Virus record (IMG/VR): IMGVR_UViG_3300024275_000009
Location: 1 to 56,026 of that record
Source: a virus
Taxonomy: Duplodnaviria > Caudoviricetes
Strand: one strand, 5' to 3'
DNA: 56,026 bases
Both the position numbers and the translations under genes were made by a program. The notes beneath the pieces were generated by a model. That model saw nothing but the letters and a program-made list of their open reading frames with translations. It was not told the DNA's origin and did not search any database. Of the stretch, positions 1 through 56,026 are shown piece by piece; position 1 is the stretch's first letter, and every line of letters starts with the position of its first letter.

Positions 1-156
1 GCTCGGGTGTGGGGTCGGTCCTTCGACTCCAATCCCTACTTCGCCCACTCGTACATGAACTTCAACTACGCCATGGCGTCGTCGCATTGGGACAAGGGCT
101 TTGTCGATGCGCACAACAAGCTGGCAACAATCAATCGGGGAGCCAAGAATGGCTGA
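1..156 (+). CDS. partial hypothetical protein (3' end), Rmf-like NPY...W..G pattern
   Basis: Frame 1 is open from the window edge to TGA at 154-156 (ARVWGRSFDSNPYFAHSY...HWDKGF). It overlaps the next ATG at 149. Confidence 0.45.
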   Translation, partial: ARVWGRSFDSNPYFAHSYMNFNYAMASSHWDKGFVDAHNKLATINRGAKNG

Positions 157-403
157 GTTCGCGGTGCCTGTGTCAACGGTGCGCATCCACTACGTTTGCG
201 ACCATTGCAAGATCGGTAAGATGCGCTTCACCGAAGTCTGCCTGTCGTCCATGCCCGAGCAGTACGGCCACAAGTGCGACAACAACGCGTGTGGTGCCAG
301 CGGCTACATGGACAAGATCTATCCGCGCATCGAGTATCGTGAGTTCAAGCCGCAGCCGACGCTATCGCCGCTGATCCAAATAGGGGCCAGCGATGGAGCC
401 TGA
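149..403 (+). CDS. small zinc-ribbon protein
   Basis: ATG at 149 follows GGGAG; CDHC...CDNNAC cysteine pairs. Confidence 0.6.
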   Translation: MAEFAVPVSTVRIHYVCDHCKIGKMRFTEVCLSSMPEQYGHKCDNNACGASGYMDKIYPRIEYREFKPQPTLSPLIQIGASDGA

Positions 404-530
404 TCCGGAAGTTATGCGTGCGTTGGAAGAAGCACAGCGTACGCAGGAGCAACTGGATGAATTGTGGAAATTGTTCGATTTGCTGGATTTTGTCGGTTCG
501 ATAGGTGACACACCGTTTTCCTGTTTTTAG
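393..530 (+). CDS. small hypothetical protein (45 aa, not in ORF track)
   Basis: ATG 393 to TAG 530 (MEPDPEVMRALEEAQRTQEQLDELWKLF...); overlaps the previous stop. Confidence 0.35.
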   Translation: MEPDPEVMRALEEAQRTQEQLDELWKLFDLLDFVGSIGDTPFSCF

Positions 531-597
531 CCTCGTCACGGCTACCCCAGGAGCTTAAAAACGGTACCCTATGACCGATGTTTGAGTGAGGAACTAC

Positions 598-792
598 ATG
601 GCTGAACGGGTGAAAGTGTTAGGTTGGGACGGCGATAACCTGCACATCGAATACGAAGACGGACGCGGTGCGGTGCTGTTCAACTGCAGGTTGCTGTCTA
701 TGGACGAGCCCGGGAACATGCACCCGGCTGGCGCCGAGCAGGAGATTAGTGTTACGTTGAAGTTCGACTTCGGCTTAAGCGGTCGTGGTTGA
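598..792 (+). CDS. hypothetical protein
   Basis: ATG at 598 follows GAGGA; ends just before a bidirectional terminator. Confidence 0.6.
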   Translation: MAERVKVLGWDGDNLHIEYEDGRGAVLFNCRLLSMDEPGNMHPAGAEQEISVTLKFDFGLSGRG

Positions 793-840
793 AAAGAAAA
801 AGGCCCGTACGATTCGATTAAGATTCGTACGGGCCTTTTC
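792..840. terminator. bidirectional intrinsic terminator between convergent genes
   Basis: AAAAGGCCCGTACGA...TCGTACGGGCCTTTT inverted repeat with A/T tracts on both sides. Confidence 0.85.
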
Positions 841-855
841 CATTGCAGCTGTTTG

Positions 856-1236
856 TTACTTCACACGAGCAGCCATCGCTTCGACGATATTCGAAGCCTT
901 CGTCGGCTTCTTTTTCTTCGGCTCGGGATTCGCCGGCGCCTTTGCCTTGTGCGGTTTGCTCAGCTTCGGCTTCGGCATGTGCTTGGCCTTGGCGGCTTGC
1001 AACTTGCGTGCGGCGTCGACCAGGTTCTTGCACGTCTGCACAACCGGCACGTCCGCTTCCCACTTCGCGGGCTTTTCCTTCTTGGCACCCGGGGTCGGCA
1101 CGTACTCGACGGCATCGCTTTGAACCACCGGCACGTCGGCCTTCCAGCCAGCCGGCTTCACTTTCTTCGCGCCGGGCGTCGGTTCGTACGTGACCTTATC
1201 GCCGGCCGCCAGGCGTTGCATTGCTTGGAGTTTCAT
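856..1236 (-). CDS. basic Lys/Pro-rich protein with N-terminal KLxAxxRLxA tag; putative internal head protein
   Basis: Starts MKLQAMQRLAA; has a 2 x 28-aa-period internal repeat. Confidence 0.7.
   Translation of the reverse strand: MKLQAMQRLAAGDKVTYEPTPGAKKVKPAGWKADVPVVQSDAVEYVPTPGAKKEKPAKWEADVPVVQTCKNLVDAARKLQAAKAKHMPKPKLSKPHKAKAPANPEPKKKKPTKASNIVEAMAARVK
1036..1188 (-). repeat. intragenic tandem duplication (84-nt period)
   Basis: YEPTPGAKKVKPAGWKADVPVVQ / YVPTPGAKKEKPAKWEADVPVVQ. Confidence 0.85.
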
Positions 1237-1625
1237 GACTCATCCTTGAGGTGATCGAGTAGCGCTTTGTTCTCTTTGAGGATCTTGGAGATGCCAGGAT
1301 TCAACTCGCTGGGCTTTCCCGTTCGATCCATGCCGGACATCCCTTCCAGAGACACGGTAAACATACCGAGCTCTTCCTGGCCTTCCGGGTCGATGTGCAT
1401 GGACGGCAGCACGTAGATGTCCACACGCACGCCGTCATCGTTCGGGTGCGCCTGCACCTCAACCGTGCGATTGTCGATAGACGGGTAACCACCGTCAGTC
1501 GAGAACGTGTAGCCGTAGCGGGAACCCCAGCGCTTCAGTCGGTCGGCCATCAACTTCTGATTGCCTTTCGACATCTGCTTGGCCGCGGTCAGCTTGAGGC
1601 GCGTGGCGGCTTCCAGCTTTACCAT
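1233..1625 (-). CDS. hypothetical protein with N-terminal tag
   Basis: MVKLEAATRLKLTAA; AAGGAG RBS; ATGA overlap with the next gene. Confidence 0.75.
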   Translation of the reverse strand: MVKLEAATRLKLTAAKQMSKGNQKLMADRLKRWGSRYGYTFSTDGGYPSIDNRTVEVQAHPNDDGVRVDIYVLPSMHIDPEGQEELGMFTVSLEGMSGMDRTGKPSELNPGISKILKENKALLDHLKDES

Positions 1626-1673
1626 AGTCGTTTCTCCTTTAACGGGGCCTGTGCAAGCGCCCCTACGACCTGG

Positions 1674-2438
1674 TTAGGCCAGCGTGCCGTTGTTGACCAT
1701 GTCCACGATGTCCTGCATGTACTCCGGCGCCCACGAGAACAGCTTGCGGTAGTACTCGATCTGCTGCGACTTGTCTTCGCGGCTGATACCCGCTTCGACG
1801 ATCTTGCGGTTGACCGACTTCGGCACCGGCACGCGCGCCATGAAGGTGACCATGCCGTAGTCGACTGCCATCGGCGCCTGCGTCGTGTGCGACATGACAC
1901 GCACTGCGTCGTCACGCGTACCGATTGCAAAGCCGTAGTCCATGTCGCCGGCCGGGTTCACGAATGCGACCAGCTCGTGCTTCGCGGCCTTGGCCATCGC
2001 CAGCATGCGAATGCCGGGGATGTCAGCACGGCGATGCACCGACGCCTGCACCAGCTCCGACAGATCTTCCATCGCGTGGCGCGTCAGATACTTGCCGGCG
2101 GCGCCTTCGTGGATTTCCCACGTCGAGCGGTCGTTGTTGTCCATCATGATGTTCGAGCCGAGCGCCTTGTACGAGGCACGCAGTTGCTTCTCGTCGATCA
2201 CGCGCACTTCGCGGTTGGCGCGCAGGTAACCGACGGCGATGCCGGCCTTGACCACGCGGAAGCTGTTCTCGATCGGTGCAGCCTGGTGGTCCAGCTTCGC
2301 TTCCAGCGCCTCGCGGATCGTGTCCTTGTTGTGGCTGCCAGTGAACGAGATGATGACCTTGGCGATGGTCGGCGTTTGCATCGTGAAGTCCGTGATAGCC
2401 ACGGTCGATGCGCTGATCTTCTTGAGATTCAGATCCAT
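1674..2438 (-). CDS. putative virion structural protein
   Basis: Start reassigned to ATG 2438 (AAGGAAGG RBS); phage-like codon usage; lies in the structural cluster. Confidence 0.65.
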   Translation of the reverse strand: MDLNLKKISASTVAITDFTMQTPTIAKVIISFTGSHNKDTIREALEAKLDHQAAPIENSFRVVKAGIAVGYLRANREVRVIDEKQLRASYKALGSNIMMDNNDRSTWEIHEGAAGKYLTRHAMEDLSELVQASVHRRADIPGIRMLAMAKAAKHELVAFVNPAGDMDYGFAIGTRDDAVRVMSHTTQAPMAVDYGMVTFMARVPVPKSVNRKIVEAGISREDKSQQIEYYRKLFSWAPEYMQDIVDMVNNGTLA

Positions 2439-2502
2439 GATACCTTCCTTTGTGAAGATTGATGTAGCGATTGTGAACCTCCCGGGATGCAAACCCCGGT
2501 GG

Positions 2503-2829
2503 CTAGTACAACGCGAAGGTGTCGACCTCATCAGGAGGCAGATCGCCCTCGCCGGTCAAAGGCAGCGCAACCAGTGGTCGCGTTTGCCCTGCATACTGAT
2601 GCTTGCTGTCACTACAATACTGAATGTTGCCATCCACGATGAAGTAGTGACACAGACCCGGCATGTTGATCGATGGGCCAAACGTCGGCTTGAACGGGTT
2701 GCCGTTATACGTCCATTTAGCTGAGCAGTGATTCGGCTCCTCTACGTGGATGAGGTGAAACTGCTCACACCCTTCGCAGTAGTGGACGAGAGCCGGCCCC
2801 CACTTTGCCAAGATTGGGGAAAGGATCAC
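2503..2829 (-). CDS. DUF6527-like Cys/His protein
   Basis: YCEGC..H...WTYNG...PTFGPSI...CHYFIVDG.IQYC.D..H..AGQT pattern. The start is uncertain (GTG 2829 or ATG 2859/2877). Confidence 0.6.
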   Translation of the reverse strand: MILSPILAKWGPALVHYCEGCEQFHLIHVEEPNHCSAKWTYNGNPFKPTFGPSINMPGLCHYFIVDGNIQYCSDSKHQYAGQTRPLVALPLTGEGDLPPDEVDTFALY

Positions 2830-3925
2830 GGCTCTGCGGCGCTGGACTGCGTTGTTCATCCATGCCTGCGTGGTCATTCGCGTACTCCTCGACTGATGCG
2901 TCCCACGCTTCGTCCGGGATGTTGCCTTCGGACGCGTAGGTGCTGAACATGTCGACCACGGCCTGAATCATTTGCTCGTCATCAGGTTCGTCCGCGGCAA
3001 CGATCAACGCTGCATGACGTCTGCGGTTACGATTATGATTACGGTGAAAATGCGAGTCGTGGTTGTCGTCTTCATCGTCCTCGTCCTCATCATCCCAGTC
3101 GTCGGCATCGTCCTCGCGTTCATCATACTTCGACTCCCACTCCTTCTTCGTCTCGGAGATCCAGGTGTTGCGATCTTTCCAGTAGCCGTAAGGACTGATG
3201 CCTTTGTTGCCGGACGCCTTCCACGCAGCCGAGGACACATGCTTGACCTCTGACTCATCCTGTTCGGGACCTTGCGTTTTGAGACGCTTGATACCCTGCT
3301 TGACCAGGTTGCCCAAGGCCGGTTTGGCGATATGCTTCAACGCCATGAAGGTCAGGAAGCCAGCCGGACCAGACACACCCAGCGCACCCGCAAGCGCCGC
3401 CGAACCGAGAACGGTCAGGCCGATCTTGCGCATGTTCTTCCAGTCACTCTTCGAACCCTTATCCTGGAGGATGTTGGGAATCGACGTGAGGGCATGCGCC
3501 AGCTGCTTGTTGTCCTTGTAGACGTTCTTGGCGATAGCCTTCGACCGCTTCTTCAGCGTCTTGCCAAGAGCCTTGCGCGACTTGGAGCCAGCCGCGGTGT
3601 CACCTGACTTGATGAACTGCTGACCCTTCGCCGGCAGCTTATGAATCGCCTGCTTCGCTTTCGGCGTGCCACCCGGATTAGCTGGCGGCTGTTTCTTGAC
3701 CTGCTGCACCTGTCGTTTCTGTTGCGGCTTCTGCTGCGGCGATTGGTTGGTCGGCGCAACCTGCGTTCCTGGTTTGGTAGCAGGTACGTTACCTTTGCGC
3801 TTCCACCCCTTGGCATACTTCGACTCAGGGTGTTCCTTGACGTACTGCTCCTTCATGTCGTCGGTCAGCGCATCGAACCATTCACCGTCAGCAAGAAGCA
3901 GCCGCTTAGCCGCTTCGAGCTTCAT
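2765..3925 (-). CDS. tagged putative internal/ejection protein with a hydrophobic helix pair
   Basis: True start is MKLEAAKRLLLA at 3925. Contains basic Q/K/P stretches, hydrophobic IGLTVLGSAALAGALGVSGPAGFLTFMAL and an acidic tract. Confidence 0.7.
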   Translation of the reverse strand: MKLEAAKRLLLADGEWFDALTDDMKEQYVKEHPESKYAKGWKRKGNVPATKPGTQVAPTNQSPQQKPQQKRQVQQVKKQPPANPGGTPKAKQAIHKLPAKGQQFIKSGDTAAGSKSRKALGKTLKKRSKAIAKNVYKDNKQLAHALTSIPNILQDKGSKSDWKNMRKIGLTVLGSAALAGALGVSGPAGFLTFMALKHIAKPALGNLVKQGIKRLKTQGPEQDESEVKHVSSAAWKASGNKGISPYGYWKDRNTWISETKKEWESKYDEREDDADDWDDEDEDDEDDNHDSHFHRNHNRNRRRHAALIVAADEPDDEQMIQAVVDMFSTYASEGNIPDEAWDASVEEYANDHAGMDEQRSPAPQSRDPFPNLGKVGAGSRPLLRRV

Positions 3926-3939
3926 GGTTTGCCTTTTAC

Positions 3940-4446
3940 TTAAACGTCGTCGGTCCAGTCGTAACGGAACGTGACCTGCGGTTGCACCGTGTTCGATGCG
4001 CCACCGTCCATGTTCACTTCGCCATACGTTTCCGGCCACAGGCCATAGACGTTGATGGTACGCATCACCTGCGGGATGTCGTTGTACACGACCATCTGCG
4101 CATTGACCTTGTAGACCGAAGACACGCTACCCGTGTTGTTCTTCCACGAGCGAATCGACTCACGCCATTTGCGAATCTTGGAACGCGTCGACCAGTCGCT
4201 CGTCTCCAGGAACTGAACGTTGGTTTGGTGCGTGTAGATCGCGCGGCCGGCGAAGTTGAGGACCACACCGTGCAGCGGCACTTCCACGTTGTCCAAGCCG
4301 AAGCCCGGCAGGTCCATGGTCATGCACTTGAACGTGAGGTCACGAGTGTCAGACGAACCCGGAATGGTCGGCAGGAACAAGTCGAAGTTCCACGACTGCG
4401 CCGGGTCGCCTACACTCTGAACGTCAAACAGGCTGGAACGAGCCAT
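3940..4446 (-). CDS. tail tube protein (T4 gp19-like)
   Basis: 168 aa, downstream of the sheath; DLPG...FAGR...GLWP...VTFRYD pattern typical of contractile tail tubes. Confidence 0.85.
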   Translation of the reverse strand: MARSSLFDVQSVGDPAQSWNFDLFLPTIPGSSDTRDLTFKCMTMDLPGFGLDNVEVPLHGVVLNFAGRAIYTHQTNVQFLETSDWSTRSKIRKWRESIRSWKNNTGSVSSVYKVNAQMVVYNDIPQVMRTINVYGLWPETYGEVNMDGGASNTVQPQVTFRYDWTDDV

Positions 4447-4474
4447 GTTGATACTCCTGAGTTATGTTGCTGAA

Positions 4475-4693
4475 TCACATCATGCCGTTCGGCACGGGAT
4501 TCTGGATGTTCGTCAGCGAGGGACTTGCGTCCGCGCTTTCTTCGGTTACATCCATGTCGTCCGTGCCTTGTTCGTTGCTGGTGTCGCGCACGGCATCTTC
4601 GATTGCATCTGCCCCATAGGACGCCGACTCGCGCTTGGCCGATGCAATCAGACGTGCCGCAGCGTTCAGCTTGAATCGTTGTTTCTGGCTCAT
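4475..4693 (-). CDS. small acidic protein with tag, between sheath and tube genes
   Basis: ATG 4693 after GGAGAG; MSQKQRFKLNAAARLIAS. Confidence 0.65.
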   Translation of the reverse strand: MSQKQRFKLNAAARLIASAKRESASYGADAIEDAVRDTSNEQGTDDMDVTEESADASPSLTNIQNPVPNGMM

Positions 4694-4745
4694 TGCTCTC
4701 TCCGTTAATGGGTCAGCCGTTTTCACAGCCGACCCGTGCCGTTGA

Positions 4746-6692
4746 TTACTGCGTGGTACCGGCGACTTGCGACAGCACTTCCGTGAAGGACACGCCTTGC
4801 TTGGAAATCACCACCTGCAAATCGATCTCGTGGATCGGGATCTGCGGGACGATGATAACCGTCACGGTGCGGATGCCGCTGTTGAACTGCGCTGCGGTGT
4901 TGTTGCGCGAATCGGACACCACGTCGAAGCTCGAGATACCGCGGGCGTTCTGCACCAGCTGCAGATACGCCGAGCACGACCCCACGATCTGACGACCAGT
5001 GAAGTCGTCGTTCGGCTCTTGCAAGCTGAAGATCAGGAAGTTATACAGCGACACCTTAATGACGTTGACGATACGACGCACCGACAACCAGGACAGCGCC
5101 GACTGCTGGGCAGCCAACGTCTGTTGCTCCCACAGCGCGATACCTTGACCAACGAAGGTACGCGTGTAGTTGACCTGAGCCTTGAACAGGTTGGTCGACT
5201 GGCCGTCGTCATACGTGTGGCGCGTCTTCAACACCGGCACCAGGCCGCGGTTCAAACCAGCCGGCGAGAACGCGGGGTTCGCCACACGGTCGGTACGCGC
5301 ACACAGCGCTGCAGCCCAGCCCGAGAACGGCACGTACTGCTGCTTGCCGTTGATGTTGTCGCTCTCCAACACGTCCGGACAGAACAGTGCCGAGTACGTC
5401 GAGTTGAGGTTCAGCTCCAGGTTGCGATAGTCGATAGCCGCCTGGAATTGCTGCGACGCCGACGGCACGTCCAACAGGCCGACTGCGTCACCGCGTTGCT
5501 GCGCCAACGTGTCCATCGCCAACTGCACGTTCGGATCGCTGTGGCCCGAGTTCAGCAGCAGGTTGACGCCATACAGCTGCTTGTTCGAGAACTGCGCCCA
5601 TGCAGCCGCAATGTCGAACGACGTCGGAGCCGCACCCGAATCACCACCGTCCATTGCCGTCTGTGCCGCGTTACCAATCGTCGGCAGAGCACCAACGATG
5701 GCCGGGACATTCGACGTCACCTGAATGTATTGCGAGAACGGGTTGATGCGCTGCTCAAGCTCGGCTTCCAGGCCCGACGAGTCGGTGAAGTCCATCAACG
5801 TGCACTGGAACGGTTCGACCACCGCCGACTTCGATTGCGACAGGTCGTACACGTTGACCGTGAACAGCGGCGAGGCCGGGGGCAGATTAGCCGGCGACGT
5901 AATCGGCAGCTTGGTCGTATCCACCGTAACACCACCCGTGTCCACGAAGGACGAGGTGCCAGCGCCAACCTGTGCGATCAACCCGACGTTTGCACCCGTG
6001 CGGCCGTAAACCTTGTAGCCGATTGCGTTCGGATCCAGCGTCCACGCAATGGTATTCGCATTGGTCGTGCCTGCACCAGCGATAACCACCTGCACTGCAG
6101 ACGACACCAACGTCTCGCTGCCGCCCGGGCCGATACTCGCCACCTGGTAGGCATATGTAGCCGCCGGCAGGATACCACCGGTTGCAGCCGAGTTCACGGT
6201 CACACCCGTCGGCGTTGCCGCGTTGGTCGACTGAATCGAGATCGCCGTCTGATCGGCGTAAGAGCCGGGGCCCTTGTTACCGTAGAACAGCGCGATTGCC
6301 GTGTGACCAGACGGCGTAATCGTTTCCCAGTCGGGCAGCGTCGGGTCGACCACCCCTGCGCTGATCGGCGTCAGATGTGCAGCACCCGCGTTGTCCACCG
6401 ACAGCAGCACCGCGGAATACAGCGCGCCAGCGCCGACTACACGAAGACCCCAGAGGTCATTACCCTCGTTGAAGTAGTCGAGACCGCAGTAGACATCGAA
6501 CGACACCTGCGCGTTCGGGTTGCCGTACATGGCCTTGTAGTCGTCTGCGTTGGTGAAGTGCAACGGGCCCGTCTGGCCTTGCGTCGAGACAATGGTCTGT
6601 CCGACGACTGCCGACGAAGCCGAGGTAATCACCTGCGACAGATTGATTTCCTGGATGCGAACGTCAGATGCCTGTTGTTGAAGGATCGACAT
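4746..6692 (-). CDS. contractile tail sheath protein
   Basis: 648 aa; C-terminal PFSGWAAA...SPAGLNRG...LSVRRI...EPND...I.PQIPIHEI motifs of the sheath family. Confidence 0.92.
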   Translation of the reverse strand: MSILQQQASDVRIQEINLSQVITSASSAVVGQTIVSTQGQTGPLHFTNADDYKAMYGNPNAQVSFDVYCGLDYFNEGNDLWGLRVVGAGALYSAVLLSVDNAGAAHLTPISAGVVDPTLPDWETITPSGHTAIALFYGNKGPGSYADQTAISIQSTNAATPTGVTVNSAATGGILPAATYAYQVASIGPGGSETLVSSAVQVVIAGAGTTNANTIAWTLDPNAIGYKVYGRTGANVGLIAQVGAGTSSFVDTGGVTVDTTKLPITSPANLPPASPLFTVNVYDLSQSKSAVVEPFQCTLMDFTDSSGLEAELEQRINPFSQYIQVTSNVPAIVGALPTIGNAAQTAMDGGDSGAAPTSFDIAAAWAQFSNKQLYGVNLLLNSGHSDPNVQLAMDTLAQQRGDAVGLLDVPSASQQFQAAIDYRNLELNLNSTYSALFCPDVLESDNINGKQQYVPFSGWAAALCARTDRVANPAFSPAGLNRGLVPVLKTRHTYDDGQSTNLFKAQVNYTRTFVGQGIALWEQQTLAAQQSALSWLSVRRIVNVIKVSLYNFLIFSLQEPNDDFTGRQIVGSCSAYLQLVQNARGISSFDVVSDSRNNTAAQFNSGIRTVTVIIVPQIPIHEIDLQVVISKQGVSFTEVLSQVAGTTQ

Positions 6693-7012
6693 TACTTATC
6701 CCCTTTATCCTGCGTTGCCTGCGGAGCAGTAGCGCTCGTTTCGGCTGTGACGGTCGGGGCCGTGGTTTGTGTGGCTTCCGACACTGCAGGTGCCGGTTGC
6801 GTGTTTTGATTCTCCGTCGGGTCGACAAACTTGATGCCGCCACCATTCAGCGCCAACCAGTTGCGGTCGATGGTATAGCCATCCGGCACATTGACCTTGC
6901 CGGGGCCCATCACACGCGTCGATCCCTTCGCTCCGTCCGCTACGCGAACGATGCCGACTTGCTTAGGCGTACGCCACGCATTGACGACATAGGGCTTCTT
7001 GAGATCCAACAT
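6692..7012 (-). CDS. hypothetical protein (tail operon)
   Basis: Coupled to the sheath start; AGGAGG RBS; T/A/P-rich tail. Confidence 0.65.
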   Translation of the reverse strand: MLDLKKPYVVNAWRTPKQVGIVRVADGAKGSTRVMGPGKVNVPDGYTIDRNWLALNGGGIKFVDPTENQNTQPAPAVSEATQTTAPTVTAETSATAPQATQDKGDK

Positions 7013-7025
7013 TGAAACCTCCTAC

Positions 7026-7685
7026 TTACGATTTCTCCGGGAACGGGAAGAACTGCGAGCCTGCCACGTTGGCATTGACTCCTGTGATCTGCGACACTAC
7101 ATCGAGATGGTTGATCTTACCAATCTCTTGAATCTCGGGTTCGGACACGTAACCGCGAATCGACGCATTGGTTGTGATCTTGTAGACCGCTTCCTGCTCC
7201 GTCTTGTTTTCGCCAGCTGGCACCTGTACCGAATCACCAAGCTCTACGTTGATACCGAACTGCACTCGGCCGTAGTTCACCTTGAACTTCATGAAGCCCG
7301 AGCGCCGCGCCATCGGCCAGCGCCGCAGGAAGGAACGTACCGATCCCGGATACACACCATCAAACTGGTTGGTGATATACGTGACCGTTATATCGAAAGT
7401 CGTCGGCACGAACTTCGCCCGTAACAACTTGTCGTCCCTGACCGCAATGTCGAAGCCGCGCCGCGCCATGTAGTTCGTACTGAACGTTTCAGGTGTGTTC
7501 GAGGTCGTATCGATCTTGAACCACGCATACGGATACTCGATGTCCTTGCCATCGAACAAGCGATTCAACACCTTCGTCTCGTCGTTGTCCTGGATGAACG
7601 CACACATCTTGCAACCGAACACCTGTTGAAAGCGTTTGTTCCAGCCTTCGAAAATGAAGTCATCGACGGGCTGCAGCATCGTCAT
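7026..7685 (-). CDS. putative tail terminator/completion protein
   Basis: Lies between head genes and sheath; VPTTFDITVTYIT resembles a gp15-like strand. Function inferred from position. Confidence 0.5.
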   Translation of the reverse strand: MTMLQPVDDFIFEGWNKRFQQVFGCKMCAFIQDNDETKVLNRLFDGKDIEYPYAWFKIDTTSNTPETFSTNYMARRGFDIAVRDDKLLRAKFVPTTFDITVTYITNQFDGVYPGSVRSFLRRWPMARRSGFMKFKVNYGRVQFGINVELGDSVQVPAGENKTEQEAVYKITTNASIRGYVSEPEIQEIGKINHLDVVSQITGVNANVAGSQFFPFPEKS

Positions 7686-7702
7686 CGCTAACTCCTGAAG
7701 TA

Positions 7703-7744
7703 CAAAAAGAAAAAGGCCCGGCGGGATGTACCGGCGGGCCTTTT
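7703..7744 (-). terminator. intrinsic terminator after the capsid operon
   Basis: AAAAGGCCCG...CGGGCCTTTT stem followed by a long U tract on the - strand. Confidence 0.85.
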
Positions 7745-7778
7745 AGGGTCGCAGTGCTAACAGGTAGTTAACGCGCGC

Positions 7779-8273
7779 TTACTTCTTCGCAGCCGGCGTC
7801 GAACGCTGCTTGCGCATTGCTGCGAGCAACGCGGCGAATGTTTCATCGCCCTCGTCTTCTTCCGACTCGTCGTCGCCTTCATCGCCGTCTTCGTCCTCGT
7901 CCTCGGCGTCGTCTTCGGCAGCGTTGGTTTCCGTCGAGGCTTCGAGATCTTCATCGCCGCCCATCAGGTCATCCATCGAACCTTCGTCGAGGCCGTCGTC
8001 GATCTCGTCGTCGCCCATGTCGCCGTCAGCGTCGGCCTTGACAGCCTTCTTCGCCGTTGCCGGCTTCTTCGCAGCCTGTGCTGCGGCCGCGCGCGCTGCT
8101 TGCGCCTTGAACACTTGCTTGTTCGATGCTTCGAGGATCTGGATCGCGGTCACGCAATCGGGTTCTTCGAGAGCGGCTTGCAGGAGTGCAGCCGAACGTT
8201 CGAAGTTGCCCTTCTTGCCTTGGCTCAGTGCCAGCGCGACGAAGTCCAGAGCACGGTTATGCGCCTTCATCAT
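7779..8273 (-). CDS. acidic low-complexity head protein (scaffold/core-like)
   Basis: ATG 8273 with CAGGAG RBS; D/E-rich; several [VIL]xA sites; immediately after the capsid gene. Confidence 0.65.
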   Translation of the reverse strand: MMKAHNRALDFVALALSQGKKGNFERSAALLQAALEEPDCVTAIQILEASNKQVFKAQAARAAAAQAAKKPATAKKAVKADADGDMGDDEIDDGLDEGSMDDLMGGDEDLEASTETNAAEDDAEDEDEDGDEGDDESEEDEGDETFAALLAAMRKQRSTPAAKK

Positions 8274-8330
8274 GTGATTCTCCTGGATGTTTGAGAGGGT
8301 GTTGCCTTGCAACAACACCCATCGTCGCGA

Positions 8331-9416
8331 TTAAACGCGCAGGCCCTTGGCGACCGAACGGCTGTTCGCCACCGACACAGCCAGCGACTCGTGCAGCACC
8401 CAGCCGCGACCCGGAACCTTCTCGACCACGATGTCCGTCGGTTGCGATTGCAGGCCGCCGCGATCCGAGTACGCGCCGTGGTTCGTTGAGTCCGAGATCA
8501 CGTAGAACTCGCCAGCGCCCAGCACCTTGTGTTCCGGGTGACGGTATGCGTCGGAGGTGATCGTGCAACCGTACATCACGCCGAGTTCGCCGGTCAGCAG
8601 GAGCTCGTGGCGTGCGACCGGGTCGACCGCGCTGTAGAACTCGCTGTTGCCGATGATGTCCTGGTAGATGTCCGTTGCCAGGAGAACGTGCGGTGCCTTC
8701 AGGCCCCAGCGCGTCACGTTCGTCATCACTTGCGCGAACGTGTACGGCGTGAGCTGACCCGAGATGATCGACAGGTTGTTGTCCACGCCGACCAGCGCGT
8801 TCACCTGGTTGTACCACAGACGGTCTTCCGCCACCATGATGGCTTCCGTCGCTTCGACATACTTCTCTTGCAGCACGTCGCCAGCCGACTGGTTCAGTTC
8901 GTTCTGCGTCACGAACGGACGCGTAACAACCGACAGTTCCGGCGGCGTGAACCACTTGTCGCGCGTGATCTGCGATTCGATCTTCGTCGGCGACGTCGAA
9001 TAGACGGCCGTCACGTTCTTCGTACGCAGCGGGAAACGCGGCACAGCGCCTTGCTCGACCGTGATTTCCGCGAGGTACTTACGCATGAAACCCTGACGGT
9101 TGCAGGTGAGGTACAGGCTTTCGGCCATGCGCTCGCCCAGCACCGTTTGCACGCCGCGGTCGTTGAACGCAGCTGCCAGGAGTTCCTTGTTCGTGCGCGT
9201 GTCGTTCTCGTTCTGCAGGAACACTGCATCGGCGACGACTTCGCGGTTCGCTGCAGCCGTCAGGAATTGCATCTGACGATTGAACAGGTCGCGCTTGCTC
9301 GATGCGTTCAGCTCGCCGCCAGCGCCGATAGCGCGTTCGCTCGTGCCGCGGAAACGCAGTTCCGATGCCGCAAATGCCGGGGTCTTCGCCGCACGGACTT
9401 GAACTTTCTGCTTCAT
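8331..9416 (-). CDS. major capsid protein (HK97 fold, putative)
   Basis: 361 aa with strongly biased codons; order protease-scaffold-decoration-capsid; AEDR...GELGVMYGCTII-like motifs. Confidence 0.8.
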   Translation of the reverse strand: MKQKVQVRAAKTPAFAASELRFRGTSERAIGAGGELNASSKRDLFNRQMQFLTAAANREVVADAVFLQNENDTRTNKELLAAAFNDRGVQTVLGERMAESLYLTCNRQGFMRKYLAEITVEQGAVPRFPLRTKNVTAVYSTSPTKIESQITRDKWFTPPELSVVTRPFVTQNELNQSAGDVLQEKYVEATEAIMVAEDRLWYNQVNALVGVDNNLSIISGQLTPYTFAQVMTNVTRWGLKAPHVLLATDIYQDIIGNSEFYSAVDPVARHELLLTGELGVMYGCTITSDAYRHPEHKVLGAGEFYVISDSTNHGAYSDRGGLQSQPTDIVVEKVPGRGWVLHESLAVSVANSRSVAKGLRV

Positions 9417-9492
9417 TGTGATTCTCCGAGGATGTTGTGTACCGCGCGACGCCCGCTGAACTAGCCAGGCACCACACGATGTTCAGTCCGGC

Positions 9493-10170
9493 TTAGGCAG
9501 CCGAAAACTCGAGGCCGAGGAACGGCTGATCCTGCGAAGGAACAGCCACGACGTATGCACCGGTGATGGCGTTGCCGGTACCCGACTGGTCGGTGACCTG
9601 ACCGTTGGCAGCGAGCTTGATCGCCGTTGCAGCTGCCCAGTTCTTCGACGCGTCGAACTCCGACGTGAACACCAGGCCGCGCTTGATGACACCGATCTGA
9701 CCGACGTATGCGCCGACGTAGCCGCCGGGTTGCACGTCACCTTGCAGCGCGCGCAGCTGGATAACGCTGACCGCGTACTTGTACGTCACGACCACGTCGT
9801 CGCCGTTCGTCAGGCCGCTGATGTTAGCGCCCGTGACCGTGTAGCCCGTTGCAGCAGCACCCGTGGTCTTGTCGAACACGAACACCTGGCCGGCGACCGG
9901 CGTCAGTTGCAGCGTGACGATGCCCGAAGCGGGAACCGTGAATTCTTCGACCTTGTTCGTGTAGGACTCGGGGAACGGTGCAGCCGACGTGCCGGCGATT
10001 GCGAAGCCGACGAAGATGTCCGATGCTTGACCGGTCGAAGGCAGAACGCCTGCGGCAGCAGCACCCGACGCACGCACCAGAGCTTGGCCTTCCGCGAGGA
10101 TGACCGCGCCCGGTGCAACGACAGCTTCAGCGCTGTCCACGAATTTCGAAAACGGCAGGTAGAAAGCCAT
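9493..10170 (-). CDS. putative capsid decoration/cement protein
   Basis: A/G/V/T-rich beta-type protein directly upstream of the capsid gene; GGAG RBS. Confidence 0.65.
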   Translation of the reverse strand: MAFYLPFSKFVDSAEAVVAPGAVILAEGQALVRASGAAAAGVLPSTGQASDIFVGFAIAGTSAAPFPESYTNKVEEFTVPASGIVTLQLTPVAGQVFVFDKTTGAAATGYTVTGANISGLTNGDDVVVTYKYAVSVIQLRALQGDVQPGGYVGAYVGQIGVIKRGLVFTSEFDASKNWAAATAIKLAANGQVTDQSGTGNAITGAYVVAVPSQDQPFLGLEFSAA

Positions 10171-10254
10171 TTGGTATTCTCCAGATGTTTGATGATGAGG
10201 CGACTATCGTTGTCGCCTCGTCTCCGTAAAAATACGGGTTGTGGATTTCCGATG

Positions 10255-11868
10255 TTACAGGGACATCGGGCGGTCACCGTTCAGGATCGCGAGCGCTTTA
10301 GCCGAGAGCTGAACCTTGCCCTTGCCACCTGCACGCGATGCCGTCACAGCTGCGGGTTGGAGACGACGTGCCGGACGCACCAATGCAGCCTGGATCGTGT
10401 CCGGTGCATCCAGTTCGTCATCGAACTCGTCAGCGAAGTCTGCGTCGGCACCTTCATCGCCAGCGCTTTCCTCGATCTGACCATTCGGGCTCGCCGAATC
10501 ACCGAACAGATCGTCCTGATCTTCCAGGTCCGATTCGTCGGTCATGTCCAGCGCTTCGGCGATGGAATCGCGCGCAGCCTGCGACATTTGCGACAGCTTG
10601 TTCGCGAGCGTCACGATAGCCTTGGCATACGACACGCCATGCTGCGCGAACACACGCTGAACCATCTTCGAGGCACCGCGCACGCCTGCCGACTGCAGCT
10701 CTTGTTCGAGTGCAGCGCGCAGTTCGTTCTGCGTGTCCTTGAAGTGACGGCGGTTGATACCGACAGCCGCGATTGCCATGCACTGTTCGAGCTTGGCCGT
10801 CGAGCTGTGAGCCGAACGACGCACCGCAGCCGTAACCGTCTTGACCTTCGCTTCGACGCGCTTGTTCAGCACGTCCGACTTCGACACGTTGACGCGGGCC
10901 ATTGCAAAGCCCATGGCGCTGAGGCCCTTACGCATGCCGGCCTTGGCCATTTCGACTGCGCACGCGTCCTGGAATTCGTCGGACATGTACTCGTCGGCAT
11001 AACCAGCCTTCGTTGCCAGCTTCTTGCCCATGTGAGCAATAGCGCGCGTGCCCTTCAGTGCCAACAGACGCGTACCGTAAGCCGCGAACACCACGTCGTC
11101 GCCATCGTCGTTCATGCCGTCGATATCCACGATGGGCATATCGTCGCCGTCGCCCATCGGCTCAGCTTCGACTTCCGTGTCGTCTTCAACGTCGTCGCCG
11201 GTGAAGTTCTTGAATGCAGCGTCGTCAGCACCGAACTCGTCGCCCGTGCCTTCGCCACCCACGTCACCGCCGGCGTCGCCACCAGCTTCGTCTTCGCCGT
11301 CGTCCCACTCTTCGTCACCGGCTTCCAGCACCGATTGCGGGTTGCTGCCGTTGGACAGCTTGGCCGGCGCGTCGTCGAAGTCGGCTTCGATGGCGTCCGG
11401 ATCTTCCAGGTCGTCGAACTGATCTTCGTCTTCCGACGCGTTCGTGAGATAGCCAGCGGCCGGATCCACGTCGTTCGGAATGTGGCCGACGTCCTGCGTG
11501 CAGTTGTCGTCCTTGCCGGTGATGTCCGCGTTGACTTCTTCCTCGTCATCTTCGTCGTTGTGACGCGGACGCTGGCTGGGGAGACGCCCAGCGTCGTCTT
11601 CGTCATCATCCGAGCCGGCCGGGAATTCAGCGTTGACCGGCTTACCGGCCTTCACCTTCTTCTTCGCTGCAACCGCCGGCTTGTTCTTCTTCGAAGAAGC
11701 TTCAATCGGCGTATGCGTGTTGCCACCGGTGTCGTCTTCCGGATCGATCAACGTGCCCGGCGACTGGTGGTTCAGCAGTGCACCCGCTTCATCCTGCGCA
11801 GGCGCGTTGGTTTCGTTCTTGAAGTGAGTGCTGGTGCTAGCTCGCACTTGCGTCTTCTTGAGCTTCAT
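10255..11868 (-). CDS. prohead scaffold/core protein
   Basis: Very acidic disordered N-half and helical C-half; many [VIL]xA sites; between protease and capsid genes. Confidence 0.7.
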   Translation of the reverse strand: MKLKKTQVRASTSTHFKNETNAPAQDEAGALLNHQSPGTLIDPEDDTGGNTHTPIEASSKKNKPAVAAKKKVKAGKPVNAEFPAGSDDDEDDAGRLPSQRPRHNDEDDEEEVNADITGKDDNCTQDVGHIPNDVDPAAGYLTNASEDEDQFDDLEDPDAIEADFDDAPAKLSNGSNPQSVLEAGDEEWDDGEDEAGGDAGGDVGGEGTGDEFGADDAAFKNFTGDDVEDDTEVEAEPMGDGDDMPIVDIDGMNDDGDDVVFAAYGTRLLALKGTRAIAHMGKKLATKAGYADEYMSDEFQDACAVEMAKAGMRKGLSAMGFAMARVNVSKSDVLNKRVEAKVKTVTAAVRRSAHSSTAKLEQCMAIAAVGINRRHFKDTQNELRAALEQELQSAGVRGASKMVQRVFAQHGVSYAKAIVTLANKLSQMSQAARDSIAEALDMTDESDLEDQDDLFGDSASPNGQIEESAGDEGADADFADEFDDELDAPDTIQAALVRPARRLQPAAVTASRAGGKGKVQLSAKALAILNGDRPMSL

Positions 11869-11929
11869 GGTTTATCCTCACAAGGTTTCGTGTATGGGAG
11901 GGTATGGGCGCCCGTATCCTCGCACTGAT

Positions 11930-11937
11930 TAAAATTA
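11930..11937 (-). promoter_or_regulatory. candidate late promoter motif (TAATTTTA)
   Basis: AATTTNA motif recurs upstream of seven gene starts in the structural region. Confidence 0.5.
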
Positions 11938-11989
11938 CAGTTTGCGTGCGATTGGTGTAAAAGTGGCCGTTCCGCAGAACGCAAGGCGG

Positions 11990-12025
11990 AAAAAAGGCCC
12001 GAGCCGAATGAACGGGTCGGGCCTT
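11990..12025 (-). terminator. intrinsic terminator
   Basis: AAGGCCCGA...TCGGGCCTT stem plus U tract on the - strand. Confidence 0.8.
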
Positions 12026-12051
12026 CGTGTTGCAGTTGTGTCTAGCGCGAG

Positions 12052-12423
12052 TTACTGCTTGCCGAACTCGATCTGCACTGTCTCGTTCGGATCCTTGTGG
12101 AATTTCTTTTTCCAGCGATTGAACGCGTCCTTGGTGATAACACGCACTAGTGCATCACCTTGACGGTAAGCATCCATGTCGCCGCTGTATTCGTGGTCGA
12201 GCTTGAGGCCGTGCTGCTCGAGTTTCTTGCGAATCCCGTTAAGCTTTGCCAAAGGCGTGACCGCGGTATTCAACATCAAGTCGCCGTTCTTCTTGGGTGC
12301 CGGGTGTTTGAACTGAACACCAAAGCTCTCAAGCAGATTCTGCAGGTCTTCCGGGCTGTCGATAGCCGCCGCAGTGATCGCGGTGGCCTTCAGGCGCATT
12401 GCTGCTTCGAGTTTCATGTTCAT
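12052..12423 (-). CDS. hypothetical protein with N-terminal tag
   Basis: MNMKLEAAMRLKATA. Confidence 0.7.
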   Translation of the reverse strand: MNMKLEAAMRLKATAITAAAIDSPEDLQNLLESFGVQFKHPAPKKNGDLMLNTAVTPLAKLNGIRKKLEQHGLKLDHEYSGDMDAYRQGDALVRVITKDAFNRWKKKFHKDPNETVQIEFGKQ

Positions 12424-12426
12424 CCT

Positions 12427-13362
12427 TTATTCGTCGAACGGATAGGTGAACACCGGATCCTTCACCGGCGTAACATCAGGGCCTGACGCACGCAGCGCAG
12501 GTGTCAATGGTTGTTGACCAGCCGCAGCCCACGGATCCCACACTTCGTCCGACAACGCCGGTGCCCATGCCGGGTCGGCAACAATCGAACACTCGATGGG
12601 AGCAAGACCGTGCGCGTTCAGGAACGCCAGATGTTGCGAGCCGTCGAAGTCCTTGACCGAGCGCCAGTTGACTGCCTTGGTCGACTGAATGTGCGGACAG
12701 ACATACTTATCGTGACACTCGGCGCCGCAGAACGAACAGGTGAAGGCATCGACCATGGCACCCATCGAGTAGGTGTTGATCTGCTTCGTCAACACCTTCT
12801 GCGCAACATCCGGGTACTTGTTCTTGTCGATAGCCAGCAGACCCATCACCTTCCACAGCTTGCCGCCACCGAAGCCGGTGACCTTGTGCAACGACGCGTC
12901 GAGAATCACGCCGTACGCCTTGGTGTGATCCTCGTTGTCATGCTCGAGGTGTACCGGACAGCCCTTCCACGCCTTGTACGCCATGCGCGAGATCGGCGGC
13001 GGTTGCCACTTCGCCAGCTCGGTAATCGGAAAGCCGATGCCGTTGCGGTTGGGAATGTCCGACGGACAGATCAGCGTGTTGACCAGGATGTAATCCTCGA
13101 TCTTCGGGCTGATGTGGTACTCCTTCGCGCAGAAGGGCAACCATGTCGGATAGTCGAGCGCGTTGACCATCGACTTGTCACGCTCGAGATCGACGGTCTC
13201 GGTCGCCTGCACCGTCGGCGTGGCCAGCAGCTTCGTATTCAAGGCATCACGTTGCGCGTCCTGAACCGATGCGTGCGTGTGCTTGTAGACGGGCTTGAGC
13301 GCCGTCGACTTGTCCTTCTTCAGACCGTTGGACGCGGTCAGAAATGATTGAGGCATACGCAT
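12427..13362 (-). CDS. prohead maturation protease (putative; HK97/herpes-like fold) with a Cys-rich insert
   Basis: Start at ATG 13362 (AAGGAGG RBS). NRNG, PVHLEH (His), YSMG (Ser), CSFC...CPH and ECSIVADPA motifs. Confidence 0.75.
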   Translation of the reverse strand: MRMPQSFLTASNGLKKDKSTALKPVYKHTHASVQDAQRDALNTKLLATPTVQATETVDLERDKSMVNALDYPTWLPFCAKEYHISPKIEDYILVNTLICPSDIPNRNGIGFPITELAKWQPPPISRMAYKAWKGCPVHLEHDNEDHTKAYGVILDASLHKVTGFGGGKLWKVMGLLAIDKNKYPDVAQKVLTKQINTYSMGAMVDAFTCSFCGAECHDKYVCPHIQSTKAVNWRSVKDFDGSQHLAFLNAHGLAPIECSIVADPAWAPALSDEVWDPWAAAGQQPLTPALRASGPDVTPVKDPVFTYPFDE

Positions 13363-13372
13363 GACTGCCTCC

Positions 13373-13768
13373 TTAACGGGACACGACGTAGACTTCACCC
13401 GGCGCGGTGAACGCAATCTTGATGACCGAGAACGCCTTGACGCGCTGGACAATGCCGTCGGCCGGCGCCAACGTGAGCGGTTCGACCCAGGCTACGGCTG
13501 CCTGAATGGTCGGATCGGGGTTAGCTGCAACAGCGGGGTCTTGCAGCGTGAATGACAGGGTGGCTCCGCCAGTCGTCTGGAAGAAGTAACCCTGGTCGAA
13601 ATGTGTCGTGCAATCGCCAGCCGTCAGATACGCAACATCCCCTGTCTTCCCGACGAGGCCGACCCAGCCAAGCGCGCCGTTGAAGTTGGTTGCAGCTCCG
13701 ATGCCATTGACACCGGAGCCACGGATGTAGCTGGTTGGGCGATTGCCAAGTACCTTAGCACCCGACAT
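13373..13768 (-). CDS. putative virion protein
   Basis: G/A/T-rich 131-aa ORF with AGGGG RBS in the head cluster. Confidence 0.6.
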   Translation of the reverse strand: MSGAKVLGNRPTSYIRGSGVNGIGAATNFNGALGWVGLVGKTGDVAYLTAGDCTTHFDQGYFFQTTGGATLSFTLQDPAVAANPDPTIQAAVAWVEPLTLAPADGIVQRVKAFSVIKIAFTAPGEVYVVSR

Positions 13769-13780
13769 GTGAATCCCCTA

Positions 13781-14254
13781 TTATTGCTTCGGTTGTGCTT
13801 CGTCGGCAGGCTTGTCTTCCTGCGTTGCTGCCTGGGCGGCTGCGGCTTCTTGAGCTGCCTTCGCATCCGCAGCTTCTTGAGCTGCCTTCGCATCCGCAGC
13901 CTTAGCGTCAGCTGCGTCCTGGGCAGCCTTAGCGTCGGCGGCTTCTTGAGCTGCCTTCGCGTCGTCAGCTGCCTTGGTATCGGCTTCGGACCCCACAACC
14001 TCAGCTGCGGGAACGTCTTCGGCCGCCGGCATTTCCTTCGCGTCCGGGTGGCCCGGGAACAGCTCGCTCAGCAGGTGTGCCGGATACGCGAGGCCGTACA
14101 ACACCTGTTCCTTCGTCAGGCCGAACCTGAAGTGGGCGAAGTCGTGCAGTGCTGCGAAGTCCTTTGCGACGAATTCTTCGCCTTCGGAGACGATATGGCC
14201 GGCTTCCGCCATGGCCTTCTTCAGCTCACTGTAAACGAATGCTTTGATGCTCAT
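13781..14254 (-). CDS. hypothetical protein with Ala-rich repeat tail
   Basis: CAGGAG RBS; C-terminal DAKAAQEAA repeats. Confidence 0.65.
   Translation of the reverse strand: MSIKAFVYSELKKAMAEAGHIVSEGEEFVAKDFAALHDFAHFRFGLTKEQVLYGLAYPAHLLSELFPGHPDAKEMPAAEDVPAAEVVGSEADTKAADDAKAAQEAADAKAAQDAADAKAADAKAAQEAADAKAAQEAAAAQAATQEDKPADEAQPKQ
13836..13980 (-). repeat. imperfect 27-nt coding tandem repeat (ADAKAAQEA)
   Basis: Repeated GCTTCTTGAGCTGCCTTCGC units on the + strand. Confidence 0.75.
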
Positions 14255-14281
14255 TGTTGACTCCTGACAGGGCGAGTAGAG

Positions 14282-14317
14282 AAAAAGAAAGGGTGCGACC
14301 CTTTCGAGTGCACCCTT
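14282..14317 (-). terminator. intrinsic terminator after the SNF2 gene
   Basis: AAGGGTGC...GCACCCTT stem followed by TCTTTTT on the - strand. Confidence 0.75.
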
Positions 14318-14334
14318 AAATTGAGGATTGAGGT

Positions 14335-17300
14335 TTAGAACAAACCGTCTTGTGAATCGTCTTCAGCCTGTTTCTTCTGGCGAACCTTCATCTTCGACAG
14401 CCGCTTGAACTCAGCCTTCAGCTCCTTCAGGTTCGATACGCTGAACCCTGCCGCCACGATCTGATCCAGCATGTGCGCCGTCTGCGTCGGCGTCGGTGCG
14501 AAGTACGTCATCTCGTCAGGCGACACCTTCCAGATCACGCCGGTGGCCTTGTACTTGATTGCGTTCTTCGACGCCGTCTGACCCTGCATCGGCAGCGCGA
14601 TGTACGCCACACCGTCCTGAATCAACGGATACGGCTTGATCGACTTCTTGTCGTTCGAAGCTTTCTGCTCCATACGATAGAAGTTGCGCACCTTCTGCTT
14701 GGTCGCCCACTGCACCGAATCCTTGTGCTGTGCAATGGCGCCGGCCTTCATCAGCTGATACATCTGATAGATCGCATTGCTGACGCCTTCCTTGCGCAGA
14801 GCTTCGTCAATCGTGAAGCCCTTCTCGTGCCAGAGGTCGAACTGATTCTTCAACATGGCCGGGCGCTTCATCTGCGCAAAGTAATACGGCGCCGTCGGGC
14901 GGAAGCCCATTGCCTGCAGAGCCTTCGCAGCCGTCTCGTTGGTCGGCAGATACGAAACGCCAAGGAAGCCGTTGATGACGGTCAGGGAGAGCTCGACCGA
15001 CAGATCCTGCTGCATCTGCTTGTCGCGCTTCTTCTTCTCCTTCACGTTCTTCTTCTCTTCTTCTTCCTGCTGACGCTTCACGTCCTTGCGATCCATACGC
15101 CACGCGTCTGCCGGCACGTCGATAGGTGCCGTCACCGGCATGTCACCGACCTGCTTCAACAGGCCATCGCGGATGTCCTTCGGGCTTGTCACCGAACGCA
15201 GCAACAGGTAACACGTCGACCAACGGCAACGCACGCTGTAGCCACCGTCCAGATCAACGATAACGTCCTGCATGCCCAGCGTGTTGATCGAACGGCACCA
15301 ACCGTCACCGAACTGCGTGTGCAGACGACGGCCTTTCATCAACTGCAGCAACGCCTTGTTACCGGACGGGTCGTTCTCCGGATCCTTCTCGATGCCAGCC
15401 TTGTCGAAGTCCTGTTGCAACAGCGGCGACTTGAGGTAGGTGTCCATGCGAATCAGACCTTCCTGATCCTCTGCATAGATGCCCATGCCTGGCACATACG
15501 GCACGTGTTTCATCAACGCGCAATCCGGCGGCGTCGGTGCCGACTCGACCAGTGCCAGCTTCGGGTCGTGTCCGTGCGTCGCGCGATAGTCAGCGATGTA
15601 GCGCTTGTACTCGTCATCGCGGATGTTGCGGTACTCGCGGTACTGCTCGTTGTACGGCATCAAGGTTTCGAAGTAGTCATTCTGCTTCTGAATGGTCTTC
15701 AACTTCATCTTGATGAGCGGCAGATTCTCCAGCCGTTCGAACTCGGGGTTGTCCACGTTCTCGAACTTGCCGACCGCAATCGTCTTCGAGATCAGACGCG
15801 CCAGCTTCGTCACGTCGACCGTCTTGTTGGCGATGATCCAGTCATAGAAGATCTTGTCGCGTTCGTCCTGCGGCTTCTTCAGCTCCGGACGATTGATACG
15901 CGAGTTACCCTGCTCGAGCTGACCAGGATTCCAGATACCTTCCATGCGAATCAAGCGCGAACAGAACTGGAAGTTCAAGCCTTCTTCCATCGAAGTCGAG
16001 ATGCCGACCATCCACTTGATCGTGTCGTCATTCTCGAAGCGCGCACCGTCTTCCATCTTGGACGCTGCCTTATACAACAGGCCGCATTTCTTCAGGTCCG
16101 GCGGGGCCGAGTTGAAGATCTCCTCGGCGGTCGCTTCGTATGCCGTGAAGATCAGCACCTTGCCGGGGAACGGACCGTATTGCACCGAGGTGCCATCGTC
16201 CTTTTCGACCTTCGTGCCGAACAGGTGCGCACGGATACGCTCGTGGCACTTTGCGACCTTCGGGCTCAACAGGTCTTCGCCCTTCAGCGACGTTTTGCCC
16301 AACGGGTCACTGCCCGGTGCACCGGTGTACTGCTCGATACGTGCCAGGTACGGACGCAGTGCGTTGGCTACAGCTTCGCCGCCGTCTTCGTCCTCGGCCT
16401 TGTCGTCGAGTTCGTCGCCTTCTTCGTCGGTTTCGCTGCCGCCGTTCTCACCGTTGCCATTACCATTACCATTGCCGTTCTCGTCATCATCGCCGGCCGG
16501 GCCCTTCGGCTTCTCGTCTTCCTCAGCTTCCAGGAACTTGCGCAGCGCTTCGTTGCCCTTGGCGGCTTCCTTGATCTGCTCAATCGTCTCCTTGAAGATG
16601 ATGTCATAGACGCGCATCTGCTCTTCGGTCAACGACACACCGATAATGCGTTCATCCTTCGGAGGCAACAGCGCAGCCCATTCCTTCCGCATCGCACCCG
16701 CCACCACGACGTGCTGACGAATGATGTGGTTGATGTCCTGGGCGAAGCCATGTCGCCATTCGATCACGCGGTCGCCGCTGATCTTCTCACCGAAACGCTG
16801 CTTGAACTCCTGCGGCGTGCCGAAGATCGTCGGGTCCATCATGGCGATCTGCATGGCCAAATCCTGCGGGCCATCGTGAGCCATGGTACCCGAAGCCAGA
16901 CGCTTCTTCGGGATATCAACGATCAGCGCCATACAGGCGTTGGTACGCTGCGACTTGTTCTTGACCTTCTGCGACTCGTCCATCAGCACATAGCCGAATT
17001 GGAATTGACGCAGGAACTCAATCACCGGATACACCGCCACCGGCGTCGTGCCGTAGCACAGCGCTTCGTTGCGATATGTCAGTGCGTCGTAATCACACAC
17101 CACGATGGTGTTACGCGGCGCGTTCACCAGCATGGCTTCCAGGCGCTTCCAACCGTTCTGCGAGATCGCAAAGCTGTTGATGGCGATGGCGTTGACCTTA
17201 CCACCCGTGAAGTAAACGATTTCCCGGATGTAGTTCGCGACCAGGTGGCCCGGACACATGATAAGGTACGGTTCAGAGCGGTTCGCCTTGATCTCGTACA

Positions 17301-19098
17301 GCACGTCCGTGATAGCCAGCACCGACTTACCGCCGCCAGCCTGCACCGGCAGGATCGCGAAGTTCGGGCTGTCCTTCAGCAGGTTACGCACCTTCGCCTG
17401 GTGCGGCAGGAACTTGATGCCGTCCTTGTTTGCGAGAGGAATCGCCGGGGGCGTCCAGTTGGGGTCGACCTTCTGACTCAGCGCCGCGTGACGCTCGGTT
17501 GCCGAGGTCGCTTCGTGCGTTGCGTACTCGTCCGTGTACTTCGCGACCATGATGATCCACGGATAGTTCGTCGCCACGTAGGCCACCGAGTACTTGTTGT
17601 ACACGGCATCCATGTTCGAGGCGATGCCCTTCTCGACCAGCTTGAGGTAACGGGCGATGGCACGGAACGGCGGGAACTCTGAGTTGGTCGCGATGTCTTT
17701 CAACGCCGGCAGCTCGTTATGCAGCTCCTTGAACGCACGCGCAGCGACTTCGAAGAAGTCAGCCGGGTCCTGCGCATCCGTCAGCTGGTTCTGGAACATG
17801 CGGGCTTCCGGCCACTCAGCCGGCAACTCGATGTCCTTCACCGTCGGCTGGAACGCCGACTTCATGACGCCACCAGCTTCACCCATCAGGGCCCACGCGT
17901 TGATCTGCTTGGCCTCGGAGATGGTAAAGCGATTCAGCAGGTTGACGATGTGCGTCGAGTTGCACGCGCGATAACGCACGAGATCACGCACCTGCATCAT
18001 GCCGGCTGTGTCGGTGAACGCGTACTTGGCATTCAGCCAGTCAACGAACACCGGGATGTTGCGCGGCAGCTTGACCTGTTGCGTGTCATCGCCGAACTCC
18101 ATGGCGCCAGCGGCTTCAGCCATGTCGGTCAGGGCGAACGTGTTGTCACCACGTGAACCGGCCTGGATGTACATGTCCTCGTAGCGCTGCGTCTGATCCA
18201 GCTCACGCGGCAGGTAGAAGGGCTTGCCGTTCGGCGCAATCGAGATGCCGTCCTTGTTGATACGGGCATTCGAGGTGTCACCCAGGCCCTTCGGCACCGT
18301 CTGCGCAATCGCGGAGATCGGGAACGATGCGACCGGCGGCTTCTCCTTGTAACCGAAGCCGTGCGAGATCCACGACAACAGCAACGGATACAGGTCGACC
18401 GTGCGCAGCTCAATCATCGGCGTGGACGTCAGCTGCTGGGCAATGTCGGCGTCGATCTTGAAGTCGAGGAAGATGACCGCTGCGTTGCCTTTGTTCGCAA
18501 CACGCAACTGCATCAGCGTGTGTTCGAGTGCCGCACGGGCTCTCGCATCCAGCGTCTTGACCTTGGCGACGACCTCGCGACCGGGGATGGTCACGTTATG
18601 CAGTGCTTCCATGTTCTCGTTGCCGGTACGATCCAGCAGCTCGATCATCTCGCGTTGCGTGTCTTCGCTCGGATCGGGAATCGGCGGCGCCGACTGGCCG
18701 GGCTTCAGCTTGACGGCTGCGAGCCCCAGCATCCAGTTGCGCAGGAAGGACACCGCGCTGGCCGGGTTTTGGCGCGCGTAGCTGAAGACAGGCACGGAAG
18801 CGATGAAGTACGGAGCAGCCGGATCCATGACCTTCTTGATCGACAGCATGCCCGCACGGACGACGCCGTTTTGCATGACCTGGAAGGCCGTGCGCACACC
18901 ACGGCGCGACGTGCCAAAGTCCTTGTCGTTTGCAATCGACGGGAACAGCACCGAGGCCCACAGGCGGGTGATGAAGACCGGCTCGAGTCCTGTGTAACCT
19001 TTGTTGTAGACGAAAAGAAAGCGGTCTTTCAACTGCTTCGGGTCCATCTTCAGATGCTCAGGCACCTTCAGATTGGATGTTGGACGAAGTTCAGCCAT
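14335..19098 (-). CDS. large SNF2-family (SF2) ATPase/helicase
   Basis: LPHQ Q-motif, QAGGGKS Walker A, MDESQ Walker B, ASGT motif III, EEGLNFQ...WNPGQLEQGNSRINR motifs V-VI. Confidence 0.85.
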   Translation of the reverse strand: MAELRPTSNLKVPEHLKMDPKQLKDRFLFVYNKGYTGLEPVFITRLWASVLFPSIANDKDFGTSRRGVRTAFQVMQNGVVRAGMLSIKKVMDPAAPYFIASVPVFSYARQNPASAVSFLRNWMLGLAAVKLKPGQSAPPIPDPSEDTQREMIELLDRTGNENMEALHNVTIPGREVVAKVKTLDARARAALEHTLMQLRVANKGNAAVIFLDFKIDADIAQQLTSTPMIELRTVDLYPLLLSWISHGFGYKEKPPVASFPISAIAQTVPKGLGDTSNARINKDGISIAPNGKPFYLPRELDQTQRYEDMYIQAGSRGDNTFALTDMAEAAGAMEFGDDTQQVKLPRNIPVFVDWLNAKYAFTDTAGMMQVRDLVRYRACNSTHIVNLLNRFTISEAKQINAWALMGEAGGVMKSAFQPTVKDIELPAEWPEARMFQNQLTDAQDPADFFEVAARAFKELHNELPALKDIATNSEFPPFRAIARYLKLVEKGIASNMDAVYNKYSVAYVATNYPWIIMVAKYTDEYATHEATSATERHAALSQKVDPNWTPPAIPLANKDGIKFLPHQAKVRNLLKDSPNFAILPVQAGGGKSVLAITDVLYEIKANRSEPYLIMCPGHLVANYIREIVYFTGGKVNAIAINSFAISQNGWKRLEAMLVNAPRNTIVVCDYDALTYRNEALCYGTTPVAVYPVIEFLRQFQFGYVLMDESQKVKNKSQRTNACMALIVDIPKKRLASGTMAHDGPQDLAMQIAMMDPTIFGTPQEFKQRFGEKISGDRVIEWRHGFAQDINHIIRQHVVVAGAMRKEWAALLPPKDERIIGVSLTEEQMRVYDIIFKETIEQIKEAAKGNEALRKFLEAEEDEKPKGPAGDDDENGNGNGNGNGENGGSETDEEGDELDDKAEDEDGGEAVANALRPYLARIEQYTGAPGSDPLGKTSLKGEDLLSPKVAKCHERIRAHLFGTKVEKDDGTSVQYGPFPGKVLIFTAYEATAEEIFNSAPPDLKKCGLLYKAASKMEDGARFENDDTIKWMVGISTSMEEGLNFQFCSRLIRMEGIWNPGQLEQGNSRINRPELKKPQDERDKIFYDWIIANKTVDVTKLARLISKTIAVGKFENVDNPEFERLENLPLIKMKLKTIQKQNDYFETLMPYNEQYREYRNIRDDEYKRYIADYRATHGHDPKLALVESAPTPPDCALMKHVPYVPGMGIYAEDQEGLIRMDTYLKSPLLQQDFDKAGIEKDPENDPSGNKALLQLMKGRRLHTQFGDGWCRSINTLGMQDVIVDLDGGYSVRCRWSTCYLLLRSVTSPKDIRDGLLKQVGDMPVTAPIDVPADAWRMDRKDVKRQQEEEEKKNVKEKKKRDKQMQQDLSVELSLTVINGFLGVSYLPTNETAAKALQAMGFRPTAPYYFAQMKRPAMLKNQFDLWHEKGFTIDEALRKEGVSNAIYQMYQLMKAGAIAQHKDSVQWATKQKVRNFYRMEQKASNDKKSIKPYPLIQDGVAYIALPMQGQTASKNAIKYKATGVIWKVSPDEMTYFAPTPTQTAHMLDQIVAAGFSVSNLKELKAEFKRLSKMKVRQKKQAEDDSQDGLF

Positions 19099-19171
19099 TT
19101 GGTACCTCGTTCATATTGGCGGCTAGTGTGTGAAATACTGCGTCCTGAAATTGGGTTTGAAGCACAAACAG

Positions 19172-19212
19172 AAAAGGCTCACCAGGCGCTGAGTTGCACT
19201 GGTGAGCCCTTT
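19172..19212 (-). terminator. intrinsic terminator
   Basis: GGCTCACCAG...CTGGTGAGCC stem with T tracts. Confidence 0.7.
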
Positions 19213-19278
19213 TATAACACGTATTTACTCCGCTGTCAATTGACAGCTGCATGGCTGTTGTTTTTACGCAACAGACCG

Positions 19279-19512
19279 TTATTTGACCGCGGGGGTCGTC
19301 GTGCTGGCAGTATTTGCCGGTGTTGCAGCCGTCACCGAGGACACTGCATTTTCGAGCGTTGCGATACCCGAATTGACTTCCTGCACCAGTGCCTCCAGCG
19401 CGGTCGGGTTTTTCTTCAGCAGGTAGCGGTAGCCATAGGCACCGATAGCGATGCCAATAGCCAGCGTCGGTGCATGCACGGCCACCTGCCAACCAATCGA
19501 GAACCAATCCAT
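19279..19512 (-). CDS. small membrane protein
   Basis: GAGGGG RBS; one hydrophobic helix (TLAIGIAIGAYGY). Confidence 0.6.
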   Translation of the reverse strand: MDWFSIGWQVAVHAPTLAIGIAIGAYGYRYLLKKNPTALEALVQEVNSGIATLENAVSSVTAATPANTASTTTPAVK

Positions 19513-19525
19513 AACTAACCCCTCT

Positions 19526-20230
19526 TTAAATCAAACGATATTGCAAGCCGAGCGGACGAACCTCTCGGAGGATAGGCATCCACATGGTGTCGAGAATGAA
19601 TGCCTCCAGCTCCGCTTTTGACGGAGTTCCTTTAGTTGGCATGTCCGGAAACACGTTGCAGTGAATCGTGTAACCGATGTGCCAGCGGTGAGTCATGCGC
19701 ACGCCTTCGTTATAGACGTACATCTCGATGCCCGGGCCCAGCTTCTTGGTGTAGCGGCCGTCTTCCGTGCGCACGATGTTGAATCGCGGGTACGGCATCT
19801 TCATGAGGTACTCAGGGAACGTCGGATCCTTGAGGTACACCCACGCGTAGACGTCGATCACAAAGCCGGTGGCCGTTACTGTGACCTTTTGATGCGAGCG
19901 GCGAATGGTCAGCTCTTTCAAAATCCCGCGGTCAAGAAAACGGTTGATGGTCAACCGCGATGCTCGCAGGAAGTAATAGATCTGATCGTTGCGGGCTACG
20001 TGCGTGGCGTCAAACGGGAAGACGCCCTGTATCTCGCACAAGGTCACGTAGTGCTGAATGGCGTTGGCCCAATCCTCCATGGCCGTTTCGCCAGGAGGGT
20101 ATTCGGTTAAGGCCTGTTGCCAGATCAGCCGGTTGTTGGCGTTGAATGCCTTCGGGAATGTGTCGGGTGCCGGTGACCGTGCCTGTTCAAACACGGAGAC
20201 ACCCAGGTTCGACAGGAACGGGTTCGCCAT
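19526..20230 (-). CDS. hypothetical protein
   Basis: AAGGAG RBS; ~234-aa ORF in operon context. Confidence 0.65.
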   Translation of the reverse strand: MANPFLSNLGVSVFEQARSPAPDTFPKAFNANNRLIWQQALTEYPPGETAMEDWANAIQHYVTLCEIQGVFPFDATHVARNDQIYYFLRASRLTINRFLDRGILKELTIRRSHQKVTVTATGFVIDVYAWVYLKDPTFPEYLMKMPYPRFNIVRTEDGRYTKKLGPGIEMYVYNEGVRMTHRWHIGYTIHCNVFPDMPTKGTPSKAELEAFILDTMWMPILREVRPLGLQYRLI

Positions 20231-20239
20231 TGCCACTCC

Positions 20240-20989
20240 TTACTTGAAGACGTACACTGAACGCGCGCCTTCCATGTCACCGCTGACCTTGCCGTTCTTG
20301 ATGGTGTAGCGTCCTTCGACTGTCACCCGTGCGTTGCGGAAACGCGCCTTGTCACCGGTCTTCATCGAACCCGCAGCACCCGTGCCGTAGCTCCAGGCAA
20401 AGATGAACTTCGGTTCCGAAGGACCGGGTACCACCAGCTTCAAGGCGTACACCGTACCGCCTTGCATGGCATCTTCCTGTGCCAGCTGAGCCAGCGTGTA
20501 CTTCGACTTCGACAGGTGCGAAGCTTTCGTCATGGCCAGGTCGCCGTGATCCTTAGCAGCCTGGACAGCCGTTGCCCGCAGACGCGCCAGCGCCGCAATC
20601 TTCATGCCGGGTGCGCCGTCCGTGTTCAAAGCGGCCTGGTCGTTCGAGACGTCCACACCGGTGTCTTCAGGGCCAACGCCGTCGGTGAACAGTACGTCCT
20701 GATTGGTGTCGGCGTCGTCACCGCCGGGCACGCCGTCGTTCAGCATCAGGTCGTCGGGGCTGGTGGTGTTCGAGTCGTAGTCGCCGTCGAGCACGTCTTC
20801 AGCTTCGGTGCCGGACGTCAGCATACCCGGGCCTTCCGACTCGGCGTTCATCTTGTAGGAGATAGCTTCGAGCGTCGGCGGGTCCATACCGAGGGAGCGC
20901 GCCAGGTCGTGGAACTGCTCGTCGGACGGCTCGGTGTTGATCTGAAAAAACACTTCGAGCAGTTGTTTAAGGAGCGCTTCGTTTTCCAT
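20240..20989 (-). CDS. acidic hypothetical protein with an internal copy of the tag
   Basis: Start at ATG 20989; internal MKIAALARLRATA begins at 20605. Confidence 0.65.
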   Translation of the reverse strand: MENEALLKQLLEVFFQINTEPSDEQFHDLARSLGMDPPTLEAISYKMNAESEGPGMLTSGTEAEDVLDGDYDSNTTSPDDLMLNDGVPGGDDADTNQDVLFTDGVGPEDTGVDVSNDQAALNTDGAPGMKIAALARLRATAVQAAKDHGDLAMTKASHLSKSKYTLAQLAQEDAMQGGTVYALKLVVPGPSEPKFIFAWSYGTGAAGSMKTGDKARFRNARVTVEGRYTIKNGKVSGDMEGARSVYVFK

Positions 20990-20990
20990 G

Positions 20991-21308
20991 TCACTTCCTG
21001 TTCTGTTTGTAGAGGTGGTTGTGTCGTGCGTCATGACAAGCCGCACAGATGTGGATCAGATTGGTCATCGTGGTGCGACCACCGCGTGACAATGGCACGA
21101 TGTGGTGCACTTCCTTGCCGCGGTTGTTGCAGCGCCGCCCACCGAGGTAAGCCTCACACTGACCTCCTGAACGTTTGACGACCAGCGCGTTGATCTCCCA
21201 CCAGCCGTTCTTTTGCGAGAAGCCGCTGTTGGAGTTGTAGGTGTCGCGGCGTATTGAACGCACACCCGAGATCTTGCGCCTGCCAGTTGTAGCCCGGCGT
21301 TGAAACAT
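20991..21308 (-). CDS. HNH endonuclease
   Basis: C...C...EVHHIVPLSRGG...NL..ICAACH...H signature; GGAGG RBS. Confidence 0.9.
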   Translation of the reverse strand: MFQRRATTGRRKISGVRSIRRDTYNSNSGFSQKNGWWEINALVVKRSGGQCEAYLGGRRCNNRGKEVHHIVPLSRGGRTTMTNLIHICAACHDARHNHLYKQNRK

Positions 21309-21320
21309 CACGGCCTCCAT

Positions 21321-21352
21321 TAAAACGGGTGGGCTTGTTGAGGGCCCACCCG
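21321..21352 (-). terminator. intrinsic terminator
   Basis: CGGGTGGGC...GCCCACCCG stem followed by TTTTA on the - strand. Confidence 0.7.
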
Positions 21353-21360
21353 GTCATACG

Positions 21361-21621
21361 TTAGTCTGGTGCTTCAGTGAAGGTCACATAATACTTCTTA
21401 CCCGCCTTGAAGAACGCTGACGCCTCCGGGTTGCGAATCGACATCTCACAGGACGCCGACGGCGTCCAGTGACCGAAGATCGAATTTTCCGAAGCAAGTT
21501 GCGCTTCCTTCGAACCTTCCCACACCCCGCCCAGACGAATCAAGGCCAGGTGCGGTTGCTCCGGATCAGACTGCGGACGATCTTCGTGCGTGTGACATTG
21601 CATCTTAGCTACGACAGACAT
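21361..21621 (-). CDS. hypothetical protein
   Basis: AGGAG RBS; EN..F..WTPS...FFKAGKKYYVTF looks like a conserved small phage protein. Confidence 0.65.
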   Translation of the reverse strand: MSVVAKMQCHTHEDRPQSDPEQPHLALIRLGGVWEGSKEAQLASENSIFGHWTPSASCEMSIRNPEASAFFKAGKKYYVTFTEAPD

Positions 21622-21710
21622 GGTGTTACTCCTAGATAGGAATTGCGCAATCTAGGGTTTTGTCTTACGCGGGCGGTCGCGCTAAACCGCCCTACTTGCA
21701 CCCGGATGAA

Positions 21711-22196
21711 TTACGACACTACGACCGGAGCTGCGGCGTTCACCTGCGCATGCTTCATGCCGTTGACGTACACGGCCACCTTCGGTGTGAAGGTGCCGGC
21801 GGCTGCGTAGCTGTGGTTGGCCGTCGGCACCGTGGTCGTGGTGTCGGCTGTACCGTCACCCCACGTCCACACATACTTCGTGCCCTTAACCGTGCCCGGT
21901 TCGGTTGCCGTTGCTGTGATTGCCAACGGATGCGCACCCGACAACGGTGCTGCCGCGAGCGTGACCACGTAGGCAACGTCATCCTTGACGTGCTGGGGCA
22001 TCTCGCCGTCGAAGACGAAGCCGTAGTTGCCCTTCGTGCGGTCGATCTTCTTGCCCTGGTTGTATGCCAGGTTCGGAAGATATTTGTTGTTGTACAGATC
22101 CTGGTCAGCCGGCGTCCAGTTGCCACCGGCGGATACCGCCAGACCAGCCGCTTGCATCGCGGTCTTCACCTGCGCGTAAGTAAGAGGGTTTGCCAT
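21711..22196 (-). CDS. PKD/Ig-like domain protein (likely virion surface)
   Basis: YVWTWGDG...HSYAAAGTF PKD signature; ATG 22196 with GAGG RBS. Confidence 0.8.
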   Translation of the reverse strand: MANPLTYAQVKTAMQAAGLAVSAGGNWTPADQDLYNNKYLPNLAYNQGKKIDRTKGNYGFVFDGEMPQHVKDDVAYVVTLAAAPLSGAHPLAITATATEPGTVKGTKYVWTWGDGTADTTTTVPTANHSYAAAGTFTPKVAVYVNGMKHAQVNAAAPVVVS

Positions 22197-22203
22197 GTGA
22201 ACC

Positions 22204-22542
22204 TCATTTGGAGTAGAAGATGCGCAAGTTGTGATTGACACGTTGCAGTATCAACCCCTCCTTGCCTTTCAATGCGAACTGCTCACGGTCGAACACCCCG
22301 TCATTGATTCGCAACGCCCATCCCAACTTGTTGAGCTTGTCAGCGACGTGCTGGGCCTCTCGCACCACGTCTGCAGCATTGCTCTTGTGGAACAGATAGT
22401 GCATGCCGAAGCTGAACACGACTTCCAGCTCCTGCATCGCGACCTGAATTTGGCGAAGGTCGCTGTCCCGCTTAGTGTTGAACTGCGCGGTCACCTCGCC
22501 AGCTTCAGTCGCCAATAGTCGATTGGCTGCATAAAGCTTCAT
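22204..22542 (-). CDS. hypothetical protein with N-terminal tag
   Basis: MKLYAANRLLATEA. Confidence 0.7.
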   Translation of the reverse strand: MKLYAANRLLATEAGEVTAQFNTKRDSDLRQIQVAMQELEVVFSFGMHYLFHKSNAADVVREAQHVADKLNKLGWALRINDGVFDREQFALKGKEGLILQRVNHNLRIFYSK

Positions 22543-22619
22543 TGCTGTTTTTATCCTTCTTGTGCGGTTTCATGGTTACCCCAATCTGTAAGTCTAAATG
22601 TACTGCGTTCAAGATCAAA

Positions 22620-23009
22620 TTATTGCGGCACGTTCGGCCCCGGAGGCGGGGGCATGGCGTCCTTGTTCGGATCCGGCGGCGTTTCGGAACGACCTACCAG
22701 GTACTTGTTAGCGGCCTCTGCGGCAGCCCACGCGAGCATGTATGCCGTGAAGTACCACTCGGTCAGATGCCCGTTCAGCGCCTGATAGACGAAGCCCCAG
22801 GACGAGATCGCCAACGCAACCAGCTGGCCAAACTTGTGCAGCGACGGTTGCTTCGTCTGCTCGTCGGTTATCAGCCAGCGCAGGTCGAACTGGTCGCGGC
22901 GCGCCTGCACCACGTACAGCACAATGAAGCCCAACAGCAATAGCACGCACAGGGCAAATGCCATCGGGTTGTTAATCAGGTCGTAACCAGCCTGTATCCA
23001 TACTTGCAT
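22620..23009 (-). CDS. membrane protein, holin-like
   Basis: Up to three hydrophobic segments in 129 aa; GGGAG RBS. Confidence 0.5.
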   Translation of the reverse strand: MQVWIQAGYDLINNPMAFALCVLLLLGFIVLYVVQARRDQFDLRWLITDEQTKQPSLHKFGQLVALAISSWGFVYQALNGHLTEWYFTAYMLAWAAAEAANKYLVGRSETPPDPNKDAMPPPPGPNVPQ

Positions 23010-23030
23010 AGTGGTCTCCCCGTTACAGCA

Positions 23031-23606
23031 TTACCACAGATCGATGTTGAGGATCGAGTCGTGGACGCTGATCGAGATTTCGTTAGTGCCTTTACGCCAC
23101 ACGTCCATCTTGTGCGACATGGCACCTCTCTTGGTGTACTTGAAGCCGTCGTGCTCAACCTGGTTGATGACCTTCACGGCCTTCTGGTAGGCGTCAGCCG
23201 GCGAATGACACTTGAAGCTGTTGCCACCGGTCGAGATGTCGAAGCCGGCTTCGTCCATCAGCACATCGCCAGCGAACACGCGCCGCTTGCTAGCTTGCAC
23301 CTTCTCGCCCAACGGATACGCATCGTCCAGCGAATACTCCTTGCCGTCGATCATGATGTCCGTGATCTTGTCAGCGCCGTCACCATCGAAGCCGAACTGA
23401 ATGTCGCCTTCTTCCCAACGGCCTTCCGATTCACCTGGCACGTCTTCGATAGTGATGGTACGCGAAGCGCCAGCCGAACCGAGGAACGCCAGAATGCGCA
23501 GCAGCTTCGGTATGAGGAACTGAGCCTCGCCGGTGGCCTTGAACGAGATCTCTGACTCGTCCTGCCAGCTCTTGGCGGTTAAACGTTTGAGTGCGTTAAG
23601 CTTCAT
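23031..23606 (-). CDS. two-domain hypothetical protein with N-terminal tag
   Basis: MKLNALKRLTAKS; TGATG overlap with the upstream stop. Confidence 0.7.
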   Translation of the reverse strand: MKLNALKRLTAKSWQDESEISFKATGEAQFLIPKLLRILAFLGSAGASRTITIEDVPGESEGRWEEGDIQFGFDGDGADKITDIMIDGKEYSLDDAYPLGEKVQASKRRVFAGDVLMDEAGFDISTGGNSFKCHSPADAYQKAVKVINQVEHDGFKYTKRGAMSHKMDVWRKGTNEISISVHDSILNIDLW

Positions 23607-24406
23607 CAGAATCCCCATTTCTTTTTCTTAAACTTCGACATGGGCGGTGGCATCGCACCTCCGCCATCCTCTTCATAGTCGTCGTCATGGTCAGCGTGGA
23701 AGCTGGATGCAGGTCGCCATTTGCACTGGATCGATTCAGACGGGCTAAGAAACAGTGCGACCTCATGTTCGGAGTCGAACTCCGCGATATTGTCATCCAT
23801 CATGTACCACGCGTCCAGGGCCATGGCGTACTTACGCTCGAAGTACTCCGAGTTGTTGAACAAGGCCATCTTCAACGCACTCAGTGACTTGTAGTCAAAC
23901 AGCACGTGCTTGCCGCCCTGTAACTTGTACTCGAGGATTACGTCCTTGGTGTTCGGTTTGGCCGACGTGCGATTCTTGACGAATGGTTTCTTGTTGGTCG
24001 TCCACGAAGTCAGGCTGCGCAATTGCTCGCCGCCGTTGAATGTCAGTAGCTGACCCTTGGCAGGGATGCTGTCCTTAGGCAGCGCGGTTAACCGGTAGAT
24101 CGTGCCTGAGGTAATGGTCGGTATCACATGTCGCAGGTGATTCATGGCTGTGACCATACGCGTCAGTTGCTTGGCATTGCCAATCGCAGCAACTGTAATA
24201 TCGTCGACCATCAGCTTGGTGCGGAACGAGGACAGGAACCACCAACGCAACGCGTAAGGCAGTCCGTCCTCAAAGTAGTTGCGCTGGCTCTTGCCGAGGG
24301 AACTCAGGAATTTATCCAACGCGAGTGCCGGACCTTTAAGCTTGACGTCATAGTCAAGATCAGGCTCTTGCAGGGCCAGCAATCGTTGTGCTGCTTCGAG
24401 CTTCAT
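23606..24406 (-). CDS. putative ADP-ribosyltransferase (R-S-E type) with N-terminal tag
   Basis: MKLEAAQRLLA; IYR...LTSWT...SEHEV in the order of the ART catalytic triad. Confidence 0.55.
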   Translation of the reverse strand: MKLEAAQRLLALQEPDLDYDVKLKGPALALDKFLSSLGKSQRNYFEDGLPYALRWWFLSSFRTKLMVDDITVAAIGNAKQLTRMVTAMNHLRHVIPTITSGTIYRLTALPKDSIPAKGQLLTFNGGEQLRSLTSWTTNKKPFVKNRTSAKPNTKDVILEYKLQGGKHVLFDYKSLSALKMALFNNSEYFERKYAMALDAWYMMDDNIAEFDSEHEVALFLSPSESIQCKWRPASSFHADHDDDYEEDGGGAMPPPMSKFKKKKWGF

Positions 24407-24415
24407 ATCTGTTCC

Positions 24416-25945
24416 TTAACGAATCGCCGGGTAGCCTGGCAGGTAGCGGCCCCACATCGAAGCCGGGGTGATGGTGATACCCACAGCGCCGATTGCACCC
24501 GGAGCCAACGCCGACGGGTCAGCCGAGCCGTCACCCTTCGTCTGGCCTTTGATGATTAAATTCTGCTTCAGCGGCTTCAACTCGGAATCGAGACGCGACT
24601 GAATCTTCGAAGCGCCGTTGTCCAGGTACTGCGTGCGGTCGACGTTCAACGAGATCGATGCACCCTGGAAGTCGAACGCCTTCTCGCCTTCAGCCAGGTA
24701 TTGCGACTCGAGCGCAAACAGTTCGGCGTACAGCAACCAGAACTCGCGGATGATGCCCTTGGCGTTGGTGAAGGTGAACGACGTGAACTGGCCATAGGCA
24801 CCGTTGAAGCTGTCGCCAGCACGACGCAACCAGGTCATGATGGTCGTCTCCGGGAACAGCATATCCGGTGAGCCATACAGCGTGGTGCGGGCCTTGTTGA
24901 TCTTGGCCTTTACGTCATTGATGGCCGACGAGATGGTCGGGTTGATGATGTACAGGTCCGCGCGCTCGCTGAACACCTCACCGGGGTTGGCCGAGCTCCA
25001 CATCTTCCACAGCACCGAGTACGGCACCAGCGTAACCGGCATCGCATCGGTCGGAATCACGCCAGCGTAGTAATAGCCGTTGGCCACGCGGTCCGGCGCA
25101 GCCATCGCCGTCTCCGGCAACAGCACGGTGTTGTCCAGGAAGATCGTGACCGTGACGTTATCGTACAGCTTGTCGGTGACGACTGACAACGTACACGGCG
25201 TGCCTTGAAACTCCACCACCGACTCGGTACCCAAAGGAACCGTATTCAGCCCGACAACACGAATGCTCTCGTAACTGAAGAAGGTGTTCTGTTGCATGTC
25301 AGCCGACAGCGGGTCGAACTGGGCCTGATTCGAAACCGGCAGCTGCAACGTGTAGCGCAACTGATAACGCTGGCCGTCCGCCGTCGGAGGCACCGTGGTC
25401 GGCACTGTCACCACCGCGTGGGCGATCGCCATCTTGCTGATGCCGTTGTCGCGGATCGTGTAGTCGAACGCGTTGCCGCCAGCGTACACCACGCCTTCCT
25501 TGTCGAGCAGTTCCCAGATGACAAAGCCACCGGACGGATCGACCTCGGGCGGGAACGTGAAGATCGCGGTACCGATAGCGCCCCGGCCGGCTTCGACTTC
25601 ATCGACCAGATCCATGTAGGCGTCGGGTGCTGCCGTGGTATACGGCGTGTACGACTGCGGTGATGCCACCACGGCTGCCAGCGTGAAGTTCAATACGCGA
25701 GCTGTGGTCGTTACCACCATCTGTGCACCGTAGGTCACATCAGCGGCGCCCGCAGAGAGCAGTAGCTGCACAATCGGGTTCACTCCCGATTGAACAGCCA
25801 TGGTGAATGCCGGATTGGTGAGCGGCGATACCGTACCAATCGCAATGGATTGAATCGTTTCACCGACGCCGAGCTTCGAGGTAATGTCAGCTTCGACGGC
25901 CGTGTCCTGGCCGTAGAGCGTCGCAAAGACAAACGTGTTCTTCAT
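24416..25945 (-). CDS. virion structural protein (possible neck/adaptor with Ig-like domains)
   Basis: 509 aa; beta-rich N-terminal part and helical C-terminal part; GAGG RBS. Confidence 0.6.
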   Translation of the reverse strand: MKNTFVFATLYGQDTAVEADITSKLGVGETIQSIAIGTVSPLTNPAFTMAVQSGVNPIVQLLLSAGAADVTYGAQMVVTTTARVLNFTLAAVVASPQSYTPYTTAAPDAYMDLVDEVEAGRGAIGTAIFTFPPEVDPSGGFVIWELLDKEGVVYAGGNAFDYTIRDNGISKMAIAHAVVTVPTTVPPTADGQRYQLRYTLQLPVSNQAQFDPLSADMQQNTFFSYESIRVVGLNTVPLGTESVVEFQGTPCTLSVVTDKLYDNVTVTIFLDNTVLLPETAMAAPDRVANGYYYAGVIPTDAMPVTLVPYSVLWKMWSSANPGEVFSERADLYIINPTISSAINDVKAKINKARTTLYGSPDMLFPETTIMTWLRRAGDSFNGAYGQFTSFTFTNAKGIIREFWLLYAELFALESQYLAEGEKAFDFQGASISLNVDRTQYLDNGASKIQSRLDSELKPLKQNLIIKGQTKGDGSADPSALAPGAIGAVGITITPASMWGRYLPGYPAIR

Positions 25946-25948
25946 GGT

Positions 25949-26149
25949 TTACCTCGTAACCAGCAGCCGCTTGACCGCTTCAAGACGTACGCGGCCAATC
26001 AGGCTGTTATTCAGGTTCGGTTGCAGCACCGTGTTGACGCCAGGCGAATCCGTCGGGTTGTGTCCCGGCCGGCCCTCCTCGTCACGGTGTTCGTTGTAAT
26101 CTTCGTGCCACACCGACGTATCAGTAGGGTCGATTACCTGTTTAGGCAT
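25949..26149 (-). CDS. small protein with a C-terminal copy of the tag
   Basis: GGAG RBS; ends RVRLEAVKRLLVTR. Confidence 0.6.
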   Translation of the reverse strand: MPKQVIDPTDTSVWHEDYNEHRDEEGRPGHNPTDSPGVNTVLQPNLNNSLIGRVRLEAVKRLLVTR

Positions 26150-26472
26150 ACCGTGATTCTCCGCGGTGCGTTCTGCATCAGCTTCAACTCGAAGTTGCCA
26201 CCGGTCATGATGACGGCCTCGCCCGAGGTATACAGACCGCCGTCGGCAATCCGTCGATCCTTCTCAGTGTAGCGGTGTGCGTCCAGGATCTCTATCGCGT
26301 CGTGCATGTCGGTGCGGATGACAATCATGTCCTGGTCGTCATCCGTATAGTCGGCTTCAACGCCACCGTCCCGGAAGTACTGCAACACCGCACGCATTAC
26401 CACGCGCGCCTCGGTAATCAACGACGCGTTGACTCGCGACGCCATGAGACGTCGCGCAGCTTCGATCTTCAT
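26134..26472 (-). CDS. hypothetical protein with N-terminal tag
   Basis: MKIEAARRLMASR; ATGA overlap. Confidence 0.7.
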   Translation of the reverse strand: MKIEAARRLMASRVNASLITEARVVMRAVLQYFRDGGVEADYTDDDQDMIVIRTDMHDAIEILDAHRYTEKDRRIADGGLYTSGEAVIMTGGNFELKLMQNAPRRITVCLNR

Positions 26473-27779
26473 GAGTTGGCCTGGTTGATGATGGTGATTA
26501 CCTTGCGCAGCTGTTGGTCGGTCAGACCAAAACGCTCTTGCAGGAATTGCGCATCATAGGTCGAGATGTCAGTGCCTTGCGCCACGGAGATGATGGTGAA
26601 GGCGATCTCCTTGTTGGTGTACGTCACCTTCAGCTTGGCGCCACGCGAATTCTTGATGAGCTGCTTGACTTCCTGATACAGCTGGTAGGCAATCTCCTTC
26701 GCCTGATCCTTGGAGACACCCTTACGCAGCGAGAACACCAGCTTGTCGTCATCGACCGTCAGCTTACCGATGAACTCCTTGTAGCTGAAGATGTTCGGGT
26801 CGATCTGTGCCGATGGCTTGCGCAGCTGCTGCGACAGCGGGATGGTACCCAGCGAGGTCGCGAAGTCTTCCAGCTCCAGCAGGTGGCTGATAGCCTTCAC
26901 AGCTTCGCCAGCCGATTCAACGCCGGTGCCACCCGACTTCAGCAGCGCGTTCGGTGCCTCGTACTCGTGGTTGACCTGCACCTCGACCTCGTTGGCCGTC
27001 ACCTTCCACTGAATCGAGATGTACAGATGCGGCGTTGTCGCGCCTTCATCGTTGGTCGCGTTGATGAGCATGAGGTAGTACGTGAAGACCAGCTCACCTT
27101 CTTCGTCGATATGCACGTACAGGAACAGGTTCGAATCCTCGAACAGCACGTGCTCCGACACCTCAGCCGACACGGCATTCATGTACTTCTTGAACTCGTT
27201 CGGTACGTGTTCTTCAGCCACATCCGAAAGGAAGCCCAGCACCGTCTTCAGCTGAGCACCAACCTTGTCGGTCAGGGTCTTCAGCGACGCCATGGCGTTG
27301 TCGTAAGCCTCGCCGCGACGGTCGGGGAACTGCATGGCCAACTGCGTCTGCATGGCTTCCAGCGTACGATGCTTCTCGTACAGATCTTCAGCCAGCGCGT
27401 AATTGTCCTTGAGCTTACTCAGGTTGGGGACAACGATCTTCTTGATGAGGTCCGGGTTGATCTTCTTCTTTTGATTCCGGCGACGCTTGGCTGCGTCCTT
27501 GTCGTTGTCGTCATCATCGATAACGAATTCCATCTGGGCAGCCTGCACCAGCGCCGCCTGGACGTTGGCCTTGGGCTTCAGCAGGTACGCCAGGCTCTTC
27601 TGCACCTGACGAATGATCTGGTCGGTGTCACGCGTCTCCTCCGTCAGCTGCTCCAGGTAACGCACAGCGTCATCCAGGTAACGGAACTTCGGCAGCTCAA
27701 CGCCCGACGAGCGCACCACCTTTTCATGCTGCTTGCGATATGCGGTCAGACGGGCAGCGGCCTTGAGTTTGGTAACCAT
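26469..27779 (-). CDS. putative virion protein with N-terminal tag
   Basis: MVTKLKAAARLTAY; 436 aa; GAGGA RBS. Confidence 0.7.
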   Translation of the reverse strand: MVTKLKAAARLTAYRKQHEKVVRSSGVELPKFRYLDDAVRYLEQLTEETRDTDQIIRQVQKSLAYLLKPKANVQAALVQAAQMEFVIDDDDNDKDAAKRRRNQKKKINPDLIKKIVVPNLSKLKDNYALAEDLYEKHRTLEAMQTQLAMQFPDRRGEAYDNAMASLKTLTDKVGAQLKTVLGFLSDVAEEHVPNEFKKYMNAVSAEVSEHVLFEDSNLFLYVHIDEEGELVFTYYLMLINATNDEGATTPHLYISIQWKVTANEVEVQVNHEYEAPNALLKSGGTGVESAGEAVKAISHLLELEDFATSLGTIPLSQQLRKPSAQIDPNIFSYKEFIGKLTVDDDKLVFSLRKGVSKDQAKEIAYQLYQEVKQLIKNSRGAKLKVTYTNKEIAFTIISVAQGTDISTYDAQFLQERFGLTDQQLRKVITIINQANS

Positions 27780-27823
27780 GTTTGAATTCCTCTGTTCTTC
27801 GGTGTATCACACACGCATGAAAT

Positions 27824-29062
27824 TTAGGTACGGCGGTTGCCCGACACGTTGTCTCGAACCATGTTGGTGGTGCGGTCCTTGGTCAAGATGCGATAACGCT
27901 TCGGCAGGATGCGCGGGATCTCCGCCGGCTGCAGCACCCGTACCTGCACCTCCCAACCCAACGTCTGGCGATTGCGCGACTCCCACGGATTGGAGTTCTG
28001 CACGATAAGCACCTTGCCCAGCTGTGACTCGGTGATGATGTCCTGCGAGTCGAGCTGCGGCACGTTCGGCGACATGATGATCTGAAACGGATCCATCTGC
28101 TCGAGCATGGATGTGTCCGAGCCCGACGGTCGACGCGGGAACTCGAAGTAGGCGCATTCCTGCGACACGTTGAACTGCATCTCGAAGTGGGTGAACTTAC
28201 AATTGAACGTGGCGTTGACCAGATGGCGCTTACCATCGGCCTTCGCCAGGATGTCGGTGATCGAGTTGATCGGCACACCGTCGATAGTGAAACGCGCGTT
28301 GACCGGCTTGACGCCGTTCCACATGCGGAAGCTGTCGACTGCGATAGCGCCACGCGGAATCAGCACCAACGCATTGAACGAACTGGCAGTGGCCGTAAAT
28401 GGTTTGGCCAACGTGTCGAGTTCACCGTTCTCTAGCTGCACGTCGGTAACGGTCAGCACCTGCCGGAAGGTATTGAACGGCGCGTAGCCACCGATGAAGC
28501 CAGAGCCAAAGCAGATCGGACAGGCCATATCGGATGCCGCCATGGTACCGGTGTCCCAATCGCCAACCAGGTCATCAATCGTCCACGGGTTGACCGGGCC
28601 ATTGTCGCCGAAGCCACCGTTCGGCTCTTCACGCGCAAACGGTACGCCGTCGGAATCACCGGGTGAAGTGACAATATCGAACACACCTTGATACTTGTTC
28701 TGCGGTGCATGCGGACTGGACATATCGCCAACGTCAGCACCGAACAGTCGATCCTGTCCGTGTGAGTAGTCGGTGACCGAGAACTCCATCTCGCCGGCGA
28801 GCATCTGATTGATGGTGCCTTGCGAAGCCTTGCCGTCCTGACCCAGCAGCGAGTTGATCTGCTTGCGCGACGACTGGCAGCTGCACTTGCGCCCGGCGTT
28901 AAGGCGGTTGTAGAGCACGCATCGGTAGCCTTGTGGCCGGAATGCGTCGTAGTAACGGCGTTGCTGAACGGGGATAATTTCGTTGATGGCACGTTCTGCT
29001 ACATCGGCAGCGCGTGCATTTGCTGGAAGGATTCGATTGTTTGATCGGTCGCGCAGCGGCAT
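27824..29062 (-). CDS. putative head closure/neck protein
   Basis: KCSC...CPICFGSGFIGGY zinc-like motif, recalled from neck proteins of large phages; start at ATG 29062. Confidence 0.5.
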   Translation of the reverse strand: MPLRDRSNNRILPANARAADVAERAINEIIPVQQRRYYDAFRPQGYRCVLYNRLNAGRKCSCQSSRKQINSLLGQDGKASQGTINQMLAGEMEFSVTDYSHGQDRLFGADVGDMSSPHAPQNKYQGVFDIVTSPGDSDGVPFAREEPNGGFGDNGPVNPWTIDDLVGDWDTGTMAASDMACPICFGSGFIGGYAPFNTFRQVLTVTDVQLENGELDTLAKPFTATASSFNALVLIPRGAIAVDSFRMWNGVKPVNARFTIDGVPINSITDILAKADGKRHLVNATFNCKFTHFEMQFNVSQECAYFEFPRRPSGSDTSMLEQMDPFQIIMSPNVPQLDSQDIITESQLGKVLIVQNSNPWESRNRQTLGWEVQVRVLQPAEIPRILPKRYRILTKDRTTNMVRDNVSGNRRT

Positions 29063-29152
29063 TGTATCCACCCTGTAGTGATGCTTTGACAAGGTGAAAT
29101 TACTGCGGATATACGGAGGGGGTGTTGGACAGGGGCACGCGGCCCCTGTAGA

Positions 29153-29503
29153 TCAGGCGGCCGAGCGCTTGAGGAACGTGTCGAGCGTGTCGATCACGAT
29201 TGATGCTGCAGCTTCGAAGGAAGTGCATTTGTCCTGCGTGGACCTGAAGTTGTAACCTCCCTTCAGCTTGCGGTCAATGAAGACGCGCATGTCCGTGGTG
29301 ATCTTGATACAGAAGACGCCGGTGGGGCTCTTGAAGGTTAACGACTGTGCGGCGTAGTTGCGTTGCCAACCGCGTGGCAGCTCGACCTTCCCGAGCAGTT
29401 CCTTGATACGAACCCACGCCATCTCCTCGACCTGCGCCCGCATCGAGTTGGATGACACGGTGTGGACGTCAATCTGTGCTGATGTTGCGTAGTGCTGTTT
29501 CAT
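29153..29503 (-). CDS. hypothetical protein
   Basis: TAATG coupling with the upstream deaminase gene. Confidence 0.6.
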   Translation of the reverse strand: MKQHYATSAQIDVHTVSSNSMRAQVEEMAWVRIKELLGKVELPRGWQRNYAAQSLTFKSPTGVFCIKITTDMRVFIDRKLKGGYNFRSTQDKCTSFEAAASIVIDTLDTFLKRSAA

Positions 29504-29949
29504 TAGATCTTCCTTACGACTATTCCCCGTTCCAGCATGTACTCAATCGGTTCCTGCTTGAAGAATTGGTCGTACACCACCTCGGCGATCTTGGCCTTTA
29601 CGGCTTCTACGGCACATGGCATACAGCAGGACAGCGTCGTGTACAGCGTGGCGCCTGGTATTGCATGACGTCTACGGCGCAGCTTACGCAGAGCATTGAA
29701 CTCCGCGTGCTGCACTTCTTTGCGAGTGCGCATCTTCAGATACAGACAGCCGCACTCGTGGCGCATCATTACGGGGTACTCCATGGCATTCGGCATCCCT
29801 TTCGGCATGCCGTTCCAACCATAGGACAGGATGTTCGTGTCCTTGGTAATCACGCAACCAACCTTGTGGGTCAGGTCGTGTGAGCGCTCAGCGGCCCGGC
29901 GCGCAAAGTCCATATACATCAGGTCGTCAAGTCGCTGCTTTGATTCCAT
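29503..29949 (-). CDS. dCMP deaminase
   Basis: KVGCVI...GWNG.P...HAEFNA...LYTTLSCCMPC zinc deaminase signature. Confidence 0.9.
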   Translation of the reverse strand: MESKQRLDDLMYMDFARRAAERSHDLTHKVGCVITKDTNILSYGWNGMPKGMPNAMEYPVMMRHECGCLYLKMRTRKEVQHAEFNALRKLRRRRHAIPGATLYTTLSCCMPCAVEAVKAKIAEVVYDQFFKQEPIEYMLERGIVVRKI

Positions 29950-29980
29950 GGAACACCCCGTATGATAACGAGGCTATTTA

Positions 29981-31516
29981 CTACATGCCGGGACCGTACA
30001 GGTTCACGGTGAAGCTGACCGCATAGGAAAGCGCAGCCGACAGGGTGATGGTGATGACGTTCCCGTTGTTGCTGAGCACGGCTGTCGCTGACCCGAGGCT
30101 TTGACTGGTGCGGAATGTCGGCAGCCAATTTCCGCGACTGCACGCCTCGAAGTCGAGGGCCGTATAGGAAGCCTGGGTAGCACCCGCTGGAATCGTCAAC
30201 ACCGGCGGGTTATACGCCTGCGGGATAATCCGCGCCTTCACCGTACCGGACAGGAAGGTGGTGCCAGGCGGATTAACGTTATGTAGTCGACAGGCGGAAA
30301 TGCCACGTGAGTTGTTGTTCTGAACCTTGATAACGCCTGACTTGAACGGCGCCAGTGTACCGGCACCACCTGCATCGAGCGCATCATTCAAATCCAACCC
30401 TTCGATGTAACCGATCTTGATGGCATAATCCTGCGCTTCGGCAACGATGGGCACCGCGCTGCTTTGCAACGAATCCCAGCCGGTTGCGGAAAGCTTGAGC
30501 TGATAGACGTTCGAGTCGGTCGGCACCAGGTTGATGAACGCGTTGCCCAGCCGCTCACACGAAACCCGATTCCACACTGAGGACACAGTCAGGCCCGCGG
30601 TGTTCGTTCCTGGCAGGCGCGGGTCCAACACATCCGATTGGTAGGCGAAGTACGGGGTGTAGCCCAGGAAGTAATTGTCGAGATCGGCATGAACTCCCAT
30701 GCTGCCGTTCTTAGGTAGGTAGAAGGTGGCCCGCAGTTCGGCGTTGCTGAAGCAGTTCGTCCACTTCCAATCGCCGCCCGTGCTGAGGATACACCACGTG
30801 GCGTAGTTGCCGTTACCTCCGAGATTGTCGAGTGAGCTGTGACCGTTGTTGGTCCACGCCGTGTAGGCGAAGCGCACACCTTTGACCAGGATGTCGCGAG
30901 CATCAAACTTGAGGTTGCCGCCGTTGCCGAAGACGATGCCGTCCATTTGACAGCCGACGTTACCAACCTGTGCGCCACCCTGACCCGGTCCCTGAATGGT
31001 GAAGCCGCGATACTTGATGCGACTGAGCGCACCGGTAACTGCGTAGACGGACAGGGCGGCTGTACCCGGACCCATGTCGGTCTTCCACTTCAAGGTCACG
31101 CCATCGACAAAACCACCCGAGTCATGATCCGAGCACATCAGATGCCTGTCTGTCAGTGACAGCTGGGTGCCCGTGCAGTCGTAGACGCCACGCACGAGTT
31201 TCGCGACTGGTGTCAGGGCCGAACTGAATGCCGCCTGCACGTTGACACCCGTGGGTGTCGCGCCGGTATAGTCGGCACCAAACCACGACGCCGAATGATA
31301 CTCGTTGTAGATCGATCCGACTATTGACCCACCTTGCGACAGGTCGAAGATCTGCTGAAAGTCATTAGCGTCGATATAGGCGTTGGCAAACGTTATTGTC
31401 ACACCCGCTGCCGGTTGAAGCACGCCACCCCAGTCGAAGCTGACACGACCACTCAGCGTCACATTCGACGTGACTGGAGTCAGGGCACTCACACTCATGG
31501 TACTTAGCATTGTCAC
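29981..31516 (-). CDS. beta-helix tail spike/fibre-like protein (pectate-lyase-like)
   Basis: ASWFGAD.TG...VQAA...GVY N-terminal pattern of beta-helix spikes; G/N/T-rich. Confidence 0.6.
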   Translation of the reverse strand: MTMLSTMSVSALTPVTSNVTLSGRVSFDWGGVLQPAAGVTITFANAYIDANDFQQIFDLSQGGSIVGSIYNEYHSASWFGADYTGATPTGVNVQAAFSSALTPVAKLVRGVYDCTGTQLSLTDRHLMCSDHDSGGFVDGVTLKWKTDMGPGTAALSVYAVTGALSRIKYRGFTIQGPGQGGAQVGNVGCQMDGIVFGNGGNLKFDARDILVKGVRFAYTAWTNNGHSSLDNLGGNGNYATWCILSTGGDWKWTNCFSNAELRATFYLPKNGSMGVHADLDNYFLGYTPYFAYQSDVLDPRLPGTNTAGLTVSSVWNRVSCERLGNAFINLVPTDSNVYQLKLSATGWDSLQSSAVPIVAEAQDYAIKIGYIEGLDLNDALDAGGAGTLAPFKSGVIKVQNNNSRGISACRLHNVNPPGTTFLSGTVKARIIPQAYNPPVLTIPAGATQASYTALDFEACSRGNWLPTFRTSQSLGSATAVLSNNGNVITITLSAALSYAVSFTVNLYGPGM

Positions 31517-31740
31517 TTCCTTGCGGTTGCGAGCAGACGGGCAACCGCTTCGAGAGGTTTACGGCTGTCATATACAGCGGCCGAGTGTGTCATGTTCTTG
31601 TAGATGTGCATGGTCAAAGGCCAGTTCTGATCGCCGTGATCCTTACCCGCAGCGTCCTTGGCCTTGTCCCACTTTTTCTCAAGTGACTTCACAGTGCCCT
31701 TGCCTTCACGTGCATCCTTCTTGATCTTTGACGTAGGCAT
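31513..31740 (-). CDS. small basic protein with a C-terminal copy of the tag
   Basis: LEKKWDKAK...IYKNM; ends KPLEAVARLLATARK. Confidence 0.65.
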   Translation of the reverse strand: MPTSKIKKDAREGKGTVKSLEKKWDKAKDAAGKDHGDQNWPLTMHIYKNMTHSAAVYDSRKPLEAVARLLATARK

Positions 31741-31746
31741 GATTGG

Positions 31747-32061
31747 TCAGCCCTCGAAGTGTTCCTGGATACGTTCAATAGCGTGGTAGGCAGGATTGCC
31801 GGGCGCCATATGATTCAGCGCTTCTTCCAGCGGCTTGATGTGCCAATCAATGCTGCTGTTGATCTTCTTAGCCAGATCCTCGCGCTCTTTGAGGATTCGT
31901 TCAGCCGTTGTCTTCTTATAGACGCCAGGCGCCGCGGCTTTCGGCCAGGTGGTTTGTCGTCCGCGCCCGGCGGTGCCGATCACCACCCACGCATTGCCCG
32001 GCACGCCGTCCGACTGATCTTCGGAGGCCATCAACCGGTGTGTTGCTTCAATCCTAATCAT
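31747..32061 (-). CDS. hypothetical protein with N-terminal tag
   Basis: MIRIEATHRLMASE; AGGAG RBS. Confidence 0.7.
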   Translation of the reverse strand: MIRIEATHRLMASEDQSDGVPGNAWVVIGTAGRGRQTTWPKAAAPGVYKKTTAERILKEREDLAKKINSSIDWHIKPLEEALNHMAPGNPAYHAIERIQEHFEG

Positions 32062-32070
32062 TGCTTGCTC

Positions 32071-32586
32071 CTAGCGTGTTTGCGTAAAGCTGCGCAGGAT
32101 CTGCAGCGAGAGGCTGTCAGCCAGCAGCGTCTTGACACCCGGATGCAGCGGCGACGGCCAGTCTCCGAACTCCACCCAACGGAATCCTTGCGTCTCCCAG
32201 TTCAGCTTGGGCGTGAATTCCTTGGGTACGAGCGCGGCGAAGTTGTGATACTGGAAGCCCTTGTCGGCGTCCTTGAAAACGAGCATCGGCCGCAGGCGAA
32301 GCTTACCCTTGTAGCCGGCCTCCTCGCGCAGTTCACGACGCACGGCCACCTCGGGATTTTCGCCACCGTCGATAGCGCCACCCCAGCTGCCCCAGGTGTT
32401 AGGCTCCAACACGTTGCGGGAGCGATGCGGAAACAGGATGCGGCCGGTGTCCTGTGCGACAGGAAGACAGCCAGCACCGCGCTTGCCCCAGTAGCCGGTC
32501 TTCTCGAGCATCTCTTCGTGGTCGGAATCATCCGGCGAGTGCAATGATTCCGCAAGCAGCCTTTGCGCTGCGTTGAGCTTGAGCAC
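32071..32586 (-). CDS. Nudix hydrolase with N-terminal tag
   Basis: Nudix box GGAIDGGENPEVAVRRELREEAG; MLKLNAAQRLLA; AAGGAGG RBS. Confidence 0.9.
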   Translation of the reverse strand: MLKLNAAQRLLAESLHSPDDSDHEEMLEKTGYWGKRGAGCLPVAQDTGRILFPHRSRNVLEPNTWGSWGGAIDGGENPEVAVRRELREEAGYKGKLRLRPMLVFKDADKGFQYHNFAALVPKEFTPKLNWETQGFRWVEFGDWPSPLHPGVKTLLADSLSLQILRSFTQTR

Positions 32587-32595
32587 AATTCCTCC

Positions 32596-33033
32596 TTACT
32601 GATTCAGGTATTCCGCTTCGTCTTTGATGTCTTTCATCACTTCCGACTTCAGCGGATGCTTGAGACCTTTCAGCGCCCGCGTCACGTCCTTGAGCTGACG
32701 CATACGATCACGCTTCGACGACTCCCAGTACTCCGAACCCGGCTTGATGCTCTGGTCGGCTTCCCAGCCGGCGACCGGATAGTCCTTGGAGATGCCGACG
32801 TCTCCATCCGAGAAGGTGACGACGCTGTAGTGGCCGATGCGCATATGCGTACGCGAGCCCATGTCACGACACTTCTTCGAGAACTCCCAGTTGCCTTTCG
32901 AGCTGGTCGAACGGAACTTCATCGGCTCGCGGCCGTGCTCTTCCGAGAAGTAGATGGTGCAGGGGCCGGGTATTTCGTCATGCACGCCAGCCGCCGAGAG
33001 TTTGAGACGTTGCGCCGCTTCGAGCTTAACCAT
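32596..33033 (-). CDS. hypothetical protein with N-terminal tag
   Basis: True start is MVKLEAAQRLKLSAA at 33033. Confidence 0.7.
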   Translation of the reverse strand: MVKLEAAQRLKLSAAGVHDEIPGPCTIYFSEEHGREPMKFRSTSSKGNWEFSKKCRDMGSRTHMRIGHYSVVTFSDGDVGISKDYPVAGWEADQSIKPGSEYWESSKRDRMRQLKDVTRALKGLKHPLKSEVMKDIKDEAEYLNQ

Positions 33034-33049
33034 GATTGGTTCCTTTCGC

Positions 33050-33331
33050 TTAGTCGACCGAGTCGACAATGTTCGGGTTGTTGACGTTGAGACGCTGCGT
33101 TGCCTTGTCGGCCACCTGCTGCATGCAGCGATAGTAGACGTTGTTGCCTTGCTGGGAACGAACGATCTTGCCTTTCATCAGCGGACTTGCGTCACCCTTG
33201 AAAATCGACTTGAGCGATTCGGGGTTGTACTTGTCCGAGCTGATAAGCCGGCCCATCTTGTTGTAGACGTAGACTTCAACCTCGCCGGAACGGGCGATCA
33301 GTCGTTGCGCTGCTTCGAGTTTGATTGTCAT
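33050..33331 (-). CDS. hypothetical protein with N-terminal tag
   Basis: MTIKLEAAQRLIARS. Confidence 0.7.
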   Translation of the reverse strand: MTIKLEAAQRLIARSGEVEVYVYNKMGRLISSDKYNPESLKSIFKGDASPLMKGKIVRSQQGNNVYYRCMQQVADKATQRLNVNNPNIVDSVD

Positions 33332-33343
33332 GGCTCACTCTCA

Positions 33344-34681
33344 TTACCAGTTATTAAACATGCGGCGCAACTCGCGCTTTTGCGAACGACGCTCGCTCTT
33401 CTGATTGTAGTACGACCGGATACGCATTTCCTTGCGCTTACCGGACTCACCTAACAGCAGGGCCTTGTCTTCATCCGAGCCAGCCCATTGAAAGATGGCT
33501 TCGGCCGGCACCAACTGGAAGCGCTCGCTGTGCAGGTACGAGCGATCGAAGGCTGCGTACTTCTGGCGGTTCTGACCTGTCGGGCAAACGATCAGACAGT
33601 GCGTGATCTTGTTGTCCCAGTTGACAGTCGCCAGACACGGATCGTCCACCCGCCACATACGCTTCAGGCCCTGATCCTTGATCTGCTCCTGGACGATCTC
33701 GCGCTTCTGTTGACGCTCTTCCTTCTTGCGCTCGTGCTCGTCCTTCTCGTCGTCCGTCATGTAGGTCGAGTTGTCGTTCGGATCGAAACGACGCGGGTTC
33801 AGGCCGACCTTGCGCATCCAGGTGATCCAGTTCGGACCATGACCCTGTGCGGTGCGATCAACCACGCGGTCGATTTCCGACACGGCCTGGTGACACATCT
33901 CATGCAGGAAGATCTCGACGAAGAAGTTCTGGCTGGCGTTGTACAGACGCGGCGATACTGACAGCTGGCGACGCATGGCCATCCAGTAACCGCGCAAACG
34001 CATCTTGCCGGCCGCCTGCATCTTCAGAAGGCCGAGGTACGGCTGCTTCATCTTGCCGCCGAACTTCGTCTCGTTCAGGAAATCCCACAGCCGCTTGTTG
34101 AACGACAGCCGATAGGTACGGTCATCGTTGGTCTGACAGAAGCGATACATCTTCTGCAGCTGCTCAGGGATATGCGTGACCGGCACCTGCGAGTCATCGT
34201 TTTCCTTCGAGCCCGGGTTGTTCGGCGAATCCTTCGGATTGAACTTCGGCGGCACGTCGTCTTCCGGATCGAAGTCATTCACACCCGGCTTCAACTTGGG
34301 CGGTTCCTTGACCTTCGGCGGCTTCGCTACCGGCGGCTTCGCCTTCTTCTCGACCTCGGGCGGCACGTGCGTCTCGACACCCTTGAAGTTCTTCGAGTTG
34401 CGCTGGCTGTTCTTCAGCACAACAATGCGCGTCGATTCCTTGAGGATGATGTTGCCGTCCAACCCGAACTTCCAATACAGATCGGTACGACCGGTCGGCT
34501 TCGGCTGCCCGAAGTGCTTGTCCAGGAACTTGCGGTCCATACCCGAATACTTGAACGAGATGCGATCCTCGCTCGACAGCTTCGGTTGCAGGCCGGTGAA
34601 GCCCAGCGATTCAAGGAACACCTTGGCCTGCTTTTCGTCGGCCTTGGCGGCCATCAGGCGATATGCGGCTTGGAGTTTCAT
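33344..34681 (-). CDS. SprT-like zinc metalloprotease with N-terminal tag
   Basis: LNETKFGG...FLHEMCHQ...GHGPNW SprT signature; MKLQAAYRLMAA. Confidence 0.85.
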   Translation of the reverse strand: MKLQAAYRLMAAKADEKQAKVFLESLGFTGLQPKLSSEDRISFKYSGMDRKFLDKHFGQPKPTGRTDLYWKFGLDGNIILKESTRIVVLKNSQRNSKNFKGVETHVPPEVEKKAKPPVAKPPKVKEPPKLKPGVNDFDPEDDVPPKFNPKDSPNNPGSKENDDSQVPVTHIPEQLQKMYRFCQTNDDRTYRLSFNKRLWDFLNETKFGGKMKQPYLGLLKMQAAGKMRLRGYWMAMRRQLSVSPRLYNASQNFFVEIFLHEMCHQAVSEIDRVVDRTAQGHGPNWITWMRKVGLNPRRFDPNDNSTYMTDDEKDEHERKKEERQQKREIVQEQIKDQGLKRMWRVDDPCLATVNWDNKITHCLIVCPTGQNRQKYAAFDRSYLHSERFQLVPAEAIFQWAGSDEDKALLLGESGKRKEMRIRSYYNQKSERRSQKRELRRMFNNW

Positions 34682-35994
34682 TTATACCTCTTCATCATCT
34701 CATTGACCTGATCTTCTTGATCCTGCTCGTCTTCCTTCATCTCGTGCAGGTAGTCGGCGAAGCTTCGCATGTCACGCGAGCGCAGCTCACCTTCACTCGG
34801 CTGACCCGGCAGCGGGATCATGCGCCAGATGTTGAGGCGCGACACGGTCATAAAGCGCCCGGTTTTGGTACCTGACGGATGAATCGCAAGGTACGACTGT
34901 TCCTTGGCATCCTTCGGGCAGACGATCATTACGTTCAGGATCTCTTCCTTGAAGAGGATGGTCGCCACGTCCTCATTGCGCGGCTTGACGTTGTGTACCA
35001 GCCGCTCAACCGGGTAACGCAAGCCGAACTGCACACGAATACGTGCTGCCAGGATGTCGGTCTTGTCCGCCAGAATCTCCTTCTGCTCTTCCGGCTTCAG
35101 GTAAGTCAGGTTGTCGTTCAGGTCGAAGCGCTCGGGCTTCAAACCAACGCGCACCATCCACTGTTTCCAGTTGGGGCCGTGGCCGGCTTCGGTACGGTCG
35201 ACTACGCGATCAATCTCAGACACTGCCTGGTGGCACATCTCGTGCAGAAAGATTTCCGTGAAGAAGAACTGCGAGGCGTTGAAGATACGCGGGTCCATTG
35301 CCAGACGCCGGGTCATCGCATGCCACCAACCACGCGTACCGAAGGCACGGTTCGGCGTCAACTGGTCAATCATCAAATGCGGCATGCGCAGTCGACCTTC
35401 GAACTTGCGCCGATTCAGGTTCTCCCACAGCGCACGCATGAAAGCCATGCGCACCGTGCGATCATGGTAGCCGGCGACCTGGGCAGCACGATACATGTGC
35501 TCCAGGTTATCCGGGATCGGGATCTTCGGTACGTTCTTGTTGTCGACTTCGCGACCCTTGGTGGGCGGCTGCTGATTCGGTGGTACAGGCAACGGGCCCG
35601 CCGGGCCCGGCTGCTTGATGTACTTGCCTTTGTCGTCGATAACCGGATGCGAGCCCGGCAGGTTATCCGGCACGTAGGTCGGAATCGGTTTGTGGTGGGT
35701 TGAGTTGCGCTTGCTGTTCTGCAGCACCACCGTCTTGGTGTTCGGCTTGACCACGATACGGCCGTCTACACCGAAGCGCCAATACAGGTCAGCGCGACCC
35801 ACCGCAGCCGGCTTGGCATCACCCAACCGCTGCTTCATCTCGTCTTCGTTGAACGACTGATACTTGAACGAGATACGATCTTCGGACGAGAGCTTCGGCG
35901 ACAGCCCGATGAACCCGATTGATTCGAGGAACACCTGGGCTGAGCGCTCGTCAGCCTTCGCCGCTATCAGTCGATAGGCAGCTTCGAGCTTCAT
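34678..35994 (-). CDS. SprT-like zinc metalloprotease (paralog) with N-terminal tag
   Basis: LNRRKFEG...FLHEMCHQ...GHGPNW; MKLEAAYRLIAA. Confidence 0.85.
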   Translation of the reverse strand: MKLEAAYRLIAAKADERSAQVFLESIGFIGLSPKLSSEDRISFKYQSFNEDEMKQRLGDAKPAAVGRADLYWRFGVDGRIVVKPNTKTVVLQNSKRNSTHHKPIPTYVPDNLPGSHPVIDDKGKYIKQPGPAGPLPVPPNQQPPTKGREVDNKNVPKIPIPDNLEHMYRAAQVAGYHDRTVRMAFMRALWENLNRRKFEGRLRMPHLMIDQLTPNRAFGTRGWWHAMTRRLAMDPRIFNASQFFFTEIFLHEMCHQAVSEIDRVVDRTEAGHGPNWKQWMVRVGLKPERFDLNDNLTYLKPEEQKEILADKTDILAARIRVQFGLRYPVERLVHNVKPRNEDVATILFKEEILNVMIVCPKDAKEQSYLAIHPSGTKTGRFMTVSRLNIWRMIPLPGQPSEGELRSRDMRSFADYLHEMKEDEQDQEDQVNEMMKRYK

Positions 35995-37640
35995 TGCTTG
36001 ACCTCGGTATCGAATTTTTCGAGGAACTTCGGCGGGCGATAACCCAGCTCTCTAAAAAACGCCACCTGCACCGTCGGGTCGATGTAGTTGTTGATGGCCG
36101 TCATGCCGGTGACCTTGGTGCCGGTCGCGGTGCGCCGCACGTGGTTCAACCGCTTACCGACAGCTTCGGCCATCTTGGTGAACAGATCCAGCGCTTCCTT
36201 CTCCGTCTTCGGACGCTTGGTGACCTGCTCCATCAACTCACGGAACAGCGCAGTGCCGCGGAAGGTGCGCAGCTTGTGCACCGTCACGCCTTGAGCACCC
36301 ATCGCCTTGAACTCGGCATTAACCAGCGCCGGTGTCATCGGGCGCATCTTGTTGTTCTGGATGAAGGTGAACAGCTTGTCCTTCGGCGCCTTGTCCGCCA
36401 TCAGCTTGTGGATGGCCGCCACCACGTACTTCTGGATTGGGTCAGCCGCCATGAGGATGTGACGGAACGGCACTTCGTCCTTGCCTTTGTAGCGCAGGAT
36501 AATGTTGCCGGCGGCATCGCTCGAGACGTGCTTGACCAACAGCGTGGCGATACCGAACGTGGTGTTACCCGGCGTGCCGACACGTGCTGATGTCTCGAAC
36601 AGGATTTCCAGCACGACCGCACCGACCGACTGCGGATTGGTCATGTCGAACTTCTTGACCAACATGAACCACTTGCGCTGCATCGACTCGATCTTGCCGG
36701 ACAGGTCGGCGACCTTCTGAAACTTCTCGCGGGCCTGCGCCTTCTTGAAGTCGGTGGTGTAGAAGTGCGGGCCCGGCGAACCGTCGGGACGCACGGCACG
36801 CATCACCCAATTGTCGCCACCAGCCTTGCCGAAGTCCTTGTTCATCACCACGGACGGGAAGCTGATAGCGTTCGGTGCGCCGTCAATGGCACGACCGTCT
36901 TCGGTGAACAGCTTGCCGCGGTCATCGATGTGGCCGGTGAAGCCCTCGGTCAACAGATGCTTGAGGTCAGCGGCCTTCAAAGCTTCCAGCAGCTCAGGAT
37001 ACGGCACGGTCGGCTTACCCGACTTGCGCACATACGAGACGAGCGCGTCCTTCCACACCTGGTTGTAATCCTTGCGCAGCGTCAGGTATTGCTTGTACAG
37101 GTCCGGATGCAGCTCCTTGGCCTGTGCCGATTCTTCCGGGGTCAACGCGATGTCATCGCGGCCGACCAGCTGCTTGATGACCTTGCGCAAGTCGCCCTGC
37201 TGCTTGTTCTGCGACCCGACCTTGGGTGCAAAGAACTGTGAGACAAAGGGATTCGAAACGATACCCGCCATCTTCTTGATACGCATGAGCGCGGGTTCGC
37301 TGTCGGTTCGGAGATATGCGCCGAGGGCGTTGAGTACTTCCAACTCCTCGGCGGTGAACCGTTCGTTCTTGCGGAGTTCGGGGAATTGTTCCTTGATCTC
37401 GGCACCCAAGAGCGCCAGCTGCTCCGCCTTGTTGCGGCCAGCCAGCGCGGTGTTTACCGAATCACGGAGTGCCGGAAATAGCTTTCCCCATTGCGCAACT
37501 GCCGGCTTAGCCAGTTGACGCAATTCCTCTTCGGTCGCCTTGGAAGGCCGCCGTTCCGGGCCGGCTTCCAGGTAATCGATAATGAGTGTGTAGCAGATTT
37601 CCAGCAGCGATACCAACTGGGATGCGGTGACGAGTTCCAC
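35991..37640 (-). CDS. DNA topoisomerase IB with N-terminal extension
   Basis: ARVG, GIATL...H, YKGKD, HKLRT, LNH and NYIDP catalytic motifs of type IB topoisomerases. Confidence 0.88.
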   Translation of the reverse strand: MELVTASQLVSLLEICYTLIIDYLEAGPERRPSKATEEELRQLAKPAVAQWGKLFPALRDSVNTALAGRNKAEQLALLGAEIKEQFPELRKNERFTAEELEVLNALGAYLRTDSEPALMRIKKMAGIVSNPFVSQFFAPKVGSQNKQQGDLRKVIKQLVGRDDIALTPEESAQAKELHPDLYKQYLTLRKDYNQVWKDALVSYVRKSGKPTVPYPELLEALKAADLKHLLTEGFTGHIDDRGKLFTEDGRAIDGAPNAISFPSVVMNKDFGKAGGDNWVMRAVRPDGSPGPHFYTTDFKKAQAREKFQKVADLSGKIESMQRKWFMLVKKFDMTNPQSVGAVVLEILFETSARVGTPGNTTFGIATLLVKHVSSDAAGNIILRYKGKDEVPFRHILMAADPIQKYVVAAIHKLMADKAPKDKLFTFIQNNKMRPMTPALVNAEFKAMGAQGVTVHKLRTFRGTALFRELMEQVTKRPKTEKEALDLFTKMAEAVGKRLNHVRRTATGTKVTGMTAINNYIDPTVQVAFFRELGYRPPKFLEKFDTEVKQ

Positions 37641-37687
37641 GTTTGACTCCGTAGTTTGTGATTGCGTCTACGGAATCAAATTAGGCA

Positions 37688-38569
37688 TTACACTTCGTCT
37701 TCGATAGCGTTGTCGAGCTCGTCTTCGTCGGCATCGACTTCGTCATCCGCGAGGAACGACTCGACTGCTTCTGCCGTCGGGTTGATAAGCGCCGGCACGG
37801 CCAACGTATTCAGCGCGTCGAGTTCCTGCGTCCTGGCTTGCACTTCGTCCATCAGCGCCTCGCGCTCGAACATGGTCGCGTAGATGTGCGCTTCGGGCGG
37901 TTGGAAATTCGGGCCCTTCTGCACCTTGCCGTTTTCGTCCTTGATAACCTCGCCGTCGGCGCCTAGCTTGGTGAAGTTGGAGCCCATGATGCACATGAGG
38001 ATTGCTTCGAGCGGCAGGCCGAACTTCAACGCTTCCGAACGAATGTACACCGTCATGTCGCCGAGCCAGTCGCCGAGCATCACCAGCAGCTGACGGTCGA
38101 ACTCCTGCGCGATCAGATCTTCGCGGGTGAACGTATGATCCAGCAGGTCGTTGTTGAGCGCCAGCGCGTGGTCGATGGCCGCGATCAGTTCAATCTCGAT
38201 CTTGGTTGCGCGCTTTTCATCCACGCTGTGCACCACCAACGCATCGCGGATGGTGTAGCTTTGCAGCAACGTCGACCAGTCGTTGTCACCGGTGTTGGCT
38301 GCAGCGACCAGGCGATCACGCAGGCCGAGCAGCGCCTGGATTTCCTTGCCTTCTTCGATTTCCTTTTGCAGCGTCTTCAGGAACCCGCTGATACGCGCCA
38401 ACGGCGATTCGCTCAGGCCGTCCAACGTCGGGTCCGTATTGATCGGCAGCGAATACATCGCGTTCTGTTTCGTGATCTGCCAGGCGAACAGCTGCGACGG
38501 GTCGACGCCCGATGCTGCGAACTCTTCTGCCGTCGAACCGACCACCGCGTTGAATTGCTTGATGTCCAT
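37688..38569 (-). CDS. MazG-like/PRA-PH family nucleotide pyrophosphohydrolase
   Basis: KEIEE...DWLGD...SNFTKLGADG...DENGKVQKGPNF. Confidence 0.8.
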   Translation of the reverse strand: MDIKQFNAVVGSTAEEFAASGVDPSQLFAWQITKQNAMYSLPINTDPTLDGLSESPLARISGFLKTLQKEIEEGKEIQALLGLRDRLVAAANTGDNDWSTLLQSYTIRDALVVHSVDEKRATKIEIELIAAIDHALALNNDLLDHTFTREDLIAQEFDRQLLVMLGDWLGDMTVYIRSEALKFGLPLEAILMCIMGSNFTKLGADGEVIKDENGKVQKGPNFQPPEAHIYATMFEREALMDEVQARTQELDALNTLAVPALINPTAEAVESFLADDEVDADEDELDNAIEDEV

Positions 38570-38579
38570 TACTACTGCT

Positions 38580-38647
38580 CCTTGGGTTGGGAAGGGGTTG
38601 TGCGTTTAACACGACCCCTATTTACTACACCCAATCCCAACCCAAGG
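38580..38647 (-). promoter_or_regulatory. nested RNA hairpin overlapping the RBS, with an internal AGTAAATAG motif
   Basis: Perfect 13-bp outer inverted repeat CCTTGGGTTGGGA/TCCCAACCCAAGG plus an inner AGGGGTCGTG/CACAACCCCT stem. Confidence 0.7.
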
Positions 38648-38654
38648 TGGCACG

Positions 38655-38912
38655 CTACTTCACCGATACAACCGCGATGCGCAATCCGTTCAAGACGTTC
38701 TCTGTCTTCTCAATCAGATCGGCCACTTCGTTATGACTGGCGAAGTACGGCTTCTCGTGGTTGGTCAGAACAATGCGCCGCGTGTCACCGTCCAACACTA
38801 CATAGCCGAAGCCATCCATCTCCCACCTATGGCGCAACACGTCGAACTCGTCAACCACCGGGTACGCCTGACCGTTGATGACAATGGCGCGCGCCTTGTG
38901 CTTCTTCGACAT
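38655..38912 (-). CDS. hypothetical protein
   Basis: GAGG RBS; tightly coupled gene array. Confidence 0.6.
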   Translation of the reverse strand: MSKKHKARAIVINGQAYPVVDEFDVLRHRWEMDGFGYVVLDGDTRRIVLTNHEKPYFASHNEVADLIEKTENVLNGLRIAVVSVK

Positions 38913-39127
38913 TATGGCCTCTCCGTGATCTTGAAGATGCGCCGACCACCCAGGTCCTTCAGCCGCTCGACGACCTTATCGGTGAACAGATCGAAAGGCA
39001 GATACTCGTCGCTGTCGTCATGCTCAACAACCAAACCCCGTGGACGCTTGCCAACCACCGTGCAGGTGCATGGCGCCTTCTGGCTCAGCTTGTCGGTTTG
39101 AATATCCAGAAGATCGCCCTTTCTGAG
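38912..39127 (-). CDS. hypothetical protein (start uncertain, ~39140)
   Basis: 3' part of ORF 38912..39244; AAGGAG near 39150 suggests a GTG start close to 39142. Confidence 0.45.
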   Translation of the reverse strand, partial: LRKGDLLDIQTDKLSQKAPCTCTVVGKRPRGLVVEHDDSDEYLPFDLFTDKVVERLKDLGGRRIFKITERP

Positions 39128-39138
39128 TTCTCTTGCGT

Positions 39139-39438
39139 TCACTGCATCTCCTTCTTGACTTTCGAGATCAACGACTGCGAACAGCACAGGGTTCGTGCAA
39201 TCTCCGTATGTGGATAGTCGAGCTCCACCATGCGTTTGATCCAACGATGGCGCTGCTGCGGTGCCAGCAGGTACGGATCACGCAGCTCGTTCTCGAGAAA
39301 CAGCGCGCTACCCATCACCCCGTCATTGGTCTGGAACGAGATGGCCGCGAAGTCAGCGCTGCCGGTAATGGTCACCTTGGCGATGGTCGGATCTTCCAGG
39401 TGCTTCGTGAAATACTCGATGGCCTTGGTCTGCATCAA
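39139..39438 (-). CDS. helix-turn-helix protein
   Basis: C-terminal HTEIARTLCCSQSLISK helix-turn-helix pattern. Confidence 0.65.
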   Translation of the reverse strand: MMQTKAIEYFTKHLEDPTIAKVTITGSADFAAISFQTNDGVMGSALFLENELRDPYLLAPQQRHRWIKRMVELDYPHTEIARTLCCSQSLISKVKKEMQ

Positions 39439-39444
39439 TGCTCC

Positions 39445-39711
39445 TTAGTTGTCACCAACGGGGTAACTGAACGGGCCGTTGTCTCGGGGTTGTGCCGGTG
39501 GCTGTTCTTCGCGGGCCACACACTTCACCGCGCCCCACATATCGTGCATGTGGTGATGCGCGCTGCCATTCATCACCAACAGATCCACGAAGTCGCCGTT
39601 AACCACCTTAACGCCCTGACAGTAATAATGCGTAGCAACCTTCAGTTCGTGCGAGCTGACGATCTTGATTTCCTGACGAATCTCGTCAAAGGTCATGTTG
39701 GTTGCCTTCAC
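39445..39711 (-). CDS. hypothetical protein
   Basis: ORF in a tightly packed array. Confidence 0.5.
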   Translation of the reverse strand: MKATNMTFDEIRQEIKIVSSHELKVATHYYCQGVKVVNGDFVDLLVMNGSAHHHMHDMWGAVKCVAREEQPPAQPRDNGPFSYPVGDN

Positions 39712-40058
39712 TTCGACACCCTCCGACCTGGCTTGGCTGCCCGACGGGCCGGTGCGGCTTTCGTCTTACCCGCCGGCTTGAACTGACGCTTCGGCTTTTC
39801 CTCCTGGACTTCGCCTTCGCGCTCGAGCACCGTGAACTCGGTGTCGGGGCTCGTAGCCATCTTGCCGGCGGTGCGAAGGATGCGAACAGCCAGGTCATCA
39901 GCCAACGGCAGGAACATGCCCGAGCGCGTCGGCTTCCATTCGTTGGGTGCTGCCTTGTTCGCATACATTTGACGGATCGAGATCCCCTGCACCCCGTTGA
40001 TCTCGATTGCTTCGATGCGATACGCCTTGGTATCGCTAACCTTGATACGCTTTGCCAT
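39708..40058 (-). CDS. PC4-like ssDNA-binding/coactivator protein
   Basis: ISIRQMY...EWKPTRSGMFL matches the PC4 fold motif; basic tail; AGGAG RBS at ATG 40058. Confidence 0.7.
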   Translation of the reverse strand: MAKRIKVSDTKAYRIEAIEINGVQGISIRQMYANKAAPNEWKPTRSGMFLPLADDLAVRILRTAGKMATSPDTEFTVLEREGEVQEEKPKRQFKPAGKTKAAPARRAAKPGRRVSK

Positions 40059-40086
40059 TATTGTTCTCCTTGTGATTGACTGGTTG

Positions 40087-40431
40087 TTACTTCGACATTC
40101 GTTTCTTGAGTTCGGCGCGCTTGTCGGCCATCGCCGCATCGATGCGTGCGCGCATGTCGCGGTCACACATCTCGAGCGGGATGAACTTGATGCCCAGCTT
40201 ATCGCCGATCATCTGCGTGGCACGCGTCTTGCCACGTACGAGGTGCACCACGCCTGAATGCGATTCGGGTGTGGGCGCCAGCATGATGACGTTGCTCACC
40301 GGATCGTGAGTGCCGGCCGTTGCCTTGTAGGTCAGGTTGATCTTCGGCATCGGCATAGCTCGCAGCTTGTCCATCACTTGCTCGAAGCGCTTCAGACGCT
40401 CGCCGTCGATCTCAAACAGGGGACCTTCCAT
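40087..40431 (-). CDS. hypothetical protein
   Basis: ATG 40431 with AAGGAGG RBS. Confidence 0.6.
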   Translation of the reverse strand: MEGPLFEIDGERLKRFEQVMDKLRAMPMPKINLTYKATAGTHDPVSNVIMLAPTPESHSGVVHLVRGKTRATQMIGDKLGIKFIPLEMCDRDMRARIDAAMADKRAELKKRMSK

Positions 40432-40432
40432 A

Positions 40433-40840
40433 TCAACCTCCTTGGTTGAAGAAATCACGTAGGGACGACGCACGCTTGACGTCATTGCGCACAATATACG
40501 GCCGCAGCGAGGCAGACGGCGGTACGCTAAAGCCATTGTCTGCAATGAAGCCAACACGCCACACCATCGCCTGCTCACCGAACAGTTCAAAGCCAATTCG
40601 GGTTGACGCCAGCAACGGCTTGGCCTTCGGGGCGTCTTCGATGTACCTCATTGCGCCGGGGTACAACTCCTTGACCACCTCGCCGGTGTCCATGTTCTTG
40701 ATGAAGCTGACGCTGCCATAGAAGCGCGGCGGGAACTCATCCGGCGATTGAATCTCGAGAACAGCGGGCAGACCCTGCATATCACAAACAAGCATACGAG
40801 TCGTCATAACGAAACTCCTATCTATGTCAGGCGCTCTCAT
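40433..40840 (-). CDS. hypothetical protein
   Basis: Coupled ORF; alternative start at 40807. Confidence 0.55.
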   Translation of the reverse strand: MRAPDIDRSFVMTTRMLVCDMQGLPAVLEIQSPDEFPPRFYGSVSFIKNMDTGEVVKELYPGAMRYIEDAPKAKPLLASTRIGFELFGEQAMVWRVGFIADNGFSVPPSASLRPYIVRNDVKRASSLRDFFNQGG

Positions 40841-41166
40841 TAGCGGTTACCCTCGGAGCGTTTTAGTAATCGCCTGACTTGGTGTACGCGCTTCGGACCG
40901 AACTGCGAAGCCTTCATGGATTCGCGGGTTGCGTCGTCAAGCGCTTGTTGCTTCTTGACCTCGCCCTCGTACTTCACGAGCTGGCGCAGGTTGGCACCGA
41001 AGTTATCCGCTGCTACATGCACCGTATAACCTTTGCCGTTAGTCAGCCAGTAGGTAGCTCCTACTGCCTTGTGAATCAGTCCAGTGGGCTTCACGTACAC
41101 AGCATCGCCGGTACGGAAGCCCATAAAATGGACGCGCATATAGGCTCGCATCCAGATGCGTTGCAT
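40840..41166 (-). CDS. hypothetical protein
   Basis: GGGAG RBS; TAATG coupling. Confidence 0.55.
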   Translation of the reverse strand: MQRIWMRAYMRVHFMGFRTGDAVYVKPTGLIHKAVGATYWLTNGKGYTVHVAADNFGANLRQLVKYEGEVKKQQALDDATRESMKASQFGPKRVHQVRRLLKRSEGNR

Positions 41167-41192
41167 CTAATTCTCCCTACGGAGCTATGTGG

Positions 41193-41456
41193 TTACTCGT
41201 GCGTGGCAACAATCGCTGGTGAATGCTCCGACGGGGTCAGAAGACGATCCATTGCCCGCTGCACTCCCGCGTTGATGGCCGGCTGAATCAGCGACCCGTA
41301 GTTCGACAGCGCGGTGATCTCGGCGGCCGTTTCAAGCGTGCCAGTCAGCACTTCCTGAATCGTATTGCCTTGGTCTGTATCGAACATGGTATCGATGATG
41401 GCGCCGGTATCGGTTTCCAGCATGATGCGCGAACGCACACGTTTGATGGTACTCAT
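41193..41456 (-). CDS. hypothetical protein
   Basis: ATG 41456 with GAGG RBS. Confidence 0.55.
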   Translation of the reverse strand: MSTIKRVRSRIMLETDTGAIIDTMFDTDQGNTIQEVLTGTLETAAEITALSNYGSLIQPAINAGVQRAMDRLLTPSEHSPAIVATHE

Positions 41457-41536
41457 GGTTCTACCTCTACTCTTTATGTACTCCACTTTATAAACCGCGC
41501 AGCGCGCGGGCTTGGTCTCCCTGCCTCTCCTACTGT

Positions 41537-42421
41537 TTACTGCACGTCGGGATAAATCAACGCTTCCAACAACTCCTTCACGTCACCACGGGCTTCCGTA
41601 CTGGCAGCCCCTTCCAACAAGTTGTACTGATACGCCCAGCTTGCTTCGTGGTGTCGGTCAACCACATCAGCGCGTGCATGCGACCTCAGGAATAGCCGAT
41701 CACCGACGATGGCGTACTTCGGCCAACGCGTGTAGCAGCCGCTTTCGCAACCGGGCTCGGATAGCATCGACTTGACCAGCATCACAACAATGCCGTTGCC
41801 CTGATCCGCGAGGAAGCGTGTGTGTTTGGTTCGGATCAAGGCCTCCGGATAATCGGGCCTCGAGTCCTCCTGAGGCTTGAGCCGGTCAACCACGTACTTC
41901 TGATACGGCTTCAGCCTGAATCCCGCCGGCGACATGCCGATGATCTGCTCTGCCATATCCCGCGGCGATGGAGGCATCAGCATGTCCACGACTTCTTCGC
42001 GTGCTGGCGGCTTGCAAACGATCATACACAGCTTCGGGCGGTTGGCTTGTGCCTGGCGCATACGAGGCCCGTACTTTATGTACGCTTCGGCACCTTCGCC
42101 GAGATCATCGAACACCACCGTCCACTCGCGGATGTCCGAACCCTGCATCATGCGCTCGAACACTTCGAAGTTAACAACTACCGGCAGGAACTTGTATAGC
42201 CGTTGCCCCTTGTCCAGGTTAATCAACCGCATCCAGGCGATACGCACCTGCTCGACTTCGGTTACGATCACCACCGGACCGTCAACCTTGCGGCGCATGC
42301 GAATGTCGTCAATGTAGGACGCGGCACCAGCGCGTGATACCTTTGTCGCTGAGCGTACGAATGCGAAGATATCGTCGCCTGGCCTGAAGCCTTTGCTTGG
42401 CTCAAAATGATCCGTGTTCAT
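41537..42421 (-). CDS. hypothetical protein
   Basis: 294-aa ORF in the array. Confidence 0.6.
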   Translation of the reverse strand: MNTDHFEPSKGFRPGDDIFAFVRSATKVSRAGAASYIDDIRMRRKVDGPVVIVTEVEQVRIAWMRLINLDKGQRLYKFLPVVVNFEVFERMMQGSDIREWTVVFDDLGEGAEAYIKYGPRMRQAQANRPKLCMIVCKPPAREEVVDMLMPPSPRDMAEQIIGMSPAGFRLKPYQKYVVDRLKPQEDSRPDYPEALIRTKHTRFLADQGNGIVVMLVKSMLSEPGCESGCYTRWPKYAIVGDRLFLRSHARADVVDRHHEASWAYQYNLLEGAASTEARGDVKELLEALIYPDVQ

Positions 42422-42784
42422 TTATACCTGCTCCATAACGATGACCTGTTTGCTCAACGGCAGGCGTGCAGGAAACGGCTGCCAGTTCGGGTTGTGCTTC
42501 TCGAAGATGGCTTCCGTGTCGAAGTAGATGCGGTCGACTGCCTTGAACGCGTTGTCGATCCGCTTTTGCTTCTTCTCGGGTTCCATGCCCTCGGCCTTCA
42601 GGGCCGACTCGACTTCCTCAAGAGCTGCATACAGCTCGGTGTTCTTGGCTGTCGGCACACCACGAAACCACACGCCGCGCGGATGCGGGCATTCCAGCAA
42701 CGAGGACAGCTTGAACCGCAGCTGCTCCTTGCCCTCGCGCTCAGCCTTCGCCTCTAACAGCGAACGAAACGTTTGCTTCTGCAT
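42422..42784 (-). CDS. hypothetical protein
   Basis: AGGAG RBS; coupled to neighbours. Confidence 0.6.
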   Translation of the reverse strand: MQKQTFRSLLEAKAEREGKEQLRFKLSSLLECPHPRGVWFRGVPTAKNTELYAALEEVESALKAEGMEPEKKQKRIDNAFKAVDRIYFDTEAIFEKHNPNWQPFPARLPLSKQVIVMEQV

Positions 42785-43197
42785 CAACGATACTCCTGCT
42801 TCATCGGTTTACCAGTGCACGGCGTTACCGAATCCCGACTGTCGAGATCCAAATGAAACTCGTGCGTTGCGTCATTGTGTCGGATGTACTTGTCCTCGGA
42901 CAGAATCTTGGCCACCGCATCATCGTATCCAGCCGCGTCCAACGTGTAGAACGTGCCGCTCCACGAGTCGTCCTTCTTGCGATGCTGAATGCGGTAACGC
43001 GCCGGAAACGCTACCGGCAGCCGATGCGGGGACATCTCGAAGATGAAGTCGGTGTGGGTGAGCTTCCACTGTACATCTGCTTCGTCGACTGCGAGAATGC
43101 ACGGCCCGATGGCATGCTCGTTCTGAATGATGGTTGCTTCAACGATCTTTAGCTTGCCGGTCGGGGTAAGTTGATTCTTGTGCCATGTCGGATTCAT
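42784..43197 (-). CDS. hypothetical protein
   Basis: Coupled ORF. Confidence 0.6.
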   Translation of the reverse strand: MNPTWHKNQLTPTGKLKIVEATIIQNEHAIGPCILAVDEADVQWKLTHTDFIFEMSPHRLPVAFPARYRIQHRKKDDSWSGTFYTLDAAGYDDAVAKILSEDKYIRHNDATHEFHLDLDSRDSVTPCTGKPMKQEYR

Positions 43198-43205
43198 TAC
43201 CGCCC

Positions 43206-43397
43206 CTATCTTGGAATTAGTGTGTGAATCACAGCCTGGTACTCAGGCGTGTAGACGAGGCCGGAGCCCAAAGCCGTGAACAGAAGAACGATCAGCGCCA
43301 GCCGCATGATGACCAGCGCGAACTTGATGAACAGGTACACACCCAGAACAGCAATGCTCGCTGGCAGCAGCATGTTGAATATGGCTAGCGTTGTCAT
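43206..43397 (-). CDS. small membrane protein
   Basis: Two hydrophobic helices. Confidence 0.6.
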   Translation of the reverse strand: MTTLAIFNMLLPASIAVLGVYLFIKFALVIMRLALIVLLFTALGSGLVYTPEYQAVIHTLIPR

Positions 43398-43591
43398 TGT
43401 GTCGGCCCGTCCACGATGGCAAGAATGGACGAGCGGTAGACGACGTACTCGTGCTTCGACGTTTCGCCGATGACCTTCAGCGTGTCGCCTAAATCCTGCA
43501 GCACCTTACCACCACGCACGTCCTGGTGCTTGCGGCCCTCGTTCGGGTGCCGCCACCGAATGAACCTGCCCTCTAGGTTGTCTTCGGTCAT
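43394..43591 (-). CDS. hypothetical protein
   Basis: ATGA overlaps; AAGGAG RBS. Confidence 0.6.
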   Translation of the reverse strand: MTEDNLEGRFIRWRHPNEGRKHQDVRGGKVLQDLGDTLKVIGETSKHEYVVYRSSILAIVDGPTQ

Positions 43592-43791
43592 GACCGCTCC
43601 TTAACTTCACAAGCAATGGCGCAAGCATCCAGATCTGGCCAGCGCTCATTGCCTTGAACAACCTTCAAGGTAGAGCCGTCGGTGAAAACAATGAAGAGCC
43701 TGGAGTATTCTGCTTCAACGGTTGCCACCGTCTTCCCGACCAGACCTTGTGTTGCTTTGAGGCCTTTGGCGTGTTCTTTGTCGCTTGTCAT
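43588..43791 (-). CDS. hypothetical protein
   Basis: ATGA overlap; GGAGG RBS. Confidence 0.6.
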   Translation of the reverse strand: MTSDKEHAKGLKATQGLVGKTVATVEAEYSRLFIVFTDGSTLKVVQGNERWPDLDACAIACEVKERS

Positions 43792-44222
43792 GACCGCCTC
43801 CGCAATTCACCACGACGCTCGGCTGCAACCTCACCCTCAGACAACAGCTGCAACCCGCCCTTGTTATAAGCTGGCGCTACCCGGTTCTTGAACATCTTGG
43901 TTCGCTCAACGGCGTCGGCTTCCCGTTGCAGCATCTCGGGTGTTGCGTCACCAACGACGGCCGCGCGCTTCTTCCCATACGAAAGGTCGAAGCGTTCGGC
44001 TTCTGATTGTCTGTGTGTCACGGTTTGCTGTCGCGCGTACACCGGCATCTTCGATGCAACAAACGCCTGCTCGTGTGCCTTGGTACGTTGTGTACGTGCG
44101 AAGCCTGAGGTCCGGCTCTTCAGCTCGGCTACCTTGGCAACATCCCGTGCTACCTCCTGCTGTCGCTGCAGCTTAAGCTGCTCGCGTTTCTTTGCGGCCT
44201 TGGCCTTGCTCTTTAGGCTCAT
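43788..44222 (-). CDS. basic hypothetical protein
   Basis: VAPAYNKGGLQ motif looks like a conserved phage protein; GAGGGG RBS. Confidence 0.65.
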   Translation of the reverse strand: MSLKSKAKAAKKREQLKLQRQQEVARDVAKVAELKSRTSGFARTQRTKAHEQAFVASKMPVYARQQTVTHRQSEAERFDLSYGKKRAAVVGDATPEMLQREADAVERTKMFKNRVAPAYNKGGLQLLSEGEVAAERRGELRRRS

Positions 44223-44478
44223 TGCTGCCCCTCGGTACGATTGAGATCTGCATGTCGCAGTCCATTAGCTTGAGCGCTAGCTCAAAGTGAGAAAGCACGA
44301 CCGGGTAGTGTGGATGCAACAGCCGCCACACGATGGTACGTACCACCTCACGCTGCTCGTAGAAGTAACCTGGATGGCTATGCCAACGCTGTACCAGCTG
44401 TGATTGGCTGACACCCGATTCGGTCATTGCCTTCCGTACCACGTCTTTCAAGCGATGCTCGAAAGCCGAACGTTTCAT
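44173..44478 (-). CDS. hypothetical protein, possibly HTH-like
   Basis: GGAGG RBS; AMTESGVSQSQL resembles the start of an XRE-type HTH. Confidence 0.5.
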   Translation of the reverse strand: MKRSAFEHRLKDVVRKAMTESGVSQSQLVQRWHSHPGYFYEQREVVRTIVWRLLHPHYPVVLSHFELALKLMDCDMQISIVPRGSNEPKEQGQGRKETRAA

Positions 44479-44542
44479 TGTTTGCTGCCTCCGTAAAGGT
44501 AGGAAGGGGAGCCGCAGCTCCCCGTATGTGTTACGTCATTGT

Positions 44543-46213
44543 TTACTCGAAGCGATCGATGTGATACACCGAACGTACGCCTGCCGTTTCCACAATGAAG
44601 TCGTAGTAGCGGTAGGTGTTGCTGTTGTTGGACATCATCAAGCCCGATGCCTGCTGACCATCGAGATACGTCAGCTCGCCCTCATTCGAAAATTCTTCGA
44701 TGGTCTGGCGAACTTCGTGCAGTTGCCGATCCAGGTTGTAAGGAAACAATGCCAACCCGCCGTCGTTCTTCTGGTCGCAGCATCCCGCCAGAATGAATAG
44801 CACGCCGTCACTGCGGAATTTGAAACCCGGCGTCCATTGCGACGGCTTGGACACAATGCCGAGCACGTCGATCAGTTCACCGGCTTCCAGGTTCCACGAC
44901 TGGGCACGACTGCCGCCCTTGTACGTGTACCAGGTGAACGGGTTGCGTGCGTCCGGCTTGTCCCACATCAGGATCGGCTTGGCGTCTGCAACCGTTGCGG
45001 TGGTGATGCTGGTGTAGCTCAAGGCTACGGACGTCACACGATGCTGAATGCGAGTCGCATGCGGCAACACCGTACGTACGAAGCGGGTGAACGAGATCGT
45101 CTCCGGGGTGCTACCTTCGATCAACGTGTCCTTAGCCTGCCTGGACGCGTTGCGCAGATGGCCGAACACGGATGCCGACTTGGCTTCTTCAGCCTTGACC
45201 GGTGGCTTCCACGCGAACGCGCGCTCCGGCAACTCCGAAAGCAGCGCATGACGACGTTGCAACGACTCGACAATGCCCATCTTGCCGATCAGACCTTCCG
45301 CGCGCTTGATGTTGCCTTCCGACGCCGGCTTCTGCGCACGCTGATACGTCAGGCTGTCCGTCTTCAGTTTGAACGCGCGTTTGATGTGGTCGAGCGACTT
45401 GCCCTTCGCCACGTCCTCAACCAACGTGCCGACTGCCGTAGACTGAATATGCAGGAAGCCGTCCGGCGCTTCCGCAATAGCCGCCCACACCATATGCGAA
45501 CGCAGCACCGGCGCCTTCGTGTCGAGGAAGGCCTTCTGCAGATCGTAGAACCACTGCAACGGCCCAGTGAACTTCTGTGCCGACGCAGCCGACATGGTCT
45601 TTACGATGGTGAGCGCCTTGTGGACGTGGTCAATGTTCAACTCGCGCAGTGCTGCCGTGACGTTCTTGTGATCCGCCAGGCGGAACGCCATGTGCTGGCG
45701 ATGTGTGCGGTCCATGCGCGTGTACTTCTTGGAAGTCGGCCAGTCCGCGTAGAAGTGCACCCAGCTGTCACCGTTCGGAGCAACCGGACGCGCCGGCAAC
45801 GTGCTGTAGCCATAGTACTCAGACACCGGCTCACCCAGCACGTTGCGGTCCGAAGCAAACACCGTACGGATCGCGCCGGCTTCCACGAACATCTTCATCG
45901 ACTTGAAGGCTTCACGGTAGAAGCCAATCGGCGGCTCGCCCTGAAACATCGCCGATTGTATGCGACCTTCCTCGTCCAGGTACACCAGCGTGCCATACTT
46001 GTTCAGGAACTCACGGCAGCAGCTGCACGTGTGATACTGGCGTGATTCTTCCGGCAGCTTGGCCAGGTACAGATTGAACAGCTCTTTTTCGCCGGTCGAA
46101 CGAAACACCGAATAATTCTGCGCGACTTGATCGAACGTCGCGGCCAGCTGCGTGCGGAACGCCAGGAAGTCAGCGTTGTGAACCGTGCCATCGTATTCAA
46201 CTACCGTGCTCAT
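44543..46213 (-). CDS. conserved-looking phage hypothetical protein (556 aa)
   Basis: HTCSCCREF Cys cluster; AAGGA RBS. Confidence 0.75.
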   Translation of the reverse strand: MSTVVEYDGTVHNADFLAFRTQLAATFDQVAQNYSVFRSTGEKELFNLYLAKLPEESRQYHTCSCCREFLNKYGTLVYLDEEGRIQSAMFQGEPPIGFYREAFKSMKMFVEAGAIRTVFASDRNVLGEPVSEYYGYSTLPARPVAPNGDSWVHFYADWPTSKKYTRMDRTHRQHMAFRLADHKNVTAALRELNIDHVHKALTIVKTMSAASAQKFTGPLQWFYDLQKAFLDTKAPVLRSHMVWAAIAEAPDGFLHIQSTAVGTLVEDVAKGKSLDHIKRAFKLKTDSLTYQRAQKPASEGNIKRAEGLIGKMGIVESLQRRHALLSELPERAFAWKPPVKAEEAKSASVFGHLRNASRQAKDTLIEGSTPETISFTRFVRTVLPHATRIQHRVTSVALSYTSITTATVADAKPILMWDKPDARNPFTWYTYKGGSRAQSWNLEAGELIDVLGIVSKPSQWTPGFKFRSDGVLFILAGCCDQKNDGGLALFPYNLDRQLHEVRQTIEEFSNEGELTYLDGQQASGLMMSNNSNTYRYYDFIVETAGVRSVYHIDRFE

Positions 46214-46250
46214 GATCTTGGTCCTTATTGATTGACTGTTACGTCGTTAT

Positions 46251-46478
46251 TTACTTCTTGGCCTTTTTCGCTTTCTTTTCGGCCTTGGCGCGCTCGTCGC
46301 GGACCGCATACTGTGCGGTGGTCGATGCCACGTCGCTCAGAATGAACAGGATCTCGGCTTGCGACAAATCGTACTTTGTTGCCAGCGTCTGTAGAAGGTA
46401 CTCGGTCAGATCGCACTTGGCCAGAGCTACCTGATGTACACGCTGATGCACATACTGATTCAGTTGTGGTAGCTCCAT
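46251..46478 (-). CDS. hypothetical protein
   Basis: GGAG RBS. Confidence 0.55.
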   Translation of the reverse strand: MELPQLNQYVHQRVHQVALAKCDLTEYLLQTLATKYDLSQAEILFILSDVASTTAQYAVRDERAKAEKKAKKAKK

Positions 46479-46479
46479 G

Positions 46480-46890
46480 TCAGCTCCGCTGCTTGACAGC
46501 GCGCTCAGGCAGCGACGAATGCTGACTCGACAGCTCTGGATGCGTGCGGCGGAAGTCGATCAGGTATTCCATGACATGGGCATAGTCGTCCGGGATGTGG
46601 ACGTGCGTCTGGCCCTTGTCATCCAGCTTGAACTCGATCTTCTTCATCCACGGGAAGTGATGGAAGTCGCTGTATTCGGCTATCAACGAACCCAGCATGT
46701 CGTTGAGCTCCTTCGCTTCGACACGCGACGGCGACCACGGATCGCCCAGCTTGAGGCTCGGATGCTTCTGCATCGCATACGCGGTATATGCCGTGTTGCA
46801 CAGATCGAGCAGGTGCTGCAGGGTGATCGGCTCGCTGTTGAGGTGTTGAACGTCGGTGTAGTGGTTGCGTACTTCTTGTGGTACCTGCAT
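46480..46890 (-). CDS. hypothetical protein
   Basis: GAGG RBS. Confidence 0.6.
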   Translation of the reverse strand: MQVPQEVRNHYTDVQHLNSEPITLQHLLDLCNTAYTAYAMQKHPSLKLGDPWSPSRVEAKELNDMLGSLIAEYSDFHHFPWMKKIEFKLDDKGQTHVHIPDDYAHVMEYLIDFRRTHPELSSQHSSLPERAVKQRS

Positions 46891-46898
46891 TGCTTACC

Positions 46899-47156
46899 TC
46901 ACGGAACGTAATGGTTACGACACACGAACTGCTGCGGGTTGGCGTCGCGCTTTGCCTGGCAATGAACGCAGAAACGCGCATGCGGGATGGCACGCAAACG
47001 CGCTTCAGGAATCGGCAAACCGCAATCTTCGTCCTGACACATGCCCGACTCGTTGTCGTTCACCGACTGCTTGAGCTTGTGAAGCGCCAACGAATCTTCG
47101 ACATGGTATTGCTCGGCGAGGTGATGCCCGTCCGAGCCGATGTAACTTGAGGCCAT
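46899..47156 (-). CDS. DksA/TraR C4-type zinc finger protein
   Basis: CQDEDCGLPIPEARLRAIPHARFCVHCQ signature. Confidence 0.88.
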   Translation of the reverse strand: MASSYIGSDGHHLAEQYHVEDSLALHKLKQSVNDNESGMCQDEDCGLPIPEARLRAIPHARFCVHCQAKRDANPQQFVCRNHYVP

Positions 47157-47167
47157 ACAACGAATCC

Positions 47168-47458
47168 TCACATATCAATGTTGAGCTGCCGGGTCGCCGG
47201 GTCGCGCTTCATACGCGTCTCCGAGCCGCGCGGGTAGTAATAGAAGTCGCCCGTTTCCGGATCCTGTATTGAGACGGCAACGCCCGGCTGTACGCCAGGC
47301 ATGCGCCGCATCAATCGTACATGCTCGATGTACGGGTCACGGTCGGGCTCCTCGGACAAGTGACGCATGATCTTGCGAAACTTGTAGCTCATGTAGACGG
47401 TGCTCGCTATCACGAACACGACTAACGCAACGGCGATGACTGTCTGTGCGGTTGTCAT
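47168..47458 (-). CDS. membrane-anchored protein
   Basis: N-terminal hydrophobic helix. Confidence 0.6.
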   Translation of the reverse strand: MTTAQTVIAVALVVFVIASTVYMSYKFRKIMRHLSEEPDRDPYIEHVRLMRRMPGVQPGVAVSIQDPETGDFYYYPRGSETRMKRDPATRQLNIDM

Positions 47459-47467
47459 GTTCGATCC

Positions 47468-48010
47468 TCAGTAAATGAACTTGCCATCCACGTAGGCGCG
47501 GGCACCACGCCCCGGCAGCCCGGCTTGCGCGTCAACCACCGCGCGAACGTCAGCCGGTTCGTCATCGTCCATCTCGGGCGCGTCCGGGATGTCATCCAGA
47601 TCATCGCCCCAGTCGTCATCGTGATCCGCGGCGCACGACTCGGCCGGGTCGTAATGATCGTCCCGGGCGTCCAGTTCCTCAGCCAGGCGATCATTCTCAC
47701 GCTTCACGCAGGCACCGCACACGCGATACACCGGACCGCACGACCCTTCTTCGAAGTCGCGCTTGTTGCGCAGGTCGGTCGCGTGTTGCTTGCACCAGTC
47801 GCAACAGCCGCTGCGATCCTCGGCCAGCTGCGACTTCATCGTGGCGTAGCACTCGTCGCACATATCATTCAGCTCGGCGCCGAACGAATCGGTTTCGCCC
47901 TGCACCCGTTTGACTGCGAGACGGTCTGGATGGTCGTCGCACTTCGTGCCTTCCGGAACAGCGTGCAGCGCGCCAGGCAGGGTCGAGCAGGGGCCGATAA
48001 CGTGAGCCAT
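47468..48010 (-). CDS. Cys-rich zinc-binding hypothetical protein
   Basis: CDDH, CDEC, CDWC and CGAC motifs; acidic tail; AAGGAG RBS at ATG 48010. Confidence 0.7.
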   Translation of the reverse strand: MAHVIGPCSTLPGALHAVPEGTKCDDHPDRLAVKRVQGETDSFGAELNDMCDECYATMKSQLAEDRSGCCDWCKQHATDLRNKRDFEEGSCGPVYRVCGACVKRENDRLAEELDARDDHYDPAESCAADHDDDWGDDLDDIPDAPEMDDDEPADVRAVVDAQAGLPGRGARAYVDGKFIY

Positions 48011-48050
48011 GGTGTTTCTCCTTTTCTGTAGGGAGGATTGGTTGTTGGTT

Positions 48051-48143
48051 TTACAGCGAATAGAACAGCGCGGTTGCGAGCGTGACACCGAATGCCGCGG
48101 TGGTGACGATTGCGAACACGCGCGAGTTGATGATTGCCTGCAT
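48051..48143 (-). CDS. 30-aa hydrophobic microprotein (not in ORF track)
   Basis: GAGG RBS; MQAIINSRVFAIVTTAAFGVTLATALFYSL*. Confidence 0.55.
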   Translation of the reverse strand: MQAIINSRVFAIVTTAAFGVTLATALFYSL

Positions 48144-48183
48144 GGTTTACCTCGAAACAAAGTTGTGAATTACGATTGAACGA

Positions 48184-48693
48184 TCAGACCGACAACACCA
48201 ACGTTGCGTCCTCGGTTGCGATCACCGAGTGATTCGCAAAATCCTTGTTGGCATTGCGGCCACGCCACACCACGGTCATGATGGTGCCGTCGATATGCTC
48301 GACGACTGCCAGTGCCACCTTGCCGACCACGCCTTCGTGCGCGGCAAGCTGATCCTTGCGCACAGCCGACACGATGTCCCCAACCTTCACCGGCGGCCGG
48401 GCTACTGCGCCGACGACCGGTTCGTTGATGATCCATTTGACACGCTCACCAAACACCGGCTTGGACGAGAACGCGTAGTAGAACGTGTCATCGAACTCTT
48501 CGTCACGACGCCATTGCGCGAACGCAAGATGGTTGTTGGCATCGAGCCAGATGTCTTCGCCGAACGGCTGCTGAAACGTGCGGCCGTAGAAACGGAAGCC
48601 CAGTGCTTCGACTTCGCGGCGTGCCTGGTTGACGGTACGTGCCGCCGTCACGAAACGATGGAAGTCGCCTTGCTTAACGAAATGTTTTTCCAT
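48184..48693 (-). CDS. hypothetical protein
   Basis: AAGGGG RBS. Confidence 0.6.
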   Translation of the reverse strand: MEKHFVKQGDFHRFVTAARTVNQARREVEALGFRFYGRTFQQPFGEDIWLDANNHLAFAQWRRDEEFDDTFYYAFSSKPVFGERVKWIINEPVVGAVARPPVKVGDIVSAVRKDQLAAHEGVVGKVALAVVEHIDGTIMTVVWRGRNANKDFANHSVIATEDATLVLSV

Positions 48694-48770
48694 GATGCGG
48701 TCCCCTTTCTTCGGTCGCTAGAATTCTGATGCCCCGTTGCCGGGGCTGTGTGGTTGATTGATTGTGTTGC

Positions 48771-49382
48771 TTAGCACCCGCCGCGCTTCATGCTGTTCAG
48801 CCATTGCGCTTCGGTGGCCATCACTTTCGTCGGCACATCGTTTTTCGACGGCTCGATCCAATTCGGATTGGTTACGTCCATCGACTTGAACCCCATCTCC
48901 TTGAGCTGCAGGATGATGGCTGTGCGATCCGCCGGCGACAACCTGCCGCCGTTGTTTTCTCCGTTCCAGTACGCACGACCCGCACGGTTGCCCATCTCGT
49001 CAAAACCCTCGCCTTTCGCTGCGATCAGCAGCTGGTCGTCGGTGGCTTCGTCGAGCTTGCGCAGCCGCGTCTCGACCAGCACCTTGTTCCTGCGCAGGTA
49101 TTGCTCGAGCTCGACCGTCGAACGCACGTGCTGACGAGTCATGCGCGTCGGTTCGTTGGAGTAGCGATTGACGAACTCGATCTCGACGTAGCGCGTGACG
49201 TAATGCACATACACCCGCGCGCCGTGTGACGTTACCGTGCTGTTCAGCACAAGCACATCGCAGTTCGCATCGTCTGCCGCCACGTCTGCCGATACGTTCA
49301 ACCTGTCGAACTGATCGAAGTACGTTGCCAACACGACCGACGCTTCGCGCGCTGCATTGAACACTGCTTGCTTCTTGCTCAT
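48771..49382 (-). CDS. hypothetical protein (likely early)
   Basis: AAGGAG RBS; first gene after an intergenic promoter-like region. Confidence 0.65.
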   Translation of the reverse strand: MSKKQAVFNAAREASVVLATYFDQFDRLNVSADVAADDANCDVLVLNSTVTSHGARVYVHYVTRYVEIEFVNRYSNEPTRMTRQHVRSTVELEQYLRRNKVLVETRLRKLDEATDDQLLIAAKGEGFDEMGNRAGRAYWNGENNGGRLSPADRTAIILQLKEMGFKSMDVTNPNWIEPSKNDVPTKVMATEAQWLNSMKRGGC

Positions 49383-49441
49383 TTTCTGCTCCTTTTCTTA
49401 GGGGGCTGATTCTGTTTTTCCGGGGTGATTTCCCACACCAT

Positions 49442-49450
49442 ATTTTATCA
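49442..49450 (-). promoter_or_regulatory. candidate extended -10 host sigma70 promoter (TGATAAAAT)
   Basis: TGnTAAAAT in a ~190-nt intergenic gap; no good -35. Confidence 0.4.
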
Positions 49451-49570
49451 TGCGCCCGACCGCAACGGGCGACCGAAGGCTGAAAGTGTTGTGAAAAGAC
49501 AACACCCCGAAACCCGCATCAATAGGGGCGTTCGGGGGCGTGTTTTTGCGGCTTTTCGCGTTGTCGCGCG

Positions 49571-50251
49571 TCAGTCGAGAAATTGCGGTGAGGACGGGGC
49601 GATATACGCGATGGCGTGCCTGGCGGCGAGCGCGGACGCGTATGAAGCAGCGCTTTCCTCATGGTCGAAACATTCACGCGAAGCACGCGGGTGCAGGTCG
49701 TACGCGTGCTTGTATTCACGGCGCAGCGTGATTGCGGTACGGTCGACGCCGGTCCACACGATGATGAATCGTTGCCGCATGAAAGCGGCTTCATCGTTCT
49801 CCTGCTCGGTCTTACGCTTTTGCCACTCGGCGGACAGCGCAGCCAGCTTGCTGCTGTTGAGGCTCGACAGCGCACTCTCGAGCCGCTTCATCGCGTTATA
49901 GGCGATCTCACGGTCGACCGGATCCATCGGCAGGTTGTTGTTGCACAGCGGCAGGTGAATGACGTGCAACAGGTCAGCCAACACCGCGCAGTCGACCAGC
50001 GACAGGCCTTTGTTGACGTCAGCTACCACCGGCGACCAACCAATCTCCATCAGCCGCTCGAACAGCTTGTCGAATGCTGAATGGAATGCGTGGAACAACA
50101 GCTGCGGTGCCACGTCGGCATTGCGTGCGCCCATCGCCGAACCATACTTCGACACGACCAGACGCAGGTCCTTGACGGTGGTTACCGTTGCCAGCTCGGC
50201 AAGTGCGTTGTCCGCAAACTTGCTCATATCGTCATAGTGACGGTCGCTCAT
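49571..50251 (-). CDS. hypothetical protein
   Basis: ATGA overlap; AAGGA RBS. Confidence 0.6.
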   Translation of the reverse strand: MSDRHYDDMSKFADNALAELATVTTVKDLRLVVSKYGSAMGARNADVAPQLLFHAFHSAFDKLFERLMEIGWSPVVADVNKGLSLVDCAVLADLLHVIHLPLCNNNLPMDPVDREIAYNAMKRLESALSSLNSSKLAALSAEWQKRKTEQENDEAAFMRQRFIIVWTGVDRTAITLRREYKHAYDLHPRASRECFDHEESAASYASALAARHAIAYIAPSSPQFLD

Positions 50252-50727
50252 ACTTCCTTCTCCTCGGTTTGGCGATAGCGCCAGTGGGTCACGCCCTGCA
50301 TAACCACGCCGGCGTAATAGAAATGGGGATACGGATCCTTCGGATCGTTGGCGCGTACGCCGTAGAACGCCGGCACTTCCTTATCGACGTCCGACAGCCA
50401 GATGTCCACGGCAATACCGAACGAGTTGGCCGTCAGATCGCACACCGGCAGCTGTTGCTTGACCGAATAGCGCGGCTCGAACGGTCGCGACTTGATACCT
50501 TCGATAGCGTCGGTCACCCACTGCGGAACGTTGCCACGTTTGGCGACCTCGGCTGCCGCATCAAACGCATCGTTGCGCCAGCGCGTGACTTCATCGCGGC
50601 TATACATGCCCGGCACGTGCTCGCCTTCCTCCCGTGCGCGACGCAGCCCTTCCTTGACCCCTGCGTCGAAGATCTCCTGGCCTTTCGCAAACGGCCTGGT
50701 TGCAATGAATGCGTGGTAGGTTGTCAT
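50248..50727 (-). CDS. hypothetical protein
   Basis: Start at ATG 50727; ends VTHWR, like DUF551-type C-termini. Confidence 0.55.
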   Translation of the reverse strand: MTTYHAFIATRPFAKGQEIFDAGVKEGLRRAREEGEHVPGMYSRDEVTRWRNDAFDAAAEVAKRGNVPQWVTDAIEGIKSRPFEPRYSVKQQLPVCDLTANSFGIAVDIWLSDVDKEVPAFYGVRANDPKDPYPHFYYAGVVMQGVTHWRYRQTEEKEV

Positions 50728-50954
50728 TTGATGGTTCCCCTTGCCTTGGACCGCACTGCCCAGCCGACCAGCGCGCTGAGGGGCTTCGGCGGTACGTTCT
50801 GTGTGGTTTGCGCCTGCAGGTTCTCTTTGTTGTTCTCCATCTGATGCTTGTACCACTGCCGATGCTGGCTCATCTGCATCAGCATGCCGTCAAGCGGCGT
50901 TGCCGGCGGGATACCCAGATTGGCCGGGGCAGGCCCAGCCTTGCGCAGCTCCAT
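50724..50954 (-). CDS. hypothetical protein
   Basis: ATG 50954 immediately after the upstream stop. Confidence 0.45.
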   Translation of the reverse strand: MELRKAGPAPANLGIPPATPLDGMLMQMSQHRQWYKHQMENNKENLQAQTTQNVPPKPLSALVGWAVRSKARGTIK

Positions 50955-50955
50955 G

Positions 50956-51831
50956 CTAGTGCGTAGTTGAGCTGCCTTCGATGTACCCGGCTTGCGTTGT
51001 TTTGTCTTCGACACTTGAATTCTCCGTGGCGCAGTTGTTGATAATGACGAAACGGTCCGGCTGCATGATAGCTGCCTGCACATCAATGACCGCCGAGAAC
51101 TCGAGTCGATCCGTGTACTCGGGATTGTGCTTGATGATGCGCTCGTTGGTATCGCCGTAGACGAGGGCGATAGCATTCCAGCCGAGCTTGGCTACAGCGC
51201 GCGGCAGTGCGATACGCACCGGCGAGATGCAGTAGACACCCAGCGGCATTAGCGTCGTGAAGCGTGCGAGGATCATTTGATCCGGCTGCATCACCGCCTG
51301 TTCAGCAGTGAACGGATTCTCGACCGCGCCCTCCATCGAGTGGTTGTGTGCGAACTCGCGGTTCACGTTGGCTCCAACGAAAGCGAAACGATTGGCAGTG
51401 CCGCCGTCTTCTTCGTCGAAACGTTCTGAAGCTTCGCAGTAGCCACCGAACTGCATGATGGTGGCCTTGGCGTGCACTGCCGAATAGAACAGACGGTCAA
51501 CGCCGACCTGCAACGCGGACAGCATGCCGATGATCTTGTCTTCATCAGGCCGCTTGCGCAACGAGATAGCAGGCCGCATCACCATTTGCAGCGTCGGCAC
51601 CTCGCCGATCTCGGTAGCGATGCCCACCCTGGTCGGTGAGTACATCGTCACGTCACCCGGAGACATCATCGGCTCGTTGTCGAAGCCCAACACGCGGGAC
51701 ATCATGCAGTCGCCGAGCAAAGCCGTCGACCAGCCGGCCACGATGTAGGGGATCGCCTCGAACTGATCCTTGTCGTATGCGTCCAGCACTTGCTTGACGG
51801 CTTCGTCCATCAGAAATTTTTGATGTTGCAT
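50956..51831 (-). CDS. hypothetical protein
   Basis: 291-aa ORF. Confidence 0.65.
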   Translation of the reverse strand: MQHQKFLMDEAVKQVLDAYDKDQFEAIPYIVAGWSTALLGDCMMSRVLGFDNEPMMSPGDVTMYSPTRVGIATEIGEVPTLQMVMRPAISLRKRPDEDKIIGMLSALQVGVDRLFYSAVHAKATIMQFGGYCEASERFDEEDGGTANRFAFVGANVNREFAHNHSMEGAVENPFTAEQAVMQPDQMILARFTTLMPLGVYCISPVRIALPRAVAKLGWNAIALVYGDTNERIIKHNPEYTDRLEFSAVIDVQAAIMQPDRFVIINNCATENSSVEDKTTQAGYIEGSSTTH

Positions 51832-51841
51832 GATTGGTTGG

Positions 51842-52285
51842 TTACCCTCGTTGTTGACGAATGCGTTTCTTGATGCGCGGGATTGCGCGTTGCATCCACG
51901 ACACTTCCTGCTCAGCCTTTGTCTTCGGCAGTTTGAATTGCCACCGTGGCTGGGCCGAAGACAACCGGCCGGTTACGGTGCCGTGCCAGTTACTGAGGTC
52001 GGAACGGTCGGCGTACAGAATCGGGAACGCCAGCGCCTTCCATCGACCACGTTCGCGGCTGTCCTCGAACTCATACTCGGGGTTGTCCAAAGCAATGCGC
52101 GCTGCTGCGAGAATCACATCGCAGTTGTGCTTCGCCTTACCGGACACGAAGTCTTCGATGGCACGCAGGAACTTCAGCTGCGGATCGTCGGCCGCCACGT
52201 GAAAGGCGATCACCTTCTTGTCGTGACCGGCTGCATGCGACACCACCCCGACCATGCGCGTCCTTGGAATGTTGCGTACCTTCAT
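51842..52285 (-). CDS. hypothetical protein
   Basis: ATGA overlap at 52285; contains GTVTGRLSSAQP. Confidence 0.55.
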   Translation of the reverse strand: MKVRNIPRTRMVGVVSHAAGHDKKVIAFHVAADDPQLKFLRAIEDFVSGKAKHNCDVILAAARIALDNPEYEFEDSRERGRWKALAFPILYADRSDLSNWHGTVTGRLSSAQPRWQFKLPKTKAEQEVSWMQRAIPRIKKRIRQQRG

Positions 52286-52965
52286 TGTTCGTTCCCCCGT
52301 TCCCATTCTGTCGGTTGTTGCATTTCTTGCTGCTTCTTTTTCGCAGCTTCCTCGTCTCGGGCCTTCTTGCGCGCTTCACGCGCTGCGTCCTTGCGCCGCT
52401 GGTTGGCACGGTCCAGCTTGACCAGGTTGTCGTGCCGCGTGCGCATGCTATGCGCTTTGATGCGATGTGCCTCGTCCGCGTCGAAGAGAATCATCAACTC
52501 GAACTGCTTCTTGAAATCCGCCATCCGCGTGAGCGAATGATTCAACGTATCCCGGTGCCGCAATCGACCGTTGAACTTCAACACAGGCGCCGCCTCCCAT
52601 TTGAAGTTCGTTATCGCCCACAGCATGCCCGCCTCGGTTGGAGCGAACACCGGCGACTCATACGACACATAACCCTGCTTGTCCGTCTGCAGTGTACGCG
52701 CTTGCTTGTCGGGGAGGAATCGCGCCTGTACGCGTCCGACCTCGACCATCAACCCCAAACTACACAGCTTCTTGCACGTCGCGGCGATCTGCAGTATCGC
52801 CGGTCGCGGGCTGTTCGGTCCTGCCGTGTTCAACATGGTCTTGAACGTATGCGGCGCGATCTTCCAGATGTGCGTCGGCCGCAAGCCCTTGACTCCCAAT
52901 CGTGTCCACTCGGGAAACTGAATGAACACGCCCAGCACAGCCCGTTGCCTCAGGTCCAGCTGCAT
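52282..52965 (-). CDS. hypothetical protein
   Basis: AAGGA RBS; coiled-coil C-terminus. Confidence 0.6.
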   Translation of the reverse strand: MQLDLRQRAVLGVFIQFPEWTRLGVKGLRPTHIWKIAPHTFKTMLNTAGPNSPRPAILQIAATCKKLCSLGLMVEVGRVQARFLPDKQARTLQTDKQGYVSYESPVFAPTEAGMLWAITNFKWEAAPVLKFNGRLRHRDTLNHSLTRMADFKKQFELMILFDADEAHRIKAHSMRTRHDNLVKLDRANQRRKDAAREARKKARDEEAAKKKQQEMQQPTEWERGNEQ

Positions 52966-52996
52966 TAAATGATCCTTTTCTTAAGGATGGTGAACT

Positions 52997-53034
52997 GCGG
53001 GGTTGGTCGGTTGTTCGTCGCCAACCAACCCCGC
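52997..53034 (-). terminator. GC-rich hairpin after the acb2-like gene (weak U tract)
   Basis: GCGGGGTTGGT...ACCAACCCCGC. Confidence 0.45.
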
Positions 53035-53040
53035 GCTCGG

Positions 53041-53559
53041 TTAACCTTGAATGTAATCGACCGGCATGATCTTGAGAATCATGCAGGCACGCTCTTCGTT
53101 CAGATGCTCTTCGAGTTCGGTGATGATCTCTTCGGCGGTACTGATCTCGATGCGGTGCGTGTTGTTCTCGACCACAAACTCGCGGTGCGGATCGCCGTCC
53201 TTCAGCTGCGCCAACACCTGTGCATTCACCCAGCCCGACTCGGCGGGCACGATCCATTCAGCACGCTTCGGTGTTTGCGACCCCGGTTGCGCAATCGCAC
53301 GCACGGCCCACATGAAGCCCGTCTGCAGAAACGGCAGCGCCGTTGCCAGCGTCTGCTCGAAGACATTCAGACGTGCCGTGAAGTCCTGAGCATTGATACC
53401 GGACTTCGAAAGCGCCTGGCAATACTTCTCGCGCATGCGTACCAACGCTTCCGGCGACACCAGCAGCGCTTCTGTAGCCTTCAGTTCGTTCATCAGCGCG
53501 ATCTCGCCGGCCGACAGTTCGCGGTAGCCGGTGATCTTGCGGTGTTGATTCTCCATCAT
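53041..53559 (-). CDS. acb2: Acb2-like anti-CBASS cyclic-oligonucleotide sponge with C-terminal extension
   Basis: NQHRKITGYRELS..EI.LMN..K and LQTGFMWAVRAIAQP match the recalled terminal motifs of Acb2/T4 Vs.4-family proteins. Confidence 0.8.
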   Translation of the reverse strand: MMENQHRKITGYRELSAGEIALMNELKATEALLVSPEALVRMREKYCQALSKSGINAQDFTARLNVFEQTLATALPFLQTGFMWAVRAIAQPGSQTPKRAEWIVPAESGWVNAQVLAQLKDGDPHREFVVENNTHRIEISTAEEIITELEEHLNEERACMILKIMPVDYIQG

Positions 53560-53598
53560 TGCTCCGTTATGTGAGCGGCGATATTGCCGCCCACCTAT

Positions 53599-53961
53599 TT
53601 ACTCGTGCTGCGGTCGGTGTGTGCTGATAACCAATCCGTTGACTTCGACTGCCACGTACAGCTGCGAGCCGTGCAGGTCACGAAACACACGAACGCTAGT
53701 CATATCGGGTTGGGTGTCGTCGTACTCGCGCAACTGCAACTTGCGGAACGCCAACTTGAGCTGAGTCAGGTACGAGTTGAGCACCACCAAACGACTTACG
53801 CCGTGGACGCTCAACTCAATGCTGATGGTCACACGAAACCGATCCAACAGCTCATCAACTGCCAGCTGGCTCGGGTGAAACCCCTGCTCCGTCAGCACCT
53901 TCTTCACGTCGTTCGCTGTCCAACGTCCGGCTTTCGGCGATTGCAGCAGATACTTGTGCAT
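53599..53961 (-). CDS. hypothetical protein
   Basis: ATG 53961 with GGAG RBS; overlaps the tail of the upstream ORF. Confidence 0.5.
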   Translation of the reverse strand: MHKYLLQSPKAGRWTANDVKKVLTEQGFHPSQLAVDELLDRFRVTISIELSVHGVSRLVVLNSYLTQLKLAFRKLQLREYDDTQPDMTSVRVFRDLHGSQLYVAVEVNGLVISTHRPQHE

Positions 53962-54373
53962 GTTCAGTCTCCGTGTACAGCCGGGCTTCGTCACCCGGGA
54001 TGTCGCCCTTCTTCAGGTGAACCCAATCGACCACCGTGATCTTCTCGATCTTGGCTCCTTCCTTCGTGTTGAGGAAGTCGACCGCGTAGATCCAATCGGC
54101 TTCTTCGAGGATCGGCACCAGCAGCTCGTTCTTGATCTTGATACGCTCGTACGCCCAGTCGAAGCGCACGTCGCGGAACACGTAGACGAGGTAGCGGTCA
54201 TACATGCTGTCATCGGTGCAGTCGCTCCAGAACACGAAGGCGCGATGACCGGATGGCAGGGTCGTGGTATAAATCAGATCCACGCACTCGAAGTGATACA
54301 ACGTCTCAGTGTTCTTGAGCTCACCGATGAACGCGGGGTCGATGAATCGGCCTTCTATTTTAGGCAGCTGCAT
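53855..54373 (-). CDS. hypothetical protein (DUF6575-like, tentative)
   Basis: ATG 54373 with AAGGAG RBS; ETLYHF...LIYT...VFWSD...RYLV pattern. Confidence 0.55.
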   Translation of the reverse strand: MQLPKIEGRFIDPAFIGELKNTETLYHFECVDLIYTTTLPSGHRAFVFWSDCTDDSMYDRYLVYVFRDVRFDWAYERIKIKNELLVPILEEADWIYAVDFLNTKEGAKIEKITVVDWVHLKKGDIPGDEARLYTETEHAQVSAAIAESRTLDSERREEGADGAGVSPEPAGS

Positions 54374-54773
54374 ACGTCTCTCCTTTGTGGGGGTTCTTCT
54401 CGAGCCAGTCGACCAACATATCAACCAGTTCGAAGTAGGCCGACACATGCTTATCGGTTTGCGGCCAACGTTGTTGAACGATGCCATACTTCGCTGTCAA
54501 CTCAGCGTGTATGGTGTGGGCAATGCTCGAGGCCAGGTTGTACTCGAACTTGTTGGTGATCTTGACCGGTACTACGGCAGGCAGGATGGCGCGCAACTGG
54601 GCCCAGAGCTGCGGGTTAACGCGCGTAAGGATGCCCGGGTAGTAACGCTCCATGACCTGCGCCTTGTGAATCGCTGAATGCAGATTGCCTTCAATTACGC
54701 GTACGGCATCGGCTATCTCTGCCGTCGGCTTTACCTTGGGCCGCGGCTTGAAGTGCTTGAATGGCTTGTTCAT
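54360..54773 (-). CDS. hypothetical protein
   Basis: ATGA overlap at 54773. Confidence 0.55.
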   Translation of the reverse strand: MNKPFKHFKPRPKVKPTAEIADAVRVIEGNLHSAIHKAQVMERYYPGILTRVNPQLWAQLRAILPAVVPVKITNKFEYNLASSIAHTIHAELTAKYGIVQQRWPQTDKHVSAYFELVDMLVDWLEKNPHKGETYAAA

Positions 54774-55108
54774 TCTGTGTCCTTGATAACACGCAGGTAC
54801 CAGCGCCACGATCCTTCCAGGCGCACGGGGCGCACAACATCGTCCTCGTTCGGACCGATGACCTCATGCACCTTGGCATCCGGATAACGACTCTCGAACA
54901 TGGCGATAATATCGCGCAGGTTCTGCTTGGCGCGCTCGCGCTCCTCGCTGAACATCTCCGAGTCGGGGTTGTTCGCCAATGCCGGGCAATGCTCGAGCGT
55001 GCGAAACATATACACCTCGGCGGTGTGGCTACCGAAGGTGTTGCATTCGTAATAGCAACGTACCAGTTCGTCGAAGGTGTTGACTGCCTGGTTAATCGAC
55101 ATGTACAT
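54770..55108 (-). CDS. hypothetical protein
   Basis: AGGAG RBS. Confidence 0.55.
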   Translation of the reverse strand: MYMSINQAVNTFDELVRCYYECNTFGSHTAEVYMFRTLEHCPALANNPDSEMFSEERERAKQNLRDIIAMFESRYPDAKVHEVIGPNEDDVVRPVRLEGSWRWYLRVIKDTE

Positions 55109-55111
55109 CTG

Positions 55112-55573
55112 TTATCTCCTGGTGAGGAAAGGGGTCAGAACACGCACCAGCCTGGCACGGGCCTGCACCTGCATGTTCAACTGCAGCTCGCGTTGGACCG
55201 GGGTCACGACGAGAATCTTGTTAGCTTCGCCCAGCTCGCGCTCGAAAGCCACGATGGCATCACCGATGTCCTTCGGCAGCTGCGCTAAGGCACCTCCGTG
55301 CTCACACGGCATGTAGTACTGTTGGAACACCCAACCGTCTTTCTTCTGACCGCGGGCACCGACCTCGTCATAGACAACGATCCAATTCCACGCGCCGGTC
55401 TGTGACAGATCCTTGATGACGTCCTGAATCTTGGCCACTGGCTCCTTGGGGTTTGATCGGCGCGCCCACGTGCGACCGATCTGCGCCACCATGTCCTTAT
55501 ATGACAAGGTGGGTTGGTCGTTTTTCTGTGCCGAGGGTTTGGGCAAGGGTGCGGCGAAATTCGAATTGCGCAT
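55112..55573 (-). CDS. hypothetical protein
   Basis: AAGGAG RBS. Confidence 0.55.
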   Translation of the reverse strand: MRNSNFAAPLPKPSAQKNDQPTLSYKDMVAQIGRTWARRSNPKEPVAKIQDVIKDLSQTGAWNWIVVYDEVGARGQKKDGWVFQQYYMPCEHGGALAQLPKDIGDAIVAFERELGEANKILVVTPVQRELQLNMQVQARARLVRVLTPFLTRR

Positions 55574-55883
55574 AGTCCAGCTCCTTTAGTATGCGACGGC
55601 TTTCGGCTTCACGGTCAATCGTCTTCGACTTGGACCGTTGCAGCTTATCGGAATCGCGTGTCGCTTTAATAATGGCATTCTGCAGCCTGGTAATCGCCTG
55701 GTTCACGTCCTTCGGTAGCCGGGGCATCGTCGGCGTGAAGAAGTGCGTGTTCGAGTACGAATAAAAACCACGACGTGTCTTACCGACCGGACACGCCTTG
55801 GTGTTTGCGTTGTGGTGGCCTGCCAACTTACCGCATAGCATGCACTTCGTGTTCAGCGGGTAACTATACGACTGCTCACTCAT
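55497..55883 (-). CDS. hypothetical protein with CxxC...H...C motif
   Basis: CMLCGKLAGHH...CP. Confidence 0.5.
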   Translation of the reverse strand: MSEQSYSYPLNTKCMLCGKLAGHHNANTKACPVGKTRRGFYSYSNTHFFTPTMPRLPKDVNQAITRLQNAIIKATRDSDKLQRSKSKTIDREAESRRILKELDYAQFEFRRTLAQTLGTEKRPTHLVI

Positions 55884-56026
55884 GGCAATGCCCCAATCAT
55901 GTACAGCGTTTCACCTTCAGCGCCGACGTTGGTGACCTGCAATGAAACCTTCGACTGCAGGTCATCCAGATCACGTTCGGCGTTATGTGGCAACGACACA
56001 TACAGCGCGCTAGCGCCCATCTCAAG
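55880..56026 (-). CDS. partial hypothetical protein (3' end)
   Basis: Frame is open from the window edge to TGA overlapping ATG 55883. Confidence 0.45.
   Translation of the reverse strand, partial: LEMGASALYVSLPHNAERDLDDLQSKVSLQVTNVGAEGETLYMIGALP

Follow-up and report, generated by a model that had tools for sequence, protein, structure and literature searches.

The question raised by this locus is why a set of mostly unrelated phage proteins should begin with the same short peptide. The DNA analyzed (hereafter, the window, 56,026 nucleotides) is a 56-kb contig of a jumbo myophage resembling phiRSL1 and BcepSauron, with which it has in common the head protein, the portal, the sheath and the gene order, the latter being collinear in all three; these phages belong to a lineage of jumbo phages widespread in soil and rhizosphere. 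The genome and 25 virion proteins of phiRSL1 were reportedly described by Yamada in 2010. A megablast search with 20 kb of the window gave no match among phage records, and no published description of the motif was found in the literature searched, which took in few subscription journals.

The peptide, an 11-residue tag with the consensus M-K-[LI]-x-A-A-x-R-L-x-A, stands at the start of 17 minus-strand genes. The preliminary description had listed 16 carriers; a regular-expression scan and inspection of the N-termini found the motif at all 16 start positions, on the minus strand, and the count proved to be short by one, an additional N-terminal copy being located at 20605. The 17 N-terminal copies were used to build a position matrix, on which they scored from 21.9 to 34.1 bits; with a cut-off of 12 bits over all six frames of the window, only three other places scored higher than the cut-off: 9505(+), 31557(-) and 25987(-). 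The first of them (16.6 bits) was taken as a chance match, since its frame is antisense to a structural gene; the other two (16.6 and 13.3 bits, respectively) are weaker copies at the C-termini of small proteins. Codon shuffles of the window (n = 20) gave no match above 12 bits in 18 cases and a single match in the remaining 2. All the copies lie within the head/neck/tail block (0.8-36 kb), and past 36 kb, where greedy calling yields 36 minus-strand ORFs, nothing scored above 12 bits, in agreement with the earlier statement that the accessory genes at 37.7-56 kb are devoid of the tag.

Eight of the 11 tag positions are conserved, with A5, R8 and L9 invariant and K2 present in 16 of 17 copies, while free variation is limited to positions 4, 7 and 10 (i, i+3, i+6). 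This spacing suggests a helix that would be buried in a groove or a helical bundle with one face exposed. The tag begins 1-7 residues from the start codon, and a Shine-Dalgarno sequence, read by eye within 25 nt upstream, is recognizable for 15 of the 17 copies and weak for those at 20605 and 26472. Direct reading of the alignment revealed no hydrophobic core of about 10 residues, as expected of a Sec or Tat signal peptide, the residues at positions 2, 4, 7 and 8 being charged or polar.

The tagged proteins are products of stand-alone genes (72-445 aa; all coordinates below refer to the minus strand). Four of them, t01-t04, are placed among the tail genes, and thus position gives no particular pointer to the head. 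The proteins t01 (856..1236, start at 1236; a basic protein of 126 aa containing an internal tandem repeat) and t02 (1233..1625; 130 aa, tag after M-V) belong to no Pfam or PHROG family and have no homologue among 92 related loci. In t03 (2765..3925; 386 aa) the tag is followed by a second conserved motif, W-F-D...H-P-x-S; BLAST gave 18 matches to this protein in related loci, a tag being kept in most of them, whereas Pfam and PHROGs gave no family and the protein atlas no usable lead. Between the tail sheath and tail tube lies t04 (4475..4693; 72 aa, tag from residue 8), and a small tagged ORF occupies this position in most relatives, including BcepSauron (gp077); small tagged ORFs also form arrays after the tail-tube gene in relatives. 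Further along, t05 (12052..12417; 121 aa) separates the prohead protease from a scaffold-like protein and corresponds in position to phiRSL1 ORF133, which has a variant tag. The seventeenth copy (20240..20605; 21.9 bits) would head a protein of 121 aa if translation starts at 20605, inside a 268-aa ORF (20240-21046), of which it may otherwise be an internal tag. Orthologues of t07 (22204..22542; 112 aa) in phiRSL1 (ORF120) and BcepSauron (gp091) keep the tag. Next come t08 (23031..23606; 191 aa), t09 (23606..24406; 266 aa), immediately downstream of the portal gene, and t10 (26134..26472; 112 aa), whose start overlaps the stop of t11 (26469..27779; 436 aa), a protein composed of the tag helix, a disordered linker and a conserved body.

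The last tagged group comprises t12 (31747..32061; 104 aa, with an R-I variant of the tag), t13 (32071..32586; 171 aa), t14 (32596..33033; 145 aa), t15 (33050..33331; 93 aa), t16 (33344..34681; 445 aa) and t17 (34678..35994; 438 aa). A NUDIX hydrolase domain begins at residue 36 of t13 (PF00293, E = 3.7e-15; PHROG 1198), the orthologues of which are mostly tagged; the NUDIX domain is matched by a PHROG annotated as portal protein. Both t16 and t17 are SprT-like metalloproteases (PF10263) and paralogues (43% identity, E = 1e-95). A PDB sequence search with t16 gave only a marginal match to Spartan (E = 0.74), which the fold search then supported: the best match of the AF2 model (pLDDT 85) was the protease domain of human Spartan (6mdw, probability 1.00, E = 0.014). 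The tag is present in 26 of 55 t16 homologues, and in one homologue SprT and NUDIX are fused. NUDIX and SprT-like are the only Pfam families among the tagged proteins, with no MuF or polyvalent-protein domain, and comparison with Pfam and PHROGs gave nothing for 14 of the 17 bodies. As had been noted before, the bodies are dissimilar except for the SprT pair: with the first 20 residues removed, no other pair matched at E < 0.01.

The two C-terminal copies belong to a 75-aa protein (31513..31740), the stop of which overlaps the start of a 511-aa ORF (29981-31516), and to a 66-aa protein (25949..26149) encoded just upstream of the portal gene. Relatives of the former contain the same N-domain, then the tag and then a further domain in one frame; the BcepSauron protein at the place of the latter also has a tag-like helix at its C-terminus (12.8 bits).

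None of the core structural proteins (head protein, portal, sheath, tube, scaffold-like protein and protease) carries the tag. The major head protein (8331..9416; PHROG 2522, E = 2e-96) is 72-77% identical to those of phiRSL1 and BcepSauron; the portal, or head-tail connector (24416..25945), was recognized by PHROG 17327 (E = 1e-74) and the head maturation protease (12427..13452) by PHROG 18299 (E = 3e-83), the latter having no Pfam family at E <= 0.01 and no PDB sequence match. Between the protease and the head protein an acidic, scaffold-like protein of 537 aa is encoded (10255..11868), which is a candidate receptor of the tag. Co-folding of the tag (34-residue alignment, 57 rows) with the head protein (alignment of 39) and residues 240-537 of the scaffold-like protein (alignment of 22) scored 0.00 in both runs, which speaks neither for binding nor against it, a three-chain job of this kind being outside the calibration of the tool. 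The tag might mimic the scaffold, as a C-terminal segment conserved in the scaffold-like protein is loosely similar to it, but at less than 12 bits, which makes this no more than a lead.

The exact DNA pattern of the tag dialect of the window matched a single stretch in IMG/VR, because relatives differ in the residues at tag positions 3, 4 and 6; the related loci were therefore gathered by protein-anchored fetching instead. A profile match of at least 14 bits was found in 67 of 91 related loci, and the relatives provided 129 distinct copies, 113 of them with Met no more than 4 residues upstream. The RefSeq gene calls of the cultured phage Motura include 28 CDS around the portal, and 13 of these begin with the Motura dialect of the tag. 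In complete relatives (genomes of 218-246 kb) the profile matches gather in one block of 30-35 kb around the portal and head genes. In a genome of 245.5 kb all 14 matches lie at 174.5-206 kb; of the 18 in a genome of 218.9 kb, 13 lie at 5.5-38.8 kb and 2 more at the adjoining end; and of the 10 in a genome of 217.6 kb, 8 lie at 61.9-89.5 kb. The scan of relatives proposed in the preliminary description found the replication and early-type blocks of the complete genomes free of copies. The phiRSL1 genome gave no profile match, having only a looser variant of the tag, and the distant relative L064 has a different leader common to five ORFs. Tags are slightly more similar within a genome (0.578) than between genomes (0.542), a difference reached in none of 1000 label permutations. 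The bodies behind the tag are hypervariable: 9 of 17 tagged genes, vs. 3 of 27 untagged ones, had no BLAST match in the 92 related loci.

In the t11 family (74 homologues; 31 tagged among 67 aligned) the tag and linker form a detachable extension of the body. The AF2 model of t11 (pLDDT 80) contains a helix at residues 7-17 and a low-confidence linker at residues 18-34; at E <= 0.001 no solved structure resembled it, and nothing usable came from the protein atlas. The tag and a basic linker are present in close homologues, and the entire extension is missing from distant ones; the orthologues of Motura, BcepSauron and phiRSL1 are devoid of the tag, and therefore the family does not depend on it. 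The junction with the body reads A/G/S-x-E, P3 being A, G or S in all 31 tagged members; A-A-S/T-E is present at the N-termini of head proteins, and of the 26 tagged SprT homologues 13 have A-D-E behind the tag. Taken over all 85 tagged proteins, A/G/S-x-E at a short distance past the tag shows only weak enrichment (31% vs. 19% of proteins), so general cleavage is unsupported. A universal cleavage site after the tag was accordingly dropped, a second element, hydrophobic-x-hydrophobic-x-A-A/P, being found at none of 1615 positions.

Among known systems, the closest parallel is with the internal proteins of T4, Ip1-3, which have in common only the N-terminal leader directing them into the scaffolding core, are injected, and in T4-type phages are encoded by diverse, fast-evolving cargo genes (PMC12373910, PMC3012670). 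In both cases the leader is short and shared, the bodies are hypervariable and the core proteins carry no tag. Here, likewise, the leader precedes otherwise unrelated proteins (17 copies with one related pair) and is kept while the cargo changes. In contrast to T4 with its 3 carriers, there are 17 here, including enzymes of up to 445 aa, copies are also C-terminal or internal, and the phage lineage is phiRSL1-like. The T4 leader probably also differs in sequence from the tag. In head proteins of phiKZ, 201phi2-1 and SPN3US the prohead protease cuts N-terminal propeptides at a P3-x-P1 motif; these propeptides are mostly 111-254 residues long, and a targeting role has been proposed for them (PMC10052503). 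Unlike the tag, they are no common short motif. [quoted passage not shown] The motif letters of the giant-phage protease are A/S/G-x-E.

Encapsulin cargo-loading peptides, which bind the inside of an HK97-fold shell, are short, portable and placed at either terminus, as is the tag; encapsulins, however, have no portal, tail or DNA, whereas portal, sheath, tube and protease are encoded here. In contractile injection systems (PVC/eCIS), N-terminal packing signals of about 50 disordered residues load unrelated payloads, encoded after the tail genes, into the tube lumen of the particle; the likeness would lie in an N-terminal signal on unrelated proteins, the difference in its length and disorder and in the place loaded. 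Phage P1 carries its anti-defence Dar proteins in the head. There and in MuF polyvalent proteins the cargo is partner-dependent or fused into giant proteins, unlike the separate small genes with the same leader and no MuF domain observed here. Anti-defence enzymes delivered from heads with the DNA include helicase-methylase, metallopeptidase and NUDIX-type domains (Iyer, 2021), and the cargo types of the window (NUDIX, SprT) fit, by analogy, such proteins.

Considering these facts, the tag may well be a virion-loading leader, a portable amphipathic helix that brings proteins into the particle, a reading of the sequence patterns to which we give about an even chance. Accessory proteins would attach through the helix to a conserved part of the particle during its assembly, the prohead core or shell being the likeliest; once docked, they would be enclosed and later exit with the DNA, and the prohead protease would remove the leader at the A/G/S-x-E junction in some proteins at least. 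We infer the binding to a virion component, the ejection of the cargo and the removal of the leader in some proteins. The T4-like loading suggested in the preliminary description is thus upheld in part: the portable helix, unrelated hypervariable bodies, location in the morphogenesis block, lineage-wide dialects, flexible linker and the A/G/S-x-E junction of one family speak for it, while the C-terminal and internal copies and the four tagged genes among tail genes do not.

The confinement of the copies to the morphogenesis block would also suit a handle for assembly, through which minor proteins of the head, neck or tail are held on a scaffold or a phage-encoded chaperone, with a structural role and no delivery. 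The tagged genes that separate sheath from tube or follow the tube, and the conserved t11 family adjoining the portal, are consistent with such a handle; however, all the core structural proteins are untagged, and hypervariable bodies, some of them enzymes, are unusual for building blocks, and we consider this unlikely. It seems less probable again that the address is elsewhere than in the head, i.e., a membrane-bound assembly site, a replication factory, DNA, or the lumen of the tail tube, which is what contractile injection systems load. A buried helix of portable position suits any docking motif, and the arrays of small tagged ORFs after the tail-tube gene point the same way, but the tag has no hydrophobic stretch for membrane insertion and is missing from the replication and early-type blocks of complete genomes.

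More doubtful still is a turnover or processing signal, a helix recognized by a host or phage protease that times the abundance of late accessory proteins: the mostly N-terminal placement and the junctions of the t11 and SprT families agree with it, but C-terminal and internal copies and the variable start offset do not, and a degron leaves the virion-block confinement and the genome-specific dialects unexplained. Least credible of all is that the peptide motif is only apparent and reflects a nucleic-acid signal where genes begin (translation enhancer, repressor site or recombination hotspot). Such a signal could account for the lean of tag codons, relative to genome usage, to rare A-ending forms (GAA for 9 of 9 Glu, CAA for 7 of 7 Gln, GCA for 8 of 17 Ala5), which are frequent at gene 5' ends. 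The invariant residues, however, are written with four to five codons each (Arg8 with CGT, CGC, CGA, CGG and AGG, Leu9 with CTG, CTC, CTA, TTG and TTA, Ala5 with all four), including AGG vs. CGN and TTR vs. CTN, and therefore the constraint acts on the peptide, as was claimed earlier. Moreover, the identical-codon fraction at same-residue positions (0.378) is below that expected from phage codon usage (0.437 +/- 0.034), C-terminal copies exist, and the amino-acid pattern is kept in relatives whose head proteins are 50-80% identical. The codon data bring this explanation close to refutation.

Returning to the virion-loading leader, it may, somewhat short of an even chance, amount to a loading code, in which the helix at either end of a protein or inside it admits any protein to the particle and the dialect of each genome is matched to its receptor. 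If so, sequence alone would suffice to list the injected arsenal, which would here amount to about 19 proteins, among them a NUDIX hydrolase and two DNA-dependent-type proteases; no phage would be known to have a larger cargo set defined by a leader, and the tag would be a compact means of loading foreign proteins. The idea is directly testable, since Motura and BcepSauron are cultured carriers. It would also open the way to the prohead receptor and provide an 11-residue tag for putting foreign proteins into large capsids. Injected phage proteins are the first to face host defences and, outside T4, are seldom recognizable from sequence; a leader marking them would turn dozens of ‘hypothetical’ genes of these jumbo phages into defined candidates for early-acting effectors.

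The leader peptide M-K-[LI]-x-A-A-x-R-L-x-A was searched for in the window with a regular expression and then with a position matrix; all 16 motif places named in the preliminary description were recovered, and a 17th copy was revealed at 20605. The 17 copies scored 21.9–34.1 bits with the matrix, while among 20 codon shuffles of the window 18 contained no match above 12 bits and two contained one match each. Residues A5, R8 and L9 are the same in every copy, K2 in 16 of the 17; positions 4, 7 and 10 are variable and the remaining ones conserved, as would fit a helix buried over three quarters of its surface. The offset of the tag from the start codon is 1 to 7 residues. No match above 12 bits occurs past 36 kb, in agreement with the earlier statement that the region 37.7–56 kb contains no copy, and the claim of unrelated protein bodies was also borne out: when the first 20 residues were removed, similarity was detected only between the two SprT-like proteins. 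Weaker copies were found at the C-termini of two small proteins (31513–31740, minus strand, 16.6 bits; and 25949–26149, minus strand, just upstream of the portal gene, 13.3 bits). All core structural proteins of the window lack the tag.

The window of 56,026 bases is the entire record of this genome, and almost all of its long ORFs are located on the minus strand. It comprises a head-neck-tail block (about 0.8–37 kb) followed by a block of small genes (37.7–56 kb). PHROGs searches identified the tail sheath (4746–6692) and, on the minus strand, the major head protein (8331–9416), the head maturation protease (12427–13452), for which no Pfam family (E ≤ 0.01) or PDB sequence match was found, and the portal or connector (24416–25945). 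The head protein displayed 72–77% identity to those of Ralstonia phage phiRSL1 and Burkholderia phages BcepSauron, BcepSaruman and BCSR5, and 61% identity to that of Achromobacter phage Motura, the genomes of these five phages being 221–264 kb in size. The gene order is collinear with phiRSL1 ORF107–146 and BcepSauron gp075–gp100. From these identities and the collinearity, the window is part of the genome of a jumbo myophage of the phiRSL1 type.

Several other genes of this region deserve description. An SNF2-type helicase of 1587 aa (14335–19098, minus strand; Pfam and PHROGs) is encoded between the genes for prohead protease and portal and is conserved as phiRSL1 ORF129 and BcepSauron gp088; it has no tag, and its location among the head genes is reminiscent of packaged anti-restriction proteins of the helicase type. 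A topoisomerase IB of the eukaryotic/poxvirus type (35991–37640, minus strand; Pfam Topoisom_I, E 6e-21) lies immediately upstream of the two tagged SprT genes, an arrangement shared with phiRSL1 (ORF108). A small ORF within the head block (20991–21320, minus strand) is similar to phiRSL1 ORF122, annotated as an HNH endonuclease, and in Motura an HNH gene adjoins the SprT gene. The scaffold-like protein (10255–11868, minus strand) consists of one conserved helical domain flanked by long Asp/Glu-rich disordered stretches, with a conserved C-terminal tail.

The preliminary description had deduced from synonymous codon variation that the tag is constrained as a peptide, and our counts agree with this. 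Five codons, AGG among them, are in use for the invariant Arg, both CTN and TTR codons for the invariant Leu, and all four codons for Ala5. The proportion of identical-codon pairs at same-residue positions was 0.378, lower than the 0.437 ± 0.034 predicted by codon usage in this phage. From these observations, the tag is constrained at the peptide level. The tag also prefers rare A-ending codons (GAA, CAA, GCA, AAA), a bias which is usual at the 5' ends of genes.

Three of the tagged proteins could be assigned to families: a NUDIX hydrolase (32071–32586), the domain of which begins at residue 36, and two SprT-like metalloproteases (33344–34681 and 34678–35994). The AF2 model of one of the latter (pLDDT 85) contains a Spartan-like protease core (6mdw, probability 1.00, E 0.014) and a Tudor/SH3-like C-domain. 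The other 14 (72–436 aa) matched no family in Pfam or PHROGs. The protein encoded at 856–1236 (minus strand) is basic (net charge +17) and carries a tandem repeat unit of about 24 residues with the core Y-x-P-T-P-G-A-K-K-x-K-P-A-x-W. In the family of the tagged gene t03 (2765–3925, minus strand) a second conserved motif, W-F/W-D-x-L ... Y-L-K-x-H-P-x-S, immediately follows the tag, and BcepSauron gp075 (576 aa) comprises two such tag-plus-motif modules in one protein.

The leader is retained while the bodies change. In BLAST comparison of 44 window gene calls with all ORFs of 92 loci, most structural genes had 20–72 matches, and no match at all was found for 9 of 17 tagged and 3 of 27 untagged genes. 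Where orthologues of t03, t07 (22204–22542), NUDIX and SprT are present, most of them retain the tag, and the sheath-tube slot is occupied in most relatives by a small tagged ORF with a body that cannot be aligned.

A motif-profile scan of related phages, proposed in the preliminary description, was performed on 91 loci in all, 87 of which were IMG/VR loci fetched around head-protein and portal homologues. At least one match of at least 14 bits was found in 67 of the 91 loci, giving 129 distinct copies (Met directly before the Lys position in 73 and within four residues in 113) with the consensus M-K-[LI]-[NQE]-A-[AK]-x-R-L-x-A-[TAS]. In complete relatives the matches cluster near the portal and head genes: all 14 lie inside 174.5–206 kb of a 245.5-kb relative; 13 of 18 in 5.5–38.8 kb of a 218.9-kb one, with two at the adjoining end and three weak ones elsewhere; and 8 of 10 in 61.9–89.5 kb of a 217.6-kb one. 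Four of the five BcepSauron matches belong to the head block. phiRSL1 gave no match to this profile, and its ORF109, 120, 127 and 133 carry a looser variant. In Motura the dialect M-x-I-Q-A-[AR]-x-R-L stands at the start of 13 of the 28 RefSeq-annotated CDS around the portal, and since these gene calls are independent, they confirm the N-terminal position. Likeness between tags is slightly higher within a genome than between genomes (0.578 vs 0.542), a value reached in none of 1000 permutations. In L064, a distantly related IMG/VR locus (head protein 59% identical), five ORFs at about 12.1–19.5 kb begin with a different common leader, M-K-L-T-A-H-Y/F; this suggests that versions of one device differ by lineage.

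In one family the leader and its linker resemble a detachable part. The tagged protein t11 (26469–27779) has 74 homologues, of which 67 were aligned and 31 of these are tagged. Close relatives possess the tag and a basic linker of 10–35 residues before the conserved body, while distant ones, as well as Motura gp157 and BcepSauron gp094, start at the body. The AF2 model of t11 (pLDDT 80) shows the tag as a low-confidence helix (residues 7–17) on a disordered linker (18–34); the body matched no solved fold. The P3 residue of the junction is A, G or S in all 31 tagged members, with Glu as the anchor residue in 50 of the 67; head protein N-termini throughout the lineage contain A-A-S/T-E about 20 residues in. 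The P3-x-P1 motif of giant-phage prohead proteases reads A/S/G-x-E. According to the available part of one report, these proteases cleave after a P3-x-P1 motif (PMC10052503). As both the junction and the head protein N-termini fit a small-residue-x-Glu site, the t11-family extension looks like a removable propeptide with a putative cleavage site. This pattern apparently does not generalise, an A/G/S-x-E site being found within 16 residues of the tag in 31% of 85 tagged proteins versus 19% further in. A hydrophobic-Q-V-R-A-like strand motif, shared by the N-termini of head protein (8331–9416) and scaffold-like protein (10255–11868) and by the linker end in t11 homologues, could be another element involved in assembly or processing.

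The tag is not confined to protein N-termini: C-terminal and internal copies exist. In the 75-aa family (31513–31740 in the window) a conserved N-domain is followed by the tag, after which phiRSL1 and three relatives from metagenomes have another domain in frame. In the window the stop codon of the 75-aa protein overlaps the GTG start of a 511-aa ORF (the pair spanning 29981–31740, minus strand); because the three elements form one frame in relatives, the two may be a split or coupled pair. BcepSauron gp075 and gp077 each contain a second, internal copy, and some SprT homologues have about 12 Cys-rich residues ahead of the tag. Given its C-terminal, internal and offset placements, the tag behaves as a portable helix with a predicted docking role.

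The accessible portions of two sources on phage T4 describe internal proteins that are injected and block host restriction, and whose sole common part is a leader directing their packaging into the scaffolding core (PMC12373910, PMC3012670). As far as these portions go, the likeness includes a common leader, unrelated fast-changing bodies, and core proteins which here too are untagged, and it extends to location solely in the morphogenesis block, dialects of individual lineages and, in the t11 family, a removable-looking extension. The tag would thus act as a virion-loading leader in the manner of the T4 capsid targeting sequence (CTS). The cargo types, SprT-like and NUDIX, are consistent with loading: in the part of their work available, Iyer and colleagues noted that some jumbo phages encode 1–3 SprT-like peptidases, for which they proposed targets in the host (PMC7824862), the tagged NUDIX domain is matched by one PHROG with a portal protein annotation, and P0149, a 740-aa metagenomic homologue, unites in one protein the SprT-like and NUDIX domains which the window encodes as separate tagged genes. 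Four tagged genes among the tail genes, the existence of untagged t11 orthologues and the failure to place the head maturation protease in a family count against this reading. Weighing both sides, we give the proposal that the tag is a virion-loading signal roughly even chances.

No published description of this motif was found in the accessible literature, the coverage of which ended short of key subscription papers and supplements. In comparison with the T4 CTS, the tag belongs to another lineage, probably has another sequence, is carried by many more proteins and is flexibly placed. Its mode of action would resemble that of the CTS, with virion loading as its candidate function.
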